Below are positions 1 through 43,988 of a stretch of DNA of 43,988 nucleotides, piece after piece. The notes beneath the pieces were generated by a model, which worked only from the letters and a program-made list of their open reading frames with translations, had not been told where the DNA came from and ran no database searches. Each line of letters opens with the position of its first letter. The first letter of the stretch is position 1. This stretch comes from Haliea sp. (GTDB taxonomy: Bacteria; Pseudomonadota; Gammaproteobacteria; Pseudomonadales; Halieaceae). The translations under genes were made by a program, and so were the position numbers. The stretch spans positions 1 to 43,988 of the forward strand of contig JBFHFJ010000001.1 in the NCBI GenBank assembly GCA_041583655.1, in the 5' to 3' direction.

Positions 1-86
1 CGAAGCCGGCCACGCCGTCCTGGACGTTCTCGCCATACAGGGCGCACCACTGGTCGCCGTCGATGAAGATGCGGGGGCGGAACTGG
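1..86 (-). other. Fragment of an unrelated coding sequence joined to the DAHP synthase gene (possibly phage-like; chimeric junction)
   Basis: A different minus-strand frame reads QFRPRIFIDGDQWCALYGENVQDGVAGF with GC3-rich codons, while the aroG frame degenerates (PVPPPHLHRRR) instead of continuing with the expected TEFLD-type motif. Confidence 0.5.
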
Positions 87-554
87 GGCCGCCGGCAGGC
101 CCAGGGCGGCGACATCCAGCAATACCCTGCGTGCCTGCCGCAGGCCCTTGTTGATATGGAAACTGCCGTCGAGGTCCGGGTCGTTGATCAAACCCTTCCA
201 TCCCACCACCGTGCGCGGCTTCTCGAAATAGACCCGCAGCACTGGCAGGATGGCATCCTTCAGCGGCGCGCAGGCATCCTGCAGGCGGGTGGCAAAGTCG
301 AGCAGGGCGGCCGGATCGTGCACCGAGCAGGGTCCGACGACAACCAGGAGCCGGGGGTCTTCCCCGCGCAGCACCGCCTCGATATCGCGCCGTGCCTGGG
401 CGATACCGCGGCGCTGGGCCTCGGGCAGCGGCAGTTCCTCCGCCAGCACCCAGGGTGTGATGAGAGGCTGGGCGCCGTGGATGCGGACATCATCTGTACG
501 GTCGGTCGCTCCGCGGTCAGGCGTACTGCGGTCGTCGGGGCTGGGCTCGGTCAT
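3..554 (-). CDS. aroG: Class I DAHP synthase (3-deoxy-7-phosphoheptulonate synthase), N-terminal part only; homology ends at about position 87
   Basis: Manual minus-strand translation from ATG 554: MTEPSPDD...DDVRI...LLVVVGPCSVHD...LRVYFEKPRTVVGWKGLINDPDLDGSFHINKGLRQARRVLLDVAALGLPAA, the hallmark AroF/G/H motifs. Absent from the ORF track because the frame runs off the window. Isoform (F/G/H) cannot be determined. Confidence 0.9.
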   Translation of the reverse strand, partial: MTEPSPDDRSTPDRGATDRTDDVRIHGAQPLITPWVLAEELPLPEAQRRGIAQARRDIEAVLRGEDPRLLVVVGPCSVHDPAALLDFATRLQDACAPLKDAILPVLRVYFEKPRTVVGWKGLINDPDLDGSFHINKGLRQARRVLLDVAALGLPAAPVPPPHLHRRRPVVRPVWRERPGRRGRL

Positions 555-653
555 GGTGTTCTCGGCGCGCTTTGGCGGGGCATTTTGCCCCATGGTCCGC
601 GGCCCGGCAACCGCATCCCGTGGCCGGGCTGGCCGCAGGCGTGCCTGACCGTT

Positions 654-2087
654 TTACTCCGCCAGGGCGCGGCGGGCAGCAATAGCAGCCTGTACTTCCT
701 CGACCCGGGCCTGGCTGGTGCGGATGCGGGAGATGACCCAGAGGGCAATCAGCAGTGGCGGGATAACCCCCAGCCCCAGTGCGTAGACCAGGCCGTGCAG
801 TGTATCCAGGGGAACCTCGCCGGGGCGCATTCCGGTCTCCAGCCCGATGACATCCAGCGCCAGGCCACCGTACAGCGGGCCGGCGACGGTCGCCATCTTG
901 GCGACGAAGTTGATCACGGAGAAAAACCCGGCTTCCTGGCGCACGCCGTGTTCCAGTTCATGCTCGTCGGTCAGGTCCGCGACGATGGATGTGCTGTTCA
1001 CGATCCGCAGCATGAACAGGTACATGAAAAAGAGCATGAAGATGAAGTTGAGGGCGAAGATCAGCTCCTCGTTGCTCGCGGGTAGAAGTTCGAACAGCTG
1101 CAGGGGGTAAAGCCACAGGCAGTTGAGAATCAGCCCCAGCAGTGACAGCTGCACTATGCGCTGCTTCGACAGGCGCCTGCCCAGCGGGCCCATGGTAACT
1201 ACGGCCAGCAGCACCGCCAGCAGTGTCGGGGCGGACAGGATGATGGAGATCTGGGCGGCAGAGAATTGCCAGAAGAACGTCCACACCAGCATGTTCAGGC
1301 TGCTGATGGCGCCATAGGCTGAGGTGGCGGCGATGTCATACGCGATCAGGTAGCGGAAGTTGCGGTTGCCAAGGGTGCGCCAGAGATCCCGCGTCAGGGC
1401 CAGTAAGGTTGTATGGCCGCTGTCCTCAGCGCCGGGTCGCGGCACCTCTGGCCGGATATGGTGGCGGGTTCCGAGGGTGCTGAGTGTGGCCATGACCCAG
1501 ACCACCGCGCAGGACAGCATCCCATAGAGGGGGTAGCGCGACTGCTCGAAACGCCCGTCGATTCCATTCTGCTCCGGGAAGACGAGGAGCAGTGCCGCCG
1601 CGGGCAGGAGTACGGCAAACAGGAACATCAGCCCCATGCGGGCCCCCAGTACCTGGGTGCGGTCGTGATAGTCGGTGGTGATCTCCGCGGAAAGCGCCAG
1701 GTGGGGAATGGTAAAGGTGGTGACAAACGTCCGTACCCACAGGGACCAGAAGAGCAGCCAGGAAGCCAGCAGGCCGCTGTTGTCGATCACCACCTGGGGG
1801 GGTGAAAAAAGCCCGATGAAGCCCAGGCCGAGGGGCAGGATGCTCAGGGCCATAAACGGATGGCGGCGGCCAAAGCGGCTGCGCAGCCGATCCGAGAGGG
1901 AGCCGACCAGCGGGTCGGAAATGCCGTCCCAGACCAGGCTGATGGCGATAATGAGGCCGGTGACGGTGCCGCTCAGGCCCAGGACCTGGGTGTAGAACAG
2001 CAGGATAAACATCGTGTAGGCCGCTTCCTTGGCGGCTGCTACCGCGCCTCCTGCACCGTACAGGAGGCGGGTTCCGACGCTGATCAC
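654..2087 (-). CDS. MFS transporter, glycoside-pentoside-hexuronide (MelB/GPH-like) family
   Basis: About 12 hydrophobic segments; WDGISDPLVGSLSDRLRSRFGRRHPF and ADLTDEHELEHGVRQEAGFFS motifs typical of the GPH family. Confidence 0.88.
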   Translation of the reverse strand: MISVGTRLLYGAGGAVAAAKEAAYTMFILLFYTQVLGLSGTVTGLIIAISLVWDGISDPLVGSLSDRLRSRFGRRHPFMALSILPLGLGFIGLFSPPQVVIDNSGLLASWLLFWSLWVRTFVTTFTIPHLALSAEITTDYHDRTQVLGARMGLMFLFAVLLPAAALLLVFPEQNGIDGRFEQSRYPLYGMLSCAVVWVMATLSTLGTRHHIRPEVPRPGAEDSGHTTLLALTRDLWRTLGNRNFRYLIAYDIAATSAYGAISSLNMLVWTFFWQFSAAQISIILSAPTLLAVLLAVVTMGPLGRRLSKQRIVQLSLLGLILNCLWLYPLQLFELLPASNEELIFALNFIFMLFFMYLFMLRIVNSTSIVADLTDEHELEHGVRQEAGFFSVINFVAKMATVAGPLYGGLALDVIGLETGMRPGEVPLDTLHGLVYALGLGVIPPLLIALWVISRIRTSQARVEEVQAAIAARRALAE

Positions 2088-2142
2088 GGCGGGAGGGTCA
2101 GGGCGTTACGTTACGGGGCGGGATGCCACGTGCCCGGGAAGC

Positions 2143-2538
2143 TCAGCGCCCGCCCTTGATCAGGCTGCGGAACCGGTCTACCAGGGTTTCATGCTTGTAG
2201 TCGGTGAACTCCCCGGCGTCCATGAACATGCCGTGTTCGCTACAGGTTTCGTACCAGATGTGTTTTTGCTTGGGATCGGAGGTTTTCTCCATATCCTTGC
2301 CGCAGTGCGGGCAGGCGATCTCCGCCACGTCATCCCACTTCTTGCCCTCGGCGCGATTGCCCAGATCCAGGGCGTCACCCATCCACTTGGACTTGAGCTG
2401 GTCTGCTTCACCGGTATCGAACCAGAGACCCATGCAGTTGGTGCAGCGGTCTATGGTGACGTCGCCGTAGGTAACTTCTTCCATGCCATGTCCGCACTTG
2501 GGGCATTTCAGGCTGTGTTGATCGGGGTTGTATTCCAT
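2143..2538 (-). CDS. Tandem zinc-ribbon (zf-TFIIB-like) protein
   Basis: Two repeats: CPKC...IDRCTNCMGLWFDTGE and CPHC...YETCSEHGMFMDAGE. Confidence 0.85.
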   Translation of the reverse strand: MEYNPDQHSLKCPKCGHGMEEVTYGDVTIDRCTNCMGLWFDTGEADQLKSKWMGDALDLGNRAEGKKWDDVAEIACPHCGKDMEKTSDPKQKHIWYETCSEHGMFMDAGEFTDYKHETLVDRFRSLIKGGR

Positions 2539-2759
2539 CGCTCGTCCCTGTCAGTTCGGTGTATTCGGGCTTCTACTGGTGGTCCCGCGGGGCAGGCCAG
2601 CAGCGAGTCTAGCGCAGGGCCGCCGTTTTGTCCTCCCCCGATCATGCCGGGGCCGGGCAGTCCGCATTCTGTCCTGGCCGCAGGAGCCCCCAGTGCATAC
2701 TCCGGGCGGCGAAAAGCTGGTAGATTCCGGGTTTGCAGATCTTTGTCGGGACCAGCTTG

Positions 2760-3383
2760 ATGAGTGTATTCGTTCTACCCCTGCTGGCAGCGCTGCTCGC
2801 CGCGCTGCCAGCTGCGGCCACAGCCGCCGATCCAGCAGACCTTTACCAGCCCTGCGCGGCTTGCCACGGCGCCGATGCCGGCGGCAATGCCGCCCTGCAG
2901 GCTCCGCGCCTCAACCATTTGCGTCCGGTGTATATCCTGGCCCAGCTGGACAAGTTCCAGCGTGGCCTGCGGGGCGCAGAGGGCGCCACGGCGGCGGCGC
3001 AGCAAATGGCCGCAAGTGTCTCCATGCTGCCGCCGGCGGAGCGCTGGCCGGAGCTGGCACACTACATCAGTGAGCTGGACGGTGGGCCTTCGGCAGCCAC
3101 GCTGACGGGTGGCGACCCGGTCATGGGTGGCGACTACTTCAACCAGTTCTGCGGTGCCTGCCACGGCCCTGCCGCGGGGGGCAACGTGGCGCTCAACGCG
3201 CCCGCACTGGCGGGGGCGGACGACTGGTACCTGGCTGCCCAGCTGCATGCGTTCCGCGACGGCCAGCGCGGGCAGCATCGCGAGGACCGAACCGGACGGC
3301 AAATGCGCAATATGGCGAGGGTGCTGCCCGGCGAACAGGCCATTCTTGATGTCATTGCCTTTATCCGCAACCAGCCGGAGTAG
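2760..3383 (+). CDS. Periplasmic dihaem cytochrome c (c4/c553-like)
   Basis: Signal peptide from ATG 2760; CAACH and CGACH haem motifs; repeated P.L.....Y...QL..F..G.R c4-type motif; distal Met candidates (QQMAA, RQMRNM). Confidence 0.88.
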   Translation: MSVFVLPLLAALLAALPAAATAADPADLYQPCAACHGADAGGNAALQAPRLNHLRPVYILAQLDKFQRGLRGAEGATAAAQQMAASVSMLPPAERWPELAHYISELDGGPSAATLTGGDPVMGGDYFNQFCGACHGPAAGGNVALNAPALAGADDWYLAAQLHAFRDGQRGQHREDRTGRQMRNMARVLPGEQAILDVIAFIRNQPE

Positions 3384-4590
3384 GTGGCCGCGGCCGACCG
3401 CCTGGCTTGCCGGATGCCTGTTGCTGGCTTGCGCGGCGGGCCCGGCGACGGCGCGGGACACGGGCGCTTTCAGTCTCAGCCCGCACTGCCCGCCGGGGTT
3501 CGAGCTGGTGCAGGGCGCCTGCCGACTGCGCAGCCTGTACCAGCGCTATGACTCCCTGCAGGGCGCTGGGGTCGGCGGGCTGAAAACCGGGCTGCCGAGC
3601 TGGCGGGACGGTTTTACCCCGCAGCAGATTGACCTGGGTCGCTACCTGTTTTTCGATCCCCTGCTGTCCGCGGATCACACACTCTCCTGTGCCAGTTGCC
3701 ACCAGCCCGACCGCGGGTTTGCCGATGGCATGGGGCGCAGTGTGGGCAGCCGTGGCCAGCTGAGTGCGCGCTCCGCGCCCAGCCTGTGGAACGTGGCTTT
3801 CCTGCAGCGCTTTTTCTGGGACGCGCGCGCCGACAGCCTGGAGCAGCAGGTCCTGGAGCCGCTGTTCAAGGAGACTGAAATGGCCAATTCGCCGGAAGCC
3901 CTGCTGGCAAGCCTGCGCGGCTCCGACGCCTATCGCGCACTCTTTGCCCAGGCTTTTCCGCGCCACTTCAGCGATCCCGCGGCCAGCGTCGAGCTGGAAC
4001 AGCTGTACACGGCGCTCGCCGCCTTCCAGACATCGCTGGTTTCCCTCAACAGCCGCTACGACCAGTACGCGCATGGCCACAGCGACGCCCTCAGCCAGCG
4101 CGAGCAGGCCGGGTTGAACGTCTTCCGCTCTGTTGTGGCCCGCTGTGCCGAGTGCCATACACCGCCCCTGTTCAGCAATCAGCAACTCGCAGTGATCGGC
4201 ACACCCGAGCCCGAGGGGTTGCCATTTGATCCCGGCGCCGGCCCCGGGCTGGGCGAGCCCACCCTGCGGGGGGCGTTTCGCACGCCCGGTTTGCGCAATA
4301 TTGCCCTGACCGCGCCCTACATGCATTCGGGCCGCTTTGCCTCACTGCGCGAGGCCGTTGCGTTCTACACTGGCGGTCGCGGCCACGCGGTGCCCGATGG
4401 CGAAGACCTGCGGATACATTGGCACATCTGGGAGCCCGGGTTAACTGATGACGAACTGGATCTGCTGGTGGAGTTCCTGCTCACGCTGACCGATGAGAGC
4501 TTAAAGCCCGTCACCCCCGTGGCGGTGCCCTCGGGACTGCCGCTGATGCACGGCCCGGCAACAGCAATAACAACAGGGAGCGCACAATGA
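3349..4590 (+). CDS. Dihaem cytochrome c peroxidase/MauG-family protein
   Basis: LGRYLFFDPLLS..SCASCH, RSAPSLWN, FFWDARA, CAECH and FRTPGLRNIALTAPYMHSG motifs. Start placed at ATG 3349, ahead of a signal-like segment, rather than at 3109; the start is uncertain. Confidence 0.88.
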   Translation: MSLPLSATSRSRWPRPTAWLAGCLLLACAAGPATARDTGAFSLSPHCPPGFELVQGACRLRSLYQRYDSLQGAGVGGLKTGLPSWRDGFTPQQIDLGRYLFFDPLLSADHTLSCASCHQPDRGFADGMGRSVGSRGQLSARSAPSLWNVAFLQRFFWDARADSLEQQVLEPLFKETEMANSPEALLASLRGSDAYRALFAQAFPRHFSDPAASVELEQLYTALAAFQTSLVSLNSRYDQYAHGHSDALSQREQAGLNVFRSVVARCAECHTPPLFSNQQLAVIGTPEPEGLPFDPGAGPGLGEPTLRGAFRTPGLRNIALTAPYMHSGRFASLREAVAFYTGGRGHAVPDGEDLRIHWHIWEPGLTDDELDLLVEFLLTLTDESLKPVTPVAVPSGLPLMHGPATAITTGSAQ

Positions 4591-6098
4591 AAAGAGTCAT
4601 GGGTTTTGCCAGCGCCGCGGTGCTGCTGCTTGCCGCCGGGTTTTACCTCGGCCTGGCACGGCAGCCACCGCCCACGGTCATCCAGGTGCCGGCGGCGCCC
4701 AAGGTGGCCTTCGAGCCCGGGGTGGAGATCGCGCCGGCCGCGGGTGCGCCGGTGCGCAGCCTGGTCACGCCCACCAGTGGTGAAGTGATCCTGGTGCGGG
4801 ACGGCGAATCGATCCAGGCGGCAGTCAGCCAGGCGGCTCCCGGCGCAGTCATCAAGGTGCTGCCCGGCACCTATCTCGAGACTGTCTATATCGACAAGGA
4901 CAACATCACCCTTTCCGGAGTGATTGAGCGCGGCGCCTACCCGGTGCTGGATGGCGAGGAATTCCGCAATGACGCCGTACTCTACTCGGGTAATGGCGTC
5001 ACCATCGAAAACCTCTATATAACCCGCTATAAAGGCAACGGCATCATGGGCCAGGCGGGCAACAACTACATCATCCGCAACAACATCATCGTCGATACCG
5101 GCGTCTATGGTATCTTCCCGCAGCTGGGCAGGAACGGCATCGTCGCGCACAACGTGGTGTCGGGAATAGAGGATGCCGCAATCTACGTCGGCATGTCGGA
5201 CAACGTCGACGTGGTCTTCAACGAGGTATTCGAGAGCGTTGCCGGCATCGAGATAGAGAACAGCCGCGGCGCGCTGGTGGAAAGCAATGTTGTCTACAAC
5301 AATACGGGCGGCATCCTGGCGTTCATTACCCCCGGCCTGCCGATCAAGACCTGCGGCGACGTAATCATCCGCAACAACTTTGTCTCCGGGAACAATCACG
5401 AGAACTTCGCCATTCCCGGCTCGCTGGTGTCCAATATTCCCTCTGGCACCGGGGTGCTGGTCATGGCCTGTGACGATGTTGTCCTGGAGGGCAATATCAT
5501 CACCAACAACGACTCCGTGGGTATCGCGTTCACCGATTTCTCCCTCGCATCCAACGCCGCGGTCGATCCGGAGTCTGACCCTTACCCCAATCGCCCGGTG
5601 ATTCTCAACAACATCATGCTCAACAACGGCGGCAACCCGGCACCGGCAGTGCGGGCCATTCTGGCCGCCATGCTGGAAACACGCGGCCCGGACATTGTCG
5701 ATACCGTGGGCATGGACGATGGCTGTATTCTCAACGCCGAACGCTTTCGCACTATCGGCCTCGACCAGTACGGAGATTGCCAATTCGCGACCACCGCCAA
5801 CGTCGCCACCTATACGCTGCCGCAGCCTGTGCCGGCGCGGGACCTTGCGGACGTGGATACCGGGCGCCTGGTCTACTACGGTATTTGCGCCGGGTGCCAT
5901 GCCTATAATTCCAGGCTTATCGGGCCGCCGGTGCAGGTCGTGCAGGCCCTGTACATGGATGACCCCGAGGGTATTGCGGACTACATCGCCAGCCCGGAAC
6001 GCAAGCGGCCCGACTACCCGGAGATGCCGCCGCAGGCACACCTGGATGCGGCGACGCGCCTCGCGGCCGCCGAATTCATGTTGCAGCTCGAGAACTGA
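4587..6098 (+). CDS. Right-handed parallel beta-helix protein fused to a C-terminal monohaem cytochrome c
   Basis: SIQAAV...PG..I.V.PGTY cap, many Asn/Gly/Ile PbH1-type repeats (GIEIENS, NNTGGIL), C-terminal CAGCH...GPP...YPEMPPQ, N-terminal signal/anchor; ATGA overlap with the upstream gene. Confidence 0.85.
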   Translation: MKRVMGFASAAVLLLAAGFYLGLARQPPPTVIQVPAAPKVAFEPGVEIAPAAGAPVRSLVTPTSGEVILVRDGESIQAAVSQAAPGAVIKVLPGTYLETVYIDKDNITLSGVIERGAYPVLDGEEFRNDAVLYSGNGVTIENLYITRYKGNGIMGQAGNNYIIRNNIIVDTGVYGIFPQLGRNGIVAHNVVSGIEDAAIYVGMSDNVDVVFNEVFESVAGIEIENSRGALVESNVVYNNTGGILAFITPGLPIKTCGDVIIRNNFVSGNNHENFAIPGSLVSNIPSGTGVLVMACDDVVLEGNIITNNDSVGIAFTDFSLASNAAVDPESDPYPNRPVILNNIMLNNGGNPAPAVRAILAAMLETRGPDIVDTVGMDDGCILNAERFRTIGLDQYGDCQFATTANVATYTLPQPVPARDLADVDTGRLVYYGICAGCHAYNSRLIGPPVQVVQALYMDDPEGIADYIASPERKRPDYPEMPPQAHLDAATRLAAAEFMLQLEN

Positions 6099-6208
6099 AC
6101 TGGACCAGGGCATCCCTTGCTGTAGATCAAAATTAGACGTTGCGCGGGCGGCTTTTCCGCCTACACTTAGCTTGCGGTATCCGTTCAACCACGAGAGTGA
6201 AAACGCCC

Positions 6209-6808
6209 ATGTTGGAAAAAGAAATGGCCCAGGCCGTAAAGATGGCAGAGCAGGCGAACAAGAAGGTGGTGCAGCTGCAGAAGAAGCTGTTGTCGGAAAC
6301 AGAAAAGGCGCATGCCAAGGTCAAGACTGACCTGGCGGCGGCGAAGAAAAAGCACTCGGCGGCCAACACGCGCTTGAAGAAAGCGCGCAATGCGCTCCGC
6401 GGCAAAGCCAGCAGTGCCAACCAGAAACACGTGGAGGAGCTGGTCAAGCAGGTTCAGGATCTGGCGGAGTCCGTGGCCAAGATTGCCAAGGCTGCCTATA
6501 GCTCCTTCGAGAAACTGCTGCCGATCCAGGCGGATCTCGCGCTGGAGTCGCGGCGTGCCATGGCGGCTGACAAGGCCGCCTCCATGGTCGAGAAAGCCGC
6601 CGAGCGTCGCAACAAGGCGCAGAAGTCCGCGGCTGGCAAGAAAGGTGCGGCGGCAAAGAAAAAAGCTGCTCCCAAAAAGAAAGCGGCAGCCAAAAAAGCC
6701 GTCGCAAAAAAAGCTGCCCCGAAAAAGAAGGCTGCTGCAAAGAAAAAAGCGGCACCCAGAAAGGCAGCACCACGGAAGGCCAGCGCCGCTCCCGCTAGCC
6801 CCGGCTGA
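6209..6808 (+). CDS. Lys/Ala-rich histone H1-like (AlgP/Hc-like) putative nucleoid protein
   Basis: Coiled-coil N-terminal half and C-terminal KKAA/PKKK repeats; ATG 6209 follows GAGAG. Confidence 0.75.
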   Translation: MLEKEMAQAVKMAEQANKKVVQLQKKLLSETEKAHAKVKTDLAAAKKKHSAANTRLKKARNALRGKASSANQKHVEELVKQVQDLAESVAKIAKAAYSSFEKLLPIQADLALESRRAMAADKAASMVEKAAERRNKAQKSAAGKKGAAAKKKAAPKKKAAAKKAVAKKAAPKKKAAAKKKAAPRKAAPRKASAAPASPG

Positions 6809-6820
6809 AGCCCGGGCAGG

Positions 6821-6856
6821 ACGGGCCCCGCCACCCAATGCGGTGGCGGGGCCCGT
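6821..6856. terminator. Perfect 15-bp inverted repeat between convergent genes (probable bidirectional terminator)
   Basis: ACGGGCCCCGCCACC-caatgc-GGTGGCGGGGCCCGT. Confidence 0.75.
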
Positions 6857-6891
6857 TATTGCGCCGGCCGCACTCGCAGCTGTGCGCCGTC

Positions 6892-7956
6892 TTAGTGGTC
6901 GGTGAGCAGGTAGACAAAGCCGTCGATTCCCGTGCGGACATCGCGAATGCGTGCGTCCAGCTCATTAAACAGCGTGGTTTCCCCCGTGACGCGGCCGTCC
7001 CGCAGCGTCAGCAGCCTCACTTCCCTGTCAACCAGGGCGCCCACCATCAGCTTGCCGCGCCAGGCGGGGAATTGGTCGCCGTCATACCACGCCATGCCCG
7101 AGGGCGCGATGCTGGGCACCCAGACGTGGAGCGGCGCGGCCATGCCCGGCAAGTCGCTGAACGGCGAAACATAGGCGCCACTGTAGTCGACCCCGTGGGT
7201 TGCCGCAGGCCATCCGTAGTTCTCTCCCGCGCGCAGCAGGTTGACTTCGTCCCCGCCCTTCGGGCCGTGTTCGTGCAGGTATACCGCGCCGGAGTCGCCG
7301 GCCAGGACCAGGCCCTGGGGGTTGCGATGGCCGAGCGTCCACACCCGCTCACTGCCGGGTTCAGTGAAAGGGTTGTCCGCAGGTATGGCGCCGTCATCCA
7401 TGATGCGCAGCACCTTCCCCAACTCGCTGCGCGGGTTCTGGGCCTGTTCGCGGAAGTCGAAGCCATCCCCGGTAGCGAGCAGCAGGCTGTTGTCGGGCAG
7501 GAACAGCAGGCGGCCGCCGTAGTGCTGGGCCGTGTTCTTCTTGTCCGCGACCCAGAGGATATCCCTGCCATCCCGCAGGGCGTTGCCCTCCAGCCGGGCA
7601 CGCCAGACCGCGGTACCGTTGGCGTCTTTTTTGCCCCGGGCGTAGGCCAGGTAGACCAGCCGGTTACGGTTGAAATCCGGGTGCAGCACAATGTCAAAAA
7701 AACCGCCCTGGCCCGCGACCCAGGTGGCTGGCACGCCGCTGATGTCTTCGCGCTGGCTGCCATCGGCGCTGATCCGCAGCAGTCTGCCCCGGCGTTCGGT
7801 AACCAGCAGGCTGCCATCGGGCACCTGGACCACCGACCAGGGATGGTGCAGGCCGTCGGCCACCGTCTCAACCCGGTACTCCGCCGCCGATGCGGCGAGG
7901 CCCGTCAGCAGGAATACCGTTGCCAGGGCGCGACGGGCAATCGCTGATGCGTTCAT
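6892..7956 (-). CDS. PQQ-dependent soluble aldose/glucose dehydrogenase (YliI/sGDH family); last 12 codons cut off by an in-frame TAA
   Basis: GLHHPWS, LLVTERRGRL, GQGGFFDIVLHPDF, HYGGRL, GHRNPQG, EHGPKGGDEVN, NYGWP, SIAPSG and RIRDV motifs; signal peptide from ATG 7956. The ORF-track extension to 8322 overlaps the next gene. Confidence 0.9.
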   Translation of the reverse strand: MNASAIARRALATVFLLTGLAASAAEYRVETVADGLHHPWSVVQVPDGSLLVTERRGRLLRISADGSQREDISGVPATWVAGQGGFFDIVLHPDFNRNRLVYLAYARGKKDANGTAVWRARLEGNALRDGRDILWVADKKNTAQHYGGRLLFLPDNSLLLATGDGFDFREQAQNPRSELGKVLRIMDDGAIPADNPFTEPGSERVWTLGHRNPQGLVLAGDSGAVYLHEHGPKGGDEVNLLRAGENYGWPAATHGVDYSGAYVSPFSDLPGMAAPLHVWVPSIAPSGMAWYDGDQFPAWRGKLMVGALVDREVRLLTLRDGRVTGETTLFNELDARIRDVRTGIDGFVYLLTDH

Positions 7957-8019
7957 GGGCTTTTCCTTTGCGGTTTGTGCGGTCATTATAAACAGACACA
8001 GCACCAGAGGTAGTCGTCC

Positions 8020-8460
8020 ATGATTCGTGTGCTCAAGGCATTCTTCCCCGCGGTTATCGCGGCCTATGTACTGGGCTGCCTGTTGGCAACCCAGGTGGTT
8101 CTGGGCAACCTCGCTGGCATGGGTGTGGATATCTCCCTGGCCACGCGCCTCCAGGCCAGTCTGCACGACCTGCTGGGCATGACGGCTTACCTGCTGTTGA
8201 TCCTGGTGGCTTTCGTGATTGCCATGCCGGTCGCCGCCGGCCTGGTGCGTATCCACGTGGTGCCGGGGACGCGGGTCTTCTGGTTCACCCTGGCGGGCTT
8301 TATCGCGCTGGTGGTACTGCACCTGGTCATGCGCCAGGTCCTGGGTCTGTACGTGGTGGCGGCTGCGAGGGGTTGGGACGGCCTGCTGCTGCAGGGCCTT
8401 GCCGGCGCCGTCGGTGGTTTCCTCTACAACCTGATCAGCAGCGCCCGCGCCCGTCGCTGA
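8020..8460 (+). CDS. Small integral membrane protein (about 4 TM), function unknown
   Basis: Four hydrophobic stretches, SD-like AGAGG upstream, divergent from the PQQ dehydrogenase. Confidence 0.75.
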   Translation: MIRVLKAFFPAVIAAYVLGCLLATQVVLGNLAGMGVDISLATRLQASLHDLLGMTAYLLLILVAFVIAMPVAAGLVRIHVVPGTRVFWFTLAGFIALVVLHLVMRQVLGLYVVAAARGWDGLLLQGLAGAVGGFLYNLISSARARR

Positions 8461-8462
8461 GG

Positions 8463-9884
8463 TCAGATGATTCGGGAAAAGCGGTTGCCGGACAGCTGGC
8501 CGTGATCGATGTAGGCGTCAAACTCCATGCACACGCGGCGAACCAGCATGCGCCCGGGTGGTAGCACCTCAATACCCTGTTCAGTAAGCGCCAGCAAGCC
8601 ATCTGCGGCGAGTGGCTGCAGGCGCTCGAGTTCGCTGGCGAAGTAGTCCGCGAAAGATATGCCGAACGCCTGCTCAATGGCCCCGTAGTCCAGCGCGAAA
8701 TTGCATATCAGCTCATTGATCACGGCCTTGCGGATGGTGTCGTCCCGGGTCAGCGTGATCCGCTTTGCCAGCGGCAGCCTGCCGGCCATTATGGCGGCAC
8801 TGTAGGAAGGCTCATCCTTGAAATTCTGGAAGTGGTTGTTGCCCAGGGCGTTGATAGCGGATACGCCGAAGGCCAGCAGCTCGCAGTCCTTGTGGGTGGA
8901 GTAGCCCTGGAAGTTGCGGTGCAGGGTGCCCTGCATCTGCGCCAGGGCCAGCTCGTCCCCGGGTCGGGCGAAGTGGTCCATGCCGATGTACTCGTAACCC
9001 TCGTGCAATAAGTGCTCAATGCTCTGTTGCAGGATTGCCATCTTGACCGCGGCTGTGGGCAACTGCCGCTCATCGATCTGGCGCTGGGTCTTGAACAGTT
9101 GCGGCATGTGCGCGTAGTTGAACAGCGACAGACGGTCCGGTTGCAGGCGGATGACCTGGTCCAGTGTGCGGGCGAAGGAGCGTTCGCTCTGCAGCGGCAG
9201 GCCATAGATCAGGTCCATGCTCAGCGATTTAAACCCGCAGGCGCGGATTTCCTTCACCAGTGCGGCGACTTCGTCAACACTGTTGAAACGATTCACGGCC
9301 TTCTGCACACCGGGGTCGAAGTCCTGCACACCCATGCTGATTCGATTGAAGCCCAGCTGGCGCAGGTAATGGATGCGGTCGCTGGTCATGCCCCCCGGGT
9401 GCACTTCTATCGAGAATTCGCCCTCGTCATCACCCGCCAGCCGGAACTGCTGGCGGGTGACAGCCATCAGCGCCTGCATCTCGCTGTCGCTGATATAGGT
9501 TGGTGTGCCGCCGCCCCAGTGCAGTTGGCGCACGATGCGTTCCGGATTGACAGCGGCAGCCTGCAGCTCGATTTCGCGGTGCAGCAATACCAGGTAATCC
9601 CTGGCTCGCTTGCGGTTGGCAGTGATGATCTTGTTGCAGGCACAGTAGTAGCAGACGGTGCTGCAGAAAGGAATGTGGAAGTACAGCGAGAGGGGGGCGC
9701 TGACCGCGTTACTGGCTGTTATCGCCTCCCGCCATTGCGCTTCACTGACATCGTCCTGGAACTGGGCGGCTGTCGGATAGGAGGTGTAACGCGGCCCGGC
9801 GAGATTGTAGCGTGCGATGAGGGCCGGATCCCACAGGGCGCTCGTGGTCAGTGCCGGAGTGGATGCCGCGGTCCGGGATGTCAT
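8463..9884 (-). CDS. hemN: Oxygen-independent coproporphyrinogen III oxidase (radical SAM)
   Basis: GPRYTSYPTA, LSLYFHIPFCSTVCYYCAC, HWGGGTP, YIGMDHFA, LHRNFQGYST and terminal RFSRII. Confidence 0.97.
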   Translation of the reverse strand: MTSRTAASTPALTTSALWDPALIARYNLAGPRYTSYPTAAQFQDDVSEAQWREAITASNAVSAPLSLYFHIPFCSTVCYYCACNKIITANRKRARDYLVLLHREIELQAAAVNPERIVRQLHWGGGTPTYISDSEMQALMAVTRQQFRLAGDDEGEFSIEVHPGGMTSDRIHYLRQLGFNRISMGVQDFDPGVQKAVNRFNSVDEVAALVKEIRACGFKSLSMDLIYGLPLQSERSFARTLDQVIRLQPDRLSLFNYAHMPQLFKTQRQIDERQLPTAAVKMAILQQSIEHLLHEGYEYIGMDHFARPGDELALAQMQGTLHRNFQGYSTHKDCELLAFGVSAINALGNNHFQNFKDEPSYSAAIMAGRLPLAKRITLTRDDTIRKAVINELICNFALDYGAIEQAFGISFADYFASELERLQPLAADGLLALTEQGIEVLPPGRMLVRRVCMEFDAYIDHGQLSGNRFSRII

Positions 9885-9942
9885 GCTGGGCTGCCTGTCC
9901 TGGTGTTGGCGGCCAGTTTACCTCGCCCGCCGCCGCAGGCCG

Positions 9943-9956
9943 TTGACCTGCGTCAA
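9943..9956 (-). promoter_or_regulatory. FNR/Anr/Dnr-type box upstream of hemN
   Basis: Palindrome TTGAC-ctgc-GTCAA; -10-like TAAACT at 9920-9915 on the minus strand, which places the box centre about 41.5 bp upstream of a predicted start near 9908. Confidence 0.7.
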
Positions 9957-9971
9957 GCCGACAGCTGGCTC

Positions 9972-12866
9972 TCAGCGCCGGCGGGGCAGGCCCTCTCGCT
10001 CGGTGCCCCCCGTGCCAGTCGCGGCGGCGTCGGGCAGGCTGATCAGGTACTCGGCGGGGAAGTCTATGTCAGTCCGGTTCCGGTCCAGGTCGATAACTGC
10101 CGGCTGGTCCGTGGTGAGCCAGGCGCCACAGGCTTCCCCGGCGTCGCAGATGAACAGGTCGTTGTCCGCGTCGGAGCCGGCGAATACCTGATAGAGGCCG
10201 GCCGCCAGCGCGGGGAAGTTGAAGTTGTAGCGACCGTCGCGCACCCGGGCCGCGGCCTGGTCCACCACGTCGTCGACTTCAGGGTCGTAGACGAGGATAT
10301 ACACAACGCCCACGTCTGCGCCCGCCACATTGCCGACAGAAACCAGGGCCCGGATCTGCAGGCTGTTGGCACTGGAGCGCGCGGTAACGGTGGCGGCGTA
10401 AAGGCCTTCTTCCAGCTGCCCGCGGTCCACGGTCAGTTGGTAACGGCCCAGGCCCTGGCCGTCCACCTCGTCGGGAAGGATCTGCAGCCAGGGTGCGTCA
10501 CTGTCCACCGCGGTAACCCGCAGGGTCCCGCTGCCCCCATTGCTGAGGAACAGGTCCAGGGTATCCAGGTTACTGCCGAAATTCAGGTTGAGGCTGGAAG
10601 CCTGCAGCGACGCCGGTGCGGTGAAGTCCGCCCCGATACTGTCCAGTGCCGCTTCTACCGCCCGGCGCGCGTTGACCAGGCCGTGGCCATAGAGGTCATC
10701 GCGGCCGGGCTCGCCCAGGTCGTCCGTCAGGCTGCCGCTTTGCAGCAGGGTGACCAGCTGCGCCGGGGTGAGGTCCGGGTTGATGCTTTTCATCAGCGCG
10801 ATGATGCCGGAGACATGTGGTGCGGCCATCGACGTTCCGCTGAGGAACACGTAGGAAAAATCGACTCCCGAGGCCGTGGCAGTGCCGCCAGTGCTCAGCA
10901 CGCCATCGGGATAGCCATCGCCGTTGACATCGGCGCCGCTGTCGCCGCCGGGTGCGGCAATGTCGATGGTGGTACCACGGTTGCTGTAGGGGGTGATGCG
11001 GCGCTGGATATCCACGGCGGACACCGAAATCACAGTGTCATAGGCAGCAGGGTATCCCGGCGTGGTGCTGGCCTCATTGCCGGCGGAGGCGACTACAAAG
11101 ATGCCGGCTTCGCGCAGGTCCCGATACAGCTGCTGGTTGATCTGGCTGAAACCTTCGCCGCCCAGGCTGAGATTGATGATGTCCGCCCGGCGTTCGGGCA
11201 CGGTTCCGGAGTCGTTGGGCAGCCCGGCGGCAAAACGCACGGCCTGGGCGACATCGTAGGAGGTGCCACCGCTTGCGCCCAGGGCGCGCAGTGGCATCAG
11301 TCGGGTATTCCAGGCGACACCTGCCACCCCGGCGCCATTGTTGCTGCGGGCGGCTATGGTGCCTGCCACGTGGGTGCCGTGGAAGCTGCTGGAGGCGGGA
11401 TTGCTGCGGTCGCCCGGATCCTCGGGGTTGGAGTCGATGCCGTTGCCGTCGCCGGCTGCCACCGGATCCCGGACAAAATCATAGCCGGCTACCAGCTGCC
11501 CGGCGAGGTCCGGATGACCAGACAGAATCCCGGTATCCACCACGGCGACGATCACGCCCGGGTCCCCGGTGGTCACGTCCCAGGCCGACGGCAGGGAAAC
11601 CAGCGGGTAATGCCACTGCAGGCGGTAGGCGCTGTCGTTGGGGCGCAGGGATGCCCGCACCCGGTAGTTGGGCTCAGCCCAGCGCACCCCCGGCGCGCGG
11701 CGCAGCGATTTGATGCTCACCAGCGTTTCCCAGCGCTGTTGCTGCTGTGGGTCGGCAAACTGATGTCTGCGAGGTGCAGAATCGCCCAGTCGGTGCTGTT
11801 CCGCCTGCCCTGCGCGCAGGGCCAGCAGTCTGGCCCTGCCTGCGGCACCGGCGCGGCGCTCCATACCCATCTGGTGGGCGACATCCTCCAGCGAGGGTGT
11901 GGTTGCCGCCGCGGACTGGCGGTAGTCAACGACAATCTCTCCCGGGACAATCTCCGGCCGCTGGCCCGAACCCTCCAGTGCCTGGTTGCCAACCGCCATG
12001 ATGTAGTTGGTGGCGCCGGAAAATGCGGTGACATTGGCAAACCAGGTGCCGCTCTCGGGTGCGGTCACCGTTTCGATTTCTCCCGATTCGATGGAAAAGT
12101 CGACGATCTCGCCCTGCTCCGAATACAGGTAAAGGTCTGCGTCCGCGGTTTCGAAGTCGGCAACCAGAAGCGTAACTGACTGGCCCTCCAGTAGCCGCAC
12201 GCGGTAGTAGTCATCAACGTCGCCTGAAACCTGCGAGCGTCCCTCCGCGCCGGTACCGGGCTGGTTGACATAGCCTCCGAGGGTGATGGGGTTGGCCAGG
12301 GGTTGGGCGGTTTCCAGGGTGTCATTGGCCAGATAGATATTGGCGGGGTCATTGGTGTCGCTGTCCACGGCCTGGTTGCTGGACGCCAGGACGCTGCCAC
12401 TGAGACTGAAAGTCGCGCCACCGGCGCTGCCGGCAACGACAACGCTGGCGCTGCTGCTCGCCTGGGCGCCATCGTTGTCGGTAACGGTAAGGGAAAAGAC
12501 GAGTGTGGTGTCGCCGTTGACGTTGGGGGCGGTGAAACTGGCCTCGGCGCTGGCGCTGCCGGCCAGCGCCACCTCCGGCCCGTCTGTCTGCTGCCACCGG
12601 TAACTCGTGACACTGCCGTCGCCGTCAGATGACCCGCTGCCATCGAGGATCACGGTGTCACCGATGTCGGCGCTGGCGGGCGCGGCTATGACGGCGACTG
12701 GCGGCTGGTTGGGGGCCGGGGGCGGCGCGGCCTGGGAGCTGCCGCCCCCGCCGCCGCAGGCAGAGAGGGTCGCCGCAAGGTACAGGCTCGTGGCCAGTCG
12801 GCTGAACAGTGGTCCGTTAATGGTGGTTCCCCTCCCGCGGTTCGACGCAGGTTTGTGAAGGATCAA
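9972..12866 (-). CDS. S8 (subtilisin-family) serine protease, lipoprotein with PKD/Ig-like and PPC-like accessory domains
   Basis: Lipobox LSAC; PKD-like NQPPVA...LDGSGSSDGDG..SYRWQQ; triad VAVVDTG, HGTHVAGTI, GTSMAAPHVSG; oxyanion AGNE. Start codon uncertain (TTG 12866 or ATT 12821). Confidence 0.93.
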   Translation of the reverse strand: MILHKPASNRGRGTTINGPLFSRLATSLYLAATLSACGGGGGSSQAAPPPAPNQPPVAVIAAPASADIGDTVILDGSGSSDGDGSVTSYRWQQTDGPEVALAGSASAEASFTAPNVNGDTTLVFSLTVTDNDGAQASSSASVVVAGSAGGATFSLSGSVLASSNQAVDSDTNDPANIYLANDTLETAQPLANPITLGGYVNQPGTGAEGRSQVSGDVDDYYRVRLLEGQSVTLLVADFETADADLYLYSEQGEIVDFSIESGEIETVTAPESGTWFANVTAFSGATNYIMAVGNQALEGSGQRPEIVPGEIVVDYRQSAAATTPSLEDVAHQMGMERRAGAAGRARLLALRAGQAEQHRLGDSAPRRHQFADPQQQQRWETLVSIKSLRRAPGVRWAEPNYRVRASLRPNDSAYRLQWHYPLVSLPSAWDVTTGDPGVIVAVVDTGILSGHPDLAGQLVAGYDFVRDPVAAGDGNGIDSNPEDPGDRSNPASSSFHGTHVAGTIAARSNNGAGVAGVAWNTRLMPLRALGASGGTSYDVAQAVRFAAGLPNDSGTVPERRADIINLSLGGEGFSQINQQLYRDLREAGIFVVASAGNEASTTPGYPAAYDTVISVSAVDIQRRITPYSNRGTTIDIAAPGGDSGADVNGDGYPDGVLSTGGTATASGVDFSYVFLSGTSMAAPHVSGIIALMKSINPDLTPAQLVTLLQSGSLTDDLGEPGRDDLYGHGLVNARRAVEAALDSIGADFTAPASLQASSLNLNFGSNLDTLDLFLSNGGSGTLRVTAVDSDAPWLQILPDEVDGQGLGRYQLTVDRGQLEEGLYAATVTARSSANSLQIRALVSVGNVAGADVGVVYILVYDPEVDDVVDQAAARVRDGRYNFNFPALAAGLYQVFAGSDADNDLFICDAGEACGAWLTTDQPAVIDLDRNRTDIDFPAEYLISLPDAAATGTGGTEREGLPRRR

Positions 12867-12931
12867 GGCAATGATTATAGTAGACTGCGGTCATATGGTG
12901 GCCGGTCAGTTTGGGTGAGGTCGGGCAATAT

Positions 12932-12947
12932 TCAACATATGTGTTGA
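12932..12947. promoter_or_regulatory. Palindromic operator copy 1, upstream of tetR and overlapping TTGACA
   Basis: TCAACATATGTGTTGA followed by CA. Confidence 0.8.
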
Positions 12948-12990
12948 CATAATCAAGGCAGTGTGGTCAGCTGCCGATCAGTATTGAAAG

Positions 12991-13767
12991 GTGGGCGTGG
13001 CTCAGGTGCTAGACAAGACAGGAAGCAAAAATTCTGCCAGTGGTATAGGCAAGCGGCGCGCAGCGGCCAAAGTCGACCGCGCGCCCAACTACGAGAAGCG
13101 GCGCAAGGAGATTTCCGAGGCCGCCGCTCGCGTATTCAATCGGCGTGGCTTTCGCGGTACCACTATCAGCGCAGTGGCTGAAGAACTCAGCATTGACCGC
13201 GCATCTCTGTATTACTACATCTCGAGCAAGGAAGAATTGTTCGACGAACTGGTACGTGAGGTCTCCGAAGACAACGTTGCGATGGCGCGGAAGATCCAGT
13301 CCAGCCAGCAGTCGCCACCGGAGAAGCTGCGCGAACTCATTCTCGAGCTCATGCGCGCCTATGCCCGCAGCTATCCGCTCCTGTATATCTATATCCGCGA
13401 GAATCTCGGCGACGTGGCTGACCAGCGTTCAAACTGGGCCCGATACATGAAGCAGATCAACCGGGATTACGACAACGCGGTGATCTCCATCATTGAGGAG
13501 GGCTACCAGGATGGTTCTTTCCAGGATGTCGGTGATCCGAAAATTGTGGCCTATGGGATCATCGGGATGGTGGGCTGGACCAACCGCTGGTTCAAGCCCG
13601 ACCGTGGCAAGGCCGATGCCGATGAGGTCGCCCGTATCTACGCTGATATGGTAATCGGCGGAATGAGTTCGGCACCCGCGTCGATTAATGGTGGCCGAGC
13701 GCGGCCCCCCGTTGCGGTCGGCAAGCGCAAGAAAGCGCCCGCAAAAAATAGCGCACGCGGCAAGTAG
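12991..13767 (+). CDS. TetR/AcrR-family regulator (KstR2-like C-terminal domain); probable repressor of the island
   Basis: HTH region AAARVFNRRGFRGTTISAVAEELSIDRASLYYYISSKEELF; C-terminal GMVGWTNRWFKPD. GTG start, exact position uncertain. Confidence 0.92.
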   Translation: MGVAQVLDKTGSKNSASGIGKRRAAAKVDRAPNYEKRRKEISEAAARVFNRRGFRGTTISAVAEELSIDRASLYYYISSKEELFDELVREVSEDNVAMARKIQSSQQSPPEKLRELILELMRAYARSYPLLYIYIRENLGDVADQRSNWARYMKQINRDYDNAVISIIEEGYQDGSFQDVGDPKIVAYGIIGMVGWTNRWFKPDRGKADADEVARIYADMVIGGMSSAPASINGGRARPPVAVGKRKKAPAKNSARGK

Positions 13768-13794
13768 CCGCGGTCAAGCTGCTCCCGTCACCGC

Positions 13795-13834
13795 CAGCGG
13801 AGGTTTTTGACCTCCGCTGAACCCTTTCTTTTTT
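13795..13834 (+). terminator. Intrinsic terminator after tetR
   Basis: CAGCGGAGGT-ttttg-ACCTCCGCTG stem followed shortly by TTTCTTTTTT. Confidence 0.7.
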
Positions 13835-13885
13835 CGTATGTATGACGCTTGTGGTGCCGTCCCTGGTTTCCGCTTGCTCGCTCAG

Positions 13886-13901
13886 TCAACAAAAGCGTTG
13901 A
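13886..13901. promoter_or_regulatory. Palindromic operator copy 2, upstream of the BVMO-ECH-HADH operon
   Basis: TCAACAAAAGCGTTGA followed by CA (TTGACA). Confidence 0.75.
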
Positions 13902-13984
13902 CAAAATTTTCCGCCCTGTGCGATGCTTGGAGCATGAGGTGGTGCCGGCAGGTATTCCGGCCCGCAGCGCAGGAGGAAACGAGC

Positions 13985-16000
13985 ATGAATGACATAACAA
14001 ACCCGGCGCCTGAGCGCTGGCTCCAGGACGCCATTGCGAGAGCCAACATTCCGACCCTGGCCTGTCTGCTGGTGCAAATAACCGGCGAGCGCCGCTGGAT
14101 CGAGGGCAGGTTTGTTCCCTCCAGGCCCCGTGGATTGGATGACAATGACTCCGGCGGGCTTGCACCCGAGGTTCAGGCTGAGATTCGGCAAGCTGCGCTG
14201 GAAGGCATAACTAGACTGCTGGCCGGCGAACCGCTGGCCCTGCCGGAACCCGCCGATGACTTGCTGGTGGAAATGATGAGCGTCTCGCTCGGCGAGCGCA
14301 TTCCGGCTGAATACGCGCCGATGATTCGCCACGAGCTCAACCCCACGGGTTCAGCCGCACCAGCATCGACACCGGACGAGAGTGCAGCGGTACAAGCCTT
14401 TCCCCGGTTCGAGGGTATGAATCCCCCGGAGGGGTTTCGGGCACTGATTATTGGCGCCGGAATATCCGGTCTCTGCGCCGCGGTAAACCTGGCGGCCGCG
14501 GGTATCCCGTATACGATCATAGAGCGCAACTCGCGCCTCGGTGGCGTCTGGCATGAAAACAACTACCCCGGCGCCGCCTGCGACGTGCCCAGCCACCTGT
14601 ACTCTTTTTCTTTTGCGCCCTTCGACTGGTCGCGTTACTTCGCCGCCAGCGAGGAAATCCAGCGGTACCTGGAAGAGGTTGCCGATCTTTTCGATGTGCG
14701 CCGCCACATCCGCTTTAACACCGAAGTTATGGCCGCGAACTATGACGATGGCGATGCTGAGTGGGAGGCGGTGCTGCGCACGGCAGATGGCTCAGAGGAG
14801 ACCGCGCGCGCAGATATGGTGATCAGTGCGGTGGGCGCCTTCAACAAGCCCCGCTTTCCTGATGTGCCCGGCATCGACAGTTTCGCCGGCCCCAGCGTGC
14901 ACACCGCGCGCTGGCCGAGGGAGGGCGTGGAACTTGCGGGGCGCCGGGTCCTGGTGGTTGGCAATGGCGCAAGCGCCATGCAGGTTGTACCGGCCATCGC
15001 CGGCCAGGCCGCGTCTGTCACGGTGATCCAGCGTTCGACTCAATGGGCCGCTCCTTTTCCCAAATTCCAGGTGGAGGTGCCTGCTAGTCTGCAGCGCCTG
15101 ATGCGCGAGGTGCCGCTCTACCGCCTGTGGTATCGCCTGCGCCTGAGCTGGGCCTTTAATGACAAGCAGTATGCCGCGCTGCAGAAAGACCCCGAGTGGG
15201 ATAATGGCGGACTCTCCATCAATGCCCTCAACGATGTGCATCGCCGCGGGCTTACCGAATACATCAAGTCGGAACTGGGGGACGCCCAGGAATTGCTACC
15301 GCAGGTGTTGCCTGATTATCCGCCCTTCGGCAAGCGGATGCTGATGGACAATGGCTGGTTCCGCACGCTGGCCCGCGATGATGTTCATCTGGTCACGGGG
15401 GCGGTAACGGAGGTCTTGCCGGACCGGGTGCGGGTGAGCGATGGGTCCGAGCACGTAGCTGACGTGATTATCTGGGCGACAGGATTCGACGTTGTGAATT
15501 TCCTCGCGCCGATGGAGCTGCACGGAGTAGGTGGGCGCAGCCTGCACGATGACTGGGACGGCGATGACGCCCGCGCCTACCTTGGCACAGTGGTGCCGGG
15601 ATTCCCGAATTTTTTCTGCCTGTATGGTCCCAATACCCAGTTCGGTCACGGGGGCAGCCTGATCAGCATCGTGGAAAGGCAGATGCATTACGTCATGTCC
15701 CTGCTTGAGGCGATGTTTGCGCGCGGCCTGCATACCGTGGATGTGCGCCCCGAGGTGTACGAAAACTACGCCCGGGAAATCGACCGGCGCCACGAAAAAA
15801 TGATCTGGACGCATCAGGGGATGAGTACCTATTACCGCAATTCCAAGGGCCGGGTGGTGGTCTGCAACCCGTTCAGGATCGTCGAGTTCTGGGGTCTGAC
15901 GGACGAAGCCAATCTTGAGGATTACCGGGGCTGGACGGCGCCACACGAGGAGGTGGCCACCACTTCCGCAGGCCACCGGGTCGGGAGTGCGGGCCAATGA
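13985..16000 (+). CDS. Type I Baeyer-Villiger monooxygenase, 4-hydroxyacetophenone monooxygenase (HAPMO)-like, with long N-terminal extension
   Basis: GAGISG, GGVWHENNYPGAACDVP, fingerprint FAGPSVHTARWP, GNGASA, PPFGKRML.DNGW and WATGF; ATG 13985 follows GGAGG. Confidence 0.9.
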   Translation: MNDITNPAPERWLQDAIARANIPTLACLLVQITGERRWIEGRFVPSRPRGLDDNDSGGLAPEVQAEIRQAALEGITRLLAGEPLALPEPADDLLVEMMSVSLGERIPAEYAPMIRHELNPTGSAAPASTPDESAAVQAFPRFEGMNPPEGFRALIIGAGISGLCAAVNLAAAGIPYTIIERNSRLGGVWHENNYPGAACDVPSHLYSFSFAPFDWSRYFAASEEIQRYLEEVADLFDVRRHIRFNTEVMAANYDDGDAEWEAVLRTADGSEETARADMVISAVGAFNKPRFPDVPGIDSFAGPSVHTARWPREGVELAGRRVLVVGNGASAMQVVPAIAGQAASVTVIQRSTQWAAPFPKFQVEVPASLQRLMREVPLYRLWYRLRLSWAFNDKQYAALQKDPEWDNGGLSINALNDVHRRGLTEYIKSELGDAQELLPQVLPDYPPFGKRMLMDNGWFRTLARDDVHLVTGAVTEVLPDRVRVSDGSEHVADVIIWATGFDVVNFLAPMELHGVGGRSLHDDWDGDDARAYLGTVVPGFPNFFCLYGPNTQFGHGGSLISIVERQMHYVMSLLEAMFARGLHTVDVRPEVYENYAREIDRRHEKMIWTHQGMSTYYRNSKGRVVVCNPFRIVEFWGLTDEANLEDYRGWTAPHEEVATTSAGHRVGSAGQ

Positions 16001-16761
16001 CTGACGAGGTTCTTACCGAGCGGCGGGGCGCCACCCTGGTGGTGACCATCAATCGGCCCGGGCGCCGCAACGCGGTAACCCGCCTGGTATCGGAGGGCAT
16101 CGCCGCCGCCATGGACCAGCTGGACGGGGATGCGGCGCTGTCGGTAGGCATTATCACCGGCGCCGGTGGCAGTTTTTGCGCGGGCATGGATCTGCAAGCG
16201 TTTCTCGACGGTGAGCGCCCGGAAATCGAGGGCCGTGGTTTTGGCGGCATCACCGAGAGGCCGCCGCGCAAGCCGCTGATCGCCGCGGTGGAGGGCTTTG
16301 CCCTGGCCGGTGGTTGTGAGCTGGCACTGGCCTGTGACCTGATCGTGGCGGCGGACGATGCTTTTTTTGGCCTGCCCGAAGTTTCACGAGGCCTGGTGGC
16401 GGGTTCCGGCGGCCTGGTGAGACTGCCCCGCCGGATTCCCCCTGCCATCGCACTGGAATACGCGCTGACCGGCGCCCGGTTGCCGGCGCAGGAGGCCCAT
16501 CGCTGGGGGCTCGTGAACCGGATCACCGCGGCGGGCGGCGCGCTGGCCGGTGCGCTGGCGCTGGCCGATAGTATCTGCGCCAACGGCCCGCTCGCGGTTG
16601 CCATGACCAAGCGCATCGTTATGGAGTCACCGAACTGGGCGGCATCCGAGCTGTGGTCGCGGCAGGCGCCGCTGGTGGACGAGGTGCTTGCCTCCGAGGA
16701 TGCGCGTGAAGGTGCGCTCGCTTTCGCCGAGAAGCGCGCGCCGGTCTGGCGCGGTCGCTGA
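15997..16761 (+). CDS. Enoyl-CoA hydratase/crotonase family protein
   Basis: FCAGMDL, KPLIAAVEGFALAGGCELALACDL, FGLPEVSRG; ATGA overlap. Confidence 0.93.
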   Translation: MTDEVLTERRGATLVVTINRPGRRNAVTRLVSEGIAAAMDQLDGDAALSVGIITGAGGSFCAGMDLQAFLDGERPEIEGRGFGGITERPPRKPLIAAVEGFALAGGCELALACDLIVAADDAFFGLPEVSRGLVAGSGGLVRLPRRIPPAIALEYALTGARLPAQEAHRWGLVNRITAAGGALAGALALADSICANGPLAVAMTKRIVMESPNWAASELWSRQAPLVDEVLASEDAREGALAFAEKRAPVWRGR

Positions 16762-16807
16762 AGGTTCAGCAGCGGTTTGAACAACATCTAATCAGGAGAG
16801 AACTCGC

Positions 16808-17650
16808 GTGGACAATGTGGCAGTAGTGGGTGGCGGTACCATGGGAACGGGAATCGTCTATACCGCGGCCCTGTCGGGCGCCTCGGTGTGGGCTGTTGAG
16901 CCGGACGAGGCGCGCGCCGCCGTGATGCTCAAGAGCATTGCGGACGCAGCGGCGGGTGGCGTCCGGCGCGGCAAACTGGACCCGCAGCAGGCGGATGCAC
17001 TGCAGGGCAGGATACGGCGGCTTGCGTCTGTGGCGGAGCTGCCCGAAGGGCTTGATCTGGTTGTTGAAACGGTTCCGGAGCGGCTTGAGCTGAAGCACCG
17101 GGTCCTGTCTGCGATCGCTGCAAAATTTCCTGATGTCATTGGCAGCAACACCAGTGCGCTGTCGATCGACAGGTTATCCGAGGCGCTGCCTTTTCCGGAG
17201 CGCTTCCTCGGCATGCATTTCTTCAATCCCGTTTGGTCGATCAAGCTGGTCGAGCTCGTGCGCGGCCGGGAGACCAGCGAGGGCACCCTGGCGTCGGCAC
17301 GGGCATTCGCAAAACAGCTGGGCAAGGAGTCGCTGACGGTCATTGATGTCCCCGGGTTCGCCACCAGTCGCCTGGACCTGATCGCGAGCCTTGAGGCGAT
17401 GCGGATGCTGGAGAGTGGGGTCGCCAGTGCGGAAGACATTGATCGCGCGGCTGTGCTCGCCTACCAGCATCCGGTCGGGCCGCTGCGGCTGAGCGACATT
17501 GTGGGCCTTGATGTGCGGCTGGATATTGCGCGCACTCTGGAGGAAGCGCACGGCCCCCGGTTCGCGCCGCCCCGGATACTCATAGACATGGTTGCCCGGG
17601 GCGAGTTGGGGCAGAAATCGGGGCAGGGATTTTTCGGCTGGCCGGTCTGA
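16808..17650 (+). CDS. 3-hydroxyacyl-CoA dehydrogenase
   Basis: GGGTMGTGI, VETVPERLELK, SNTSALSI, GMHFFNP, HPVGPL and GQKSGQGFF. Confidence 0.93.
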   Translation: MDNVAVVGGGTMGTGIVYTAALSGASVWAVEPDEARAAVMLKSIADAAAGGVRRGKLDPQQADALQGRIRRLASVAELPEGLDLVVETVPERLELKHRVLSAIAAKFPDVIGSNTSALSIDRLSEALPFPERFLGMHFFNPVWSIKLVELVRGRETSEGTLASARAFAKQLGKESLTVIDVPGFATSRLDLIASLEAMRMLESGVASAEDIDRAAVLAYQHPVGPLRLSDIVGLDVRLDIARTLEEAHGPRFAPPRILIDMVARGELGQKSGQGFFGWPV

Positions 17651-17670
17651 GAAGGGGTACCGGAAATAAA

Positions 17671-17686
17671 TCAACACAAGTGTTGA
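17671..17686. promoter_or_regulatory. Palindromic operator copy 3, upstream of the acyl-CoA dehydrogenase operon
   Basis: TCAACACAAGTGTTGA. Confidence 0.8.
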
Positions 17687-17750
17687 ATCGCCCGCCGGGC
17701 TGACGTATATTCGGTGGCGATGAGGCAACAACGAATTTGAGAAGAGGCAC

Positions 17751-18932
17751 ATGATGAGCGCTGACAACATATTCTTTTCTCCGCTGGTGGATACGTCTGA
17801 TCACCACGCGGCTCTCCGTGAAAGCGTAGGCAAGCTCGTGGGCGGTTTTGGCCGCCGTTACTATCAAGAGGTGGTGGCCGCGGGTACTCCACCGACCGAG
17901 CTGTGGAGCGCTTTGGCAGAGGCGGGCTTTCTCGGCGCGCACATTTCCGATACCTACGGCGGCAGCGGTGGCGGCCTGGCGGACCTCAACGTGATCATCG
18001 AGGAAACGGCAGCCCAGGGGTGCCCGTTGCTGTTCCTGGTGATCCAGTCCATCTGTGCGCCGATACTGGAGCGCTACGCGTCCCAGGAAATCAAGGACAA
18101 GTGGCTTCCGGCGCTGGCCTCTGGGACTAAAAAAATGGCGTTCGCCATTACCGAACCCAACGCCGGCTCCAATACCCACAAGGTGACTACCACAGCCCGG
18201 TCGACCGCCAGCGGCTTTACGCTTTCCGGCACCAAGTACTGGACATCCGGTGTCGACGAAGCCGAGGCCATGCTGGTGGTTGCCCGCAACGGTGACGCCG
18301 TGCAGTCGGAGCGCTCCTCGCTGTCCCTGTTCATCGTTCCGACCGATGCGCCCGGCATTACGTTGAACAAGATACCGGCGGCGCTGATGACGCCGGAAAA
18401 CCAGTTCATGGTGTTCTTTGACGACGTGCAGTTGCCGCGGGAAGCCCTGGTGGGCGAACCGGGGGCGGGTCTCAAGCAGGTATTCGTGGGCCTCAATCCC
18501 GAGCGTGTATCGGCGGCGGCGATCAACAACGGCATCGCTCGCTACGCGCTGAGCAAGGGCTCCCAGTACGCGAGAGAGCGCTCGGTGTGGAAGACGACCA
18601 TAGGCGCTCACCAGGGGGTCTCACACCCGCTGGCTGAATCCTACATTAACGTCCAGGCGGCACGCTTGCTGACCGCGCGAGCGGCACAGCTGTTCGACGC
18701 CGGTGAAGATGCCGCCGAGGCAGCCAACATGGCCAAGTTCTGCGCTGCCGAGGCTTCGCTCAAGGCGCTGGACCAGGCCATGCAGGTCCATGGGGGCAAT
18801 GGGCTATCCTATGAATACGGCCTTGCCGACCTGTGGTTTATCGCACGCCTGCACAAGACCGCGCCGGTCAGCCGGGAAATGATCCTGAACTATGTCGCCC
18901 AGCACAGTCTCGGTCTGGAAAAAAGCTACTGA
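17751..18932 (+). CDS. Acyl-CoA dehydrogenase
   Basis: FAITEPNAGSN, GTKYWTS, GLNPER, IGAHQGVSHPLA, AMQVHGGNG. Confidence 0.93.
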   Translation: MMSADNIFFSPLVDTSDHHAALRESVGKLVGGFGRRYYQEVVAAGTPPTELWSALAEAGFLGAHISDTYGGSGGGLADLNVIIEETAAQGCPLLFLVIQSICAPILERYASQEIKDKWLPALASGTKKMAFAITEPNAGSNTHKVTTTARSTASGFTLSGTKYWTSGVDEAEAMLVVARNGDAVQSERSSLSLFIVPTDAPGITLNKIPAALMTPENQFMVFFDDVQLPREALVGEPGAGLKQVFVGLNPERVSAAAINNGIARYALSKGSQYARERSVWKTTIGAHQGVSHPLAESYINVQAARLLTARAAQLFDAGEDAAEAANMAKFCAAEASLKALDQAMQVHGGNGLSYEYGLADLWFIARLHKTAPVSREMILNYVAQHSLGLEKSY

Positions 18933-18962
18933 TTGCAGGGCATCGCGGAGTACGAGGATGTC

Positions 18963-20483
18963 ATGAACGTGAATTTCGCCGACATACTGCGCGACCACGC
19001 CCGGCAGCGCGCAGGCGCGCCGTGTCTCAGTTTTGCCGATGACACCCTGAACTATGGACAGTTGCACCAGCGCAGCAGCCAGCTGGCCAACGCGTTGTTG
19101 CAGCGCGGACTGGTAGCCGGGGACAGGGTCGCAGTCATCGCGCGCAATGCGCCGGTGTTCTACGAACTCGCCTTTGCCTGCGCCAAAGCCGGCATGATCA
19201 TGCTGCCGGTAAACTGGCGCCTGTCTGCGCGGGAACTGGGCGAAATCCTTGAAGATGCTTCCCCCGGCCTGGTGCTTGCGGACGAGGAGTTCGCCGGCAA
19301 TCTGCCCAATACCGCCCCGGTGACCATACTGGACAAGCACTTCGGTGACTGGCTCACCCGGGCCTCGGACACCGATCCCGGCGCGCCCATTGAGGGCGAT
19401 GAACCGATGCTGTTGCTGTATACCTCTGGCACGACGGGTCGTGCAAAAGGCGTCATGATCTCGCACCGGAACATGAGCTTCACCAGCCGCATGGCGCGGG
19501 AGGTCTGGCGCTTCCGGCCTGCCAGCGTCAACCTTGTTGCCGGGCCCCTGTTTCACATAGGCGGCATTGGCTACGGCATGATGTCGCTAACCCAGGGCGG
19601 ACACACGGTGCTGCTGCAGCAGCCCGCCCCTAATCCGGTGCTGCATGCGATTGTCCGGTATGGCGTCACGCACGCCTTTTTTGTACCCGCGGTTATCCAG
19701 AGTCTGGTTGAGGCCGAGGGCGTAGACGAAATGGATCTTTCCACGCTGGAGCTCATCGCCTACGGCGCTTCCCCGATCAGCGAAACGCTGCTGCTGCGTG
19801 CAATGACTGTGTTCGGGTGCGGATTCAGCCATGCCTACGGTCTGACCGAAACCTCTGGCACGGTGATAAGCCTGCCTCCGGAGGCGCATGACCCTGGCGG
19901 CGTACATGCGGAGCGATTGCGTTCCTGTGGGCTCCCCGTGCCCTGGGCGGAGGTTGACCTTTTTGACCCGCAGACGGATCTGCCAGTGGGCGAGGGCGAG
20001 GTAGGAGAGATACGCGTCCGCTCCGGAATGAACATGGTTGGTTACTGGAACAAGCCGCAGGAGACACGCGCTACCTTCGCCGAAGGCGGCTGGCTGCGAA
20101 CGGGAGATGCGGCGTGGCGGGACGCCGATGGATACTTTTACATCCACGACCGTTTCAAGGACATGATCGTCTCCGGTGGTGAAAATATTTACCCGACCGA
20201 AGTGGAGAATGTGCTCTACCAGCATCCGGATGTCGCGGAGGCTGCGGTCATCGGGGTTCCCCACGAGCGCTGGGGAGAGACCCCGAAAGCGATCGTGGTG
20301 CTGCGTACCGGCAGTCTGGTGGTGGAGCAGGACCTGATTGGCTTCCTGCGCCAGCGACTGGCGCACTACAAGTGTCCCACATCGGTAGAGTTTGTACAGT
20401 CGATGCCGCGCAGTGCCTCCGGCAAGATACTGAAGCGGGAACTGCGCCTGATGGCCTGGCCCGAGAAGAGGAGGGCTCAATGA
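18963..20483 (+). CDS. Acyl-CoA synthetase (long-chain fatty acid-CoA ligase family)
   Basis: YTSGTTGRAKG, YGLTE, GWLRTGD, DRFKDMIVSGGENIYP, SGKILK. Confidence 0.93.
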   Translation: MNVNFADILRDHARQRAGAPCLSFADDTLNYGQLHQRSSQLANALLQRGLVAGDRVAVIARNAPVFYELAFACAKAGMIMLPVNWRLSARELGEILEDASPGLVLADEEFAGNLPNTAPVTILDKHFGDWLTRASDTDPGAPIEGDEPMLLLYTSGTTGRAKGVMISHRNMSFTSRMAREVWRFRPASVNLVAGPLFHIGGIGYGMMSLTQGGHTVLLQQPAPNPVLHAIVRYGVTHAFFVPAVIQSLVEAEGVDEMDLSTLELIAYGASPISETLLLRAMTVFGCGFSHAYGLTETSGTVISLPPEAHDPGGVHAERLRSCGLPVPWAEVDLFDPQTDLPVGEGEVGEIRVRSGMNMVGYWNKPQETRATFAEGGWLRTGDAAWRDADGYFYIHDRFKDMIVSGGENIYPTEVENVLYQHPDVAEAAVIGVPHERWGETPKAIVVLRTGSLVVEQDLIGFLRQRLAHYKCPTSVEFVQSMPRSASGKILKRELRLMAWPEKRRAQ

Positions 20484-21325
20484 TGACCTCGCCGGACAAA
20501 AAGGCAGATAGCCTGCCGGAAATCCATCCTCTGGCCGCTCTGCTGCGTGGCTTTGCCGTGGACTTCATCACCGGGCATGACATAAGCGTGGCGGAGCGGA
20601 TCATGGCGCCCGGCTATTGCCTGAGTATTGGTGGTCATCTCCTGAACGGTCGTGACGCAGAATACCTGCCCCCGACTGCGGCCCAGATTCACCAGTTTCC
20701 GGGACTTTGTGTGACGGTGCACGATGTCATCTACGGCGACAATGCGCTGGCCATGAAGTTTACCGAGCACGGCGCATCCTCCAGGGACGGTGGGCGCGCT
20801 GCCACCTGGCGCGGAATTACGCTGTTTCGCACCGACGGTAAACAACTGCGGCAGGGCTGGGCCGAGGAAGACTATTTCGCGCGCAAGCGCCAGTTGTCGT
20901 CCGGTAGCTGTGATGCGGTGGATCCGCCCCATCCGGCTCCGTGGGATGTGCTGCACGCCCCATCGAACCCGGAAACCGAATCGGTTGCGCGACGCTGGTT
21001 GTCGTCCGTGGGGGCAGTAACGCAGCCCGCGGGTACGGACTGGTTGTCGCAAGTAGACGATTCAGACCCCCAGCCTGCGGCGCTGTTTGACATCCACGCC
21101 ACGACCATAGATGAACTGTTTTCAGCCGGTGATCGGGCGGCCTTCCACCTGCAGCATGAGGCTGTCTACAAGGGTGGCTTTCCCGACCTGGATCCGGGCC
21201 TTGCCGGCAAGCCGGTTATTGTCCGCGCTGCCGGCATGCTGACCGTCCGGTCTGGCGTGGTGGTGGACGCCAGCGTTACCACGGATAGGCTCGGTCTGTA
21301 TCGAGCACTCAGGTTTGGCCAGTGA
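20480..21325 (+). CDS. Tandem SnoaL/NTF2-like (ester cyclase-like) domain protein
   Basis: FPGLCVTVHDVIYGDNALAMKFTEHG...WRGITLFR and a second IDELFSAGDRAAFH...VRAAGML repeat; ATGA overlap with the ligase stop. Confidence 0.72.
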   Translation: MMTSPDKKADSLPEIHPLAALLRGFAVDFITGHDISVAERIMAPGYCLSIGGHLLNGRDAEYLPPTAAQIHQFPGLCVTVHDVIYGDNALAMKFTEHGASSRDGGRAATWRGITLFRTDGKQLRQGWAEEDYFARKRQLSSGSCDAVDPPHPAPWDVLHAPSNPETESVARRWLSSVGAVTQPAGTDWLSQVDDSDPQPAALFDIHATTIDELFSAGDRAAFHLQHEAVYKGGFPDLDPGLAGKPVIVRAAGMLTVRSGVVVDASVTTDRLGLYRALRFGQ

Positions 21326-21377
21326 ATGCTGGGTAATTCCAGCCTCTTAGAACGTACGCTTGCTCAGGTAAACGGCG

Positions 21378-22652
21378 ATGAAAATAAACGATAAAGCAAG
21401 TCCGCGCATTTTTTATGGCTGGTGGCTGATGCTGGTCTGCCTGCTGATCCAGGCCGTGGGCTTCGGAACCTCTTTGTACCTCTACAGCGTGATGATTGGC
21501 GCGATCGGAGCCGAGTTCGAGGGCAGCCGGTTTGTGATGATGATGGGCGTGTCCGGCATGCTGCTCCTGGTTGGCCTCATGTCTCCCAAGATCGGTTCAC
21601 TGCTTGACCGCTATCCGGTCAAGCGGGTTTTGATCTCCGGCGGAATCGTGATGGGCTCCGGATTCATACTGATGTCTTTCTCGGGCAATATCTACCACGT
21701 GGTGTTCTACTATGCCCTGTTTATCGCGCTGGGCATGACCATTCTCAGCCCCTTGTCCTGCTCACTGTTGCTGACGCGCTGGTTTGTGCGTCACCGCGGA
21801 CTGGCACTGGGAATCTCTGCATTGGGCACCCAGTTTGGAGGCCTGGTCTTTCCACCTGTGATTGCGGCGATTGCTGCCGCCCATGACTGGCGGGTGGCGG
21901 CTACCTGCCTGGGCCTGTTCATTATCGCTTTCGTGCCCGCGCTGGCCTGGTTCTTCGTTCACGATCATCCGCGGGACAAGGGCCTGTATCCTGACGGTGC
22001 GGAGAGTGACGCTAATGCGTCCACGACAAATTCCGAACCCGCCGTCACGCCCAATTTTTCCATGCGGGCGATCTATACCAGCCCCAATTTCATCATTGTG
22101 GTGGCCATCGTTACATTTATGTCGATGATCTATTCGGGCTTGCTGTCGAACATTTCGCTGATCGCGGTCGACAAGGGTGAAACCCTGCAGCGAGGCGCAT
22201 TCCTGGTATCCCTGATGTCGCTGGTCGGGATGATATCCAGTCCCCTGCTGGGAAGGCTCAGCGACATACTCAGCGTACGCAAGACGCTTGTGGTGATGAG
22301 CGCGAGTGCGCTGCTCGCGCTGGTGCTTTTCCACCAGGCACAGGGTTACGCTGTGCTGGTCGCGGCGGTGGTTTGTTTCGGCTTCTTCGGTGGCGCGGTA
22401 GTGCCGGTGTGGTCGGCAGCCCTTAGTCGCCTTTACGACAGTCGAATTTACGGTCGCGTCTTGGGTGCATCCAGCGCCGTGGTTTACTCGCTTGCTGCCC
22501 TGTCTGCACCCACCATTGGCTTGCTGTATGACCTCACCCAGAGTTATCAGATTACTTTTGTCATCCTCGCCAGTGTTGCGGTTCTGCTGATGTTCGCCAT
22601 TGCAAAAATCACGCCCCAGCAGCATCTGATGGCTGAAGAGACCAGGAACTGA
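21378..22652 (+). CDS. MFS transporter (OFA/MCT-like)
   Basis: FYGW start, GSLLDRYPVK and GRLSD motif A copies, RWFVRHRGLALGI, about 12 TM. Confidence 0.9.
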   Translation: MKINDKASPRIFYGWWLMLVCLLIQAVGFGTSLYLYSVMIGAIGAEFEGSRFVMMMGVSGMLLLVGLMSPKIGSLLDRYPVKRVLISGGIVMGSGFILMSFSGNIYHVVFYYALFIALGMTILSPLSCSLLLTRWFVRHRGLALGISALGTQFGGLVFPPVIAAIAAAHDWRVAATCLGLFIIAFVPALAWFFVHDHPRDKGLYPDGAESDANASTTNSEPAVTPNFSMRAIYTSPNFIIVVAIVTFMSMIYSGLLSNISLIAVDKGETLQRGAFLVSLMSLVGMISSPLLGRLSDILSVRKTLVVMSASALLALVLFHQAQGYAVLVAAVVCFGFFGGAVVPVWSAALSRLYDSRIYGRVLGASSAVVYSLAALSAPTIGLLYDLTQSYQITFVILASVAVLLMFAIAKITPQQHLMAEETRN

Positions 22653-22714
22653 TTCGCATAAGAAAGCAGTTTTAAAGACTGATTTCGTAGAATTCTGAAA
22701 TATTCGCCCCTCAA

Positions 22715-22769
22715 TCAATACATGTGTTGACAAAATAGAATGGCGGCGTAATATCAACTGTAGTGTTGA
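22715..22769 (+). promoter_or_regulatory. Sigma70-type promoter with tandem operators (copies 4 and 5) upstream of TonB receptor 1
   Basis: TCAATACATGTGTTGA (22715-22730) overlaps TTGACA; 16-bp spacer; TAATAT; then TCAACTGTAGTGTTGA (22754-22769). Confidence 0.8.
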
Positions 22770-22861
22770 TAGAAATAAGGGCTGCATCTGTCGTTCCCTG
22801 GCCTGGATAAGCCAGTCGGGTTCGTAAGTTTAAGCATTCATTACTATAAGAGGTTGAGAAA

Positions 22862-25213
22862 ATGGCCAGATATCTTACCGGCGTAGCGTCCGCCCTTGCG
22901 ATGGTGACGGCAGTACAATCCTCAGCAGCTCTCGCCCAGAGCTCCCAGCCACGCTCGGGAGCGATGCTCGAGGAAATCCTCGTGACCGCTCAGCGGCGCG
23001 CCGAAACCATGGAGCGCACGCCGATCTCGATCGCGGTGCTCAGCAGTGATGCGCTGCGGGATCAGGCAATCGTTTCCGAGCTGGATCTGCAGACAGCGCT
23101 GCCGGGCGTTACGGTCAAGGCGGGCCAGAGCGCCAACCAGCTCAACTACTCGATCCGCGGTCAGACCGTTGACTCCTTCAGCAGCTCGCGCCCCAGCGTG
23201 CTGCCCTACTTCAACGAGGTGCAAGTCGGTGGCCAGGCCTCGACCGCCTTCTACGACCTGGGTTCGGTCCAGGTGCTGAAGGGGCCGCAGGGTACTCTGT
23301 TCGGGCGCAACTCGACTGGCGGCGCGGTGTTGTTCACCAGCGCCAAGCCGGAAGAGGAGTTCGGTGGCTATGTCAGCGCCTGGGGTGGCAACTACGATGA
23401 GTTCAAGGCCGAGGGCGCAATAAACATTCCGCTGGTGGAGGACAAGGCGCTGCTGCGGGTGGCGGGCTTTTTTCAGCGCCGCGAAGGTTACCAGTACAAC
23501 ATATTCGATGACAGCCGCCTCGGTGATGTGCGCCGCAAGAATGTGCGGGTCAGCCTCACCCTGCGTCCTACCGAAAACATCAGCAACGAACTGGTGCTGG
23601 ATTTCGCCAAGTCCGACGGCAACAACCTGACCAGCGTCGCCTACAATACCTTTGGTATCGGCGAGGGCAATCCATTCGTGCCCACCCCGTTCCTGTACTC
23701 GCCCCTGGTGGATGCCGCCTTTGGACCTGGTGCCTGGGATGCCTTTCTCGCGGCACACCCGGGTGCCGATCCGGAGGGCTGGGTAGCCTCTGTCGAGAAG
23801 CAGCAGCAGCGCGGACCCTTCAGGGTCAACGTGGATGCACCCAACTTCCACGAAGGTCAAAACCTGGTGGTTTCCAACATCACCACATTCGATCTCGGCA
23901 ACGGTATGCAGGTCCGCAACATTCTTGGTTATACCGACCTGGAGTTCCAGAATGCAGGCGAGTTTGACGGCACGCCCTTCCCGTCCGACGACAACGGCAC
24001 GGAGGGTCGAGGCGGCACACTGAAGCAGTTCTCCGAGGAAATACAGCTGCTGGGCGAGGCCTTCGACGGACAGCTTTCCTATGTCACGGGTATTTTCTAC
24101 TCCGACGAAGAAGAGGATGTGCGTTCGCTGAGCGTGCTGTTCGACCTGCTGCCCACGGCTCCGCCAGTGCGGCAAATCAATGACGGTGTGACCGAGAACG
24201 AGACGATTGCGGCCTACGCCCAGGGCACCATGGACCTGGGCGGTGTGGTCGGCATCGAGGGCCTGTCAGCTACTCTTGGCGGCCGCTACTCCTCGGAGGA
24301 TGTCAGCTTCTTCCGCTTCCCCGACGACACCTTCATTGCCAACCCGCCGCCTCCCGGTGCGGTGTTCCTGAACCCGCTGGAGGACACCTTCGACCAGGCC
24401 AGCTGGACAGTCGGTCTTGAGCAGCAGGTAAACGAGGAATTGCTGCTCTACGTCAAGTCGCGGCGAAGCTTCCGCAGCGGTGGTTTCAACTACTTTGCCC
24501 CGCCGCTGCCTGGCTTCGGCAACCAGGGCGGTGCGGAATACGAGGAAGAGACTGCCACTGACGTCGAGCTGGGCGCCAAGTATCTTGGCAGTATCGGCGA
24601 CATGCCGCTGCGCTTGAACTTCGCGGCCTATCGTATGTGGATCGAGGAAATCCAGCGCTCCAACTACGTGGAAGTGTTTGGCGCCCTGGCGGGCATCACG
24701 GTGAATGTCCCGGAGGCGGAAATCTCCGGCTTCGAACTGGACGCGATCATCAGCCCCGTCGAGTGGCTGTCGCTGGGTGCCGCGGTGAGCTATACCGACG
24801 CTGAATTTACCGACAACCTGGTGTCTGTGCTGGGCAATCCGGAGGTGGCCTTCGGCCCCTATCCGGACACCCCGGAATGGTCTGGTTCCGTCTTCGCCGA
24901 CATTCGAGTGCCGGTGGGCGACCGTTACACCGCCTCGCTGCGCTCGGAGGTATACGACCAGAGTGAGACCTTCTTCAGCTCTACCAACAATACCCTCAAT
25001 CCGGGTACTCGCATCCCCGGCTACACGGTGGCGAACTTCAGGTTGACTCTGGAGGATGAGTCGGCGGGCTGGGCGGTGTCTGCCCACGTCAAGAATGCCT
25101 TTGACGAAACCTACTACGTTGGCGGTATCGGTTTCGCCAGCCTGTTCGCGGTCAATACGGTGATCCCGGGAGCCCCGCGTACCTACATGCTTGAAGCCCG
25201 GTACAGCTTCTGA
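22862..25213 (+). CDS. TonB-dependent outer-membrane receptor 1
   Basis: Signal peptide, TonB box LEEILVTAQRR, plug motif VLKGPQGTLFGRNSTGGAV, C-terminal PRTYMLEARYSF. Confidence 0.95.
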   Translation: MARYLTGVASALAMVTAVQSSAALAQSSQPRSGAMLEEILVTAQRRAETMERTPISIAVLSSDALRDQAIVSELDLQTALPGVTVKAGQSANQLNYSIRGQTVDSFSSSRPSVLPYFNEVQVGGQASTAFYDLGSVQVLKGPQGTLFGRNSTGGAVLFTSAKPEEEFGGYVSAWGGNYDEFKAEGAINIPLVEDKALLRVAGFFQRREGYQYNIFDDSRLGDVRRKNVRVSLTLRPTENISNELVLDFAKSDGNNLTSVAYNTFGIGEGNPFVPTPFLYSPLVDAAFGPGAWDAFLAAHPGADPEGWVASVEKQQQRGPFRVNVDAPNFHEGQNLVVSNITTFDLGNGMQVRNILGYTDLEFQNAGEFDGTPFPSDDNGTEGRGGTLKQFSEEIQLLGEAFDGQLSYVTGIFYSDEEEDVRSLSVLFDLLPTAPPVRQINDGVTENETIAAYAQGTMDLGGVVGIEGLSATLGGRYSSEDVSFFRFPDDTFIANPPPPGAVFLNPLEDTFDQASWTVGLEQQVNEELLLYVKSRRSFRSGGFNYFAPPLPGFGNQGGAEYEEETATDVELGAKYLGSIGDMPLRLNFAAYRMWIEEIQRSNYVEVFGALAGITVNVPEAEISGFELDAIISPVEWLSLGAAVSYTDAEFTDNLVSVLGNPEVAFGPYPDTPEWSGSVFADIRVPVGDRYTASLRSEVYDQSETFFSSTNNTLNPGTRIPGYTVANFRLTLEDESAGWAVSAHVKNAFDETYYVGGIGFASLFAVNTVIPGAPRTYMLEARYSF

Positions 25214-25905
25214 TGGCGCGCGAAGGCGGTGCGGTGAAGCTCATCAACAACGGACCCAGCCCCTATGGGCGGAAAGTGATGATTGCCCTGCGCGAGAAGA
25301 ATATCCCGTTCGAGATTGAATGGGATATTCCCTGGCACAAGGACACCATGGTCCATCACTACAATCCCCTGCAGCAGCTGCCGATTCTGTTGGGGGAAAA
25401 CGGGGAAGTGGTCTACGAATCTTCGTATATCCTCGCCTGGCTGGAGCGGCACTATCCGCTGCCGCCGCTCGCACCCTCGGATCCCGATGGATTGCTGCAG
25501 CTGCGCCTGTTCCAGGTCCTCAGTGTCGGCATCATGGATGCGATTACCCGGATCAACTTCGAGATGGCGCGCTCACAGGAGAACCAGAGCAGGGAGTGGA
25601 TGAACCGGCAGGAGCGCAAGATCGTCGGCGCTGTGGCGGAAATTGGCCGGCTCCTTGGCAACAATGAGTTCGCCCTCGGCGCGGAATTTGGCCATGCTGA
25701 TCTGGAGGTTGGTACCGTGCTCGGCCACTTCGATTTCATGGCGAGAAACATTCCCGCCCTGAACGAACTGCTCGACAAGAGGGTGCGCTGGCGACAGCAG
25801 CACCCAAACCTTGCAGCCTATATTGACCGCCTTGAACAGCGACCCTCGTTCCTGGCATCAGCGCCCCACATGGTAAAAATGGACTTCCAGGCAGTCGTTG
25901 CCTGA
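25213..25905 (+). CDS. Glutathione S-transferase family protein
   Basis: SPYGRKV, NPLQQLPIL, YESSYILAWLE, N-capping FGHADL, RPSF. Alternative GTG start at 25234. Confidence 0.88.
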   Translation: MAREGGAVKLINNGPSPYGRKVMIALREKNIPFEIEWDIPWHKDTMVHHYNPLQQLPILLGENGEVVYESSYILAWLERHYPLPPLAPSDPDGLLQLRLFQVLSVGIMDAITRINFEMARSQENQSREWMNRQERKIVGAVAEIGRLLGNNEFALGAEFGHADLEVGTVLGHFDFMARNIPALNELLDKRVRWRQQHPNLAAYIDRLEQRPSFLASAPHMVKMDFQAVVA

Positions 25906-25939
25906 GAGTCGGATCCAGGGTAACTGAGGGAGAATAATA

Positions 25940-26707
25940 ATGCGCATGCCTTCCTTTCGGCTCGACGGCAAGGTTGTCATTGTCACTGGCGCCGCCAGTG
26001 GTATTGGCGCAGGGATCGCCCGCGGACTGGCCCATTTCGGTGCGGCGGTGGGCTGCATGGACGTCGCCGCTGACGGGCTCGCGCAAACGGTAGCGGACAT
26101 TGAGGACAGCGGCGGCCGCGCAGTGGCGATCAGCGCCGACGTGCGCGAAGAGGGTTCGCTGACGGCCGCGGTGGAGCGGATCGAGAAGGAGCTGGGTCCG
26201 CTTGCCGGGGCCCTGAACTGCGCTGGCGTCCACGACAGCATCGCCGCTGAATCCATGACCTTGCAGCAGTGGCAGCGTGTAGTGGATGTCAACCTGTCAG
26301 GCATTTTCCTCAGCTGTCAGGCTGAAGGCCGGGCACTGATCCGCAATGGTGGCGGCAGCATCGTCAACATCGGCTCCATTTCGGCGCACATCGCCAACCG
26401 CGGCCTGAAGCAGGTGCATTACAACGCGGCCAAGGCCGGGGTTGCCCATTTTTCCAGATCCCTTGCGCTGGAATGGGCGGAGCATGGCATTCGGGTCAAT
26501 GTAGTCAGCCCCGGCTATACCGCGACGCCGATGGCCAAGAGCCCGGAGGTGTGGCCGCTGGTCGAGCACCTGTTGGATGACATACCGCTGGCGCGCATGG
26601 CGGAAGTTGAGGAACTGATCGGCCCCGCAGTATTTTTGCTGAGTGAAGCCAGTTCCTACTGCACCGGGGTGGACCTGCTGGTGGATGGGGGTGCGGTATG
26701 TTGGTAA
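25940..26707 (+). CDS. Short-chain dehydrogenase/reductase
   Basis: TGAASGIG, YNAAK, IRVNVVSPG, VDGG. Confidence 0.93.
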   Translation: MRMPSFRLDGKVVIVTGAASGIGAGIARGLAHFGAAVGCMDVAADGLAQTVADIEDSGGRAVAISADVREEGSLTAAVERIEKELGPLAGALNCAGVHDSIAAESMTLQQWQRVVDVNLSGIFLSCQAEGRALIRNGGGSIVNIGSISAHIANRGLKQVHYNAAKAGVAHFSRSLALEWAEHGIRVNVVSPGYTATPMAKSPEVWPLVEHLLDDIPLARMAEVEELIGPAVFLLSEASSYCTGVDLLVDGGAVCW

Positions 26708-28596
26708 GAAAGAGGTTCGCGAACATGTTCAAAGCTGCATTGTACCCCGGCCCCATGATCCCGCTGCTAATGGCAGTCGTGCTATGGTCACCGGGGTCGC
26801 TGGCACTGGAGGTCTCAGGACAGGTTGTCGATGTGGCTGGCAAGCCGTTGCCCCACGTCAGGCTGCGATTTGCCAGTGACCAGTCAGTGCCCTATTCGAC
26901 CAGCGTGTTCTCCGGTGCCGATGGCACTTTTGTGGCCAGTATCCCGGATCGGGATCTGGCCGAGGTTGAGCTGGACGTATTCCGGATCGGCTGGCAGGCG
27001 ACCGGGGTTGAAACTACTTCCCGGGCAGACCGCGTAACGCTGACGGTGACGCTGCAGTCGATTGAAAACGTTGCGGATCAGGTCCCTTCATCGGCCTGGC
27101 TGCAGGGAGATCCCGGTTCGACTGCCTACCATATGACAACGCTGCAGTGCTCCAATTGTCACCAGCTCGGGGCCGAGCGCGTACGCAAATTCTCTGCCAA
27201 ACTGGCGGCACTGCCTGCGGAGCAGCGCTCCGAGGCCTGGCTGGAAAGATCAGTAGAGGACCTGTCCTACGACGGCAAGCGGGGAGCGTGGCGCGAAAAT
27301 GAAAGCACCCCTGCGAAGGAAAAAATAGAAGCCTGGGAAAGCATGGTGCAGTACATGCGCCTCGTCACTCTGCGCCTGGGTGAACAGAACAAGCTGCGCT
27401 GGGGACTGGAGGAGGGCAGCGATTTCTACAATGCGCTTCTGCAGCCCGAAACCAGCCTGTTTGTCCCCAGGGATATGGAAATCGTGGTGCCGAACCTGGC
27501 GCGCAACTTCCCGGTGGAATTCGACACCTTCACCGACTTCAATGATGTCGAGCGGCTTGGCGCCTATGGGTCTGGTGAGGGTACGATTATTGAGGAATAT
27601 GTGCTGCCCACCTTTGGTTGGACGCGAGAGATCGCTATCGCCCCCGGATCGGACCGGGTCTGGTTCCTGGAGACCGATAAGGATCGTCTGGGCGCCCTGA
27701 ATCCTGTCGATGGTTCGGTGGAATGGTTTCCTGTGCCCGGCAAGGGCCAGCAGGGCCCGCACACCATGAATGCCGATGCCGAGGGCAACCTCTGGGTGGC
27801 GCTTGAGGACAGTTTCTACATAGGACGCTTCAACACTGCGACCAGCGAGTGGCGCATGTACCCGCCCCCCGCCGGCAAGGCCTTTGGTGTGACCCATGAT
27901 TTCGCCTACAACTCTGACCGGCACGTTCAGCCCGACTCGGGCGGACGGATCTGGATTACCGATCTCGGCATGAATGAGCTCTGGGGCGTGAATGTCGAAT
28001 CCGGAGAGATCACGACCTACACCATGCCCATCGCAGTGGGTGAATCCAATTTCCACTCACTGTTGTACGGCGCGGCCTACGACCGGGAACGGGATCGGGT
28101 GTGGTGGGCACAGTTACACGGCTACGTGGGCAGCTTCGACCCGCGCAACAACCTGGTCGAACGCATCGTTCCGTTTGATCGCGGAGCCGGCCCCCGGCGC
28201 CTGGCAATACAGGACGATGGCATTCTCTGGATACCGCTGTACGGCTCCAGTGAGCTGGTCAAGTTCGACAGCATCGCCGGTATCGAACTGGCGCGCTATA
28301 GCATACCGGACCCCGGCGCCGGTCCCTATGGCGTCACCCTGGACAAGAAGCGCAACGCGATCTGGGCCGCCACGTCCAACTCCGACCGGATCTATCGCTT
28401 CAATATCGCCACCGAGACCTGGCAGCACTATCCCATGCCCCGTAAAGAAACCTTTATCAGAATGATCGAAGTGGATCCCGTCAGCGGCGATGTCTGGACT
28501 ACCTATGCGAGCCTGCCCGTCGGCAAGCGCGACCCGGCCGTCTTTGGCTCGGAGAGCGCCAACAACATGATTGTAAGACTGCGTCCGGGAGATTGA
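26698..28596 (+). CDS. Exported Ig-like (carboxypeptidase-regulatory-like) + monohaem c + Vgb-lyase-like beta-propeller protein, function unknown
   Basis: Signal peptide ending SLA-LE; VSGQVVDVAGKPL beta-sandwich start; CSNCH; repeated D..G.(L/I/V)W propeller blades (DAEGNLWV, DSGGRIWI, DDGILWI, SGDVWT). The real start may be ATG 26725. Confidence 0.8.
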   Translation: MLVRKRFANMFKAALYPGPMIPLLMAVVLWSPGSLALEVSGQVVDVAGKPLPHVRLRFASDQSVPYSTSVFSGADGTFVASIPDRDLAEVELDVFRIGWQATGVETTSRADRVTLTVTLQSIENVADQVPSSAWLQGDPGSTAYHMTTLQCSNCHQLGAERVRKFSAKLAALPAEQRSEAWLERSVEDLSYDGKRGAWRENESTPAKEKIEAWESMVQYMRLVTLRLGEQNKLRWGLEEGSDFYNALLQPETSLFVPRDMEIVVPNLARNFPVEFDTFTDFNDVERLGAYGSGEGTIIEEYVLPTFGWTREIAIAPGSDRVWFLETDKDRLGALNPVDGSVEWFPVPGKGQQGPHTMNADAEGNLWVALEDSFYIGRFNTATSEWRMYPPPAGKAFGVTHDFAYNSDRHVQPDSGGRIWITDLGMNELWGVNVESGEITTYTMPIAVGESNFHSLLYGAAYDRERDRVWWAQLHGYVGSFDPRNNLVERIVPFDRGAGPRRLAIQDDGILWIPLYGSSELVKFDSIAGIELARYSIPDPGAGPYGVTLDKKRNAIWAATSNSDRIYRFNIATETWQHYPMPRKETFIRMIEVDPVSGDVWTTYASLPVGKRDPAVFGSESANNMIVRLRPGD

Positions 28597-28602
28597 GTAG
28601 AG

Positions 28603-29343
28603 ATGGCAGGAAGACTGGCAGGCAAGGTTGCGGTGGTTACCGGTGCGGGCGGCGCCATGGGGGCTGCCATTGTCAGGCGCTTCTGTGCCGAGGGAGCCCG
28701 TGTGGTGGCCGTGGATGTCAATGGTAAGCAGGAGGCGCTGGCGAGCGAGCTGGGTGACCACTGCGTGGGGTTTGCTGCAGATGTTGCCAGCGCCCCGGAG
28801 GTGCAGGCCATGCTGCAGTTGGCCCTGGATCGCTTCGGCCGGCTGGACGTGCTGTGCAACAACGCCGCCATCCAGGGGTATCTGCGTCTGACCGGCGACT
28901 ACGAAGTGGAAGAGTTTGATCGTGTCATGGCAGTCAATGCCCGCGGTGTCTTCCTCGGTATGCGCTACGCTATACCCATTATGCTGGAGCAGGGTGGTGG
29001 CGCTATTGTCAACACTGCCTCGATGGCGGCGAAAGTCGCCTTCCCCCAACTGGTGGCCTATTCTGCCTCCAAGGGCGCGGTGATGATGATGACCAAGAAT
29101 GCTGCCGTTGAGTACGCGGACCGAGGTATCCGGGTCAATTGCTTTTGCCCGGGATCCATTGATACCGCCATGCTTAATGGCATGCCCCGGGAGTATATTG
29201 ATGCGGTAATCGCGGCCAATCCGGTGAAGAGGGTGGGGCGTCCGGATGAAATTGCGGACCTGGCGCTGTTTCTTGCCAGTGATGAATCCTCCTTCATCAC
29301 CGGCACCGACATCGTGATTGATGGTGGCTATACCGCGTTGTAG
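28603..29343 (+). CDS. Short-chain dehydrogenase/reductase
   Basis: TGAGGAMG, NNAA, YSASK, IRVNCFCPG, IDGG. Confidence 0.93.
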   Translation: MAGRLAGKVAVVTGAGGAMGAAIVRRFCAEGARVVAVDVNGKQEALASELGDHCVGFAADVASAPEVQAMLQLALDRFGRLDVLCNNAAIQGYLRLTGDYEVEEFDRVMAVNARGVFLGMRYAIPIMLEQGGGAIVNTASMAAKVAFPQLVAYSASKGAVMMMTKNAAVEYADRGIRVNCFCPGSIDTAMLNGMPREYIDAVIAANPVKRVGRPDEIADLALFLASDESSFITGTDIVIDGGYTAL

Positions 29344-29419
29344 CGAGTTTCAACATCAGGTCGCTGAAGGGAGCATGAGTTGCCTGTGCGGCGAGCCTGA
29401 CACCTTGTGGAGTATTGTC

Positions 29420-31558
29420 ATGAGATTGAAAATGAACTTCAGGACGCTCAGGAGATGTGTGTTTGTCGTATTGGTGCCTGCGCTGGTGTCGGGCTGCAGC
29501 CGTGAATCTTCGGAGGAGGCAACCGCCACGGTAGCAGTGCCCCAGCCGTCGACTTCAGCTGCCGCCCCGATTAAGCAGGGTGTGATAAGAGGGCAGGTGC
29601 TCAATACCGGGGGCTCCCCGGAGGCCGGAGTCTGGGTAATTGCAGAGACCGGAGACCTGCCCACCAACTACCGCAAGATTGTCGTCACCAACGACGAGGG
29701 CCGCTTCGTGCTGCCGGAGATGCCCGAGGGGTCCTACAGGGTCTGGGTGCGTGGTTACGGCCTGGCGGATTCGGACAGGATCGACGCCCAGCTGGGAGAT
29801 CAGCTAGAACTGAGGGTCAGGGCCGCAACCGACCCCGCGGAGGCCGCAGCCATCTACCCCGCCAATTACTGGTTGGCGCTGATGGATCCGCCCTCGGAAG
29901 ACGCGGTCAAGACGGCGGAGTTTCCCTACCCTTCCGCGGAGGATTGGCTGGGCCAGATGAAGCTCAACTGCACCATTTGTCACCAGCCAGGGAGCATTCA
30001 TGTCAGGTCCCTGGCGTCCTCTCCCGCAGCGATAGAGCATGGATTGAAGAAAGTGGGTGAAATGAATTCGCTCGCCGCGCAACTCAATCACGATGTGCTG
30101 CTGGATGTCATGGAAAGCTGGGGCAAGAAAATCGCTGCCGGCCTGACTCCCGAGGCGCCCCCAAGGCCACAGGGCCTGGAGCGCAATCTGGTCATTACCC
30201 AGTGGGAGTACGGTGGCAAATACACCTATGCCCATGACGTGATTTCCACTGACAAGCGCGACCCGACACTGTACCCGGACGGCAAGATCTATGGCCTGGA
30301 TATAGGTAACGACTGGCTGCTGATTCTGGACCCAACCACGCACAGCGTGGAGGAAGTCAAATTACCGGATTATGAACATGCCCGGCCCTGGTGTGAGCAG
30401 ACCTACAAGCCGCTTGGTGGTACTGAAGAAATCAATGTCGGTGCCCGCTTGCTCGGCTGCCCGGAAGAGGGTGTCGTCTCGTCGCATCCGGGTGCCTACC
30501 AGAACCCGGCCAATGCCCATAACCCGATGCTGGACGCCAACGGCAGGCTGTGGATGACCGTGCAGGTGCGCCGTGAATGGGGCGAGGATATGCCGGACTT
30601 CTGCAACCGGGATCCACTGATTGCCGGCGAGTACCACCACCGCCAGCTCGGCTACCATGACATCGCCAGCGGCGAGTTCGTGCCTGTGGATACCTGTTTC
30701 GGCACCCACCACCTGCAGTTTGACGACAAGGGCGTGCTCTGGGTCAATGGCGACAGTAACGTTGTCGGCTGGCTCGACACCAAAGTATTCGACCCGCAGA
30801 ACCCCGAGACCCTGGAAGCCGCCATGGGCTGGTCTGAAAGCAAGGTCGACACCACCGGCGACGGCGAGGCCGATACGCCGATCATCGGCTTCCGCTACAG
30901 CATTATCCCCAACCCCGTCAGGAACGATGTGTGGATAGCCATTCCTCCCGGTTCCTACGGTAAACATCCCACATACGGCGACCGGGGTTACATTGAGCGC
31001 TTTGATCCCGCAACCGGGACCCACGAGGTCTACAAGCCACCGGCTCCCGCATCGGGTGCCCGCGGTATCGACGTCGATACGAAAGGCAACGTGTGGGCGG
31101 GCATGGCGGGCAGCGGCCACCTGGCGCGTTTCGACCGCACCAAGTGCAAGCAGACCTGGGGTGCCGGCGACCAGTGCCCTGAGGGCTGGACCCTGTGGGA
31201 AACCCCCGGGCCACGGTTCAAGGGCGCTGAGGGCAAGGGCGCCGATTTCCACTACTACACCTGGGTGGATCAGTTCGACACGCTGGGCTTGGGCAAGGAT
31301 ACGGTGATTCTCAATGGCACGAACTCCGACTCCCTGATTGCATTCAGGCCGGATACGGAAGAGTTTACGGTGATCCGTATTCCCTATCCCATGGTTACGT
31401 TCACTCGAGGTGTCGACGGCCGCATTGACGACCCGGCGGCGGGGTGGAAAGGGCGCGGGCTCTGGATGACCAACGGTCTTGATCCTGTGTTCATGTCCGA
31501 GGTGCCACGCACCTATGTCGGCCATATCCAGCTGCGGCCCGACCCCCTCGCTGACTAA
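29420..31558 (+). CDS. Lipoprotein with Ig-like + monohaem c + His-rich beta-propeller architecture, function unknown
   Basis: ATG 29420 follows GGAG; lipobox LVSG-C; PEAGVWVIAET.DLPT...IVVT...GRFVLPEMP..Y.VWVRGYGL domain; CTICH; blades DANGRLWM, DDKGVLWV, DTKGNVWA. Confidence 0.82.
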   Translation: MRLKMNFRTLRRCVFVVLVPALVSGCSRESSEEATATVAVPQPSTSAAAPIKQGVIRGQVLNTGGSPEAGVWVIAETGDLPTNYRKIVVTNDEGRFVLPEMPEGSYRVWVRGYGLADSDRIDAQLGDQLELRVRAATDPAEAAAIYPANYWLALMDPPSEDAVKTAEFPYPSAEDWLGQMKLNCTICHQPGSIHVRSLASSPAAIEHGLKKVGEMNSLAAQLNHDVLLDVMESWGKKIAAGLTPEAPPRPQGLERNLVITQWEYGGKYTYAHDVISTDKRDPTLYPDGKIYGLDIGNDWLLILDPTTHSVEEVKLPDYEHARPWCEQTYKPLGGTEEINVGARLLGCPEEGVVSSHPGAYQNPANAHNPMLDANGRLWMTVQVRREWGEDMPDFCNRDPLIAGEYHHRQLGYHDIASGEFVPVDTCFGTHHLQFDDKGVLWVNGDSNVVGWLDTKVFDPQNPETLEAAMGWSESKVDTTGDGEADTPIIGFRYSIIPNPVRNDVWIAIPPGSYGKHPTYGDRGYIERFDPATGTHEVYKPPAPASGARGIDVDTKGNVWAGMAGSGHLARFDRTKCKQTWGAGDQCPEGWTLWETPGPRFKGAEGKGADFHYYTWVDQFDTLGLGKDTVILNGTNSDSLIAFRPDTEEFTVIRIPYPMVTFTRGVDGRIDDPAAGWKGRGLWMTNGLDPVFMSEVPRTYVGHIQLRPDPLAD

Positions 31559-31566
31559 GCTTCTCC

Positions 31567-31601
31567 TGCCCGCGGTTCTCTGTCACGGAGAGCCGTGGGC
31601 A
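31567..31601 (+). terminator. Long hairpin after the second propeller gene
   Basis: TGCCCGCGGTTCTCTG-tca-CGGAGAGCCGTGGGCA, 16 pairs including three G-U pairs; no U-tract. Confidence 0.5.
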
Positions 31602-31701
31602 ATGAGCATCCCAAGAAGTTATCAATCAAACTAGCCGGTCCTGCCTTGGGGCCTCGTCGCCCGGCCATCGGGTCTGGCGTGAATATCACCGCGCAATCCA
31701 A

Positions 31702-31756
31702 TCAACACATGTATTGACAAAACGGAGAGGGAATGTATTATCAACTATAGTGTTGA
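31702..31756 (+). promoter_or_regulatory. Sigma70-type promoter with tandem operators (copies 6 and 7) upstream of TonB receptor 2
   Basis: TCAACACATGTATTGA (31702-31717) overlaps TTGACA; 16-bp spacer; TATTAT; then TCAACTATAGTGTTGA (31741-31756). Confidence 0.8.
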
Positions 31757-31888
31757 TTTAAGGTGTGGTGAGACAGGGCGCTCCCCGGCACAGGGTCCAG
31801 GCTTGGATTTTTCCTGGTCGGTAGTTCAGGGGTTTTTGTCCCGCCGCCAGGCGATACGGCAATACATAAAGATAACGAGGAGATTACG

Positions 31889-34129
31889 ATGAACAACCCT
31901 AATGCAATACGACACGAACCCCGCAGCTTTTTAAAGTCACTGCTGGTTGCCTCGGTATCCGCTGCGGTGCTGGTGCCGTGCCTGGCCGCGGCGCAGGGGC
32001 GCCCCAATGCGCTACTGGAAGAAGTCATGGTGACAGCGCAGAAGAAGTCGGCAGCCGAAGCTTCCCAGGATGTGCCGATTGCGATCTCTGCCTACTCAGG
32101 CGACAAGGTCGAGGCCATGTTCGCAGTGAATCTGGTGGATATTGGCACGACCGCACCCAATGTACACCTTGCTGAGCAGGGCACCGCGCCACACACCGGC
32201 AATTTCATCATTCGCGGCATGGGTACAGCAGGCCAGAGTATACCCTCGTCGGATCCCGCTGTTGGCGTGGTCCAGGACGGCATGCCCTTTGGTCTGATCT
32301 ACGGTGTGGTCACAGACCTGTTTGATATTGAATCCATCGAGATCCTGCGCGGCCCCCAGGGTACCTTGTTTGGTCGCAACGTTACCGGGGGCGCAGTGAT
32401 CATTCGCACCACGCGTCCCACAGAGGAGTTCGAGGGCAAGGTCAAGGGGGTTATCGGTTCCCACGGCCAAAAGGAAATCAGCACTGTCCTAACCGGCCCG
32501 CTCGCCGATCGCTGGTCAGGCAAGCTTGCCGTTCTTGCCAAGGATCGCGACGGCCTGTGGGACAACGTGACCCTGGGTGGCGAACATGGTGAAGAGGAAT
32601 CCCTGATTGTTCGACCCGCACTCAAGTACACCGGTGACAACTATGACCTCACGCTTTTGACCGAGTACGCCAAGATTGAAGGCGATGGCATGGCCCCGCG
32701 GAACTTCTTCATCTTCGGGGAGGAAATTGACCCCTGGGCCGACAATTCCACTTCCACCGACACCGAAGGTGCGATTGATATCGACTGGTTCAACATTGTT
32801 CTCGAGCACAATCTGGACCTCGCCGGCGGCACGCTGACGACCAACGTCAGCTATCGGGATTTCGAGCAGAAGTTCTGGGGTGATATTGATGGCGCTCCTG
32901 GCTTCAATCGCTTTGAGTTCGCCGAAGGAACGGGGCTGTTGCAGGAACAGGTGGCGTTTGAAACACGCTGGGCTGGTGACCTCAGTGATCGCCTGAACAT
33001 GACGGTCGGCGTTAACCTGATGGACCAGGAATACACCTACCGCGAACGTCGCCTGGTGGTTGACCTGCTGGAACAGCCGGCTGAGTCGACGATCGAACAC
33101 GCTACTGCCGGTCTGTTTGCCCAGGCTGAGTACCGCCTGACGGACAGCCTGTACCTGACGCTGGGTGGTCGCTATTCCTACGAGAAGAAAGATGCTGCTA
33201 TTGGCGTTATCGGCGACCCACAGGGGGTGGGCACCTGCTCCGTGGTGATAGGCGAGATTCCCGCTGCACGCACCGTAGACTGGGGTGATTGCCGGCAGGT
33301 CTTCAACGACGACGAGAGCTGGGGTAACTTTACCCCGAAAATTGGCCTGACCTGGGACGTCAACGAGCAGGTCATGGCCTACACCAGCTATACCCGCGGC
33401 TTCCGCAGTGGGGGCTACAACGTGCGCTTTGCCGACTCCAGTCTTGTAAACACGCCGGACAATCCCAGGTCTACCCCTGGGCCTTATGATGAAGAGGTCG
33501 TCGACGCCTACGAGGTGGGAGTCAAGTCAGAGCTGGCCAGCGGCAGGGTGCGCATGAATGTCGCGCTTTTCTATAACGAATACGATGACCTCCAGCGTTC
33601 AGCCAACAACCAGTCCGGGGTGCAGCAAATATTCAATGCTGCAAGTTCGACCACGCAGGGCTTCGAGTTCGACATCGTTGCGGCGATCACCGATAACGTA
33701 ACCCTGGAGTTCGCACACGGCTATACCGACGCCGAGTATGATGAGGCAGCCTACCTGGAGTCTGCTCGCGGGCTTCCCGCCAGCAGTTTCAAGCTGCAGA
33801 TGGTGCCGGAGAACACGACCAGCGCAGCACTCACCTTTGATCACAGTATCGGCGATGCGGGCTACCTCACCTGGCGCGGTTCCTATTCCTACATGGACGA
33901 AGTGGCAAGCGATGATTTCAACTTCCTTATCGTCCCCGATTACGAGCTTTACAATGCCAGCGTCTCGTATACCAACGCCGCGGAAAACCTCAAGGTGTCG
34001 CTGTTTGGCCGCAATCTGAAGGACGAGGTCTACTCCCACTTTGGTTTCGACAACACCTCTATCGGTTCCCGCACGGTGTGGTTGGCTCCCCCGAGAACCT
34101 ACGGACTGGAGGTTGTCTACAACTTCTGA
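31889..34129 (+). CDS. TonB-dependent outer-membrane receptor 2
   Basis: Signal peptide, LEEVMVTAQKK, IEILRGPQGTLFGRNVTGGAV, C-terminal PRTYGLEVVYNF. Confidence 0.95.
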   Translation: MNNPNAIRHEPRSFLKSLLVASVSAAVLVPCLAAAQGRPNALLEEVMVTAQKKSAAEASQDVPIAISAYSGDKVEAMFAVNLVDIGTTAPNVHLAEQGTAPHTGNFIIRGMGTAGQSIPSSDPAVGVVQDGMPFGLIYGVVTDLFDIESIEILRGPQGTLFGRNVTGGAVIIRTTRPTEEFEGKVKGVIGSHGQKEISTVLTGPLADRWSGKLAVLAKDRDGLWDNVTLGGEHGEEESLIVRPALKYTGDNYDLTLLTEYAKIEGDGMAPRNFFIFGEEIDPWADNSTSTDTEGAIDIDWFNIVLEHNLDLAGGTLTTNVSYRDFEQKFWGDIDGAPGFNRFEFAEGTGLLQEQVAFETRWAGDLSDRLNMTVGVNLMDQEYTYRERRLVVDLLEQPAESTIEHATAGLFAQAEYRLTDSLYLTLGGRYSYEKKDAAIGVIGDPQGVGTCSVVIGEIPAARTVDWGDCRQVFNDDESWGNFTPKIGLTWDVNEQVMAYTSYTRGFRSGGYNVRFADSSLVNTPDNPRSTPGPYDEEVVDAYEVGVKSELASGRVRMNVALFYNEYDDLQRSANNQSGVQQIFNAASSTTQGFEFDIVAAITDNVTLEFAHGYTDAEYDEAAYLESARGLPASSFKLQMVPENTTSAALTFDHSIGDAGYLTWRGSYSYMDEVASDDFNFLIVPDYELYNASVSYTNAAENLKVSLFGRNLKDEVYSHFGFDNTSIGSRTVWLAPPRTYGLEVVYNF

Positions 34130-34137
34130 GTGCGCTC

Positions 34138-34179
34138 TGCGGTAGCTGCACCCACGGGAGTGCACTACCGCAATTTTTT
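34138..34179 (+). terminator. Probable intrinsic terminator after TonB receptor 2
   Basis: TGCGGTAG...CTACCGCA stem with inner TGCAC/GTGCA pairing, followed by TTTTTT. Confidence 0.6.
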
Positions 34180-34223
34180 CGCCGACAACCCTTATTTAAC
34201 CTAAGTCTTCAGGTAGCCTGGTC

Positions 34224-35408
34224 ATGAGAGAAGCCGTCATTGTTTCCACCGCCCGTACACCCATAGGTCGCGCCTTTCGGGGGGGCCTCAACAACATCAA
34301 ATCACCCACCCTTGCGGGTCACGCGATTGCTCACGCAGTGGCCAGGGCCGGTATCGACGGTGACCGAGTGGAAGACGTTATTCTCGGTACAGTGCTCGGG
34401 GCTGGTACCGCCGGTCTGAATGTTGCCCGTAATGCGGCACTTGCCGCCGGGCTGCCGGTAACCGCCGGGGCGCAAACCATAGACCGTCAATGCTCTTCCG
34501 GGCTGATGGCAGTTGCCACAGCGGCCAGGCAAATTATGGTCGAGGGTATGGATGTGGTGGTTGCCGGGGGCCAGGATAATATCTCGGCCCTGCAGAACCA
34601 GTACCTCAAGTGGGTGCAGGAGGAAGCGGACGAGAATGTCGTAAAAATGCAGGAGCACGCCTACATGGGCATGCTACTGACGGCCGAACACGTGGCCAGA
34701 AAATATGGCATCAGCCGCGATGCCCAGGATGCCTACGCATTGCAGTCGCAGCAGCGTACTGCGGCGGCTCAGGCCGCTGGTCGTCTGGATGCTGAAATTG
34801 TGCCGATCACCGCCCAGCAGAGACTGGTCGACAAGGAAACCAAGGCGGTGTCCTACCGCGAGGTTACCCTGGAGAAAGACGAAGGTAATCGTGCCGATAC
34901 CACCCTGGAAAGTCTGCAGAGTCTGGCGCCAGTCATCGAGGGCGGCTGTATCACGGCGGGTAACGCCAGTCAGCTGTCGGACGGCGCGTCGGCCTGTGTG
35001 TTGGTAGAGCGCAAGCTTGCCGAGCAACAGGGACTGCAGCCATTAGGGCTGTACCGCGGCATGACCGTGGTGGGCAATGCGCCGGAGGAAATGGGTATCG
35101 GGCCAGTGTACGCAATCCCCAAGCTCCTGAAGCAGCACGGTCTGGGTGTTGGGGATATCGGACTCTGGGAGCTGAATGAAGCGTTTGCGGTGCAGGCACT
35201 CTACTGCCGCGATACCCTTGGCATTGATCCTGAAATCTACAACGTCAACGGTGGTGGCATTTCCATCGGTCATCCTTACGGTATGACCGGTTCGCGGCTG
35301 GTGGGGCACGCACTTATTGAAGGCAAGCGTCGAGGTGCCCGCTATGTGGTGGTCACGATGTGCGTTGGCGGCGGTATGGGTGCAGCCGGCTTGTTCGAAG
35401 TTCTGTAG
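34224..35408 (+). CDS. Acetyl-CoA C-acyltransferase (canonical thiolase)
   Basis: RQCSSG, NEAF, GHPYG and MCVGGG catalytic motifs intact. Confidence 0.95.
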
Positions 35409-35416
35409 CAGACATA

Positions 35417-35444
35417 CCGGGCCACTAGTTCATTAGTGGCCCGG
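35417..35444. terminator. Inverted repeat between the convergent thiolase and BVMO genes
   Basis: CCGGGCCACTA-gttcat-TAGTGGCCCGG. Confidence 0.65.
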
Positions 35445-35464
35445 GCCTCGGGTCGATGCTCCAG

Positions 35465-37087
35465 TCAGTTCGAACCTCCCACCTTTTGCATGTTGAAGCC
35501 TTCCCACTGATTCGCCATTACCTGGTGCAGGATGCGGCGATAGCCGCGTACACCGCCAGAGTAGGGCATGAACACGTGCGGTTTGCCGGGCACTTCGTCA
35601 CCCATGTAGTAGGAGCGAGCCTTGGGGTAGAGCGTCTCCTGTGAGCGCTCATTCACGTGCTGAACCCACTCCTGCTCCGCGTCGCGCCGCGCCTCGACCT
35701 CGTTGAGATCGCGGGCATTCATATCCGCAATCAGGTCGCGAATGAAGTCCGCGTGCTCCTCGGTGGAGACCAGCACGTTGCTGAGCAGGGATGGGCTACC
35801 GGGTCCCACCATGATAAAGAGGTTGGGGAAACCCGCGGTGCTGAGGCCCAGATAGTTGGCCGGACCATCGCCCCACTTCTGTTTCAATGTGACGCCGCCG
35901 CGACCGACAATTGTCGGTGCCAGAATGGAGCCGGTAAAGACGTCGAAACCGGTGGCGAAGATGATCATGTCCAGAGGGTATTCGCCGGCTTCGGTGCGGA
36001 TGCCGCTGGCGGTGAACTCGAGGATGGGGTGCTCCCTGATATCAACCAGTTCAACATTGTCGCGGTTGAACGCTTCGTAGAACTGGTGATCCACCGATGG
36101 CCGCATGGTGCCAAAGGGAAACCCGCGCGGGGTGAGTTTTTCGCGCACCGCCGGGTCATGAACTTTCTCGGCGATCTTGCGGTGTACAAACTCCACCACC
36201 CTGTCGTTGGCTTCCTCATTCAGCAGGATGTCGTGATAGGCGAGGGCAAAGCCGAAACCCAGGCGGTTCCAGGCTTTCTCCAGCACCTGTTCACGAACCT
36301 CGGGGGGGTCTTCCAGCAGCGACTTCTTGTTGGGGATGAAGCCCAGGCCGCTGGGAGAGTTGCGGGCCTGTTCTCGTCGAGCCTGGTAGCCCGCTTTTAT
36401 GGTCGCGTCTTCCTCGTCGCTGATATGCGCGTGACAGGCGGGGATGCTGTAGTTTGCTGTACGTTGGAATACGCAGAGGTGGGCGGCCTGCTCGGCAATG
36501 ACGGGTGTCATCTGTACTCCGGAGGAGCCGGTGCCGATAATGCCGACACGCTTGCCGGTAAAGTCCACCGGATGACGAGGCCACAGTGCGCTGTGGTAAA
36601 CCTCGCCCTGAAAGCTGGCCTCACCGGGGAATTCGGGTTTCTTCGGTTTTGACAGCTGTCCCACAGCCATCACCACAAATCGTGCCGTAATGGTCTTGCT
36701 ATTGCTGGTGGCTACTGTCCAGTTCGCGGCAGACTCGTTGTAGGTGGCGGATTCCATCCGTGTGCTGAACAGGATGTCCTTGCGCAGCTCAAACTTGTCC
36801 GCCACGTAGCGAATATAGTCGAGAATTTCGCCCTGCTGCGCATAGCGCTCGGTCCAGCGCCACTCCTGCTCGAGTTCCTCGGAAAACCCGTAGGAGTAAT
36901 CATAACTTTCTACATCACAACGCGCGCCCGGATAGCGATTGTAGTTCCAGACACCGCCGACTTCATCCGATGCCTCGATTACCAGGCACTGCAGTCCCTG
37001 CCTGCGCAGGGTGTACAGGGCGCGCAAGCCCGCAAAGCCAGCACCGACAATCAGCACGTCGATCATGTTCCCGGGTTTCGTAGCCAT
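35465..37087 (-). CDS. Type I Baeyer-Villiger monooxygenase (cyclohexanone/phenylacetone/steroid monooxygenase-like)
   Basis: GAGFAG, GGVWNYNRYPGARCDVES, FQGEVYHSALWP, GTGSSG, FATGFD. Confidence 0.93.
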   Translation of the reverse strand: MATKPGNMIDVLIVGAGFAGLRALYTLRRQGLQCLVIEASDEVGGVWNYNRYPGARCDVESYDYSYGFSEELEQEWRWTERYAQQGEILDYIRYVADKFELRKDILFSTRMESATYNESAANWTVATSNSKTITARFVVMAVGQLSKPKKPEFPGEASFQGEVYHSALWPRHPVDFTGKRVGIIGTGSSGVQMTPVIAEQAAHLCVFQRTANYSIPACHAHISDEEDATIKAGYQARREQARNSPSGLGFIPNKKSLLEDPPEVREQVLEKAWNRLGFGFALAYHDILLNEEANDRVVEFVHRKIAEKVHDPAVREKLTPRGFPFGTMRPSVDHQFYEAFNRDNVELVDIREHPILEFTASGIRTEAGEYPLDMIIFATGFDVFTGSILAPTIVGRGGVTLKQKWGDGPANYLGLSTAGFPNLFIMVGPGSPSLLSNVLVSTEEHADFIRDLIADMNARDLNEVEARRDAEQEWVQHVNERSQETLYPKARSYYMGDEVPGKPHVFMPYSGGVRGYRRILHQVMANQWEGFNMQKVGGSN

Positions 37088-37166
37088 CGGATTCTCCTGT
37101 TGGTGTTAGCGGTCCATTGGCGGTCGCGGCTGCGGTTGGATTACCCCGAGCGCACTGGTCAAATTA

Positions 37167-37204
37167 TCAACAACAACGTTGCATCAAGTCAACATATGTG
37201 TTGA
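37167..37204. promoter_or_regulatory. Operator copy 8 plus a degenerate copy in the divergent BVMO/MaoC promoter
   Basis: TCAACATATGTGTTGA (37189-37204, identical to copy 1) and TCAACAACAACGTTGC (37167-37182). Confidence 0.78.
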
Positions 37205-37291
37205 AATATTTGAGCCTGGGGTTTGGCCTGAGCCATGATTGCAGCTCACTGCGACAATCGCGGGGCGGCAACAGCGGAGGAATATGACAGC

Positions 37292-37735
37292 ATGAACGAA
37301 CGCAGCAGCGATTTCCCTTCCATGCGGATAACCGCAGACACGCCAATTGGCTATGAACTACAGCCGGTAAAAAAGCGGGCCGTGATCCAGTTGATGGGCT
37401 CCCGGCTCTGGGGCCGATTCAATCCCAACCACTGGGACCCCGATTACGCCTCCTCGACCGGTCTCGATGCCCCGATCCAGACCGGCGAGATGTCCTCGGC
37501 CTACATCGCCGAGATGTGCGTCAATCACTTCGGCGCCGACCTGTTTCGCAATGCGCGTGTGGTCTGCAAATACGTCGCCTCGACGCTGGCCAATGAAGTC
37601 ATTACCACCCACGGCGTGGTCAGGGAGAAGACGGCGGAGGGCGATGGTTTTCGTTTCAGGGTAGAGGTCTGGTGTGACAACGAGGCAGGCGAGAAAAAGA
37701 CCGTGGGCTGGGTCGAAGCCAGCGTCGGCGCCTGA
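37292..37735 (+). CDS. MaoC-like hot-dog fold (R-specific hydratase-like) protein
   Basis: FNPNHWDPDYA...GLDAPIQTG variant of the D.NP.H.D hydratase motif; ATG 37292 follows GGAGG. Confidence 0.75.
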   Translation: MNERSSDFPSMRITADTPIGYELQPVKKRAVIQLMGSRLWGRFNPNHWDPDYASSTGLDAPIQTGEMSSAYIAEMCVNHFGADLFRNARVVCKYVASTLANEVITTHGVVREKTAEGDGFRFRVEVWCDNEAGEKKTVGWVEASVGA

Positions 37736-37789
37736 CAGCGTGGAAAGGCGACCGCAGGGTGAAACGCCGCGACAGGAAGGAGCAGGGCA

Positions 37790-38326
37790 GTGAAAGAATC
37801 GAAGGCAATATTAGACAGCTTGCGTCCCCAGAGTGACGTCCAGGTTCAGCAGACGAAGGCATTTATCAAGGAACTTGAGCAGAAGTGCCAGACCTACTGG
37901 GATATGGTAGAGGTCGGTGATGAGCTGTCACGGGAGCTCTATATCACGCCGGAGCTGGTCATCCTCTATGCCGACGGTGTTGAGGATTTCAATCCCTGGT
38001 ACGAGGCGTGGCGAATGAATTCCTGGCGCATTCCTGGCGATTCGCCGTTTGGCGGCGCAATCGTGCCGCCCCTGCTGGTGTCCCATTTTGTTCTCTCGGT
38101 TCAGTTCGATCACACCCGACCCTTCGCGATTGGCTCGATTCACACCTATCACGACTCGGAAATTCTGGCGCCTATTCCGGTGGGGGCGACGGTTCGCATT
38201 ACGACGCGTGCCGTGGACAAATATGAAAAGCGCGGCCGTCGTTATGTGCGTCACGATGCCGAGGTGGTAGACACGGAGGACGGCACGGTCTACTTCCGCG
38301 AAACCCGCGACATCCTGTCCCTGTAG
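37790..38326 (+). CDS. MaoC-like hot-dog fold protein (partner subunit)
   Basis: YADGVEDFNPWY, SPFGGAIVPP, PIPVGATV...DKYEKRGRRYV. Confidence 0.72.
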   Translation: MKESKAILDSLRPQSDVQVQQTKAFIKELEQKCQTYWDMVEVGDELSRELYITPELVILYADGVEDFNPWYEAWRMNSWRIPGDSPFGGAIVPPLLVSHFVLSVQFDHTRPFAIGSIHTYHDSEILAPIPVGATVRITTRAVDKYEKRGRRYVRHDAEVVDTEDGTVYFRETRDILSL

Positions 38327-38338
38327 GAGCCAGCCAAG

Positions 38339-38779
38339 ATGCTTGATCAAACCAGCTTTGTTGTCGACGGCTTGATGGTAGAAGGTCCCGACGGGACCCG
38401 TTTGTGCGCTTCTTTCTGTGACGGCTGCGGCACGGTGTATTTCCCTCGACCAGTCAGTTGTCGCAACCCCGAATGCTCCTCAAAGGCGCTTCAGGACAGG
38501 CTGCTGGAGGGCCGGGGGACGCTGTACAGCTTTACGATCCAGCGCTACCAGCCGCCTGCATTGTTCCGGATCGACAACTGGGAGCCCTATGCGCTGGGCC
38601 TGGTGGAGCTGCCAGAGGGGCTTCAGGTGATGGGGATGTTGTCCGGGTTTGACCTCGACAACATCCGCATTGGCGAGCCGGTCAAGCTGGTATCCGAATG
38701 CCTGTTCACGGATCCGGAGCGAGGCCGGGTGATGACCTACAAGTTTGCTCCGGAAATGTCGGGGGGGAGCCCACAGTGA
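38339..38779 (+). CDS. DUF35 (zinc ribbon + OB-fold) protein, BbsA/ChsH2 C-terminal-like
   Basis: CDGCG..YFP...CRNPEC, GRGTLYSFT, PYALGLVELPEG, IGEPV. Confidence 0.88.
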   Translation: MLDQTSFVVDGLMVEGPDGTRLCASFCDGCGTVYFPRPVSCRNPECSSKALQDRLLEGRGTLYSFTIQRYQPPALFRIDNWEPYALGLVELPEGLQVMGMLSGFDLDNIRIGEPVKLVSECLFTDPERGRVMTYKFAPEMSGGSPQ

Positions 38780-39966
38780 GACCAGTATATGTCCTTGGTG
38801 CCGGCGCCCACCCGTGGGGTAAATGGCCAAACAAGCCGCAGGTTGCCATGGCCGTGGAGGCCCTGCAGGCCGCGTTCGCGGATGCCGGCCTGGGGTGGCA
38901 GCACATTGAAGGCCTGGTGGCCGCCAGCTCCCGCTTTGAGGGTGGCATGGGCTGGGGGCTGCATGCCAATGAAATTGTGCAGACGGTCTCGGAGCAGGGA
39001 ATTCCCTGCATTAACGTGGGCGGCGCCTGTGCCGCGGGTGTCATCGCCTTCCAGACGGCCTGGGCGATGATCGCCAGTGGCCAGCACGAAGCGGTCGCGG
39101 TAGTGGGTGCCGAGCGAATGCCCAAAGGGTTTATTCCGCGCCCGCCCGGTAGCCAGGATGATATCAGCGACTCCGACTACCTGCGCTGGGTCACCATGGG
39201 TGCTACCAATCCGGCCTATTGGGCGCTGGAGGCGCACCGCCGTTTTCATGACTTTGGCACCACGCATGAGACGCTGGCACTGGCTTCAGTCCTGATGCGC
39301 AACAATGCATCGGGCAATCCCTATGCCCGCTACCGTGAGGCGTTGACGGTGGCCGAAGTACTGGCATCGCCCATGGTGTCGGATCCGCTGCACCTGCTGC
39401 AGATCTGCCCGGTAAGCGATGGCGCTGCAGCCCTGGTGCTGGGCAGTGAGCGATTTCTTCAGCGCGTCGCCAGGGATCCTGTGCAGGTTGCAGGCTGCGC
39501 CGTTGGTTCGGGCCAGTTTGGCGACCCGGCCCGGCGTATTCCCACCATCGCCAACAACCTGCTGCCGGGTGTGGCGCATACCAGCGAAGTGGTCGGTGCG
39601 GTCGGTCGTGCGCTGGAGATGGCGGGAATGGGCCCGAAGGATGTCGATATTCTGGAGATGGCCGACAATTCGGTCTGGCATCTGCTGGCGTGGCCTGAGT
39701 TGTTCGGATTTGTCGAGCCGGGCCAGAGCGACTGGATGCTGGAGAATGGCCGCTATGCCCGGGATGGAGACCTGGCGCTCAATCCCGGAGGCGGCTTCCT
39801 GTCCTTTGGTGAAGCGACCACGGCGCAGGCGGTGCTGCAGGTCTGTGAACTGACCTGGCAACTGCGCGGGGAGGCCGAGGGGCGGCAGGTACCGGGGGCG
39901 AAGGTGGGCATGTCTGCAGTCCTGGGGCTGGGTGCCAACGGTGGTTCGGTCATACTCAAACGCTAG
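38776..39966 (+). CDS. SCP2/Ltp-type thiolase-superfamily protein with atypical catalytic motifs
   Basis: GTG 38776 overlaps the DUF35 stop; GAGAHPWGK, NVGGACAAG, CPVSDGAAA, NPGGGFLSFGEA, QLRGEAEGRQVPGA. Confidence 0.87.
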   Translation: MRPVYVLGAGAHPWGKWPNKPQVAMAVEALQAAFADAGLGWQHIEGLVAASSRFEGGMGWGLHANEIVQTVSEQGIPCINVGGACAAGVIAFQTAWAMIASGQHEAVAVVGAERMPKGFIPRPPGSQDDISDSDYLRWVTMGATNPAYWALEAHRRFHDFGTTHETLALASVLMRNNASGNPYARYREALTVAEVLASPMVSDPLHLLQICPVSDGAAALVLGSERFLQRVARDPVQVAGCAVGSGQFGDPARRIPTIANNLLPGVAHTSEVVGAVGRALEMAGMGPKDVDILEMADNSVWHLLAWPELFGFVEPGQSDWMLENGRYARDGDLALNPGGGFLSFGEATTAQAVLQVCELTWQLRGEAEGRQVPGAKVGMSAVLGLGANGGSVILKR

Positions 39967-39998
39967 CGGGCCGCTGACAGTTTTGGCAGGAGAGGCTG

Positions 39999-41726
39999 AT
40001 GATGAGCAAGCAGGAATCCGTCGGGCAGCGCCAGCAGGCACTGGAGAGCCGCCATCCGGTGTGGCGGCCCCGTACCCTGGACCAGCTGCTGGCTGATGTC
40101 GCCCGGGAGTGGCCCGAGCGCGACCTCGTAATCACTGACGCCAGAACCTACAGTTACCGCGACATGGATGAGTGGGCTACGCGCCTGGCTCACGGCCTGC
40201 GCCAGGCGGGTGTTCGCCGCGGTGACCATGTCGCCCTGGTGATGGCCAACTATCCCGAGTTTGTTGCCCTCAAGTTTGCCATCTCCCGAGCCGGGGCCAC
40301 CGCTGTCCCCATCAATTTTCTCAACCGTCGCGACGAGCTGGCCTATGTGCTTGAGCAATCGGATGCCCGTTGCCTGGTGACCATGGACAGCTTCCGCAAC
40401 CTGGACTACCTCGACATGCTTGATCAGCTGGCGCCGGGCTGGGAGCGTGCGGGAGGCGGGGCCCGGTTTCCCGAACTTGAGCGGGTGTTTGTTTTTCCCT
40501 GTTCCGGCGAACCACTGCGCCCGGGCGCAAGGCCGCTAACCGAGCTCGATAGTGGCAGCGCGGCACCGGCGTCGGGTGCGCGGGGGGACTCGCAGGGCGT
40601 TGCCGATCTTATCTATACCTCGGGCACGACCGGCGGCCCCAAGGGCGTCATGTTGAGCCACGACATGTTGCTGCGCACGGCCTACGGCAGCGCCTACGGC
40701 AGGGCCTTCCAGGGCGGTCGGCGGATTCTGTTCGCGATGCCGATGTACCATGTCTATGGTTATGTCGAGGGTCTGCTGGCCGCACTGATGGTGGGCGGAG
40801 CGATCATTCCCCAGCTGCAGTTTGATCCCGCCGAGACTTTGCGCGCGGTTGCCGAGCACCAGGCCAACGATATTCTCCTGATCCCGACCATGACCCTGGC
40901 TCTGCTGGAACAACTGGAAAAGCAGCCCCGCGCCCTGGCGTCGCTCACCGCCATGCTGTCTTCGGGCGGGAAATCGCCCCCGGGTATCTGGGGTCGAATC
41001 GCTGCCGCTTTTGGCCCGCTTGAAGTGACCACCGGCTACGGCATGACCGAGGCCACAGCATCCTCTACCGTCACCCGCCCCGACGATCCCCCCGAGCGGT
41101 TGTACACAAGCAACGGTCGTCTGCGGGATGTCGGTGCGGCAGGGGGTCCGGATAACGGCGGCAGGCTGGTTGTCTACCGGGTCGTGGACTCCGCCTCCGG
41201 TGCTGAATTACCCCGCGGTTCCCTGGGGGAATTGCGCATGAAAGGTATCGGGGTTACCCGGGGCTATTACAACAAGCCCGCCGAGACTGCCGCGGCCTTC
41301 GACGAGGAGGGCTGGTTTCGTACCGGAGACCTCGGCATCCTGGACGGGGAAGACTACATCACGCTCATGGGGCGCACCAAGGAGAGCTACCGCTGTGGCG
41401 GCGAACTGGTGTTGCCGCTGGAGGTAGAACAGGTCCTCGCGATGCACCCCGCGGTCGGCGAGGTGCATGTGGTGGCCGTGCCGGATACGAAAATGGGGGA
41501 GGTGGGCGTTGCCTGTGTGGTGGCGCCCCAGCAGCCGGCGACGACGGCGGATGAGCTGATTGCGTACTGCATGCCCCGGCTGGCCCGCTTCAAGGTGCCG
41601 AAACACGTCATATTCATCCGCCCGGAGCAGGTGCCGGTCACCGCCACCGGGCGCCCCCGCAAGTTCCTCTTGGCGGAGCTCGCACAGGAGTTGTTGGCGG
41701 AACAATGTGCGAGGAATCGACGATGA
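39999..41726 (+). CDS. Acyl-CoA synthetase / AMP-binding enzyme
   Basis: YTSGTTGGPKG, GYGMTE, GWFRTGDLG, GRTKESYRCGGE, RFKVPK. Confidence 0.92.
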   Translation: MMSKQESVGQRQQALESRHPVWRPRTLDQLLADVAREWPERDLVITDARTYSYRDMDEWATRLAHGLRQAGVRRGDHVALVMANYPEFVALKFAISRAGATAVPINFLNRRDELAYVLEQSDARCLVTMDSFRNLDYLDMLDQLAPGWERAGGGARFPELERVFVFPCSGEPLRPGARPLTELDSGSAAPASGARGDSQGVADLIYTSGTTGGPKGVMLSHDMLLRTAYGSAYGRAFQGGRRILFAMPMYHVYGYVEGLLAALMVGGAIIPQLQFDPAETLRAVAEHQANDILLIPTMTLALLEQLEKQPRALASLTAMLSSGGKSPPGIWGRIAAAFGPLEVTTGYGMTEATASSTVTRPDDPPERLYTSNGRLRDVGAAGGPDNGGRLVVYRVVDSASGAELPRGSLGELRMKGIGVTRGYYNKPAETAAAFDEEGWFRTGDLGILDGEDYITLMGRTKESYRCGGELVLPLEVEQVLAMHPAVGEVHVVAVPDTKMGEVGVACVVAPQQPATTADELIAYCMPRLARFKVPKHVIFIRPEQVPVTATGRPRKFLLAELAQELLAEQCARNRR

Positions 41727-42472
41727 GCAAGGTGGCAGTGGTAACGGGCAGTGCCCGCGGTATCGGCGCGGCTATCGCGCTGCGTTTGGCCCGCGACGGC
41801 CTTGATGTGGCGATCCTGGACCTGGACGCCACCCGCTGCGCGGACACCGTGGCAGCGGTCCAGGCGCTAGGTCGCCGGGCAATGGCGGTGACCGTGGACG
41901 TGACCGACGAGGCTTCCGTGGCAGCGGCCGCCGCTCGCGTCGCGGAAGAACTGGGGCCACCTCTGGTGCTGGTGAACAATGCCGGCATCATGAGCTCGCG
42001 CATGGCTCATCGCATGAGTCTGGGCGAGTGGGAGCTGGTGCTGGATGTGAACCTGCGCGGCGCCTTCCTGATGAGCCGGGAACTGCTGCCGTTTATGCGC
42101 GAAGCGAAATGGGGCCGGATCATCAATCTTTCCAGTACAGGCGCCCTGGGCCTGGTTGGCGGTGCCAACTACGCTGCGGCCAAGGCGGGTGTACAGGGCC
42201 TGACCAAGACCCTGGCCCTGGAGCTGGGGCCGTTCAACGTCACTGCCAATGCGATTGCACCGGGCTTTGTGGTCACCGATATGACACGCAGTATGGCGCG
42301 GGAGGTCGGCGTCACAGTCGAGGAGATGGAGGCGGACATGGTGAAGGACATCGCCGTTGGTCGTGCCGGCACCCCTGACGATATTGCCCATGCGGTGGCG
42401 TTCTTTGCCGACGAGCGCTCTTCCTTTGTCTCCGGCCAGGTGCTCTACGTGGCGGGCGGCCCGAAGACCTGA
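41723..42472 (+). CDS. FabG-like SDR (3-oxoacyl reductase family)
   Basis: TGSARGIG, NNAG, NYAAAK, NAIAPG; ATG 41723 overlaps the ligase stop. Confidence 0.92.
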   Translation: MSKVAVVTGSARGIGAAIALRLARDGLDVAILDLDATRCADTVAAVQALGRRAMAVTVDVTDEASVAAAAARVAEELGPPLVLVNNAGIMSSRMAHRMSLGEWELVLDVNLRGAFLMSRELLPFMREAKWGRIINLSSTGALGLVGGANYAAAKAGVQGLTKTLALELGPFNVTANAIAPGFVVTDMTRSMAREVGVTVEEMEADMVKDIAVGRAGTPDDIAHAVAFFADERSSFVSGQVLYVAGGPKT

Positions 42473-42489
42473 CCCGCCCCGGTCTTCCC

Positions 42490-43263
42490 TTACTGGATGA
42501 TCGCTACCGCGCGCGTCCAGCCCGCAGAGGCTCCACGAATCTTGCAGGGGAAACAGGAGACCTCGAAGCCGGACGGCGGCAGGGCTTCCAGGTTGTGCAG
42601 CTTTTCCAGGTGGCAGTAGCCGATGTCGCGTCCGGCCTTGTGGCCCTCCCAGATCAGGCCCGCATCTCCGGTTGCCTCGTAACGTTGCCCGGTGTGGACG
42701 AAGGGCGCATCCCAGCTCCAGCCGTCGGTGCCGGTCACCCGTACACCGCGCTCCAGCAAATACATGGTGGCCTCGTAGCCTATGCCGCAACCGGCTGACA
42801 CGTAATCGTCACTGCCGTAGCGGGCCCCGGCGGCCGTGTTGACGAGGACAATCTCCAGCGGTTTCAGGGTGTGGCCAATCCGCGCCAGCTCCTTCTCAAC
42901 GTCCGCAGCGGTCACCACGTAGCCGTCCTCGAAATGGCGAAAGTCCAGCTTGACCCCGGGCTGGAAGCACCAGTCCAGCGGCACCTCGTCGATGGTAATG
43001 GCGCGTTCGCCGCCATTCATGGTGGAGGCGAAGTGCCAGGGTGCGTCGAGGTGCGTGCCGTTGTGGGTAATCAGCTCGACCTTCTCGATGGCCCAGCCCT
43101 CGGCGTCAGGCAGGTCTTTAGCCTGCAGGCCGGGGAAAAAACCGAGGATGTCCGGAAGGGATGCCTGGTGGTCTATATAGTGGATTTTTGGCTGGTAACC
43201 GGGCGGGTCCGAGATGACATCGTTTTCAAAGTAGATGGAAAGATCGATTATCTGCCTGCTCAT
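42490..43263 (-). CDS. Cyclase-family metallohydrolase (kynurenine formamidase/isatin hydrolase-like)
   Basis: HNGTHLDAPWHF metal motif, GTDGWSWD, HLEKL, RAVA; ATG 43263 follows GAGGA. Confidence 0.9.
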   Translation of the reverse strand: MSRQIIDLSIYFENDVISDPPGYQPKIHYIDHQASLPDILGFFPGLQAKDLPDAEGWAIEKVELITHNGTHLDAPWHFASTMNGGERAITIDEVPLDWCFQPGVKLDFRHFEDGYVVTAADVEKELARIGHTLKPLEIVLVNTAAGARYGSDDYVSAGCGIGYEATMYLLERGVRVTGTDGWSWDAPFVHTGQRYEATGDAGLIWEGHKAGRDIGYCHLEKLHNLEALPPSGFEVSCFPCKIRGASAGWTRAVAIIQ

Positions 43264-43322
43264 GGGAGGTTCCTCGCTGTAGAGCGCGGTGGAATGGCGG
43301 CTCTGCAGCGTATGGTAGCAAT

Positions 43323-43338
43323 TCAACAGATATGTTGA
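43323..43338. promoter_or_regulatory. Palindromic operator copy 9, upstream of the cyclase-family gene
   Basis: TCAACAGATATGTTGA. Confidence 0.78.
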
Positions 43339-43354
43339 CAATCTCTGTTTGGGC

Positions 43355-43972
43355 TTATTGCCGGCAGACAATACTCTCGAACATGCCCCTTGCCTCCTCC
43401 AGCTTGTCGAAGATGGGATAGCTGCTGTCCATGGCCCAGCTTACCGTGAGCACGTTCAGGGTGCCGACCACCATGGAAGCGAGGATTTCGGGGCTGAAGG
43501 TTGCGCGGGTATCGCCCTGCTCCTGGCCCGCGGTGAACAGGCGGGCAAAGCTGTCCAGGGCGGAATTGTTGATTTCGCGCTGGGTCTCCGGGTCGTTCGC
43601 AAAGACGGTGGGCGCGGCGAGGATCAGCTGCCGGTCGATGTCCTCGTAGCCGGCAAAGGTGGTCTCGATAAAGTCGATCATGGCTTCCAGGCGGCCCCGG
43701 GTACTGGCGTGATTCCTGATCAGTGCTTCCAGCATCGGCCCGGACTGGCTGTACAGTCTGGATACCCCCAGGCCCCCCAGCAGAGCGTGCTTGTTGGGGA
43801 AGTAGCTGTAGAAAGTGCGTCGCGCAACATCGGCTTCTGTGCAGATCTGCTCGATGCTGGTCTCGTCAATGCCCTGGCGCCGGAACAGTTCATAGGCGGC
43901 GTCCTCAATACGCGCCCTGGTCTCAAGCTTGCGCTTCTCCCTGCGTCCCTGTGGTGCCTCGGCTAAACCCAT
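43355..43972 (-). CDS. TetR/AcrR-family regulator
   Basis: RREKRKLETRARIEDAAYELFRRQGIDETSIEQICTEADVARRTFYSYFPNK. Confidence 0.93.
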   Translation of the reverse strand: MGLAEAPQGRREKRKLETRARIEDAAYELFRRQGIDETSIEQICTEADVARRTFYSYFPNKHALLGGLGVSRLYSQSGPMLEALIRNHASTRGRLEAMIDFIETTFAGYEDIDRQLILAAPTVFANDPETQREINNSALDSFARLFTAGQEQGDTRATFSPEILASMVVGTLNVLTVSWAMDSSYPIFDKLEEARGMFESIVCRQ

Positions 43973-43988
43973 GAAATTTCCGTAATCC

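Follow-up and report, generated by a model that had tools for sequence, protein, structure and literature searches.

A TetR-family regulator, TetR1, and the 16-bp palindrome TCAACA-N4-TGTTGA together appear to control an inserted catabolic cassette in Haliea sp. The cassette lies in the window analyzed here, a stretch of 43,988 nucleotides (contig JBFHFJ010000001.1 of assembly GCA_041583655.1, forward strand). Taken as a whole, a TetR1 operator governing this cassette is probably the best explanation of the palindrome, and its parts carry different confidence. TetR1 very probably binds the palindrome, and very probably represses rather than activates. A CoA ester is its likely effector, plausible by fold and gene content. 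We lean, if only slightly, toward a cassette that imports and oxidizes a cyclic or methyl-branched terpenoid-type compound. The mechanism is an ordinary TetR one. The regulator–operator pair has unusually strong comparative support, and the operator outlines a catabolic cassette of about 24 genes; in the open-access literature, we found no paper naming this operator or cassette and no description of the regulon. The features are as follows.

12932..12947: operator preceding tetR1 (autoregulation predicted); left insertion end
12997..13767, plus strand: TetR1, predicted cognate repressor; first in-frame GTG at 12991
13886..13901: operator whose right arm serves as the -35 box (TTGACA) of the promoter predicted for BVMO1, 18 nt from TG-c-GATGCT
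13985..16000, plus strand: BVMO1, an N-terminally extended type I Baeyer-Villiger monooxygenase; ribosome-binding site present
15997-16761, plus strand: enoyl-CoA hydratase
16808-17650, plus strand: 3-hydroxyacyl-CoA dehydrogenase
17671..17686: operator over the -35 box (TTGAAT-N17-TATATT) of the acyl-CoA dehydrogenase operon; also in relative G005
17751..22652, plus strand: acyl-CoA dehydrogenase operon, acyl-CoA dehydrogenase first
18933-20483, plus strand: CoA ligase FadD1
20480-21325, plus strand: double SnoaL protein
21378-22652, plus strand: MFS transporter
22715..22769: operator pair, 39 bp apart; 22715 lies over a -35 box (TTGACA)
22754: second operator of that pair, over the end of the -10 box (TAATAT) and the expected start
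22862..31558, plus strand: TonB-dependent receptor 1, GST, SDR1, CxxCH protein 1, SDR2, and second CxxCH protein
25213-25905, plus strand: GST
26698-28596, plus strand: CxxCH/beta-propeller protein 1
29318-31558, plus strand: open frame of the second CxxCH protein
31702..31756: operator pair, 39 bp apart, over the -35 (TTGACA) and -10 (TATTAT) boxes of the second TonB receptor promoter
31889..35408, plus strand: TonB-dependent receptor 2 and thiolase (34224-35408)
35465..37087, minus strand: BVMO2; nearest solved relative phenylacetone monooxygenase
37167..37204: operators 22 bp apart, weak 37167 and perfect 37189, in the divergent BVMO2/MaoC1 promoter region
37292..42472, plus strand: MaoC-like 1, MaoC2, DUF35/ChsH2-like protein, Ltp, CoA ligase FadD2, and SDR3
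37790-38326, plus strand: "MaoC2," a conserved partner with no family match, labeled by position
38776-39966, plus strand: Ltp, non-canonical thiolase fold
42490..43263, minus strand: metal hydrolase of the cyclase family; the insertion's final gene
43323..43338: operator inside the spacer of TTGTCA-N18-TG-c-TACCAT, the promoter predicted for the cyclase gene on the minus strand; right insertion end
43355..43972, minus strand: TetR2, core gene flanking the insertion, outside the regulon

All ten palindromes reported in an earlier note on this DNA are present, letter for letter. That note placed them in nearly every promoter region of the island; they occur in all seven predicted promoter regions. 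Its description of them as intergenic is right provided that 13886 is counted as upstream of the Shine-Dalgarno-supported start at 13985. Five copies (12932, 13886, 22715, 31702, and 43323) do run into TTGACA, but the last is no -35 box: there, TTGACA reads back into the TetR2 3' end, and since the cyclase gene is transcribed from a promoter on the opposite strand, the hexamer extends the palindrome instead. Scanned with up to 2 mismatches, the window yields 12 matches against 0.81 expected, a number reached in 0/100 shuffles. The two extra matches, 9271 inside hemN and 32790 inside the second TonB receptor gene, have 2 mismatches each, and the reported absence of copies from 1-12.9 kb holds for at most 1 mismatch. 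Nor is the motif common genome-wide. Specifically, in this 3.27-Mb, 82%-complete draft genome, 4/4 perfect matches and 9/14 matches with at most 1 mismatch fall within 12.9-43.3 kb. The remaining five lie inside long open frames, and further regulon members elsewhere in the genome were rejected on that ground. Site 12932, a perfect match, has the highest PWM score in the genome and occupies the same position in two relatives, G012 and G001. The neighboring S8 peptidase gene is unlikely to be its target, since the conserved TATAAT of that gene is about 50 bp distant from the operator and the gene belongs to the core genome. The 94-bp gap before the thiolase gene has no site, and the thiolase is presumed to be co-transcribed with TonB-dependent receptor 2.

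Several comparative tests support the earlier proposal that the TetR at 12991/12997-13767 is the cognate repressor, with binding itself predicted from sequence. TetR1 scores above cut-off for PF00440 and PF17932 (TetR_N and TetR_C_24), and the predicted model and Foldseek agree with this assignment. It has a KstR2/PfmR-like fold, the helix IDRASLYYY, and the N-terminal arm SGIGKRR; its nearest solved structures include KstR2 and PfmR, and AibR is also a structural neighbor. Of 41 relatives, the 3 that encode TetR1, and no others, contain clusters of perfect sites. All 10 sites are kept in G012 and G001, as is the spacing of the 22715/22754 pair; arm identity is 118/120 in G012 and 114/120 in G001, and identity of the 12-bp flanks is 180/240 and 146/240, respectively. 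One relative, G005 (an assembly of 540 contigs), has island genes and a site, and TetR1 was not found in it.

The association extends well beyond close relatives. Eighty TetR1-homolog loci from Gammaproteobacteria, Alphaproteobacteria, and Actinomycetota contain 158 sites with at most 1 mismatch, distributed over 63 loci (control, 0), while 17/80 have no such site. An unseeded palindrome search ranks TCAAC-N6-GTTGA first, in 47/76 loci (best shuffled word, 7), and the motif consensus is (G)TCAACR-N4-YGTTGA(C). Among 151 Sphingomonadaceae genomes, the 14 with a subfamily TetR, which overlap with the earlier homolog loci and are mutually related, average 4.07 perfect sites, and the 137 without average 0.64; at least 3 perfect sites occur in 11/14 carriers versus 9/137 non-carriers. 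Five TetR-negative sphingomonads with 3-4 matches were rechecked: most matches are scattered, the members of two pairs being separated by 0.9 and 8.8 kb, and these genomes gave no match to the subfamily TetR. Every aligned site-bearing TetR has the recognition helix DR[AS][ST][LIV]YYY, and 6/6 outgroup TetRs lack both that helix and sites. More distant TetR1 paralogs carry the motif to different catabolic clusters, camphor-type clusters among them, and another paralog is located among AtuA genes.

The cassette itself recurs in Halieaceae, Porticoccaceae, Sphingomonadales, Caulobacteraceae, Steroidobacteraceae, and Geodermatophilaceae. Its distribution is patchy (3/41, 14/151, and 7/401 genomes), and in G001 it sits between other genes than it does here. 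A check for an integrative mobile element found neither recombinase nor transposase among the island genes and no target duplication at the junctions. Cultured carriers exist, namely Sphingopyxis sp. FD7 (plasmid pSFD01), Sphingomonas humi, Brevundimonas staleyi, and Klenkia brasiliensis; thus, a reporter screen could name the substrate.

Our proposed scheme is that TetR1 would repress its own gene and six other predicted promoters by occupying their -35/-10 boxes, and would likely be released on binding a CoA ester that ligases encoded in the cassette produce. The two TonB receptors and the MFS transporter may import the substrate. Activation to the CoA ester would be followed by hydration and C-C cleavage to a ketone by the MaoC pair, DUF35 protein, and Ltp, and Baeyer-Villiger oxidation would convert the ketone to an ester or lactone. 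Type I Baeyer-Villiger monooxygenases are marked by the fingerprints FxGxxxHxxxW[PD] and [AG]GxWxxxx[FY]P[GM]xxxD. Both fingerprints are present in BVMO1, whose PDB matches are STMO and PAMO, and type I fingerprints are likewise found in BVMO2. The cyclase-family protein (an esterase in other genomes) could then hydrolyze the ester or lactone ahead of beta-oxidation. The GST was considered as a pinene-oxide-lyase-like enzyme; the literature consulted did not confirm this, and the idea was dropped.

Whether all operons serve one pathway, as the earlier note supposed, has a divided answer. A single regulon is predicted, but two modules separate across genomes: in 21 genomes with a close TetR1-type regulator, several of them incomplete assemblies, marker genes for MaoC2 and SnoaL occur together in 7, MaoC2 alone in 4, SnoaL alone in 9, and neither in 1. 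These counts support the one-pathway idea only in part; a single regulon divisible into two or more modules describes the cassette better than a rigid pathway does.

The substrate is where an alternative fares best. With regulator and operator the same, the substrate may not be a terpenoid, and we give an appreciable chance, short of even, to an alicyclic (naphthenic-type) acid, an aryl-alkyl ketone precursor, a polyketide lactone, or a steroid-type side chain. Cyclohexylacetate breakdown proceeds by hydration and then retro-aldol cleavage to a ring ketone, and many carriers belong to taxa known for steroid degradation. BVMO2 is nearest to phenylacetone and steroid monooxygenases, and 9/82 loci have a neighbor above the NCBIfam cut-off for 3,5-dioxohexanoate:acetyl-CoA acetone transferase. 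Because the island has no P450 or diketocamphane monooxygenase and its BVMOs are distant, the terpenoid reading draws on paralogs and enzyme logic. In its favor, sister-clade TetRs sit at camphor-type clusters and another paralog at AtuA genes, and the island genes include no ring-cleavage dioxygenase. Moreover, the steroid ring-C/D ligase FadD3 is encoded elsewhere in 4/4 relatives, 2 of them island-less Haliea.

Alternatives to the regulatory reading are far less probable. TetR1 could bind only when ligand-loaded, or could be an activator. AibR, a structural neighbor, binds DNA only with isovaleryl-CoA (PMC5389471), and isobutyryl-CoA co-represses OTEMO in P. putida (PMC6027186). Simple activation is nevertheless excluded by sites that overlap -35/-10 boxes, and for catabolic targets, release by an intermediate is usual, as for KstR2 (PMC3068626). 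We consider this alternative improbable.

Slightly less room still is left for another regulator, either trans-acting or global (PsrA, for example) or an unrelated TetR beside camE36-like genes, that binds the palindrome with TetR1 as a co-traveling target. Six of seven Pseudomonas-type camphor loci (L131-L137) carry sites, no subfamily TetR was seen in the fetched DNA of the seven, and in three an unrelated TetR adjoins the 3,6-DKCMO-like gene. Conversely, one genome, G533, has an intact subfamily TetR but no site in the surrounding 60 kb and no perfect site in the genome. The PsrA site is a similar 16-mer. Against these points, the camE36-adjacent TetR has no homolog (E 1e-4) in eight camphor loci that have both sites and a subfamily TetR, and none at 1e-5 in the Haliea genome. 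The motif also accompanies this TetR clade in different phyla and beside gene sets that have nothing in common.

TetR2, the second TetR that the earlier note offered as a possible binder, is very improbable as cognate regulator and was excluded as a candidate, even though its stop codon is 17 bp from a perfect site. The gene belongs to the core genome, with matches in 15/41 relatives; none was found in G001 (99% complete), where all ten sites, 43323 among them, are retained. Five island-less Haliea have TetR2 without such a site, its 3' end abutting the S8 peptidase gene, and its recognition helix, VARRTFYSYF, is unlike that of TetR1. Equally improbable are palindromes that are by-products of -35 boxes or recombination sites delimiting and moving the island: the right arm frequently reads TTGACA and the two insertion ends carry sites in the same orientation, but spacers differ between sites while both arms are conserved even where the site is no -35 box, eight sites are internal, and the island has no recombinase gene.

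With TetR1 as the preferred repressor, its regulon can be set beside known systems. TetR1 shares with KstR2 of actinomycetes (Rv3557c) a TetR_C_24-type fold (TM ~0.75), a W-x-x-R-W-[FY]-x-P segment, and a local, autoregulated set of CoA-dependent catabolic operons (PMC3068626). The recognition helix differs, and 29% identity to KstR2 structures 4w97/4w1u is too low for orthology; KstR2 orthologs are over 50% identical among themselves, according to that source, which gives the KstR2 operator as AnCAAGnnCTTGnT, 14 bp. The operator AnCAAGnnCTTGnT has 0 matches in this genome. No island ligase passes as FadD3: the cut-off is 657 bits, and the two reach 321 and 306. Thus, TetR1 folds like KstR2 and PfmR, but its regulon is not the KstR2 regulon. 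The best PDB sequence and fold matches are PfmR of Thermus thermophilus (3vpr) and Thermobifida 3dcf, but these are only ~26% identical to TetR1. The PfmR/PaaR-type operator core is ACCGA-N4-TCGGT, which is absent from the window. The PsrA core, CAAAC-N4-GTTTG, is spread over fad genes; it matches once in this genome, outside the window. PsrA, FadP, and LiuQ (PMC5343134) are TetR repressors too, acting through palindromic sites on CoA-dependent catabolic genes, but each controls a multi-locus lineage regulon for the metabolism of fatty acids or branched amino acids, whereas here the target is a patchy mobile cassette.

The row of MaoC-like, DUF35, and thiolase-fold genes resembles ChsH1/ChsH2/Ltp2 of steroid side-chain degradation and BbsAB, the benzoylsuccinyl-CoA thiolase. 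Ltp2-type steroid aldolases have lost the thiolase cysteine and use catalytic tyrosines. The island Ltp keeps the CxAG cysteine, aligned to the BbsB and SCP2 thiolase cysteine, and was rejected as an Ltp2-type aldolase; GEA replaces the thiolase GHP, and the protein is nearer BbsB (E 6e-41) than Ltp2 (E 1e-23).

The CAM pathway of P. putida ATCC 17453 (camE25, camE36, camG) offers a further comparison. The island shares BVMO and CoA logic with it but differs in lacking P450cam and DKCMO. Specifically, the island has no CYP101 P450, diketocamphane monooxygenase, or OTEMO ortholog; BVMO1 and BVMO2 are 31% and 38% identical to the OTEMO-position protein, and the 82%-complete draft genome has no luciferase-like monooxygenase match and only 25-29% P450 matches. 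A luciferase-like monooxygenase of FD7 was rejected as a diketocamphane monooxygenase (weak, E 4e-14). Sister-clade TetRs, by comparison, lie in clusters with a CYP101D-type P450, a Zn alcohol dehydrogenase, 2,5-diketocamphane monooxygenase, and a CoA ligase, with 3-7 sites each in 8/8 loci; the second luciferase-like monooxygenase of these clusters has no PDB match at 1e-15. Searching with P. putida CamE25-2 gave 14 loci, with identity to that protein of up to 94%; in 11 of them the palindrome precedes diketocamphane monooxygenase genes, and it also precedes 3,6-DKCMO-like and OTEMO-position genes. The P. putida TetRs camS, camU, and camV are uncharacterized according to PMC6027186.

We speculate, tentatively, that a cross-phylum TetR subfamily uses one DNA code, a DR[AS][ST]xYYY helix and basic N-terminal arm reading TCAACR-N4-YGTTGA, with paralogs that sense CoA esters of ring-opened terpenoids. 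One branch might be the missing regulator through which OTE induces the camphor monooxygenases "from the bottom." The Haliea branch might control an undescribed carboxylase-independent route (hydration, C2 removal, and Baeyer-Villiger oxidation) by which marine, freshwater, and soil bacteria would degrade algal apocarotenoids or acids derived from phytol. It would resemble the route from ABA to dehydrovomifoliol to rhodococcal acid, for which metabolites are published and a BVMO suggested, with no genes given. CoA-ester biosensors with a common operator might also be derived from the subfamily. Finally, the same site before camphor monooxygenase genes provides a testable route to the induction of diketocamphane monooxygenases by the downstream product OTE.

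Comparative sequence evidence indicates that TetR1 (12997–13767) and the palindrome TCAACA-N4-TGTTGA, generalized as (G)TCAACR-N4-YGTTGA(C), probably form a regulator–operator pair. The observation is real and well supported, and the mechanism ordinary. All ten palindromes claimed in the earlier note (12932 to 43323) occur in the window exactly as described there, and a window scan returns 12 matches with at most two mismatches versus 0.81 expected. Genome-wide, all four perfect matches in the 3.27-Mb draft (82% complete) fall within 12.9–43.3 kb, as do 9 of 14 matches with at most one mismatch, the other five lying inside long open frames. When the genome is scored with a weight matrix derived from other genomes (153 sites, 79 loci), nine island sites take the top nine ranks and site 37167 is twelfth. 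Because the matrix is seeded with the pattern, the independent test is one that counts spaced palindromes in front of orthologous genes with no seed. There, TCAAC-N6-GTTGA ranks at the top, in 47 of 76 loci against 7 for the best shuffled word, and it also leads when only the region upstream of TetR is counted (22 of 76). Matrix and count both omit L022, a named locus labeled Haliea sp. whose TetR is 93% identical to TetR1 over 201 residues.

Among 41 relatives, perfect-site clusters occur in the window genome, G001, and G012, the sole three with TetR1. TetR2 (43355–43972) is rejected as the cognate regulator: 15 of these genomes have a match to it, G001 not among them, and the island-less genomes that carry it lack such sites. 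All ten sites are kept in both G012 and G001. Relative to the window, site arms are identical at 118/120 positions in G012 and 114/120 in G001, versus 180/240 and 146/240 for flanks and 27/40 and 22/40 for spacers. Within the best 80 of 458 TetR1-homolog loci in the species-genome collection (39–88% identity), 63 contain 158 sites with at most one mismatch (reversed-pattern control, 0), and 17 lack a near-perfect site. Genome-wide, S. humi has 3 perfect sites, B. staleyi 2, and K. brasiliensis 3, all of them at the TetR locus, and on plasmid pSFD01, 13 of 14 sites lie at three scattered pathway blocks. In helix 3, every aligned site-bearing TetR reads DR[AS][ST][LIV]YYY, and all have a basic N-terminal arm; TetRs of this type are the subfamily hereafter. 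Across 151 Sphingomonadaceae genomes, perfect sites average 4.07 in the 14 with a subfamily TetR versus 0.64 in the 137 without, a comparison whose positives overlap the earlier loci, with at most 19 candidates scored per genome and kin that are not independent. Six outgroup TetRs from similar acyl-CoA neighborhoods have other helices and no site. Among site-less TetR copies, one (L092) has a damaged helix region and two others are intact. Two genomes are also exceptions: G533 carries an orphan subfamily TetR (G533:C4:205265-205915) with an intact helix and no operator nearby or genome-wide, and G005, a 540-contig assembly, has island genes and one site, with TetR1 not found. Two proteobacterial-type loci labeled Cryomorphaceae (L024, 55% GC) and Flavobacteriaceae (L099, 63% GC) are probably mis-binned contigs.

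Island genes span 12997 to 43263 and comprise the following.

TetR1, the first gene
Two type I Baeyer–Villiger monooxygenases (BVMOs)
Two CoA ligases and a beta-oxidation set
Double SnoaL protein, MFS transporter, and two TonB receptors
GST and three SDRs
Two CxxCH-bearing proteins, one with a Vgb-like beta-propeller
A row of MaoC, partner, DUF35, and thiolase-fold genes
Cyclase-family hydrolase

Gene spacing predicts seven promoters (six regions and a divergent one). The assertion that nearly every promoter region bears a site holds, since each of the seven has one; all island promoter calls rest on consensus matches, and the tetR1 promoter is not resolvable by them. The single site-free gap of at least 90 bp is the 94 bp upstream of the thiolase gene. 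For ACAD, TonB-1, and TonB-2, the right arm of the site doubles as the predicted -35 box, 16–17 nt upstream of TATATT, TAATAT, or TATTAT. Both TonB promoters have a second site 39 bp further, over the -10 end and expected start, and the cyclase site lies within the spacer of a predicted minus-strand promoter. Short hairpins, seen by eye and possibly RNA-stabilizing or terminating, follow the second TonB receptor (34140–34175) and separate the convergent thiolase and BVMO2 genes (35415–35445).

The notion is that apo-TetR1 dimers would sit on these sites and block sigma-70 polymerase until they are released by a CoA ester arising from basal uptake and ligase activity. The nearest structures to the predicted TetR1 model are 3dcf, KstR2, and PfmR. 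KstR2 responds to CoA esters. Such a response is established for AibR, a similar TetR (PMC5389471). In the proposed chemistry, a C2 unit would be removed at a branch point to give a ketone, which would undergo Baeyer–Villiger oxidation, hydrolysis, and beta-oxidation; comparable chemistry has been proposed, without genes, for ABA (PMC7996341, PMC9599779). The thiolase-fold protein (38776–39966) keeps the thiolase cysteine and lacks the GHP histidine, so it may be either an aldolase or a thiolase. The CxxCH proteins (26698–28596 and 29318–31558) are predicted to be exported, each with a carboxypeptidase-regulatory-like domain and a single CxxCH heme motif, the former adding the beta-propeller; they belong to a large family without known reaction. 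They occupy the place of a PQQ alcohol dehydrogenase in other genomes and thus may carry out a first periplasmic step. The MaoC partner, labeled "MaoC2" from its position (37790–38326), has no match in Pfam, NCBIfam, or PDB; at 70–84% identity across Gamma- and Alphaproteobacteria, it is among the most conserved cassette genes. Outside the island, adjacent genes for a cytochrome c, a MauG-like di-heme peroxidase, and a parallel beta-helix protein (TIGR03805) at 2733–6098 are conserved in relatives.

That all operons serve one pathway survives in part. Cassette modules are shuffled between genomes yet stay near TetR. Of the 21 genomes that encode a close TetR1-type regulator, MaoC2 and SnoaL occur together in 7, MaoC2 alone in 4, SnoaL alone in 9, and neither in 1, a split that incomplete assemblies may inflate; both are absent from five island-less Haliea. 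The system is thus a single regulon whose branches, at least two in number, can occur apart. In other genomes, an added gene may encode an esterase, a PQQ alcohol dehydrogenase (together with an aldehyde dehydrogenase), a beta-keto acid cleavage enzyme, or a luciferase-like monooxygenase. Plasmid pSFD01 of Sphingopyxis sp. FD7 (L102, L104, L105) has two copies of the pathway, partly duplicated and broken by IS elements, along with four subfamily TetRs, three of them intact and one broken; one BVMO1 gene is annotated as two pieces.

In five island-less same-genus relatives, the TetR2 3' end is immediately upstream of an S8 peptidase gene. Thus, the block is an insertion of ~30.4 kb, from just past the TetR2 stop (43355) to 12.8–12.9 kb; its GC content is 60.8%, versus 64.5% on its left. 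G001 (G001:C4) has the same cassette, gene order, and two end sites, but other flanking genes. This cassette, in which no recombinase gene is present, with operator-marked ends (12.8–12.9 and 43.35 kb in the window), occupies two different chromosomal locations in one genus. Window and G012 proteins are 95–99% identical in the central cassette and 81–92% at its ends, which suggests recent exchange of the middle.

The same site recurs with paralogs at 30–44% identity, where it marks different gene sets. In Rhodococcus, these are AtuA-containing and acetoacetate-ligase clusters (7 sites each); elsewhere, they include a CYP101D-type P450, a zinc dehydrogenase, a CoA ligase, and a homolog of 2,5-diketocamphane monooxygenase (DKCMO), 66% identical to Pseudomonas P0336 (UniProt M5AWY0, 25DK2_PSEPU). 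With P0336 as the sole query, fourteen metagenome loci were retrieved; 11 of them hold 39 sites in total, versus 1 for the control. These sites lie directly upstream of genes for 2,5-DKCMO, a 3,6-DKCMO-like protein, and a 545-residue BVMO, the last positioned like camG (camphor gene order from PMC8706424), and again over -35 boxes. A subfamily TetR is present in 3 of the 14; seven Pseudomonas-type loci have none within the fetched DNA, and in three an unrelated TetR adjoins the 3,6-DKCMO-like gene. PMC6027186 describes OTE as a "from the bottom" inducer of P450cam and the DKCMOs and camS, camU, and camV as uncharacterized. This induction would be accounted for if OTE-CoA released a subfamily repressor. 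In two Pseudomonas-type camphor loci (L132, L136), site clusters precede a DUF1302-DUF1329-BNR-MMPL operon, likely an uptake system replacing TonB receptors. At L123-L124 (G122:C3:652-690 kb), no more than ~20 kb separates a camphor-type cluster from a TetR1-type module. Both have a subfamily TetR of their own, and cross-talk between the two would be possible through shared operators.

The operator cores of PsrA, KstR, and PaaR/PfmR are absent from the window, the available text of PMC5343134, on 33 proteobacterial regulons, presents no TetR of such scope, and we found no description of the regulon in open-access text. The island regulon works like that of KstR2. It does not belong to the KstR2 regulon, however, because the KstR2 operator differs from the island motif (PMC3068626) and has 0 matches in the genome, TetR1 and KstR2 are 29% identical, and FadD3, a KstR2-regulon member, lies outside the island in relatives, including island-less ones. 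As a probable regulator–operator pair, the system appears new, and it provides a handle both on an uncharacterized cassette and on camphor-pathway regulation.

What the first reader, a model, noticed from the sequence alone, without database searches (positions are those of the whole stretch)
12991..43972. Self-contained uptake-to-acetyl-CoA catabolic island for an unidentified hydrophobic or cyclic compound
Seen: two TonB receptors, MFS, two exported haem-propeller proteins, three SDRs, two BVMOs of different subtypes, two CoA ligases, ACAD/ECH/HADH/thiolase, a MaoC-DUF35-thiolase-like module, SnoaL, GST and cyclase. Inference: outer-membrane import, periplasmic oxidation, alcohol-to-ketone oxidation, Baeyer-Villiger oxygen insertion, then CoA-dependent chain shortening. 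No ring-cleavage dioxygenase, KstD or Rieske oxygenase is present, so it does not match canonical aromatic or steroid-ring clusters. Terpenoid, steroid side-chain or aryl-alkyl ketone substrates are guesses.
Basis: partly seen in the sequence, partly recalled or inferred. Interest (0 to 1): 0.75.

Follow-up and report, generated by a model that had tools for sequence, protein, structure and literature searches.

The report
Co-regulated breakdown pathway for unknown lipid
Twenty-four neighbouring genes in a marine bacterium share ten copies of one palindromic DNA site and recur, reshuffled, in other bacteria, so they likely form one switch-controlled pathway that would import and break down a still unidentified fat-soluble molecule (best guess terpenoid-like), with two unstudied exported proteins predicted to be haem enzymes.

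Summary
The gene list is correct. The unit is 24 genes, TetR1 (12991) to the cyclase-family hydrolase; the last TetR belongs to the next locus. New evidence shows one regulon: the palindrome TCAAC-N6-GTTGA occurs 7 times exactly (0.02 expected) plus 3 one-mismatch copies, all between genes, before every predicted transcription unit. The site and 12-24 of the 24 genes recur, in shuffled order, in eight other gammaproteobacterial genomes and on a Sphingopyxis plasmid. It is patchy: 8 of 251 family genomes. It is not fully self-contained: no esterase, aldehyde dehydrogenase or ETF lies inside. The thiolase-like protein lacks the steroid-aldolase and SCP2-thiolase motifs, so it is no steroid side-chain module. 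The two exported proteins are Ig-like + CxxCH + seven-bladed propeller paralogues with an invariant His/Tyr/Arg set and no full-length solved relative; the scan noted this family before on other DNA (e1-3230626). No described pathway matched in 10 paper searches. Substrate remains unknown; a methyl-branched terpenoid-type lipid is my best guess (0.45).

The parts
12932..12947 (.). Operator TCAAC-N6-GTTGA upstream of TetR1 (likely autoregulation)
   Evidence: conserved in G012, G001
12991..13767 (+). TetR1 repressor (TetR_N + TetR_C_24); likely binder of the operator
   Evidence: homologues with the same recognition helix accompany the site in other loci
13886..13901 (.). Operator upstream of BVMO1-ECH-HADH
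13985..16000 (+). BVMO1, type I Baeyer-Villiger monooxygenase with about 150 aa N-terminal extension (HAPMO-type, label recalled)
15997..16761 (+). Enoyl-CoA hydratase (PRK08252 over cut-off)
16808..17650 (+). 3-hydroxyacyl-CoA dehydrogenase
17671..17686 (.). Operator upstream of ACAD-ligase1-SnoaL-MFS
17751..18932 (+). Acyl-CoA dehydrogenase, 58% to a protein annotated fadE12
18963..20483 (+). Acyl-CoA ligase 1 (PRK06187 over cut-off)
20480..21325 (+). Tandem SnoaL/NTF2-like protein; marker gene of the pathway
21378..22652 (+). MFS transporter
22715..22769 (.). Operator pair (22715, one mismatch; 22754) over the -35 and -10 boxes of a sigma70-like promoter
22862..25213 (+). TonB-dependent receptor 1
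25213..25905 (+). Glutathione S-transferase (best family PRK10357, under cut-off)
25940..26707 (+). SDR1 (PRK06114, 356.5 vs cut-off 360)
26698..28596 (+). Prop1: signal peptide (read by eye), Ig-like domain, CxxCH + invariant Met, seven-bladed Vgb-like propeller
28603..29343 (+). SDR2; adjacent to Prop1 in most related loci
29420..31558 (+). Prop2: lipoprotein-type signal (read by eye; start uncertain), same three-domain build, distant paralogue of Prop1
31702..31756 (.). Operator pair (31702, one mismatch; 31741) over a sigma70-like promoter
31889..34129 (+). TonB-dependent receptor 2
34224..35408 (+). Classical thiolase (TIGR01930 over cut-off)
35465..37087 (-). BVMO2; closest solved relative phenylacetone monooxygenase, Arg aligned to its FGTKR Arg
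37167..37204 (.). Operator pair (37167, one mismatch; 37189) between divergent BVMO2 and MaoC1
37235..37735 (+). MaoC1 hot-dog protein (likely start 37292); Arg in place of the hydratase Asp
37790..38326 (+). MaoC2, likely hot-dog partner
38339..38779 (+). DUF35 (zinc ribbon + OB fold)
38776..39966 (+). Thiolase-like protein (PRK06059 over cut-off); Cys kept, ADN(S/T) and GEA in place of the His motifs
39999..41726 (+). Acyl-CoA ligase 2
41723..42472 (+). SDR3, FabG-like
42490..43263 (-). Cyclase-family (PF04199) metal hydrolase; distant relative of isatin hydrolase
43323..43338 (.). Operator upstream of the cyclase; right edge of the regulon
   Evidence: conserved in G001, G012

Best explanation
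The 24 genes share one palindromic site and likely form a single TetR1-repressed regulon that would import one kind of scarce, lipophilic, likely non-aromatic and methyl-branched (terpenoid-type) molecule and degrade it through CoA esters. Shown: gene content, the operator before all eight predicted transcription units, conservation of genes and operator. Inferred steps: the two TonB receptors bring the compound or its precursor into the periplasm; Prop1 and Prop2 oxidise it there and pass electrons on through a His/Met c-type haem; the MFS carries the product in; ligase 1 with ACAD, ECH, HADH and thiolase runs ordinary beta-oxidation; ligase 2 with the MaoC pair (or a crotonase that stands in its place in some genomes), SDR3 and the Cys-bearing thiolase-like/DUF35 pair runs a second cycle for a branched or hindered acyl-CoA (hydrate, oxidise, cleave through an acyl-enzyme); the BVMOs remove ketone blocks by making esters or lactones that the cyclase-family hydrolase or an outside esterase opens; SDR1/2, SnoaL and GST adjust alcohols, rings or double-bond geometry; an acyl-CoA intermediate lifts TetR1. 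My split: one regulon 0.9; terpenoid-type substrate about 0.5.
For: Operator: 7 exact copies in the window, 0.02 expected, 0 of 100 shuffles reach 7; 3 more with one mismatch; 10 of 10 in non-coding DNA that is 5.9% of the span; only 3 exact copies in the other 3.23 Mb. In other genomes 56 sites of 20 bits or more in 26 cluster stretches (549 kb) against 5 in 25 comparison stretches (655 kb), 4 of these 5 in a Rhodococcus stretch that carries a TetR1 homologue; a second Rhodococcus plasmid with such a homologue has 8 sites of 18 bits or more. Gene set: 24 of 24 in G012 and G001, 20 in G638, 18 on the Sphingopyxis sp. FD7 plasmid, 16 each in G504, G590, G343, 14 in G148, 12 in G612, 0 in three control stretches, with changed order. 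Ester logic: an HSL-family esterase lies next to BVMO2 or inside the cluster in G638, G612, FD7, L034, L038, L043. Non-aromatic: no ring-cleavage dioxygenase among the 24 genes; no LigB or intradiol family match in G000 while controls rang. Terpenoid hints: ACAD 58% to a 'fadE12'; the same regulator/operator pair stands before two 'acyclic terpene utilization AtuA family' operons and a BVMO2 relative (43%) on a Rhodococcus ruber plasmid; FD7 has a luciferase-like monooxygenase where BVMO1 stands; side-chain shortening to a methyl ketone followed by a proposed BVMO step is described for abscisic acid (PMC9599779, passages); a monooxygenase / epoxide hydrolase / diol dehydrogenase / BVMO route is described for limonene (PMC4097962, passages).
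Against: No substrate evidence is direct. The closest solved relatives point to aromatic side chains as readily: phenylacetone monooxygenase for BVMO2, benzoylsuccinyl-CoA thiolase for the thiolase-like protein. The AtuA-bearing Rhodococcus cluster shares only 27-43% identity, has no SnoaL, GST or MaoC orthologue, and G000 gave no AtuA hit. No carboxylase or P450 lies in the unit. The SnoaL profile found no limonene epoxide hydrolase among solved structures. G000 is 82% complete, so missing dioxygenases are weak evidence. FD7's plasmid lacks Prop1/Prop2 (chromosome not searched), G504's stretch lacks ligase 2, L054 lacks DUF35 and the thiolase-like gene in the stretch held, so parts are dispensable or elsewhere. 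5 of 26 cluster stretches have no site at 20 bits. G000, G001 and G012 are kin. MaoC1 lacks the usual catalytic Asp.
Confidence: 0.45

Rival explanations
1. Same regulon, but the substrate is an aryl-alkanoate or aryl-alkyl ketone/alcohol; the side chain is stripped and the ring handed to another pathway or excreted.
For: BVMO2 closest to phenylacetone monooxygenase (E 2.8e-180); BVMO1 has the N-terminal extension of 4-hydroxyacetophenone monooxygenases (recalled; extension seen); best solved match of the thiolase-like protein is benzoylsuccinyl-CoA thiolase; ligase + hydratase + SDR + cleavage enzyme without ACAD resembles hydroxycinnamate beta-oxidation (recalled); on the FD7 plasmid the cluster abuts protocatechuate 4,5-cleavage genes.
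Against: The lig stretch has no operator-like site (L090); no lig gene hit in G000; no LigB or intradiol family in G000 (82% complete); no ligB hit in any other cluster stretch held.
Confidence: 0.22
2. Same regulon, but the substrate holds a heterocycle or amide (furan fatty acid, lactam, fatty amide, alkaloid): oxygenation opens it, GST isomerises a cis-enedione, and amide or C-C hydrolases finish.
For: Accessory genes beside operator-like sites include a carbon-nitrogen hydrolase (L035, L094), a fumarylacetoacetate-hydrolase-family protein (G148), an amidohydrolase (FD7) and a beta-keto acid cleavage enzyme (FD7); the cyclase is related to isatin hydrolase; 52% relatives of Prop1 lie near dimethylformamidase-like genes. 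GST with FAH is the classic isomerase/hydrolase pair (recalled).
Against: Each of these genes occurs in only one to three loci; none but the cyclase and GST is in the window; no amine oxidase, aminotransferase or molybdo-hydroxylase among the 24 genes.
Confidence: 0.18
3. A steroid or bile-acid side-chain module (ChsH/Ltp2- or Shy/Sal-like) with steroid BVMOs.
For: MaoC pair + DUF35 + thiolase-like order; TetR_C_24 family (includes KstR2, recalled); steroid monooxygenase among BVMO relatives; KshA-like Rieske next door.
Against: The aldolase Tyr motif (YDHF/YDCY, PMC12329534) is replaced by ADN(S/T) in 5 of 5 close orthologues, and the Cys that Sal lacks is kept; EchA19 and steroid-24-oyl-CoA synthetase models score under cut-off; the Rieske operon has no operator and is absent at the G001 site.
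Confidence: 0.08
4. A chance pile-up of unrelated catabolic operons in a genome rich in such paralogues.
For: High paralogue background; order varies; a recent exchange replaced the middle 18 kb.
Against: One operator before every unit, and the same orthologues and operator together across families and two classes.
Confidence: 0.03

Closest known systems
Steroid side-chain hydratase/aldolase modules (ChsH1-ChsH2/Ltp2; Shy/Sal)
   Same: MaoC-type genes + DUF35 + thiolase-like gene beside ligase and ACAD
   Different: No catalytic Tyr motif, nucleophile Cys kept (vs PMC12329534 passages); stand-alone DUF35; no ring-degradation genes in the unit
Benzoylsuccinyl-CoA thiolase BbsAB and SCP2-type thiolases
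   Same: Best solved matches; Cys nucleophile; DUF35 partner
   Different: HD(A/C)F and GHP histidines replaced by ADNS and GEA
Phenylacetone and steroid monooxygenases (type I BVMO)
   Same: Fingerprints and active-site Arg
   Different: Substrate untested; embedded in a CoA regulon
Limonene pathway of Rhodococcus erythropolis DCL14; abscisic acid side-chain route of Rhodococcus sp. P1Y
   Same: Logic of oxygenase, small hydrolase, SDR, BVMO, then CoA steps (PMC4097962, PMC9599779, passages)
   Different: No sequence-level orthology tested or shown; two TonB receptors, two haem-propeller proteins, GST and a double beta-oxidation set are extra
Virginiamycin B lyase Vgb (seven-bladed propeller)
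   Same: Best fold match of both propellers (Z 25.7, rmsd 2.4, 288 aligned for Prop2; E 8e-17 for Prop1)
   Different: 11-19% identity; added signal peptide, Ig-like and CxxCH domains; Vgb models score 49 vs cut-off 600
Sphingopyxis sp. FD7 plasmid pSFD01 clusters (uncharacterised)
   Same: 18 of 24 genes at 38-81% identity and the operator
   Different: Split in three transposon-flanked pieces; no Prop1/Prop2 on the plasmid; adds PQQ/haem ADH, ALDH, LLM monooxygenase, BKACE, esterases; only the isolation source (industrial cooling water) found in print (PMC7273453)

Membership tests
Type I Baeyer-Villiger monooxygenase | FxGxxxHxxxW(P/D) and [AG]GxWxxxx[FY]P[GM]xxxD fingerprints (motifs recalled) | tested here: met
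   Both motifs in both proteins
Type I Baeyer-Villiger monooxygenase | Active-site Arg | tested here: met
   BVMO2 FGTMR aligns to FGTKR of phenylacetone monooxygenase; BVMO1 has FGKR
4-hydroxyacetophenone monooxygenase subtype (BVMO1) | Orthology to HAPMO and activity on aryl ketones | not tested
   Only the about 150 aa extension was seen; no HAPMO sequence was compared
Ltp2/Sal steroid aldolases | Catalytic Tyr in YDHF or YDCY | tested here: not met
   ADN(S/T) in 5 of 5 close orthologues; motif from PMC12329534
Ltp2/Sal steroid aldolases | Loss of the thiolase nucleophile Cys | tested here: not met
   Cys85 invariant in 6 of 6 rows
SCP2-type / BbsB thiolases | Nucleophile Cys | tested here: met
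   Aligned
SCP2-type / BbsB thiolases | HD(C/A)F and GHP histidines | tested here: not met
   ADNS and GEA
MaoC (R)-enoyl-CoA hydratase | Asp-x4-His dyad in one chain (recalled) | tested here: not met
   MaoC1 RFNPNH, MaoC2 D(F/Y)NPWY in the query and all 8 full-length orthologues of each; a dyad shared between chains is not excluded
c-type cytochrome (Prop1, Prop2) | Conserved CxxCH in an exported protein, with maturation genes in the host | tested here: met
   One CxxCH in 108 of 108 and 120 of 120 rows, invariant Met; CcmF-like motif on C12; signals read by eye
c-type cytochrome (Prop1, Prop2) | Covalent haem and Met ligation | not testable with these tools
   No model coordinates or spectra available
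Vgb lyase | Seven-bladed Vgb-type propeller | tested here: met
   Pfam Vgb_lyase 79.9 over cut-off 50 for Prop1 only
Vgb lyase | Whole-protein family score; catalytic His and Mg ligands in register | tested here: inconclusive
   NCBIfam 49 and 39.5 vs 600; repeat register ambiguous
PQQ- or copper-dependent propeller dehydrogenases | Cofactor site and cofactor supply genes | tested here: inconclusive
   PCuAC follows the 52% relatives of Prop1 in 4 loci (3 over cut-off) but was not seen in the closer clusters; pqqC search rang nowhere, controls included
Aromatic ring-cleavage pathway | Ring-hydroxylating and ring-cleaving oxygenases in the unit | tested here: not met
   None among 43 ORFs scanned
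Lignin beta-etherase system (LigD/E/F/G) | GST of the LigE/LigF/LigG clades | not tested
   No Lig GST was compared; best family is PRK10357 under cut-off
Limonene epoxide pathway | SnoaL protein is a limonene epoxide hydrolase; epoxidising monooxygenase present | tested here: inconclusive
   Profile search gave only weak ester-cyclase hits; LLM only in FD7; its limonene-monooxygenase label is recalled and was not confirmed
Integrative genomic island | Integrase and tRNA target | tested here: not met
   No tRNA in window, no integrase family among ORFs scanned; the G001 copy starts about 1 kb after tRNA-Leu
Integrative genomic island | Patchy presence, variable site, deviating composition | tested here: met
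   4 of 15 genus genomes, 8 of 251 family genomes; different flanks in G001; GC3 median 0.74 vs 0.80, 24 of 24 genes under the genome median

The most novel reading that the evidence does not exclude
Prop1 and Prop2 are a new class of periplasmic redox enzyme: a c-type haem relay fused to a seven-bladed propeller whose invariant His-His-Tyr-Arg-Tyr-Arg set binds copper or an anionic organic cofactor, here opening an undescribed route by which aquatic bacteria consume a widespread algal or plant terpenoid. The Prop2 family has thousands of members and no characterised one was found, and this regulon gives it a testable substrate link.
Probability: 0.3. Interest if true: 0.78.

Novelty: new variant of a known kind. 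Interest (0 to 1): 0.52.

Why it matters
Gene lists like this are common in marine gammaproteobacteria and usually untestable. Here one operator defines the pathway's members and limits, names its regulator, and gives a ready assay: a TetR1/operator reporter can be screened against compound libraries without culturing the host, and cultured carriers exist (Luminiphilus syltensis record L026; Sphingopyxis sp. FD7). Finding the inducer would assign functions at once to a very large unstudied haem-propeller family, a thiolase-like subfamily with a re-wired active site, a non-canonical hot-dog pair and a tandem SnoaL protein, and would name an organic compound worth a dedicated, horizontally moving pathway in sea and fresh water.

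Tried and rejected
PQQ/haem alcohol dehydrogenase as a stand-in for Prop1: rejected, both lie in one cluster in G638. The crotonase ECH2 as a genome-wide replacement of the MaoC/DUF35/thiolase-like genes in FD7: corrected, the plasmid has both versions in separate copies; they stay mutually exclusive per stretch (MaoC pair in G012, G001, G504, G590, G638, L038, L054; ECH2 in G148, G343, L036). BVMO1 and cyclase as an obligate pair: weak; 8 of 8 genomes with a BVMO1 orthologue have a cyclase at 78% or more and 5 of 6 without have none, but in G148 and G343 the cyclase lies elsewhere without operator. Further regulon members in G000: the next-best sites fall inside gyrB and dnaA ORFs. Prop1-SDR2 fusion (P0125, L034): seen once, exported plus cytoplasmic, not used. 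No solved full-length relative: Prop2 0 hits by sequence; fold searches covered only the propeller, the N-terminal domains were not searched alone. No RNA holder listed. PQQ supply inconclusive. Terminator scan at chance level. Novosphingobium resinovorum and Burkholderia gladioli hits share single genes only. Actinobacterial ACAD/ligase neighbours are different clusters with Rieske or P450 genes. Paper searches found no description of this gene set, this operator or this protein family; the library lacks most subscription papers and no supplements were read, so locus-level mentions could be missed. The paper on the Rhodococcus jostii plasmid limonene genes was not available, so that link is recalled only. 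No complex prediction or representative-library search was run.
Full report
Setting. The window is the whole of contig C1 of a 3.27 Mb, 373-contig, 82% complete genome. A same-genus genome carries a 99% identical Prop2, and the records that one search lists for the closest copies are titled Haliea sp., Halieaceae bacterium and Luminiphilus syltensis, so the host is a marine gammaproteobacterium of that family. Left of 12.9 kb lie unrelated genes (sugar-type MFS, di-haem peroxidase family, beta-helix protein, sorbosone dehydrogenase family, HemN, subtilase).

Observation. The list alone is weak evidence, because the genome has many paralogues of these families, while Prop1, Prop2, SnoaL, GST, both MaoC-like genes and the cyclase are single-copy. 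I therefore asked whether the genes are one unit.

One operator. Listing the intergenic DNA showed a repeated palindrome. TCAAC-N6-GTTGA occurs 7 times exactly in the window against 0.02 expected, and no shuffle of 100 reached 7. Three more copies differ by one base; the remaining 3.23 Mb hold 3 exact copies. All 10 copies lie between genes, in 5.9% of the span by my gene calls. They precede TetR1, BVMO1, ACAD, both TonB receptors, the divergent BVMO2/MaoC1 pair and the cyclase, that is every predicted transcription unit. At both receptor promoters a pair of sites 39 bases apart overlaps the -35 and -10 boxes, as a repressor would. A weight matrix built from 9 window sites (so window scores are circular) found 56 sites of 20 bits or more in 26 cluster-bearing stretches of other genomes (549 kb; 5 stretches had none; four stretches are close kin) and 5 in 25 comparison stretches (655 kb). 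Four of those 5 lie in a Rhodococcus plasmid stretch that turned out to encode a TetR1 homologue with the same recognition helix, with sites on both sides of that gene; a second Rhodococcus plasmid with such a homologue has 8 sites. TetR2 has a different helix, lies beyond the last site and is missing from the G001 copy, so TetR1 is the likely regulator and the unit ends at the cyclase. Binding is inferred, not shown. Across the genus the bare pattern also occurs 1-12 times per genome, scattered, in genomes without the cluster; the clustering, not the pattern alone, is the signal.

One gene set. G012 and G001 carry all 24 genes in the same order; G012 has the same flanks, G001 has the block after secG and tRNA-Leu. 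In stretches held from more distant genomes the set recurs in changed order at about 45-85% identity: 20 genes in G638, 16 in G504, G590 (the same DNA as L026, counted once) and G343, 14 in G148, 12 in G612, 18 on the Sphingopyxis sp. FD7 plasmid, none in three control stretches (thresholds 38-52% by family, stretches incomplete). Metagenome loci show further orders. The pathway is rare: the SnoaL marker is in 8 of 251 family genomes, Prop1 in 6 of 401 order genomes, own genome included. GC3 is mildly low. Between G000 and G012 the part from about 20.5 to 38.5 kb is 95-99% identical, the flanks 75-89%, which reads as a recent exchange between two species.

Not self-contained. No esterase, aldehyde dehydrogenase or ETF is among the 24 genes. 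Related clusters add an HSL-family esterase (G638, G612, FD7, L034, L038, L043), a third TonB receptor with a PQQ/haem alcohol dehydrogenase (G638, G612, FD7), and single cases of ALDH, luciferase-like monooxygenase, beta-keto acid cleavage enzyme, FAA-hydrolase and carbon-nitrogen hydrolase. G000 has a PQQ dehydrogenase, ALDHs and esterases elsewhere, without operator.

The enzymes. Both monooxygenases carry the type I BVMO fingerprints; BVMO2 is closest to phenylacetone monooxygenase, BVMO1 has an extra N-terminal part of about 150 residues. The thiolase-like protein keeps the nucleophile Cys but has ADN(S/T) and GEA where SCP2-type and BbsB thiolases have histidines; it also lacks the Tyr motif that drives retro-aldol cleavage in Ltp2 and Sal, and Sal lacks that Cys (PMC12329534, passages seen). 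It thus fits neither family; a Cys acyl-enzyme is my inference. SDR3 stays beside ligase 2 or this module in nearly every locus, which favours hydrate-oxidise-cleave over retro-aldol. The MaoC pair is well conserved but lacks the usual Asp-His dyad in one chain; in G148, G343, L036 and one FD7 copy a crotonase stands in its place. The tandem SnoaL protein has only unnamed relatives.

The propeller proteins. Prop1 and Prop2 are distant paralogues (probability 99.4). Confident models (pLDDT 90.4 and 89.5; alignments of the query with 107 of 117 and 119 of 120 listed hits) show a beta-sandwich, a helical domain with CxxCH, and a propeller whose best match is virginiamycin B lyase; no solved protein matches the whole. 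CxxCH, one Met, and a set of His, His, Tyr, Arg, Tyr, Arg at matching repeat positions are invariant in both alignments (these are close relatives, 50% and up but for one row). His/Met haem suggests electron transfer, hence a dehydrogenase with a second cofactor in the propeller (inference). Relatives of Prop1 at 52% are followed by a copper chaperone gene in 4 loci; it was not seen in the closer clusters, and one chaperone copy exists elsewhere in 5 of 5 genomes. A redox-neutral lyase or lactonase, as in Vgb, is not excluded. Prop2 has at least 7837 relatives among 7999 scored, Prop1 117 among 7995.

Substrate. Nothing here identifies it. For a terpenoid-type lipid: two beta-oxidation sets plus BVMO and esterase are what a methyl-branched chain needs (own knowledge); the ACAD is 58% identical to a protein annotated fadE12; the regulator/operator pair precedes AtuA-family operons on a Rhodococcus plasmid; no LigB or intradiol dioxygenase was found in G000; published routes for abscisic acid and limonene use the same logic (PMC9599779 and PMC4097962, passages seen). 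Against: nearest solved enzymes act on aromatic side chains; FD7's cluster abuts protocatechuate cleavage genes (no operator there); the Rhodococcus enzymes are not orthologues; amide-type hydrolases recur as accessories. I give terpenoid 0.45, aryl side chain 0.22, heterocycle or amide 0.18, steroid 0.08, chance 0.03.

Literature. Ten searches gave no description of the cluster, operator or propeller family. PMC7273453 (passages) gives only FD7's source; PMC8371827 (passages) notes in general terms that bloom gammaproteobacteria are rich in oxygenases of uncertain substrate; PMC3983516 (passages) did not hold the limonene point. No supplements were read. Labels HAPMO, KstR2, limonene monooxygenase and the MaoC dyad are recalled.

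Verdict. A real, conserved, mobile catabolic regulon of a familiar kind, with an apparently undescribed gene set, a newly defined operator and several unstudied enzymes. Interest 0.52.

Noticed in passing
window 20500-38500 vs G012:C70: About 18 kb in the middle of the cluster is 95-99% identical between two species whose flanks are 75-89% identical: a likely recent homologous exchange.
   Followed up: partly
window 43355-43972; G000 C216; L012:12212-16122: TetR2 faces an amidohydrolase / KshA-like Rieske / SDR / acetoacetate-decarboxylase-like operon, a separate catabolic unit without the operator.
   Followed up: partly
window 3109-6098: Di-haem cytochrome c peroxidase (MbnH/MauG-like, under cut-offs) followed by a parallel beta-helix protein with a C-terminal CxxCH; conserved in G012, not part of the regulon.
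   Followed up: no
window 8463-9884: hemN is present here but gave no hit between the subtilase and sorbosone-dehydrogenase genes of G012.
   Followed up: no
L056, L059, L060, L063: A second Prop1 subfamily (52%) is followed by a PCuAC copper chaperone gene and lies near Rieske oxygenase or dimethylformamidase-like genes.
   Followed up: partly
L034:10001-12622 (P0125): Prop1 and SDR2 are in one open frame in this contig; single case.
   Followed up: partly
L088, L089, L098 (Sphingopyxis sp. FD7 plasmid): Three diverged, transposon-flanked pieces of the pathway with four TetR1 homologues on one plasmid.
   Followed up: yes
L128, L130 (Rhodococcus plasmids): TetR1 homologues and 7-8 operator-like sites mark two other uncharacterised CoA/BVMO clusters, one with two AtuA-family operons.
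   Followed up: partly
G638 C29 and C9: One genome holds two diverged copies of the cluster.
   Followed up: partly

What the first reader, a model, noticed from the sequence alone, without database searches (positions are those of the whole stretch)
26698..31558. Pair of exported Ig-like / monohaem-c / beta-propeller proteins: candidate new periplasmic redox enzyme family
Seen: two divergent proteins share one layout: export signal (Sec-type or lipoprotein), beta-sandwich, a single haem motif with the same tail (CSNCHQLG, CTICHQPG), then a Vgb-like propeller with several His (GPHTM, VTHDF, NFHS; YAHDV, NAHNP, YHHRQ, GTHHLQF). Each follows an SDR gene, and both lie between two TonB receptors. 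Established: cytochrome c plus propeller is the design of cytochrome cd1 and quinohaemoprotein dehydrogenases, and His-lined propellers bind Cu in N2O reductase and thiocyanate dehydrogenase; no PQQ or d1 signatures were recognised here. Inference: metal- or cofactor-dependent enzymes making the first attack on the imported substrate, perhaps as a heterodimer. Automatic annotation would probably miss the haem.
Basis: partly seen in the sequence, partly recalled or inferred. Interest (0 to 1): 0.85.

Follow-up and report, generated by a model that had tools for sequence, protein, structure and literature searches.

The report
Haem-propeller enzymes mislabelled as antibiotic lyases
Two exported proteins in a co-regulated gene cluster share an Ig-like, haem-c-motif, seven-bladed propeller design with a large unstudied bacterial family labelled 'streptogramin lyase', and they are likely periplasmic dehydrogenases whose second cofactor, probably a histidine-bound metal, is still unknown.

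Summary
Observation confirmed. A (26698-28596) and B (29420-31558) are full-length homologues (HH probability 99.5, 24% identity). Both are modelled as Ig-like domain, helical cytochrome c and seven-bladed propeller. CxxCH is kept in 114 of 115 A and 120 of 120 B homologues, with an invariant Met. The haem domain is closest to SorB and quinohaemoprotein amine dehydrogenase alpha, both electron relays. Across a large superfamily the propeller top carries a signature, [HD/RE]-H-H-Y-R-Y-R, unlike the Vgb site. No solved structure or searchable paper covers this architecture; this scan had not reported it elsewhere. New here: A and B belong to a conserved ~30 kb acyl-CoA/Baeyer-Villiger cluster marked by a palindromic operator (10 sites against 0.7 expected). 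Best reading: periplasmic dehydrogenases, His-bound metal (copper most likely) plus haem-c relay, acting first on a TonB-imported hydrophobic compound. The cofactor is unsettled. Copper-protein neighbours are patchy, the PCuAC-fold partner of A's sister clade lacks copper ligands, and other clades sit beside PQQ enzymes. An obligate heterodimer is unlikely: A lacks B in 8 of 10 draft genomes tested.

The parts
26698..28596 (+). Protein A, 632 aa: Sec-type signal (about 1-35), Ig-like domain, monohaem c domain, 7-bladed propeller
   Evidence: (pLDDT 90.6, pTM 0.90)
26803..27060 (+). A: Ig-like beta-sandwich (CarboxypepD_reg-like, residues about 36-121)
   Evidence: (E 2e-4, under cut-off), strands
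27148..27162 (+). A: haem c motif C151-S-N-C154-H155; the likely sixth ligand M220 lies at 27355-27357
   Evidence: C, C, H 114/114 aligned; M220 115/115; domain similarity to SorB and QHNDH alpha
27571..28593 (+). A: 7-bladed propeller; blade-top residues R310/E311, H355, H400, H453, Y457, R500/R501, Y544, R588
   Evidence: (Vgb 2z2n Z 31.5, rmsd 2.1, 290 aligned)
29420..31558 (+). Protein B, 712 aa from ATG 29420: lipoprotein-type signal (C26), Ig-like domain, monohaem c domain, 7-bladed propeller with insertions and six conserved extra Cys (likely disulfides)
   Evidence: (pLDDT 92.4, pTM 0.93)
29969..29983 (+). B: haem c motif C184-T-I-C187-H188; the likely sixth ligand M215 lies at 30062-30064
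   Evidence: 120/120; 60/60 in a wider set
30185..31537 (+). B: propeller; top-face residues H272/D273, H367, H406, H407, H430, H431, Y493, R548, H567, H611/Y612, R663
   Evidence: (Vgb Z 26.2, rmsd 2.3, 288 aligned)
28603..29343 (+). SDR2, cytoplasmic short-chain dehydrogenase; directly downstream of A in 24 of 30 orthologue loci with room
25940..26707 (+). SDR1; its stop overlaps A's start
25213..25905 (+). Glutathione S-transferase, present in 17 of 31 A-orthologue loci
22862..25213 (+). TonB-dependent receptor 1, first gene of the likely operon holding A and B; present in 20 of 31 A-orthologue loci
31889..34129 (+). TonB-dependent receptor 2, with its own promoter-like site and operators
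22715..22769 (.). Two TCAAC-N6-GTTGA operator-like palindromes overlapping a sigma-70-like promoter (22727-22754) upstream of the operon
31702..31756 (.). Two operator-like palindromes overlapping a promoter-like site (31714-31741) before TonB receptor 2
12991..13767 (+). TetR-family regulator (TetR_C_24) with a palindrome at 12932; the likely reader of the operator
   Evidence: binding inferred
13838..22652 (+). Upstream part of the regulon: flavin monooxygenase, enoyl-CoA hydratase, 3-hydroxyacyl-CoA dehydrogenase, acyl-CoA dehydrogenase, CoA ligase, SnoaL-like protein, MFS
34224..43371 (.). Downstream part of the regulon: thiolase, Baeyer-Villiger monooxygenase (35465-37087, minus), a MaoC-like protein plus a similar-sized neighbour with no Pfam hit, OB-fold/thiolase pair, CoA ligase, SDR3, cyclase-family hydrolase (42490-43371, minus)
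   Evidence: cyclase label from the L017 relative

Best explanation
A and B are two distant paralogues of one uncharacterised exported Ig/haem-c/seven-bladed-propeller superfamily and are likely separate periplasmic dehydrogenases that would oxidise a TonB-imported hydrophobic compound at a His-bound metal site (copper most likely) on the propeller top, passing electrons through their own haem c. Steps: (1) Sec export, then covalent haem attachment by the Ccm system (motif, variants and ccmF shown; loading inferred). (2) His/Met low-spin haem c as one-electron relay (Met conservation and SorB/QHNDH similarity shown; ligation inferred). (3) Substrate binds at the propeller mouth: two or three His on adjacent blades 1-3 hold the metal, while the Tyr/Arg half holds an anion (substrate carboxylate or haem propionates) and supplies acid-base groups (conservation and topological position shown; roles inferred). 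(4) Electrons leave to a soluble cytochrome c and the respiratory chain (small cytochrome c genes follow some relatives; inferred for A and B). (5) The product enters the cytoplasm, where SDR2, CoA ligases, beta-oxidation enzymes and Baeyer-Villiger monooxygenases of the same operator-marked regulon finish a branched or cyclic terpenoid- or steroid-like acid or ketone (gene content shown; substrate inferred). Odds: redox enzyme of some kind about 0.75, with a His-bound metal about 0.45, copper specifically about 0.3.
For: Full-length homology of A and B. CxxCH plus Met conserved (Met 92 of 94), with CX3CH/CX4CH variants in 7 relatives. Haem-domain profile best hits: SorB, E 4e-4, and QHNDH alpha, E 0.04. 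In 45 chosen diverse members H355 is in 45, H400 in 44, Y457 in 45, Y544 in 44, R588 in 41, and the blade-1 pair is HD in 31 or RE in 14. 77 of 94 representatives keep at least two His at blade tops 1-3. These residues sit at the start of the inner strand or in top-face loops of confident models. Class I cytochrome c genes directly follow relatives in L143, L153, L055, L057 and L148, and ccmF lies near a B relative in L111; the own genome has ccmF. Multicopper oxidase, cupredoxin or SCO genes occur in 11 of 79 B loci, against 0 of 57 A loci and 0 of 20 other loci. A PCuAC-fold gene directly follows the sister clade of A in 20 of 20 loci with downstream DNA. Precedent: TcDH, a seven-bladed three-copper propeller passing electrons to a cytochrome c (PMC9456337, passages).
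Against: No coordinates were available, so metal geometry and the haem-to-site distance were not measured. A has Arg at the first His position, and 15 of 94 representatives have Arg at H355. The 20 PCuAC-fold partners lack the canonical His/Met copper ligands seen in the genome's own PCuAC. The copper-protein neighbours fall in about two lineages and none is in the window's cluster. Two other clades lie directly beside PQQ-enzyme genes. A has no propeller Cys, so no galactose-oxidase-type Tyr-Cys cofactor. One haem and one metal leave the two-electron chemistry unexplained unless a Tyr radical, a second metal or a substrate radical takes part.
Confidence: 0.45

Rival explanations
1. The proteins are dehydrogenases whose Arg/Tyr ring holds a non-covalent anionic organic cofactor: scavenged PQQ (a new seven-bladed quinohaemoprotein type) or a second haem as in cd1/NirN. 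The two adjacent His would then act as acid-base residues.
For: Arg and Tyr are the most conserved top residues (R588 91, Y544 89, Y457 88, R501 87 of 94). Family members lie within the fetched stretch of PQQ-enzyme genes in 10 of 20 selected loci, mostly directly upstream. The genome holds several PQQ enzymes without a pqqC hit, as expected for scavengers. YncE ('PQQ-dependent catabolism-associated') is the second structural match for A (Z 28.0, rmsd 2.3, 297 aligned). That Arg residues bind PQQ and haem d1 carboxylates is recalled knowledge.
Against: No PQQ, GSDH or cytochrome d1 Pfam hit and no Trp-docking motif. pqqC is over cut-off in only 12 of 47 genomes tested and in 1 of 20 of the own family. 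The window's cluster has no PQQ enzyme, and the PQQ-adjacent clades are separate branches from A and B. The 20 loci were hand-picked from related genomes.
Confidence: 0.27
2. The propeller is a non-redox lyase, hydrolase or isomerase (a Zn site with His3, Tyr and Arg as in PAL, or a Vgb-like elimination, e.g. opening a lactone or epoxide), with the haem c acting as a Lewis acid or redox switch.
For: The closest folds are Vgb lyases. PAL is hit by the family profile (E 8e-11) and is a Zn propeller lyase (PMC6529398, passages). The cluster has flavin monooxygenases that could make esters or lactones, plus GST and SnoaL proteins.
Against: The Vgb site lies in blades 6-7 (PMC8916777, passages), where A has Tyr and Arg. 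An invariant CxxCH/Met relay-type domain and downstream cytochrome c genes are not needed by a lyase. Monooxygenase products would form in the cytoplasm, not the periplasm.
Confidence: 0.13
3. The proteins are non-catalytic: periplasmic electron-transfer adaptors or substrate-binding proteins whose Arg/Tyr face docks a partner such as a PQQ enzyme or the TonB receptor.
For: Direct coupling to haem-less PQQ enzymes in some clades. Arg/Tyr propeller tops do bind acidic peptides in other families (recalled).
Against: His and His-Asp/Arg-Glu pairs are conserved across about 25% identity. No other periplasmic redox enzyme is encoded in the window's regulon. Coupling to an NAD-type SDR in 24 of 30 loci fits a metabolic step.
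Confidence: 0.08
4. A and B form an obligate heterodimeric enzyme.
For: In 251 genomes of the own family, the strong A and B orthologues occur in the same 6 genomes. B lies within the fetched stretch in 13 of 31 A-orthologue loci.
Against: No strong B homologue in 8 of 10 draft genomes with A (completeness not given). The B family is far larger (at least 7837 clusters against about 115). In L006 and L007 a different paralogue takes the second place. A and B have separate operators in L083, L084 and L097.
Confidence: 0.07

Closest known systems
Thiocyanate dehydrogenase (TcDH) with its cytochrome c552 acceptor
   Same: Periplasmic seven-bladed propeller with the catalytic centre in the central tunnel, passing single electrons to a monohaem cytochrome c (PMC9456337, passages). 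B has eight conserved top-face His, including two HH pairs.
   Different: TcDH has no fused haem or Ig domain. No TcDH match appears among the listed sequence or fold hits (top 60 of 134, 40, 41). A has only three His. The gene context is organic catabolism.
Quinohaemoprotein amine dehydrogenase (QhpA/QhpB/QhpC)
   Same: Uses the same three module types: a W..xM-type haem domain (E 0.04), Ig-like domains and a seven-bladed propeller (architecture recalled).
   Different: Here one chain and one haem; no gamma peptide or radical-SAM maturase among the scanned cluster genes, so no CTQ source is evident.
Sulfite dehydrogenase SorAB, subunit SorB
   Same: Closest solved relative of the haem domain (2blf_B, E 4e-4); a monohaem relay next to a catalytic site.
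   Different: SorA is a molybdoenzyme; here the partner is a fused propeller and no Tat motif was found.
Cytochrome cd1 nitrite reductase / NirN
   Same: N-terminal cytochrome c plus a propeller with His, Tyr and Arg at the mouth (recalled).
   Different: Eight blades and haem d1 (recalled); no Cytochrom_D1 hit; the models have seven blades.
Virginiamycin B lyase (Vgb)
   Same: Best propeller match (Z 31.5 for A and 26.2 for B, about 290 residues aligned) and the source of the database names.
   Different: Cytoplasmic, single domain, no haem; Mg/His site in blades 6-7 is replaced by Tyr and Arg; NCBIfam 49 bits against a cut-off of 600.
[quoted passage not shown]
   Same: Propeller with a single Zn at the active site (PMC6529398, passages); its His3/Tyr/Arg set (recalled) resembles the family signature; profile hit E 8e-11.
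   Different: Six blades, non-redox, no haem.

Membership tests
c-type cytochromes | CxxCH in an exported helical domain, with maturation genes in the genome | tested here: met
c-type cytochromes | Haem covalently attached with His/Met ligation | not testable with these tools
   Met is conserved; needs spectroscopy
Virginiamycin B lyase | Whole-protein family score above the curated cut-off; single cytoplasmic propeller | tested here: not met
   NCBIfam 49 and 39.5 bits against 600 for A, no hit for B. Pfam Vgb_lyase does pass its cut-off for A (79.9 against 50), so the fold is shared. Extra signal, Ig and haem domains.
Virginiamycin B lyase | Catalytic His/Mg site in blades 6 and 7 | tested here: not met
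   Sequential register 257-596 against 2-294 puts Y544 and R588 at blades 6 and 7; site location from PMC8916777 passages; residue-level structural pairing was not printed
Cytochrome cd1 / NirN | Eight-bladed propeller with the Cytochrom_D1 domain | tested here: not met
   No Pfam or NCBIfam hit; about 290 residues align end to end with seven-bladed Vgb
PQQ quinohaemoproteins (type II ADH-like) | Eight-bladed PQQ domain with Trp-docking motifs | tested here: not met
PQQ quinohaemoproteins (type II ADH-like) | Binds PQQ | not testable with these tools
   Genomic evidence is mixed
Thiocyanate dehydrogenase / N2O reductase | Seven-bladed propeller with His lining the central site | tested here: met
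   By topology from secondary structure and conservation; distances not measured
Thiocyanate dehydrogenase / N2O reductase | Sequence or fold relationship to the family | tested here: inconclusive
   Not among the listed hits; the lists are dominated by other propellers and truncated
Thiocyanate dehydrogenase / N2O reductase | Bound copper cluster and a dedicated copper-delivery gene | tested here: inconclusive
   No copper chaperone in the window's cluster; PCuAC-fold partner of the sister clade lacks the ligands; copper proteins in 11 of 79 B loci
Quinohaemoprotein amine dehydrogenase | Dihaem alpha subunit, separate beta propeller, gamma peptide and radical-SAM maturase | tested here: not met
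   One haem motif per chain; no such partners among the cluster genes scanned
Copper-radical oxidases (galactose oxidase) | Tyr-Cys cross-link at the copper site | tested here: not met
   A has no Cys in the propeller; B has six, whose pairing was not determined

The most novel reading that the evidence does not exclude
A new class of single-chain haem-c/copper dehydrogenases with thousands of members across bacteria. A His-bound copper and a conserved tyrosine (possibly a radical) on a Vgb-type propeller perform oxygen-independent two-electron oxidation or hydroxylation of hydrophobic compounds in the periplasm and discharge through a fused haem c. The whole superfamily is hidden in databases as 'streptogramin lyase'. 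The operator found here gives a direct reporter route to the substrate.
Probability: 0.3. Interest if true: 0.9.

Novelty: new variant of a known kind. Interest (0 to 1): 0.72.

Why it matters
The superfamily is large (B-type at least 7837 clusters at 90% identity; 2479 representatives at 50% identity hit by the A profile at E up to 1e-10, a count that includes other propellers) and has no solved or, in the papers searched, described member. It is named after an antibiotic-resistance enzyme whose active site it does not keep. If it is a dehydrogenase class, it adds a cofactor architecture to periplasmic catabolism in marine and freshwater degraders of hydrophobic compounds, corrects a source of false resistance-like labels, and offers self-contained direct-electron-transfer catalysts. 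The conserved operator, the tight A-SDR2 coupling and a cultured carrier (Luminiphilus syltensis NOR5-1B, L034) make the substrate question directly testable.

Tried and rejected
Solved-structure sequence searches found only Vgb, designed propellers and generic repeats. Foldseek and VIA searches matched only the propeller; cd1, TcDH, N2OR, carotenoid oxygenase and galactose oxidase were not among the listed rows, which does not exclude them, and the haem and Ig domains were barely tested there. The ESM Atlas, searched with stored homologues P0117 and P0065, returned only hypothetical or Vgb/CarboxypepD-named clusters. I first read the PCuAC neighbour as strong copper evidence and downgraded it after the alignment. 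I first read the missing pqqC as excluding PQQ and dropped that when PQQ enzymes turned up in the same genome; the pqqC control rang in 0 of 14 control genomes, though the model did hit 12 of 47 test genomes. A phylum-wide search gave 12 of 401 genomes, only 4 with near full-length matches or frames; those loci were not analysed. Literature: searches gave 0 papers; some searches gave listings with no paper on this architecture by title and abstract start. The original Vgb and TcDH papers were not held; subscription journals and supplements were not seen and may hold a characterised member. No RNA holder was listed. Earlier scan notes: none by sequence or place, none, and two on a different six-bladed family. 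The script is headed as a coevolution test but ran none. The substrate could not be named.
Full report
Observation. The stretch holds two long + strand ORFs separated by an SDR gene: A at 26698-28596 (632 aa) and B ending at 31558. B most likely starts at the ATG at 29420 (712 aa, the length of its nearest homologues), which gives a lipobox ending in Cys26. Pfam gives A a Vgb_lyase hit above cut-off and a weak Ig-like hit, and B only the Ig-like hit; neither gets a cytochrome family. NCBIfam scores A at 49 bits against a Vgb cut-off of 600 and B not at all. A contains two Cys, both in CxxCH; 0 of 20000 shuffles of A and 64 of 20000 of B produce the motif.

Families. A has 116 hits among 7994 candidates scored; B has 7837 among 7999, of which 120 were listed. 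CxxCH is in 114 of 115 A homologues examined (P0116, the weakest hit, was left out; the miss is an N-terminal fragment) and 120 of 120 B homologues. M220 of A (115/115) and M215 of B (120/120) are invariant. Pairwise BLAST of A and B is weak, but the profiles align over 500 columns (probability 99.5, E 2e-22, 24% identity). A search of 1.84 billion representatives with the A profile gave 2479 hits at E up to 1e-10. Of the 149 new ones listed, 97 are 500-740 aa; 94 of these have CxxCH and the other three have CX3CH or CX4CH. Atlas clusters for homologues are unnamed or named Vgb/carboxypeptidase-regulatory and include Pseudomonadota, Acidobacteriota and Myxococcota.

Structure. AlphaFold2 models are confident (A pLDDT 90.6, pTM 0.90; B 92.4, 0.93) and show a beta-sandwich, a helical domain holding CxxCH and the Met, and a propeller. 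Fold searches match only the propeller, best to seven-bladed Vgb (A Z 31.5, rmsd 2.1, 290 aligned; B Z 26.2, rmsd 2.3, 288 aligned). A profile of the haem domain from 35 members hits SorB of sulfite dehydrogenase (E 4e-4) and the alpha subunit of quinohaemoprotein amine dehydrogenase (E 0.04 and 0.19) ahead of other cytochromes; 16 of 35 members hit Cytochrome_CBB3 weakly. That these two are relay haems next to a catalytic cofactor is established knowledge, recalled.

The propeller mouth. By the secondary structure of the models, A's R310, H355, H400, Y457, R500/R501, Y544 and R588 each lie at the start of the inner strand of one of the seven blades. The profile alignment pairs them with B's H272, H367, H430, Y493, R548, Y612 and R663. 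B adds H406, H407, H431, H567 and H611 in top-face positions, and A adds H453. In 94 representatives the counts are H or R at 310 (62, 27), H355 63, H400 77, Y457 88, R500 82, R501 87, Y544 89, R588 91 and H453 7; 77 of 94 keep two or more His on blades 1-3 (an earlier alignment to the narrower model gave lower His counts). In 45 members that I chose for known gene context, H355 is in 45, H400 in 44, Y457 in 45, Y544 in 44 and R588 in 41, and blade 1 is HD in 31 or RE in 14. About 20% (A) and 27% (B) of all columns are as conserved within the close families, so within-family invariance alone is weak; the cross-family signature is the stronger evidence. Convergence is inferred from topology; I could not measure distances. 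Vgb binds substrate and Mg in blades 6 and 7 (PMC8916777, passages), where A has Tyr and Arg, so the database name is a fold label only.

Gene context. Of 57 genome loci for A and 79 metagenome loci for B (best 80 of 523), 31 hold an A orthologue at 58% identity or more. SDR2 follows A directly in 24 of 30 with room. TonB receptor 1 is present in 20 of the 31, GST in 17, B in 13, and the monooxygenase BVMO2 and CoA ligase 2 in 11 each, in rearranged orders across Halieaceae, Steroidobacteraceae, Sterolibacteriaceae, Woeseiaceae, Porticoccaceae and others. A palindrome TCAAC-N6-GTTGA occurs 10 times in the window with up to one mismatch (0.71 expected; 0 of 100 shuffles reach 10). Seven of the genome's 10 exact copies lie here, and there are 53 in 483 kb of orthologue loci against 2 in 1.39 Mb of other loci. 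Copies overlap promoter-like sites before both TonB receptors (that scan found 7 promoter-like sites against 6.4 by chance, so the promoters alone are weak) and stand directly before A or B in several lineages. The cluster from 12991 to 43371 is therefore likely one TetR regulon. BVMO2 is closest to phenylacetone and steroid monooxygenases and the OB/thiolase pair to benzoylsuccinyl-CoA thiolase and SCP2-type thiolases. This points to a branched or cyclic acid or ketone; I cannot name it.

Heterodimer. In 251 genomes of the own family, strong A and B orthologues occur in the same six. Outside it, 8 of 10 draft genomes with A have no strong B match (completeness not reported). L006 and L007 carry a different paralogue from another branch in the regulon. 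Two separate reactions fit better; binding could not be modelled.

Cofactor evidence. For electron transfer: class I cytochrome c genes directly follow relatives in L143, L153, L055 and L057, another cytochrome c gene follows in L148, and ccmF lies near a B relative in L111; the own genome has ccmF. For copper: multicopper oxidase, cupredoxin or SCO genes occur in 11 of 79 B loci against 0 of 77 other loci, but in about two lineages. A's sister clade (51-55% identity, same His) is followed by a PCuAC-fold gene in 20 of 20 loci with downstream DNA and preceded by a Rieske oxygenase. Against copper: those 20 proteins lack the His/Met ligands present in the genome's own PCuAC and instead keep an RFH(S/A)P motif. 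For PQQ: distant members occur in 107 of 251 family genomes, and 10 of 20 loci I picked hold PQQ-enzyme genes, mostly directly downstream. The own genome has several PQQ enzymes and no pqqC hit (82% complete). Against PQQ: no PQQ signature in A or B, pqqC over cut-off in 12 of 47 genomes, and the PQQ-adjacent clades branch apart from A and B (midpoint-rooted FastTree on 45 sequences). The absence of a Tat motif in 235 homologues argues for cofactors loaded outside the cytoplasm: haem c plus a metal or PQQ.

Mechanism. I commit to periplasmic dehydrogenases with a His-bound metal, most likely copper, and a fused His/Met haem c relay (0.45; any redox enzyme about 0.75). The working analogy is TcDH, a seven-bladed copper propeller that passes single electrons to a cytochrome c (PMC9456337, passages), here with the cytochrome fused. 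Shown: architecture, conservation, top-face position by topology, regulon signal, gene partners. Inferred: haem loading and ligation, metal, reaction, substrate. Rivals: an Arg/Tyr-bound PQQ or second haem (0.27), a PAL- or Vgb-like lyase (0.13; PAL from PMC6529398 passages, and profile hit), a non-catalytic adaptor (0.08), and an obligate heterodimer (0.07).

Novelty. No solved full-length relative was found. Ten literature searches gave four empty results and six listings without a paper on this architecture, judged from titles and abstract starts. I read passages only of PMC9456337, PMC8916777, PMC13578688 and PMC6529398. Subscription journals and supplements were not searched. Earlier notes of this scan show nothing on this family; two notes concern a six-bladed CxxCH propeller of another kind. 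It works like known propeller dehydrogenases with cytochrome relays but fails membership of each tested family, so I class it as a new variant of a known kind, with a real chance of a new cofactor class.

Noticed in passing
window 12932, 13886, 17671, 22715, 22754, 31702, 31741, 37167, 37189, 43323: Operator-like palindrome TCAAC-N6-GTTGA marks the whole cluster and its orthologues; likely the site of the TetR at 12991-13767. The copy at 13886 lies inside the listed monooxygenase ORF, so its true start is probably near 13985.
   Followed up: yes
L015:11716-12270 and 19 other loci: PCuAC-fold exported protein without the canonical copper ligands, with a conserved RFH(S/A)P motif and C-terminal helix, directly after A's sister clade; a candidate small subunit or His donor.
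   Followed up: partly
L045:8234-9920 and similar loci: A small unannotated protein plus Rieske oxygenase alpha subunit precede the sister clade, often with a MalT-like regulator.
   Followed up: partly
L137-L140, L142, L145, L146, L151, L155: A widespread clade of the same superfamily lies directly upstream of PQQ-enzyme genes, often near P450 genes, in a family where pqqC was found in 1 of 20 genomes tested; suggests PQQ scavenging.
   Followed up: partly
L007:521-2188, L046, L047, L052, P0238, P0255, P0259: CX3CH and CX4CH haem-motif variants within the superfamily.
   Followed up: partly
L143:8811-11357 (minus): An 849-aa fusion of ferredoxin/FAD/NAD reductase with a second flavoprotein-like domain directly upstream of a family member that is followed by a small cytochrome c.
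   Followed up: no
L111, L115, L117, L120, L121, L125, L128: B relatives in a two-component-regulated operon followed by an unannotated ~300-aa exported protein, and in some loci a multicopper oxidase, SCO or ccmF.
   Followed up: partly
L047, L050, L052: Distant A relatives lie beside DUF1302/DUF1329 uptake genes, in L050 with an XylR-type regulator.
   Followed up: no
window 3109-6098: Dihaem CCP/MauG-family gene followed by a beta-helix (NosD-like) gene; outside the operator-marked cluster.
   Followed up: no
window 9012-12866: Overlapping long ORFs on both strands (1055 aa plus, 964 aa minus); the plus one has no Pfam hit and the minus one was not scanned.
   Followed up: no
L012, L016: Records titled Klebsiella pneumoniae carry A homologues in clusters like those of environmental Gammaproteobacteria; the titles look like mislabels.
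   Followed up: no
P0005: An 883-aa protein joining an A homologue to an SDR domain; a real fusion or an assembly or gene-calling artefact.
   Followed up: no
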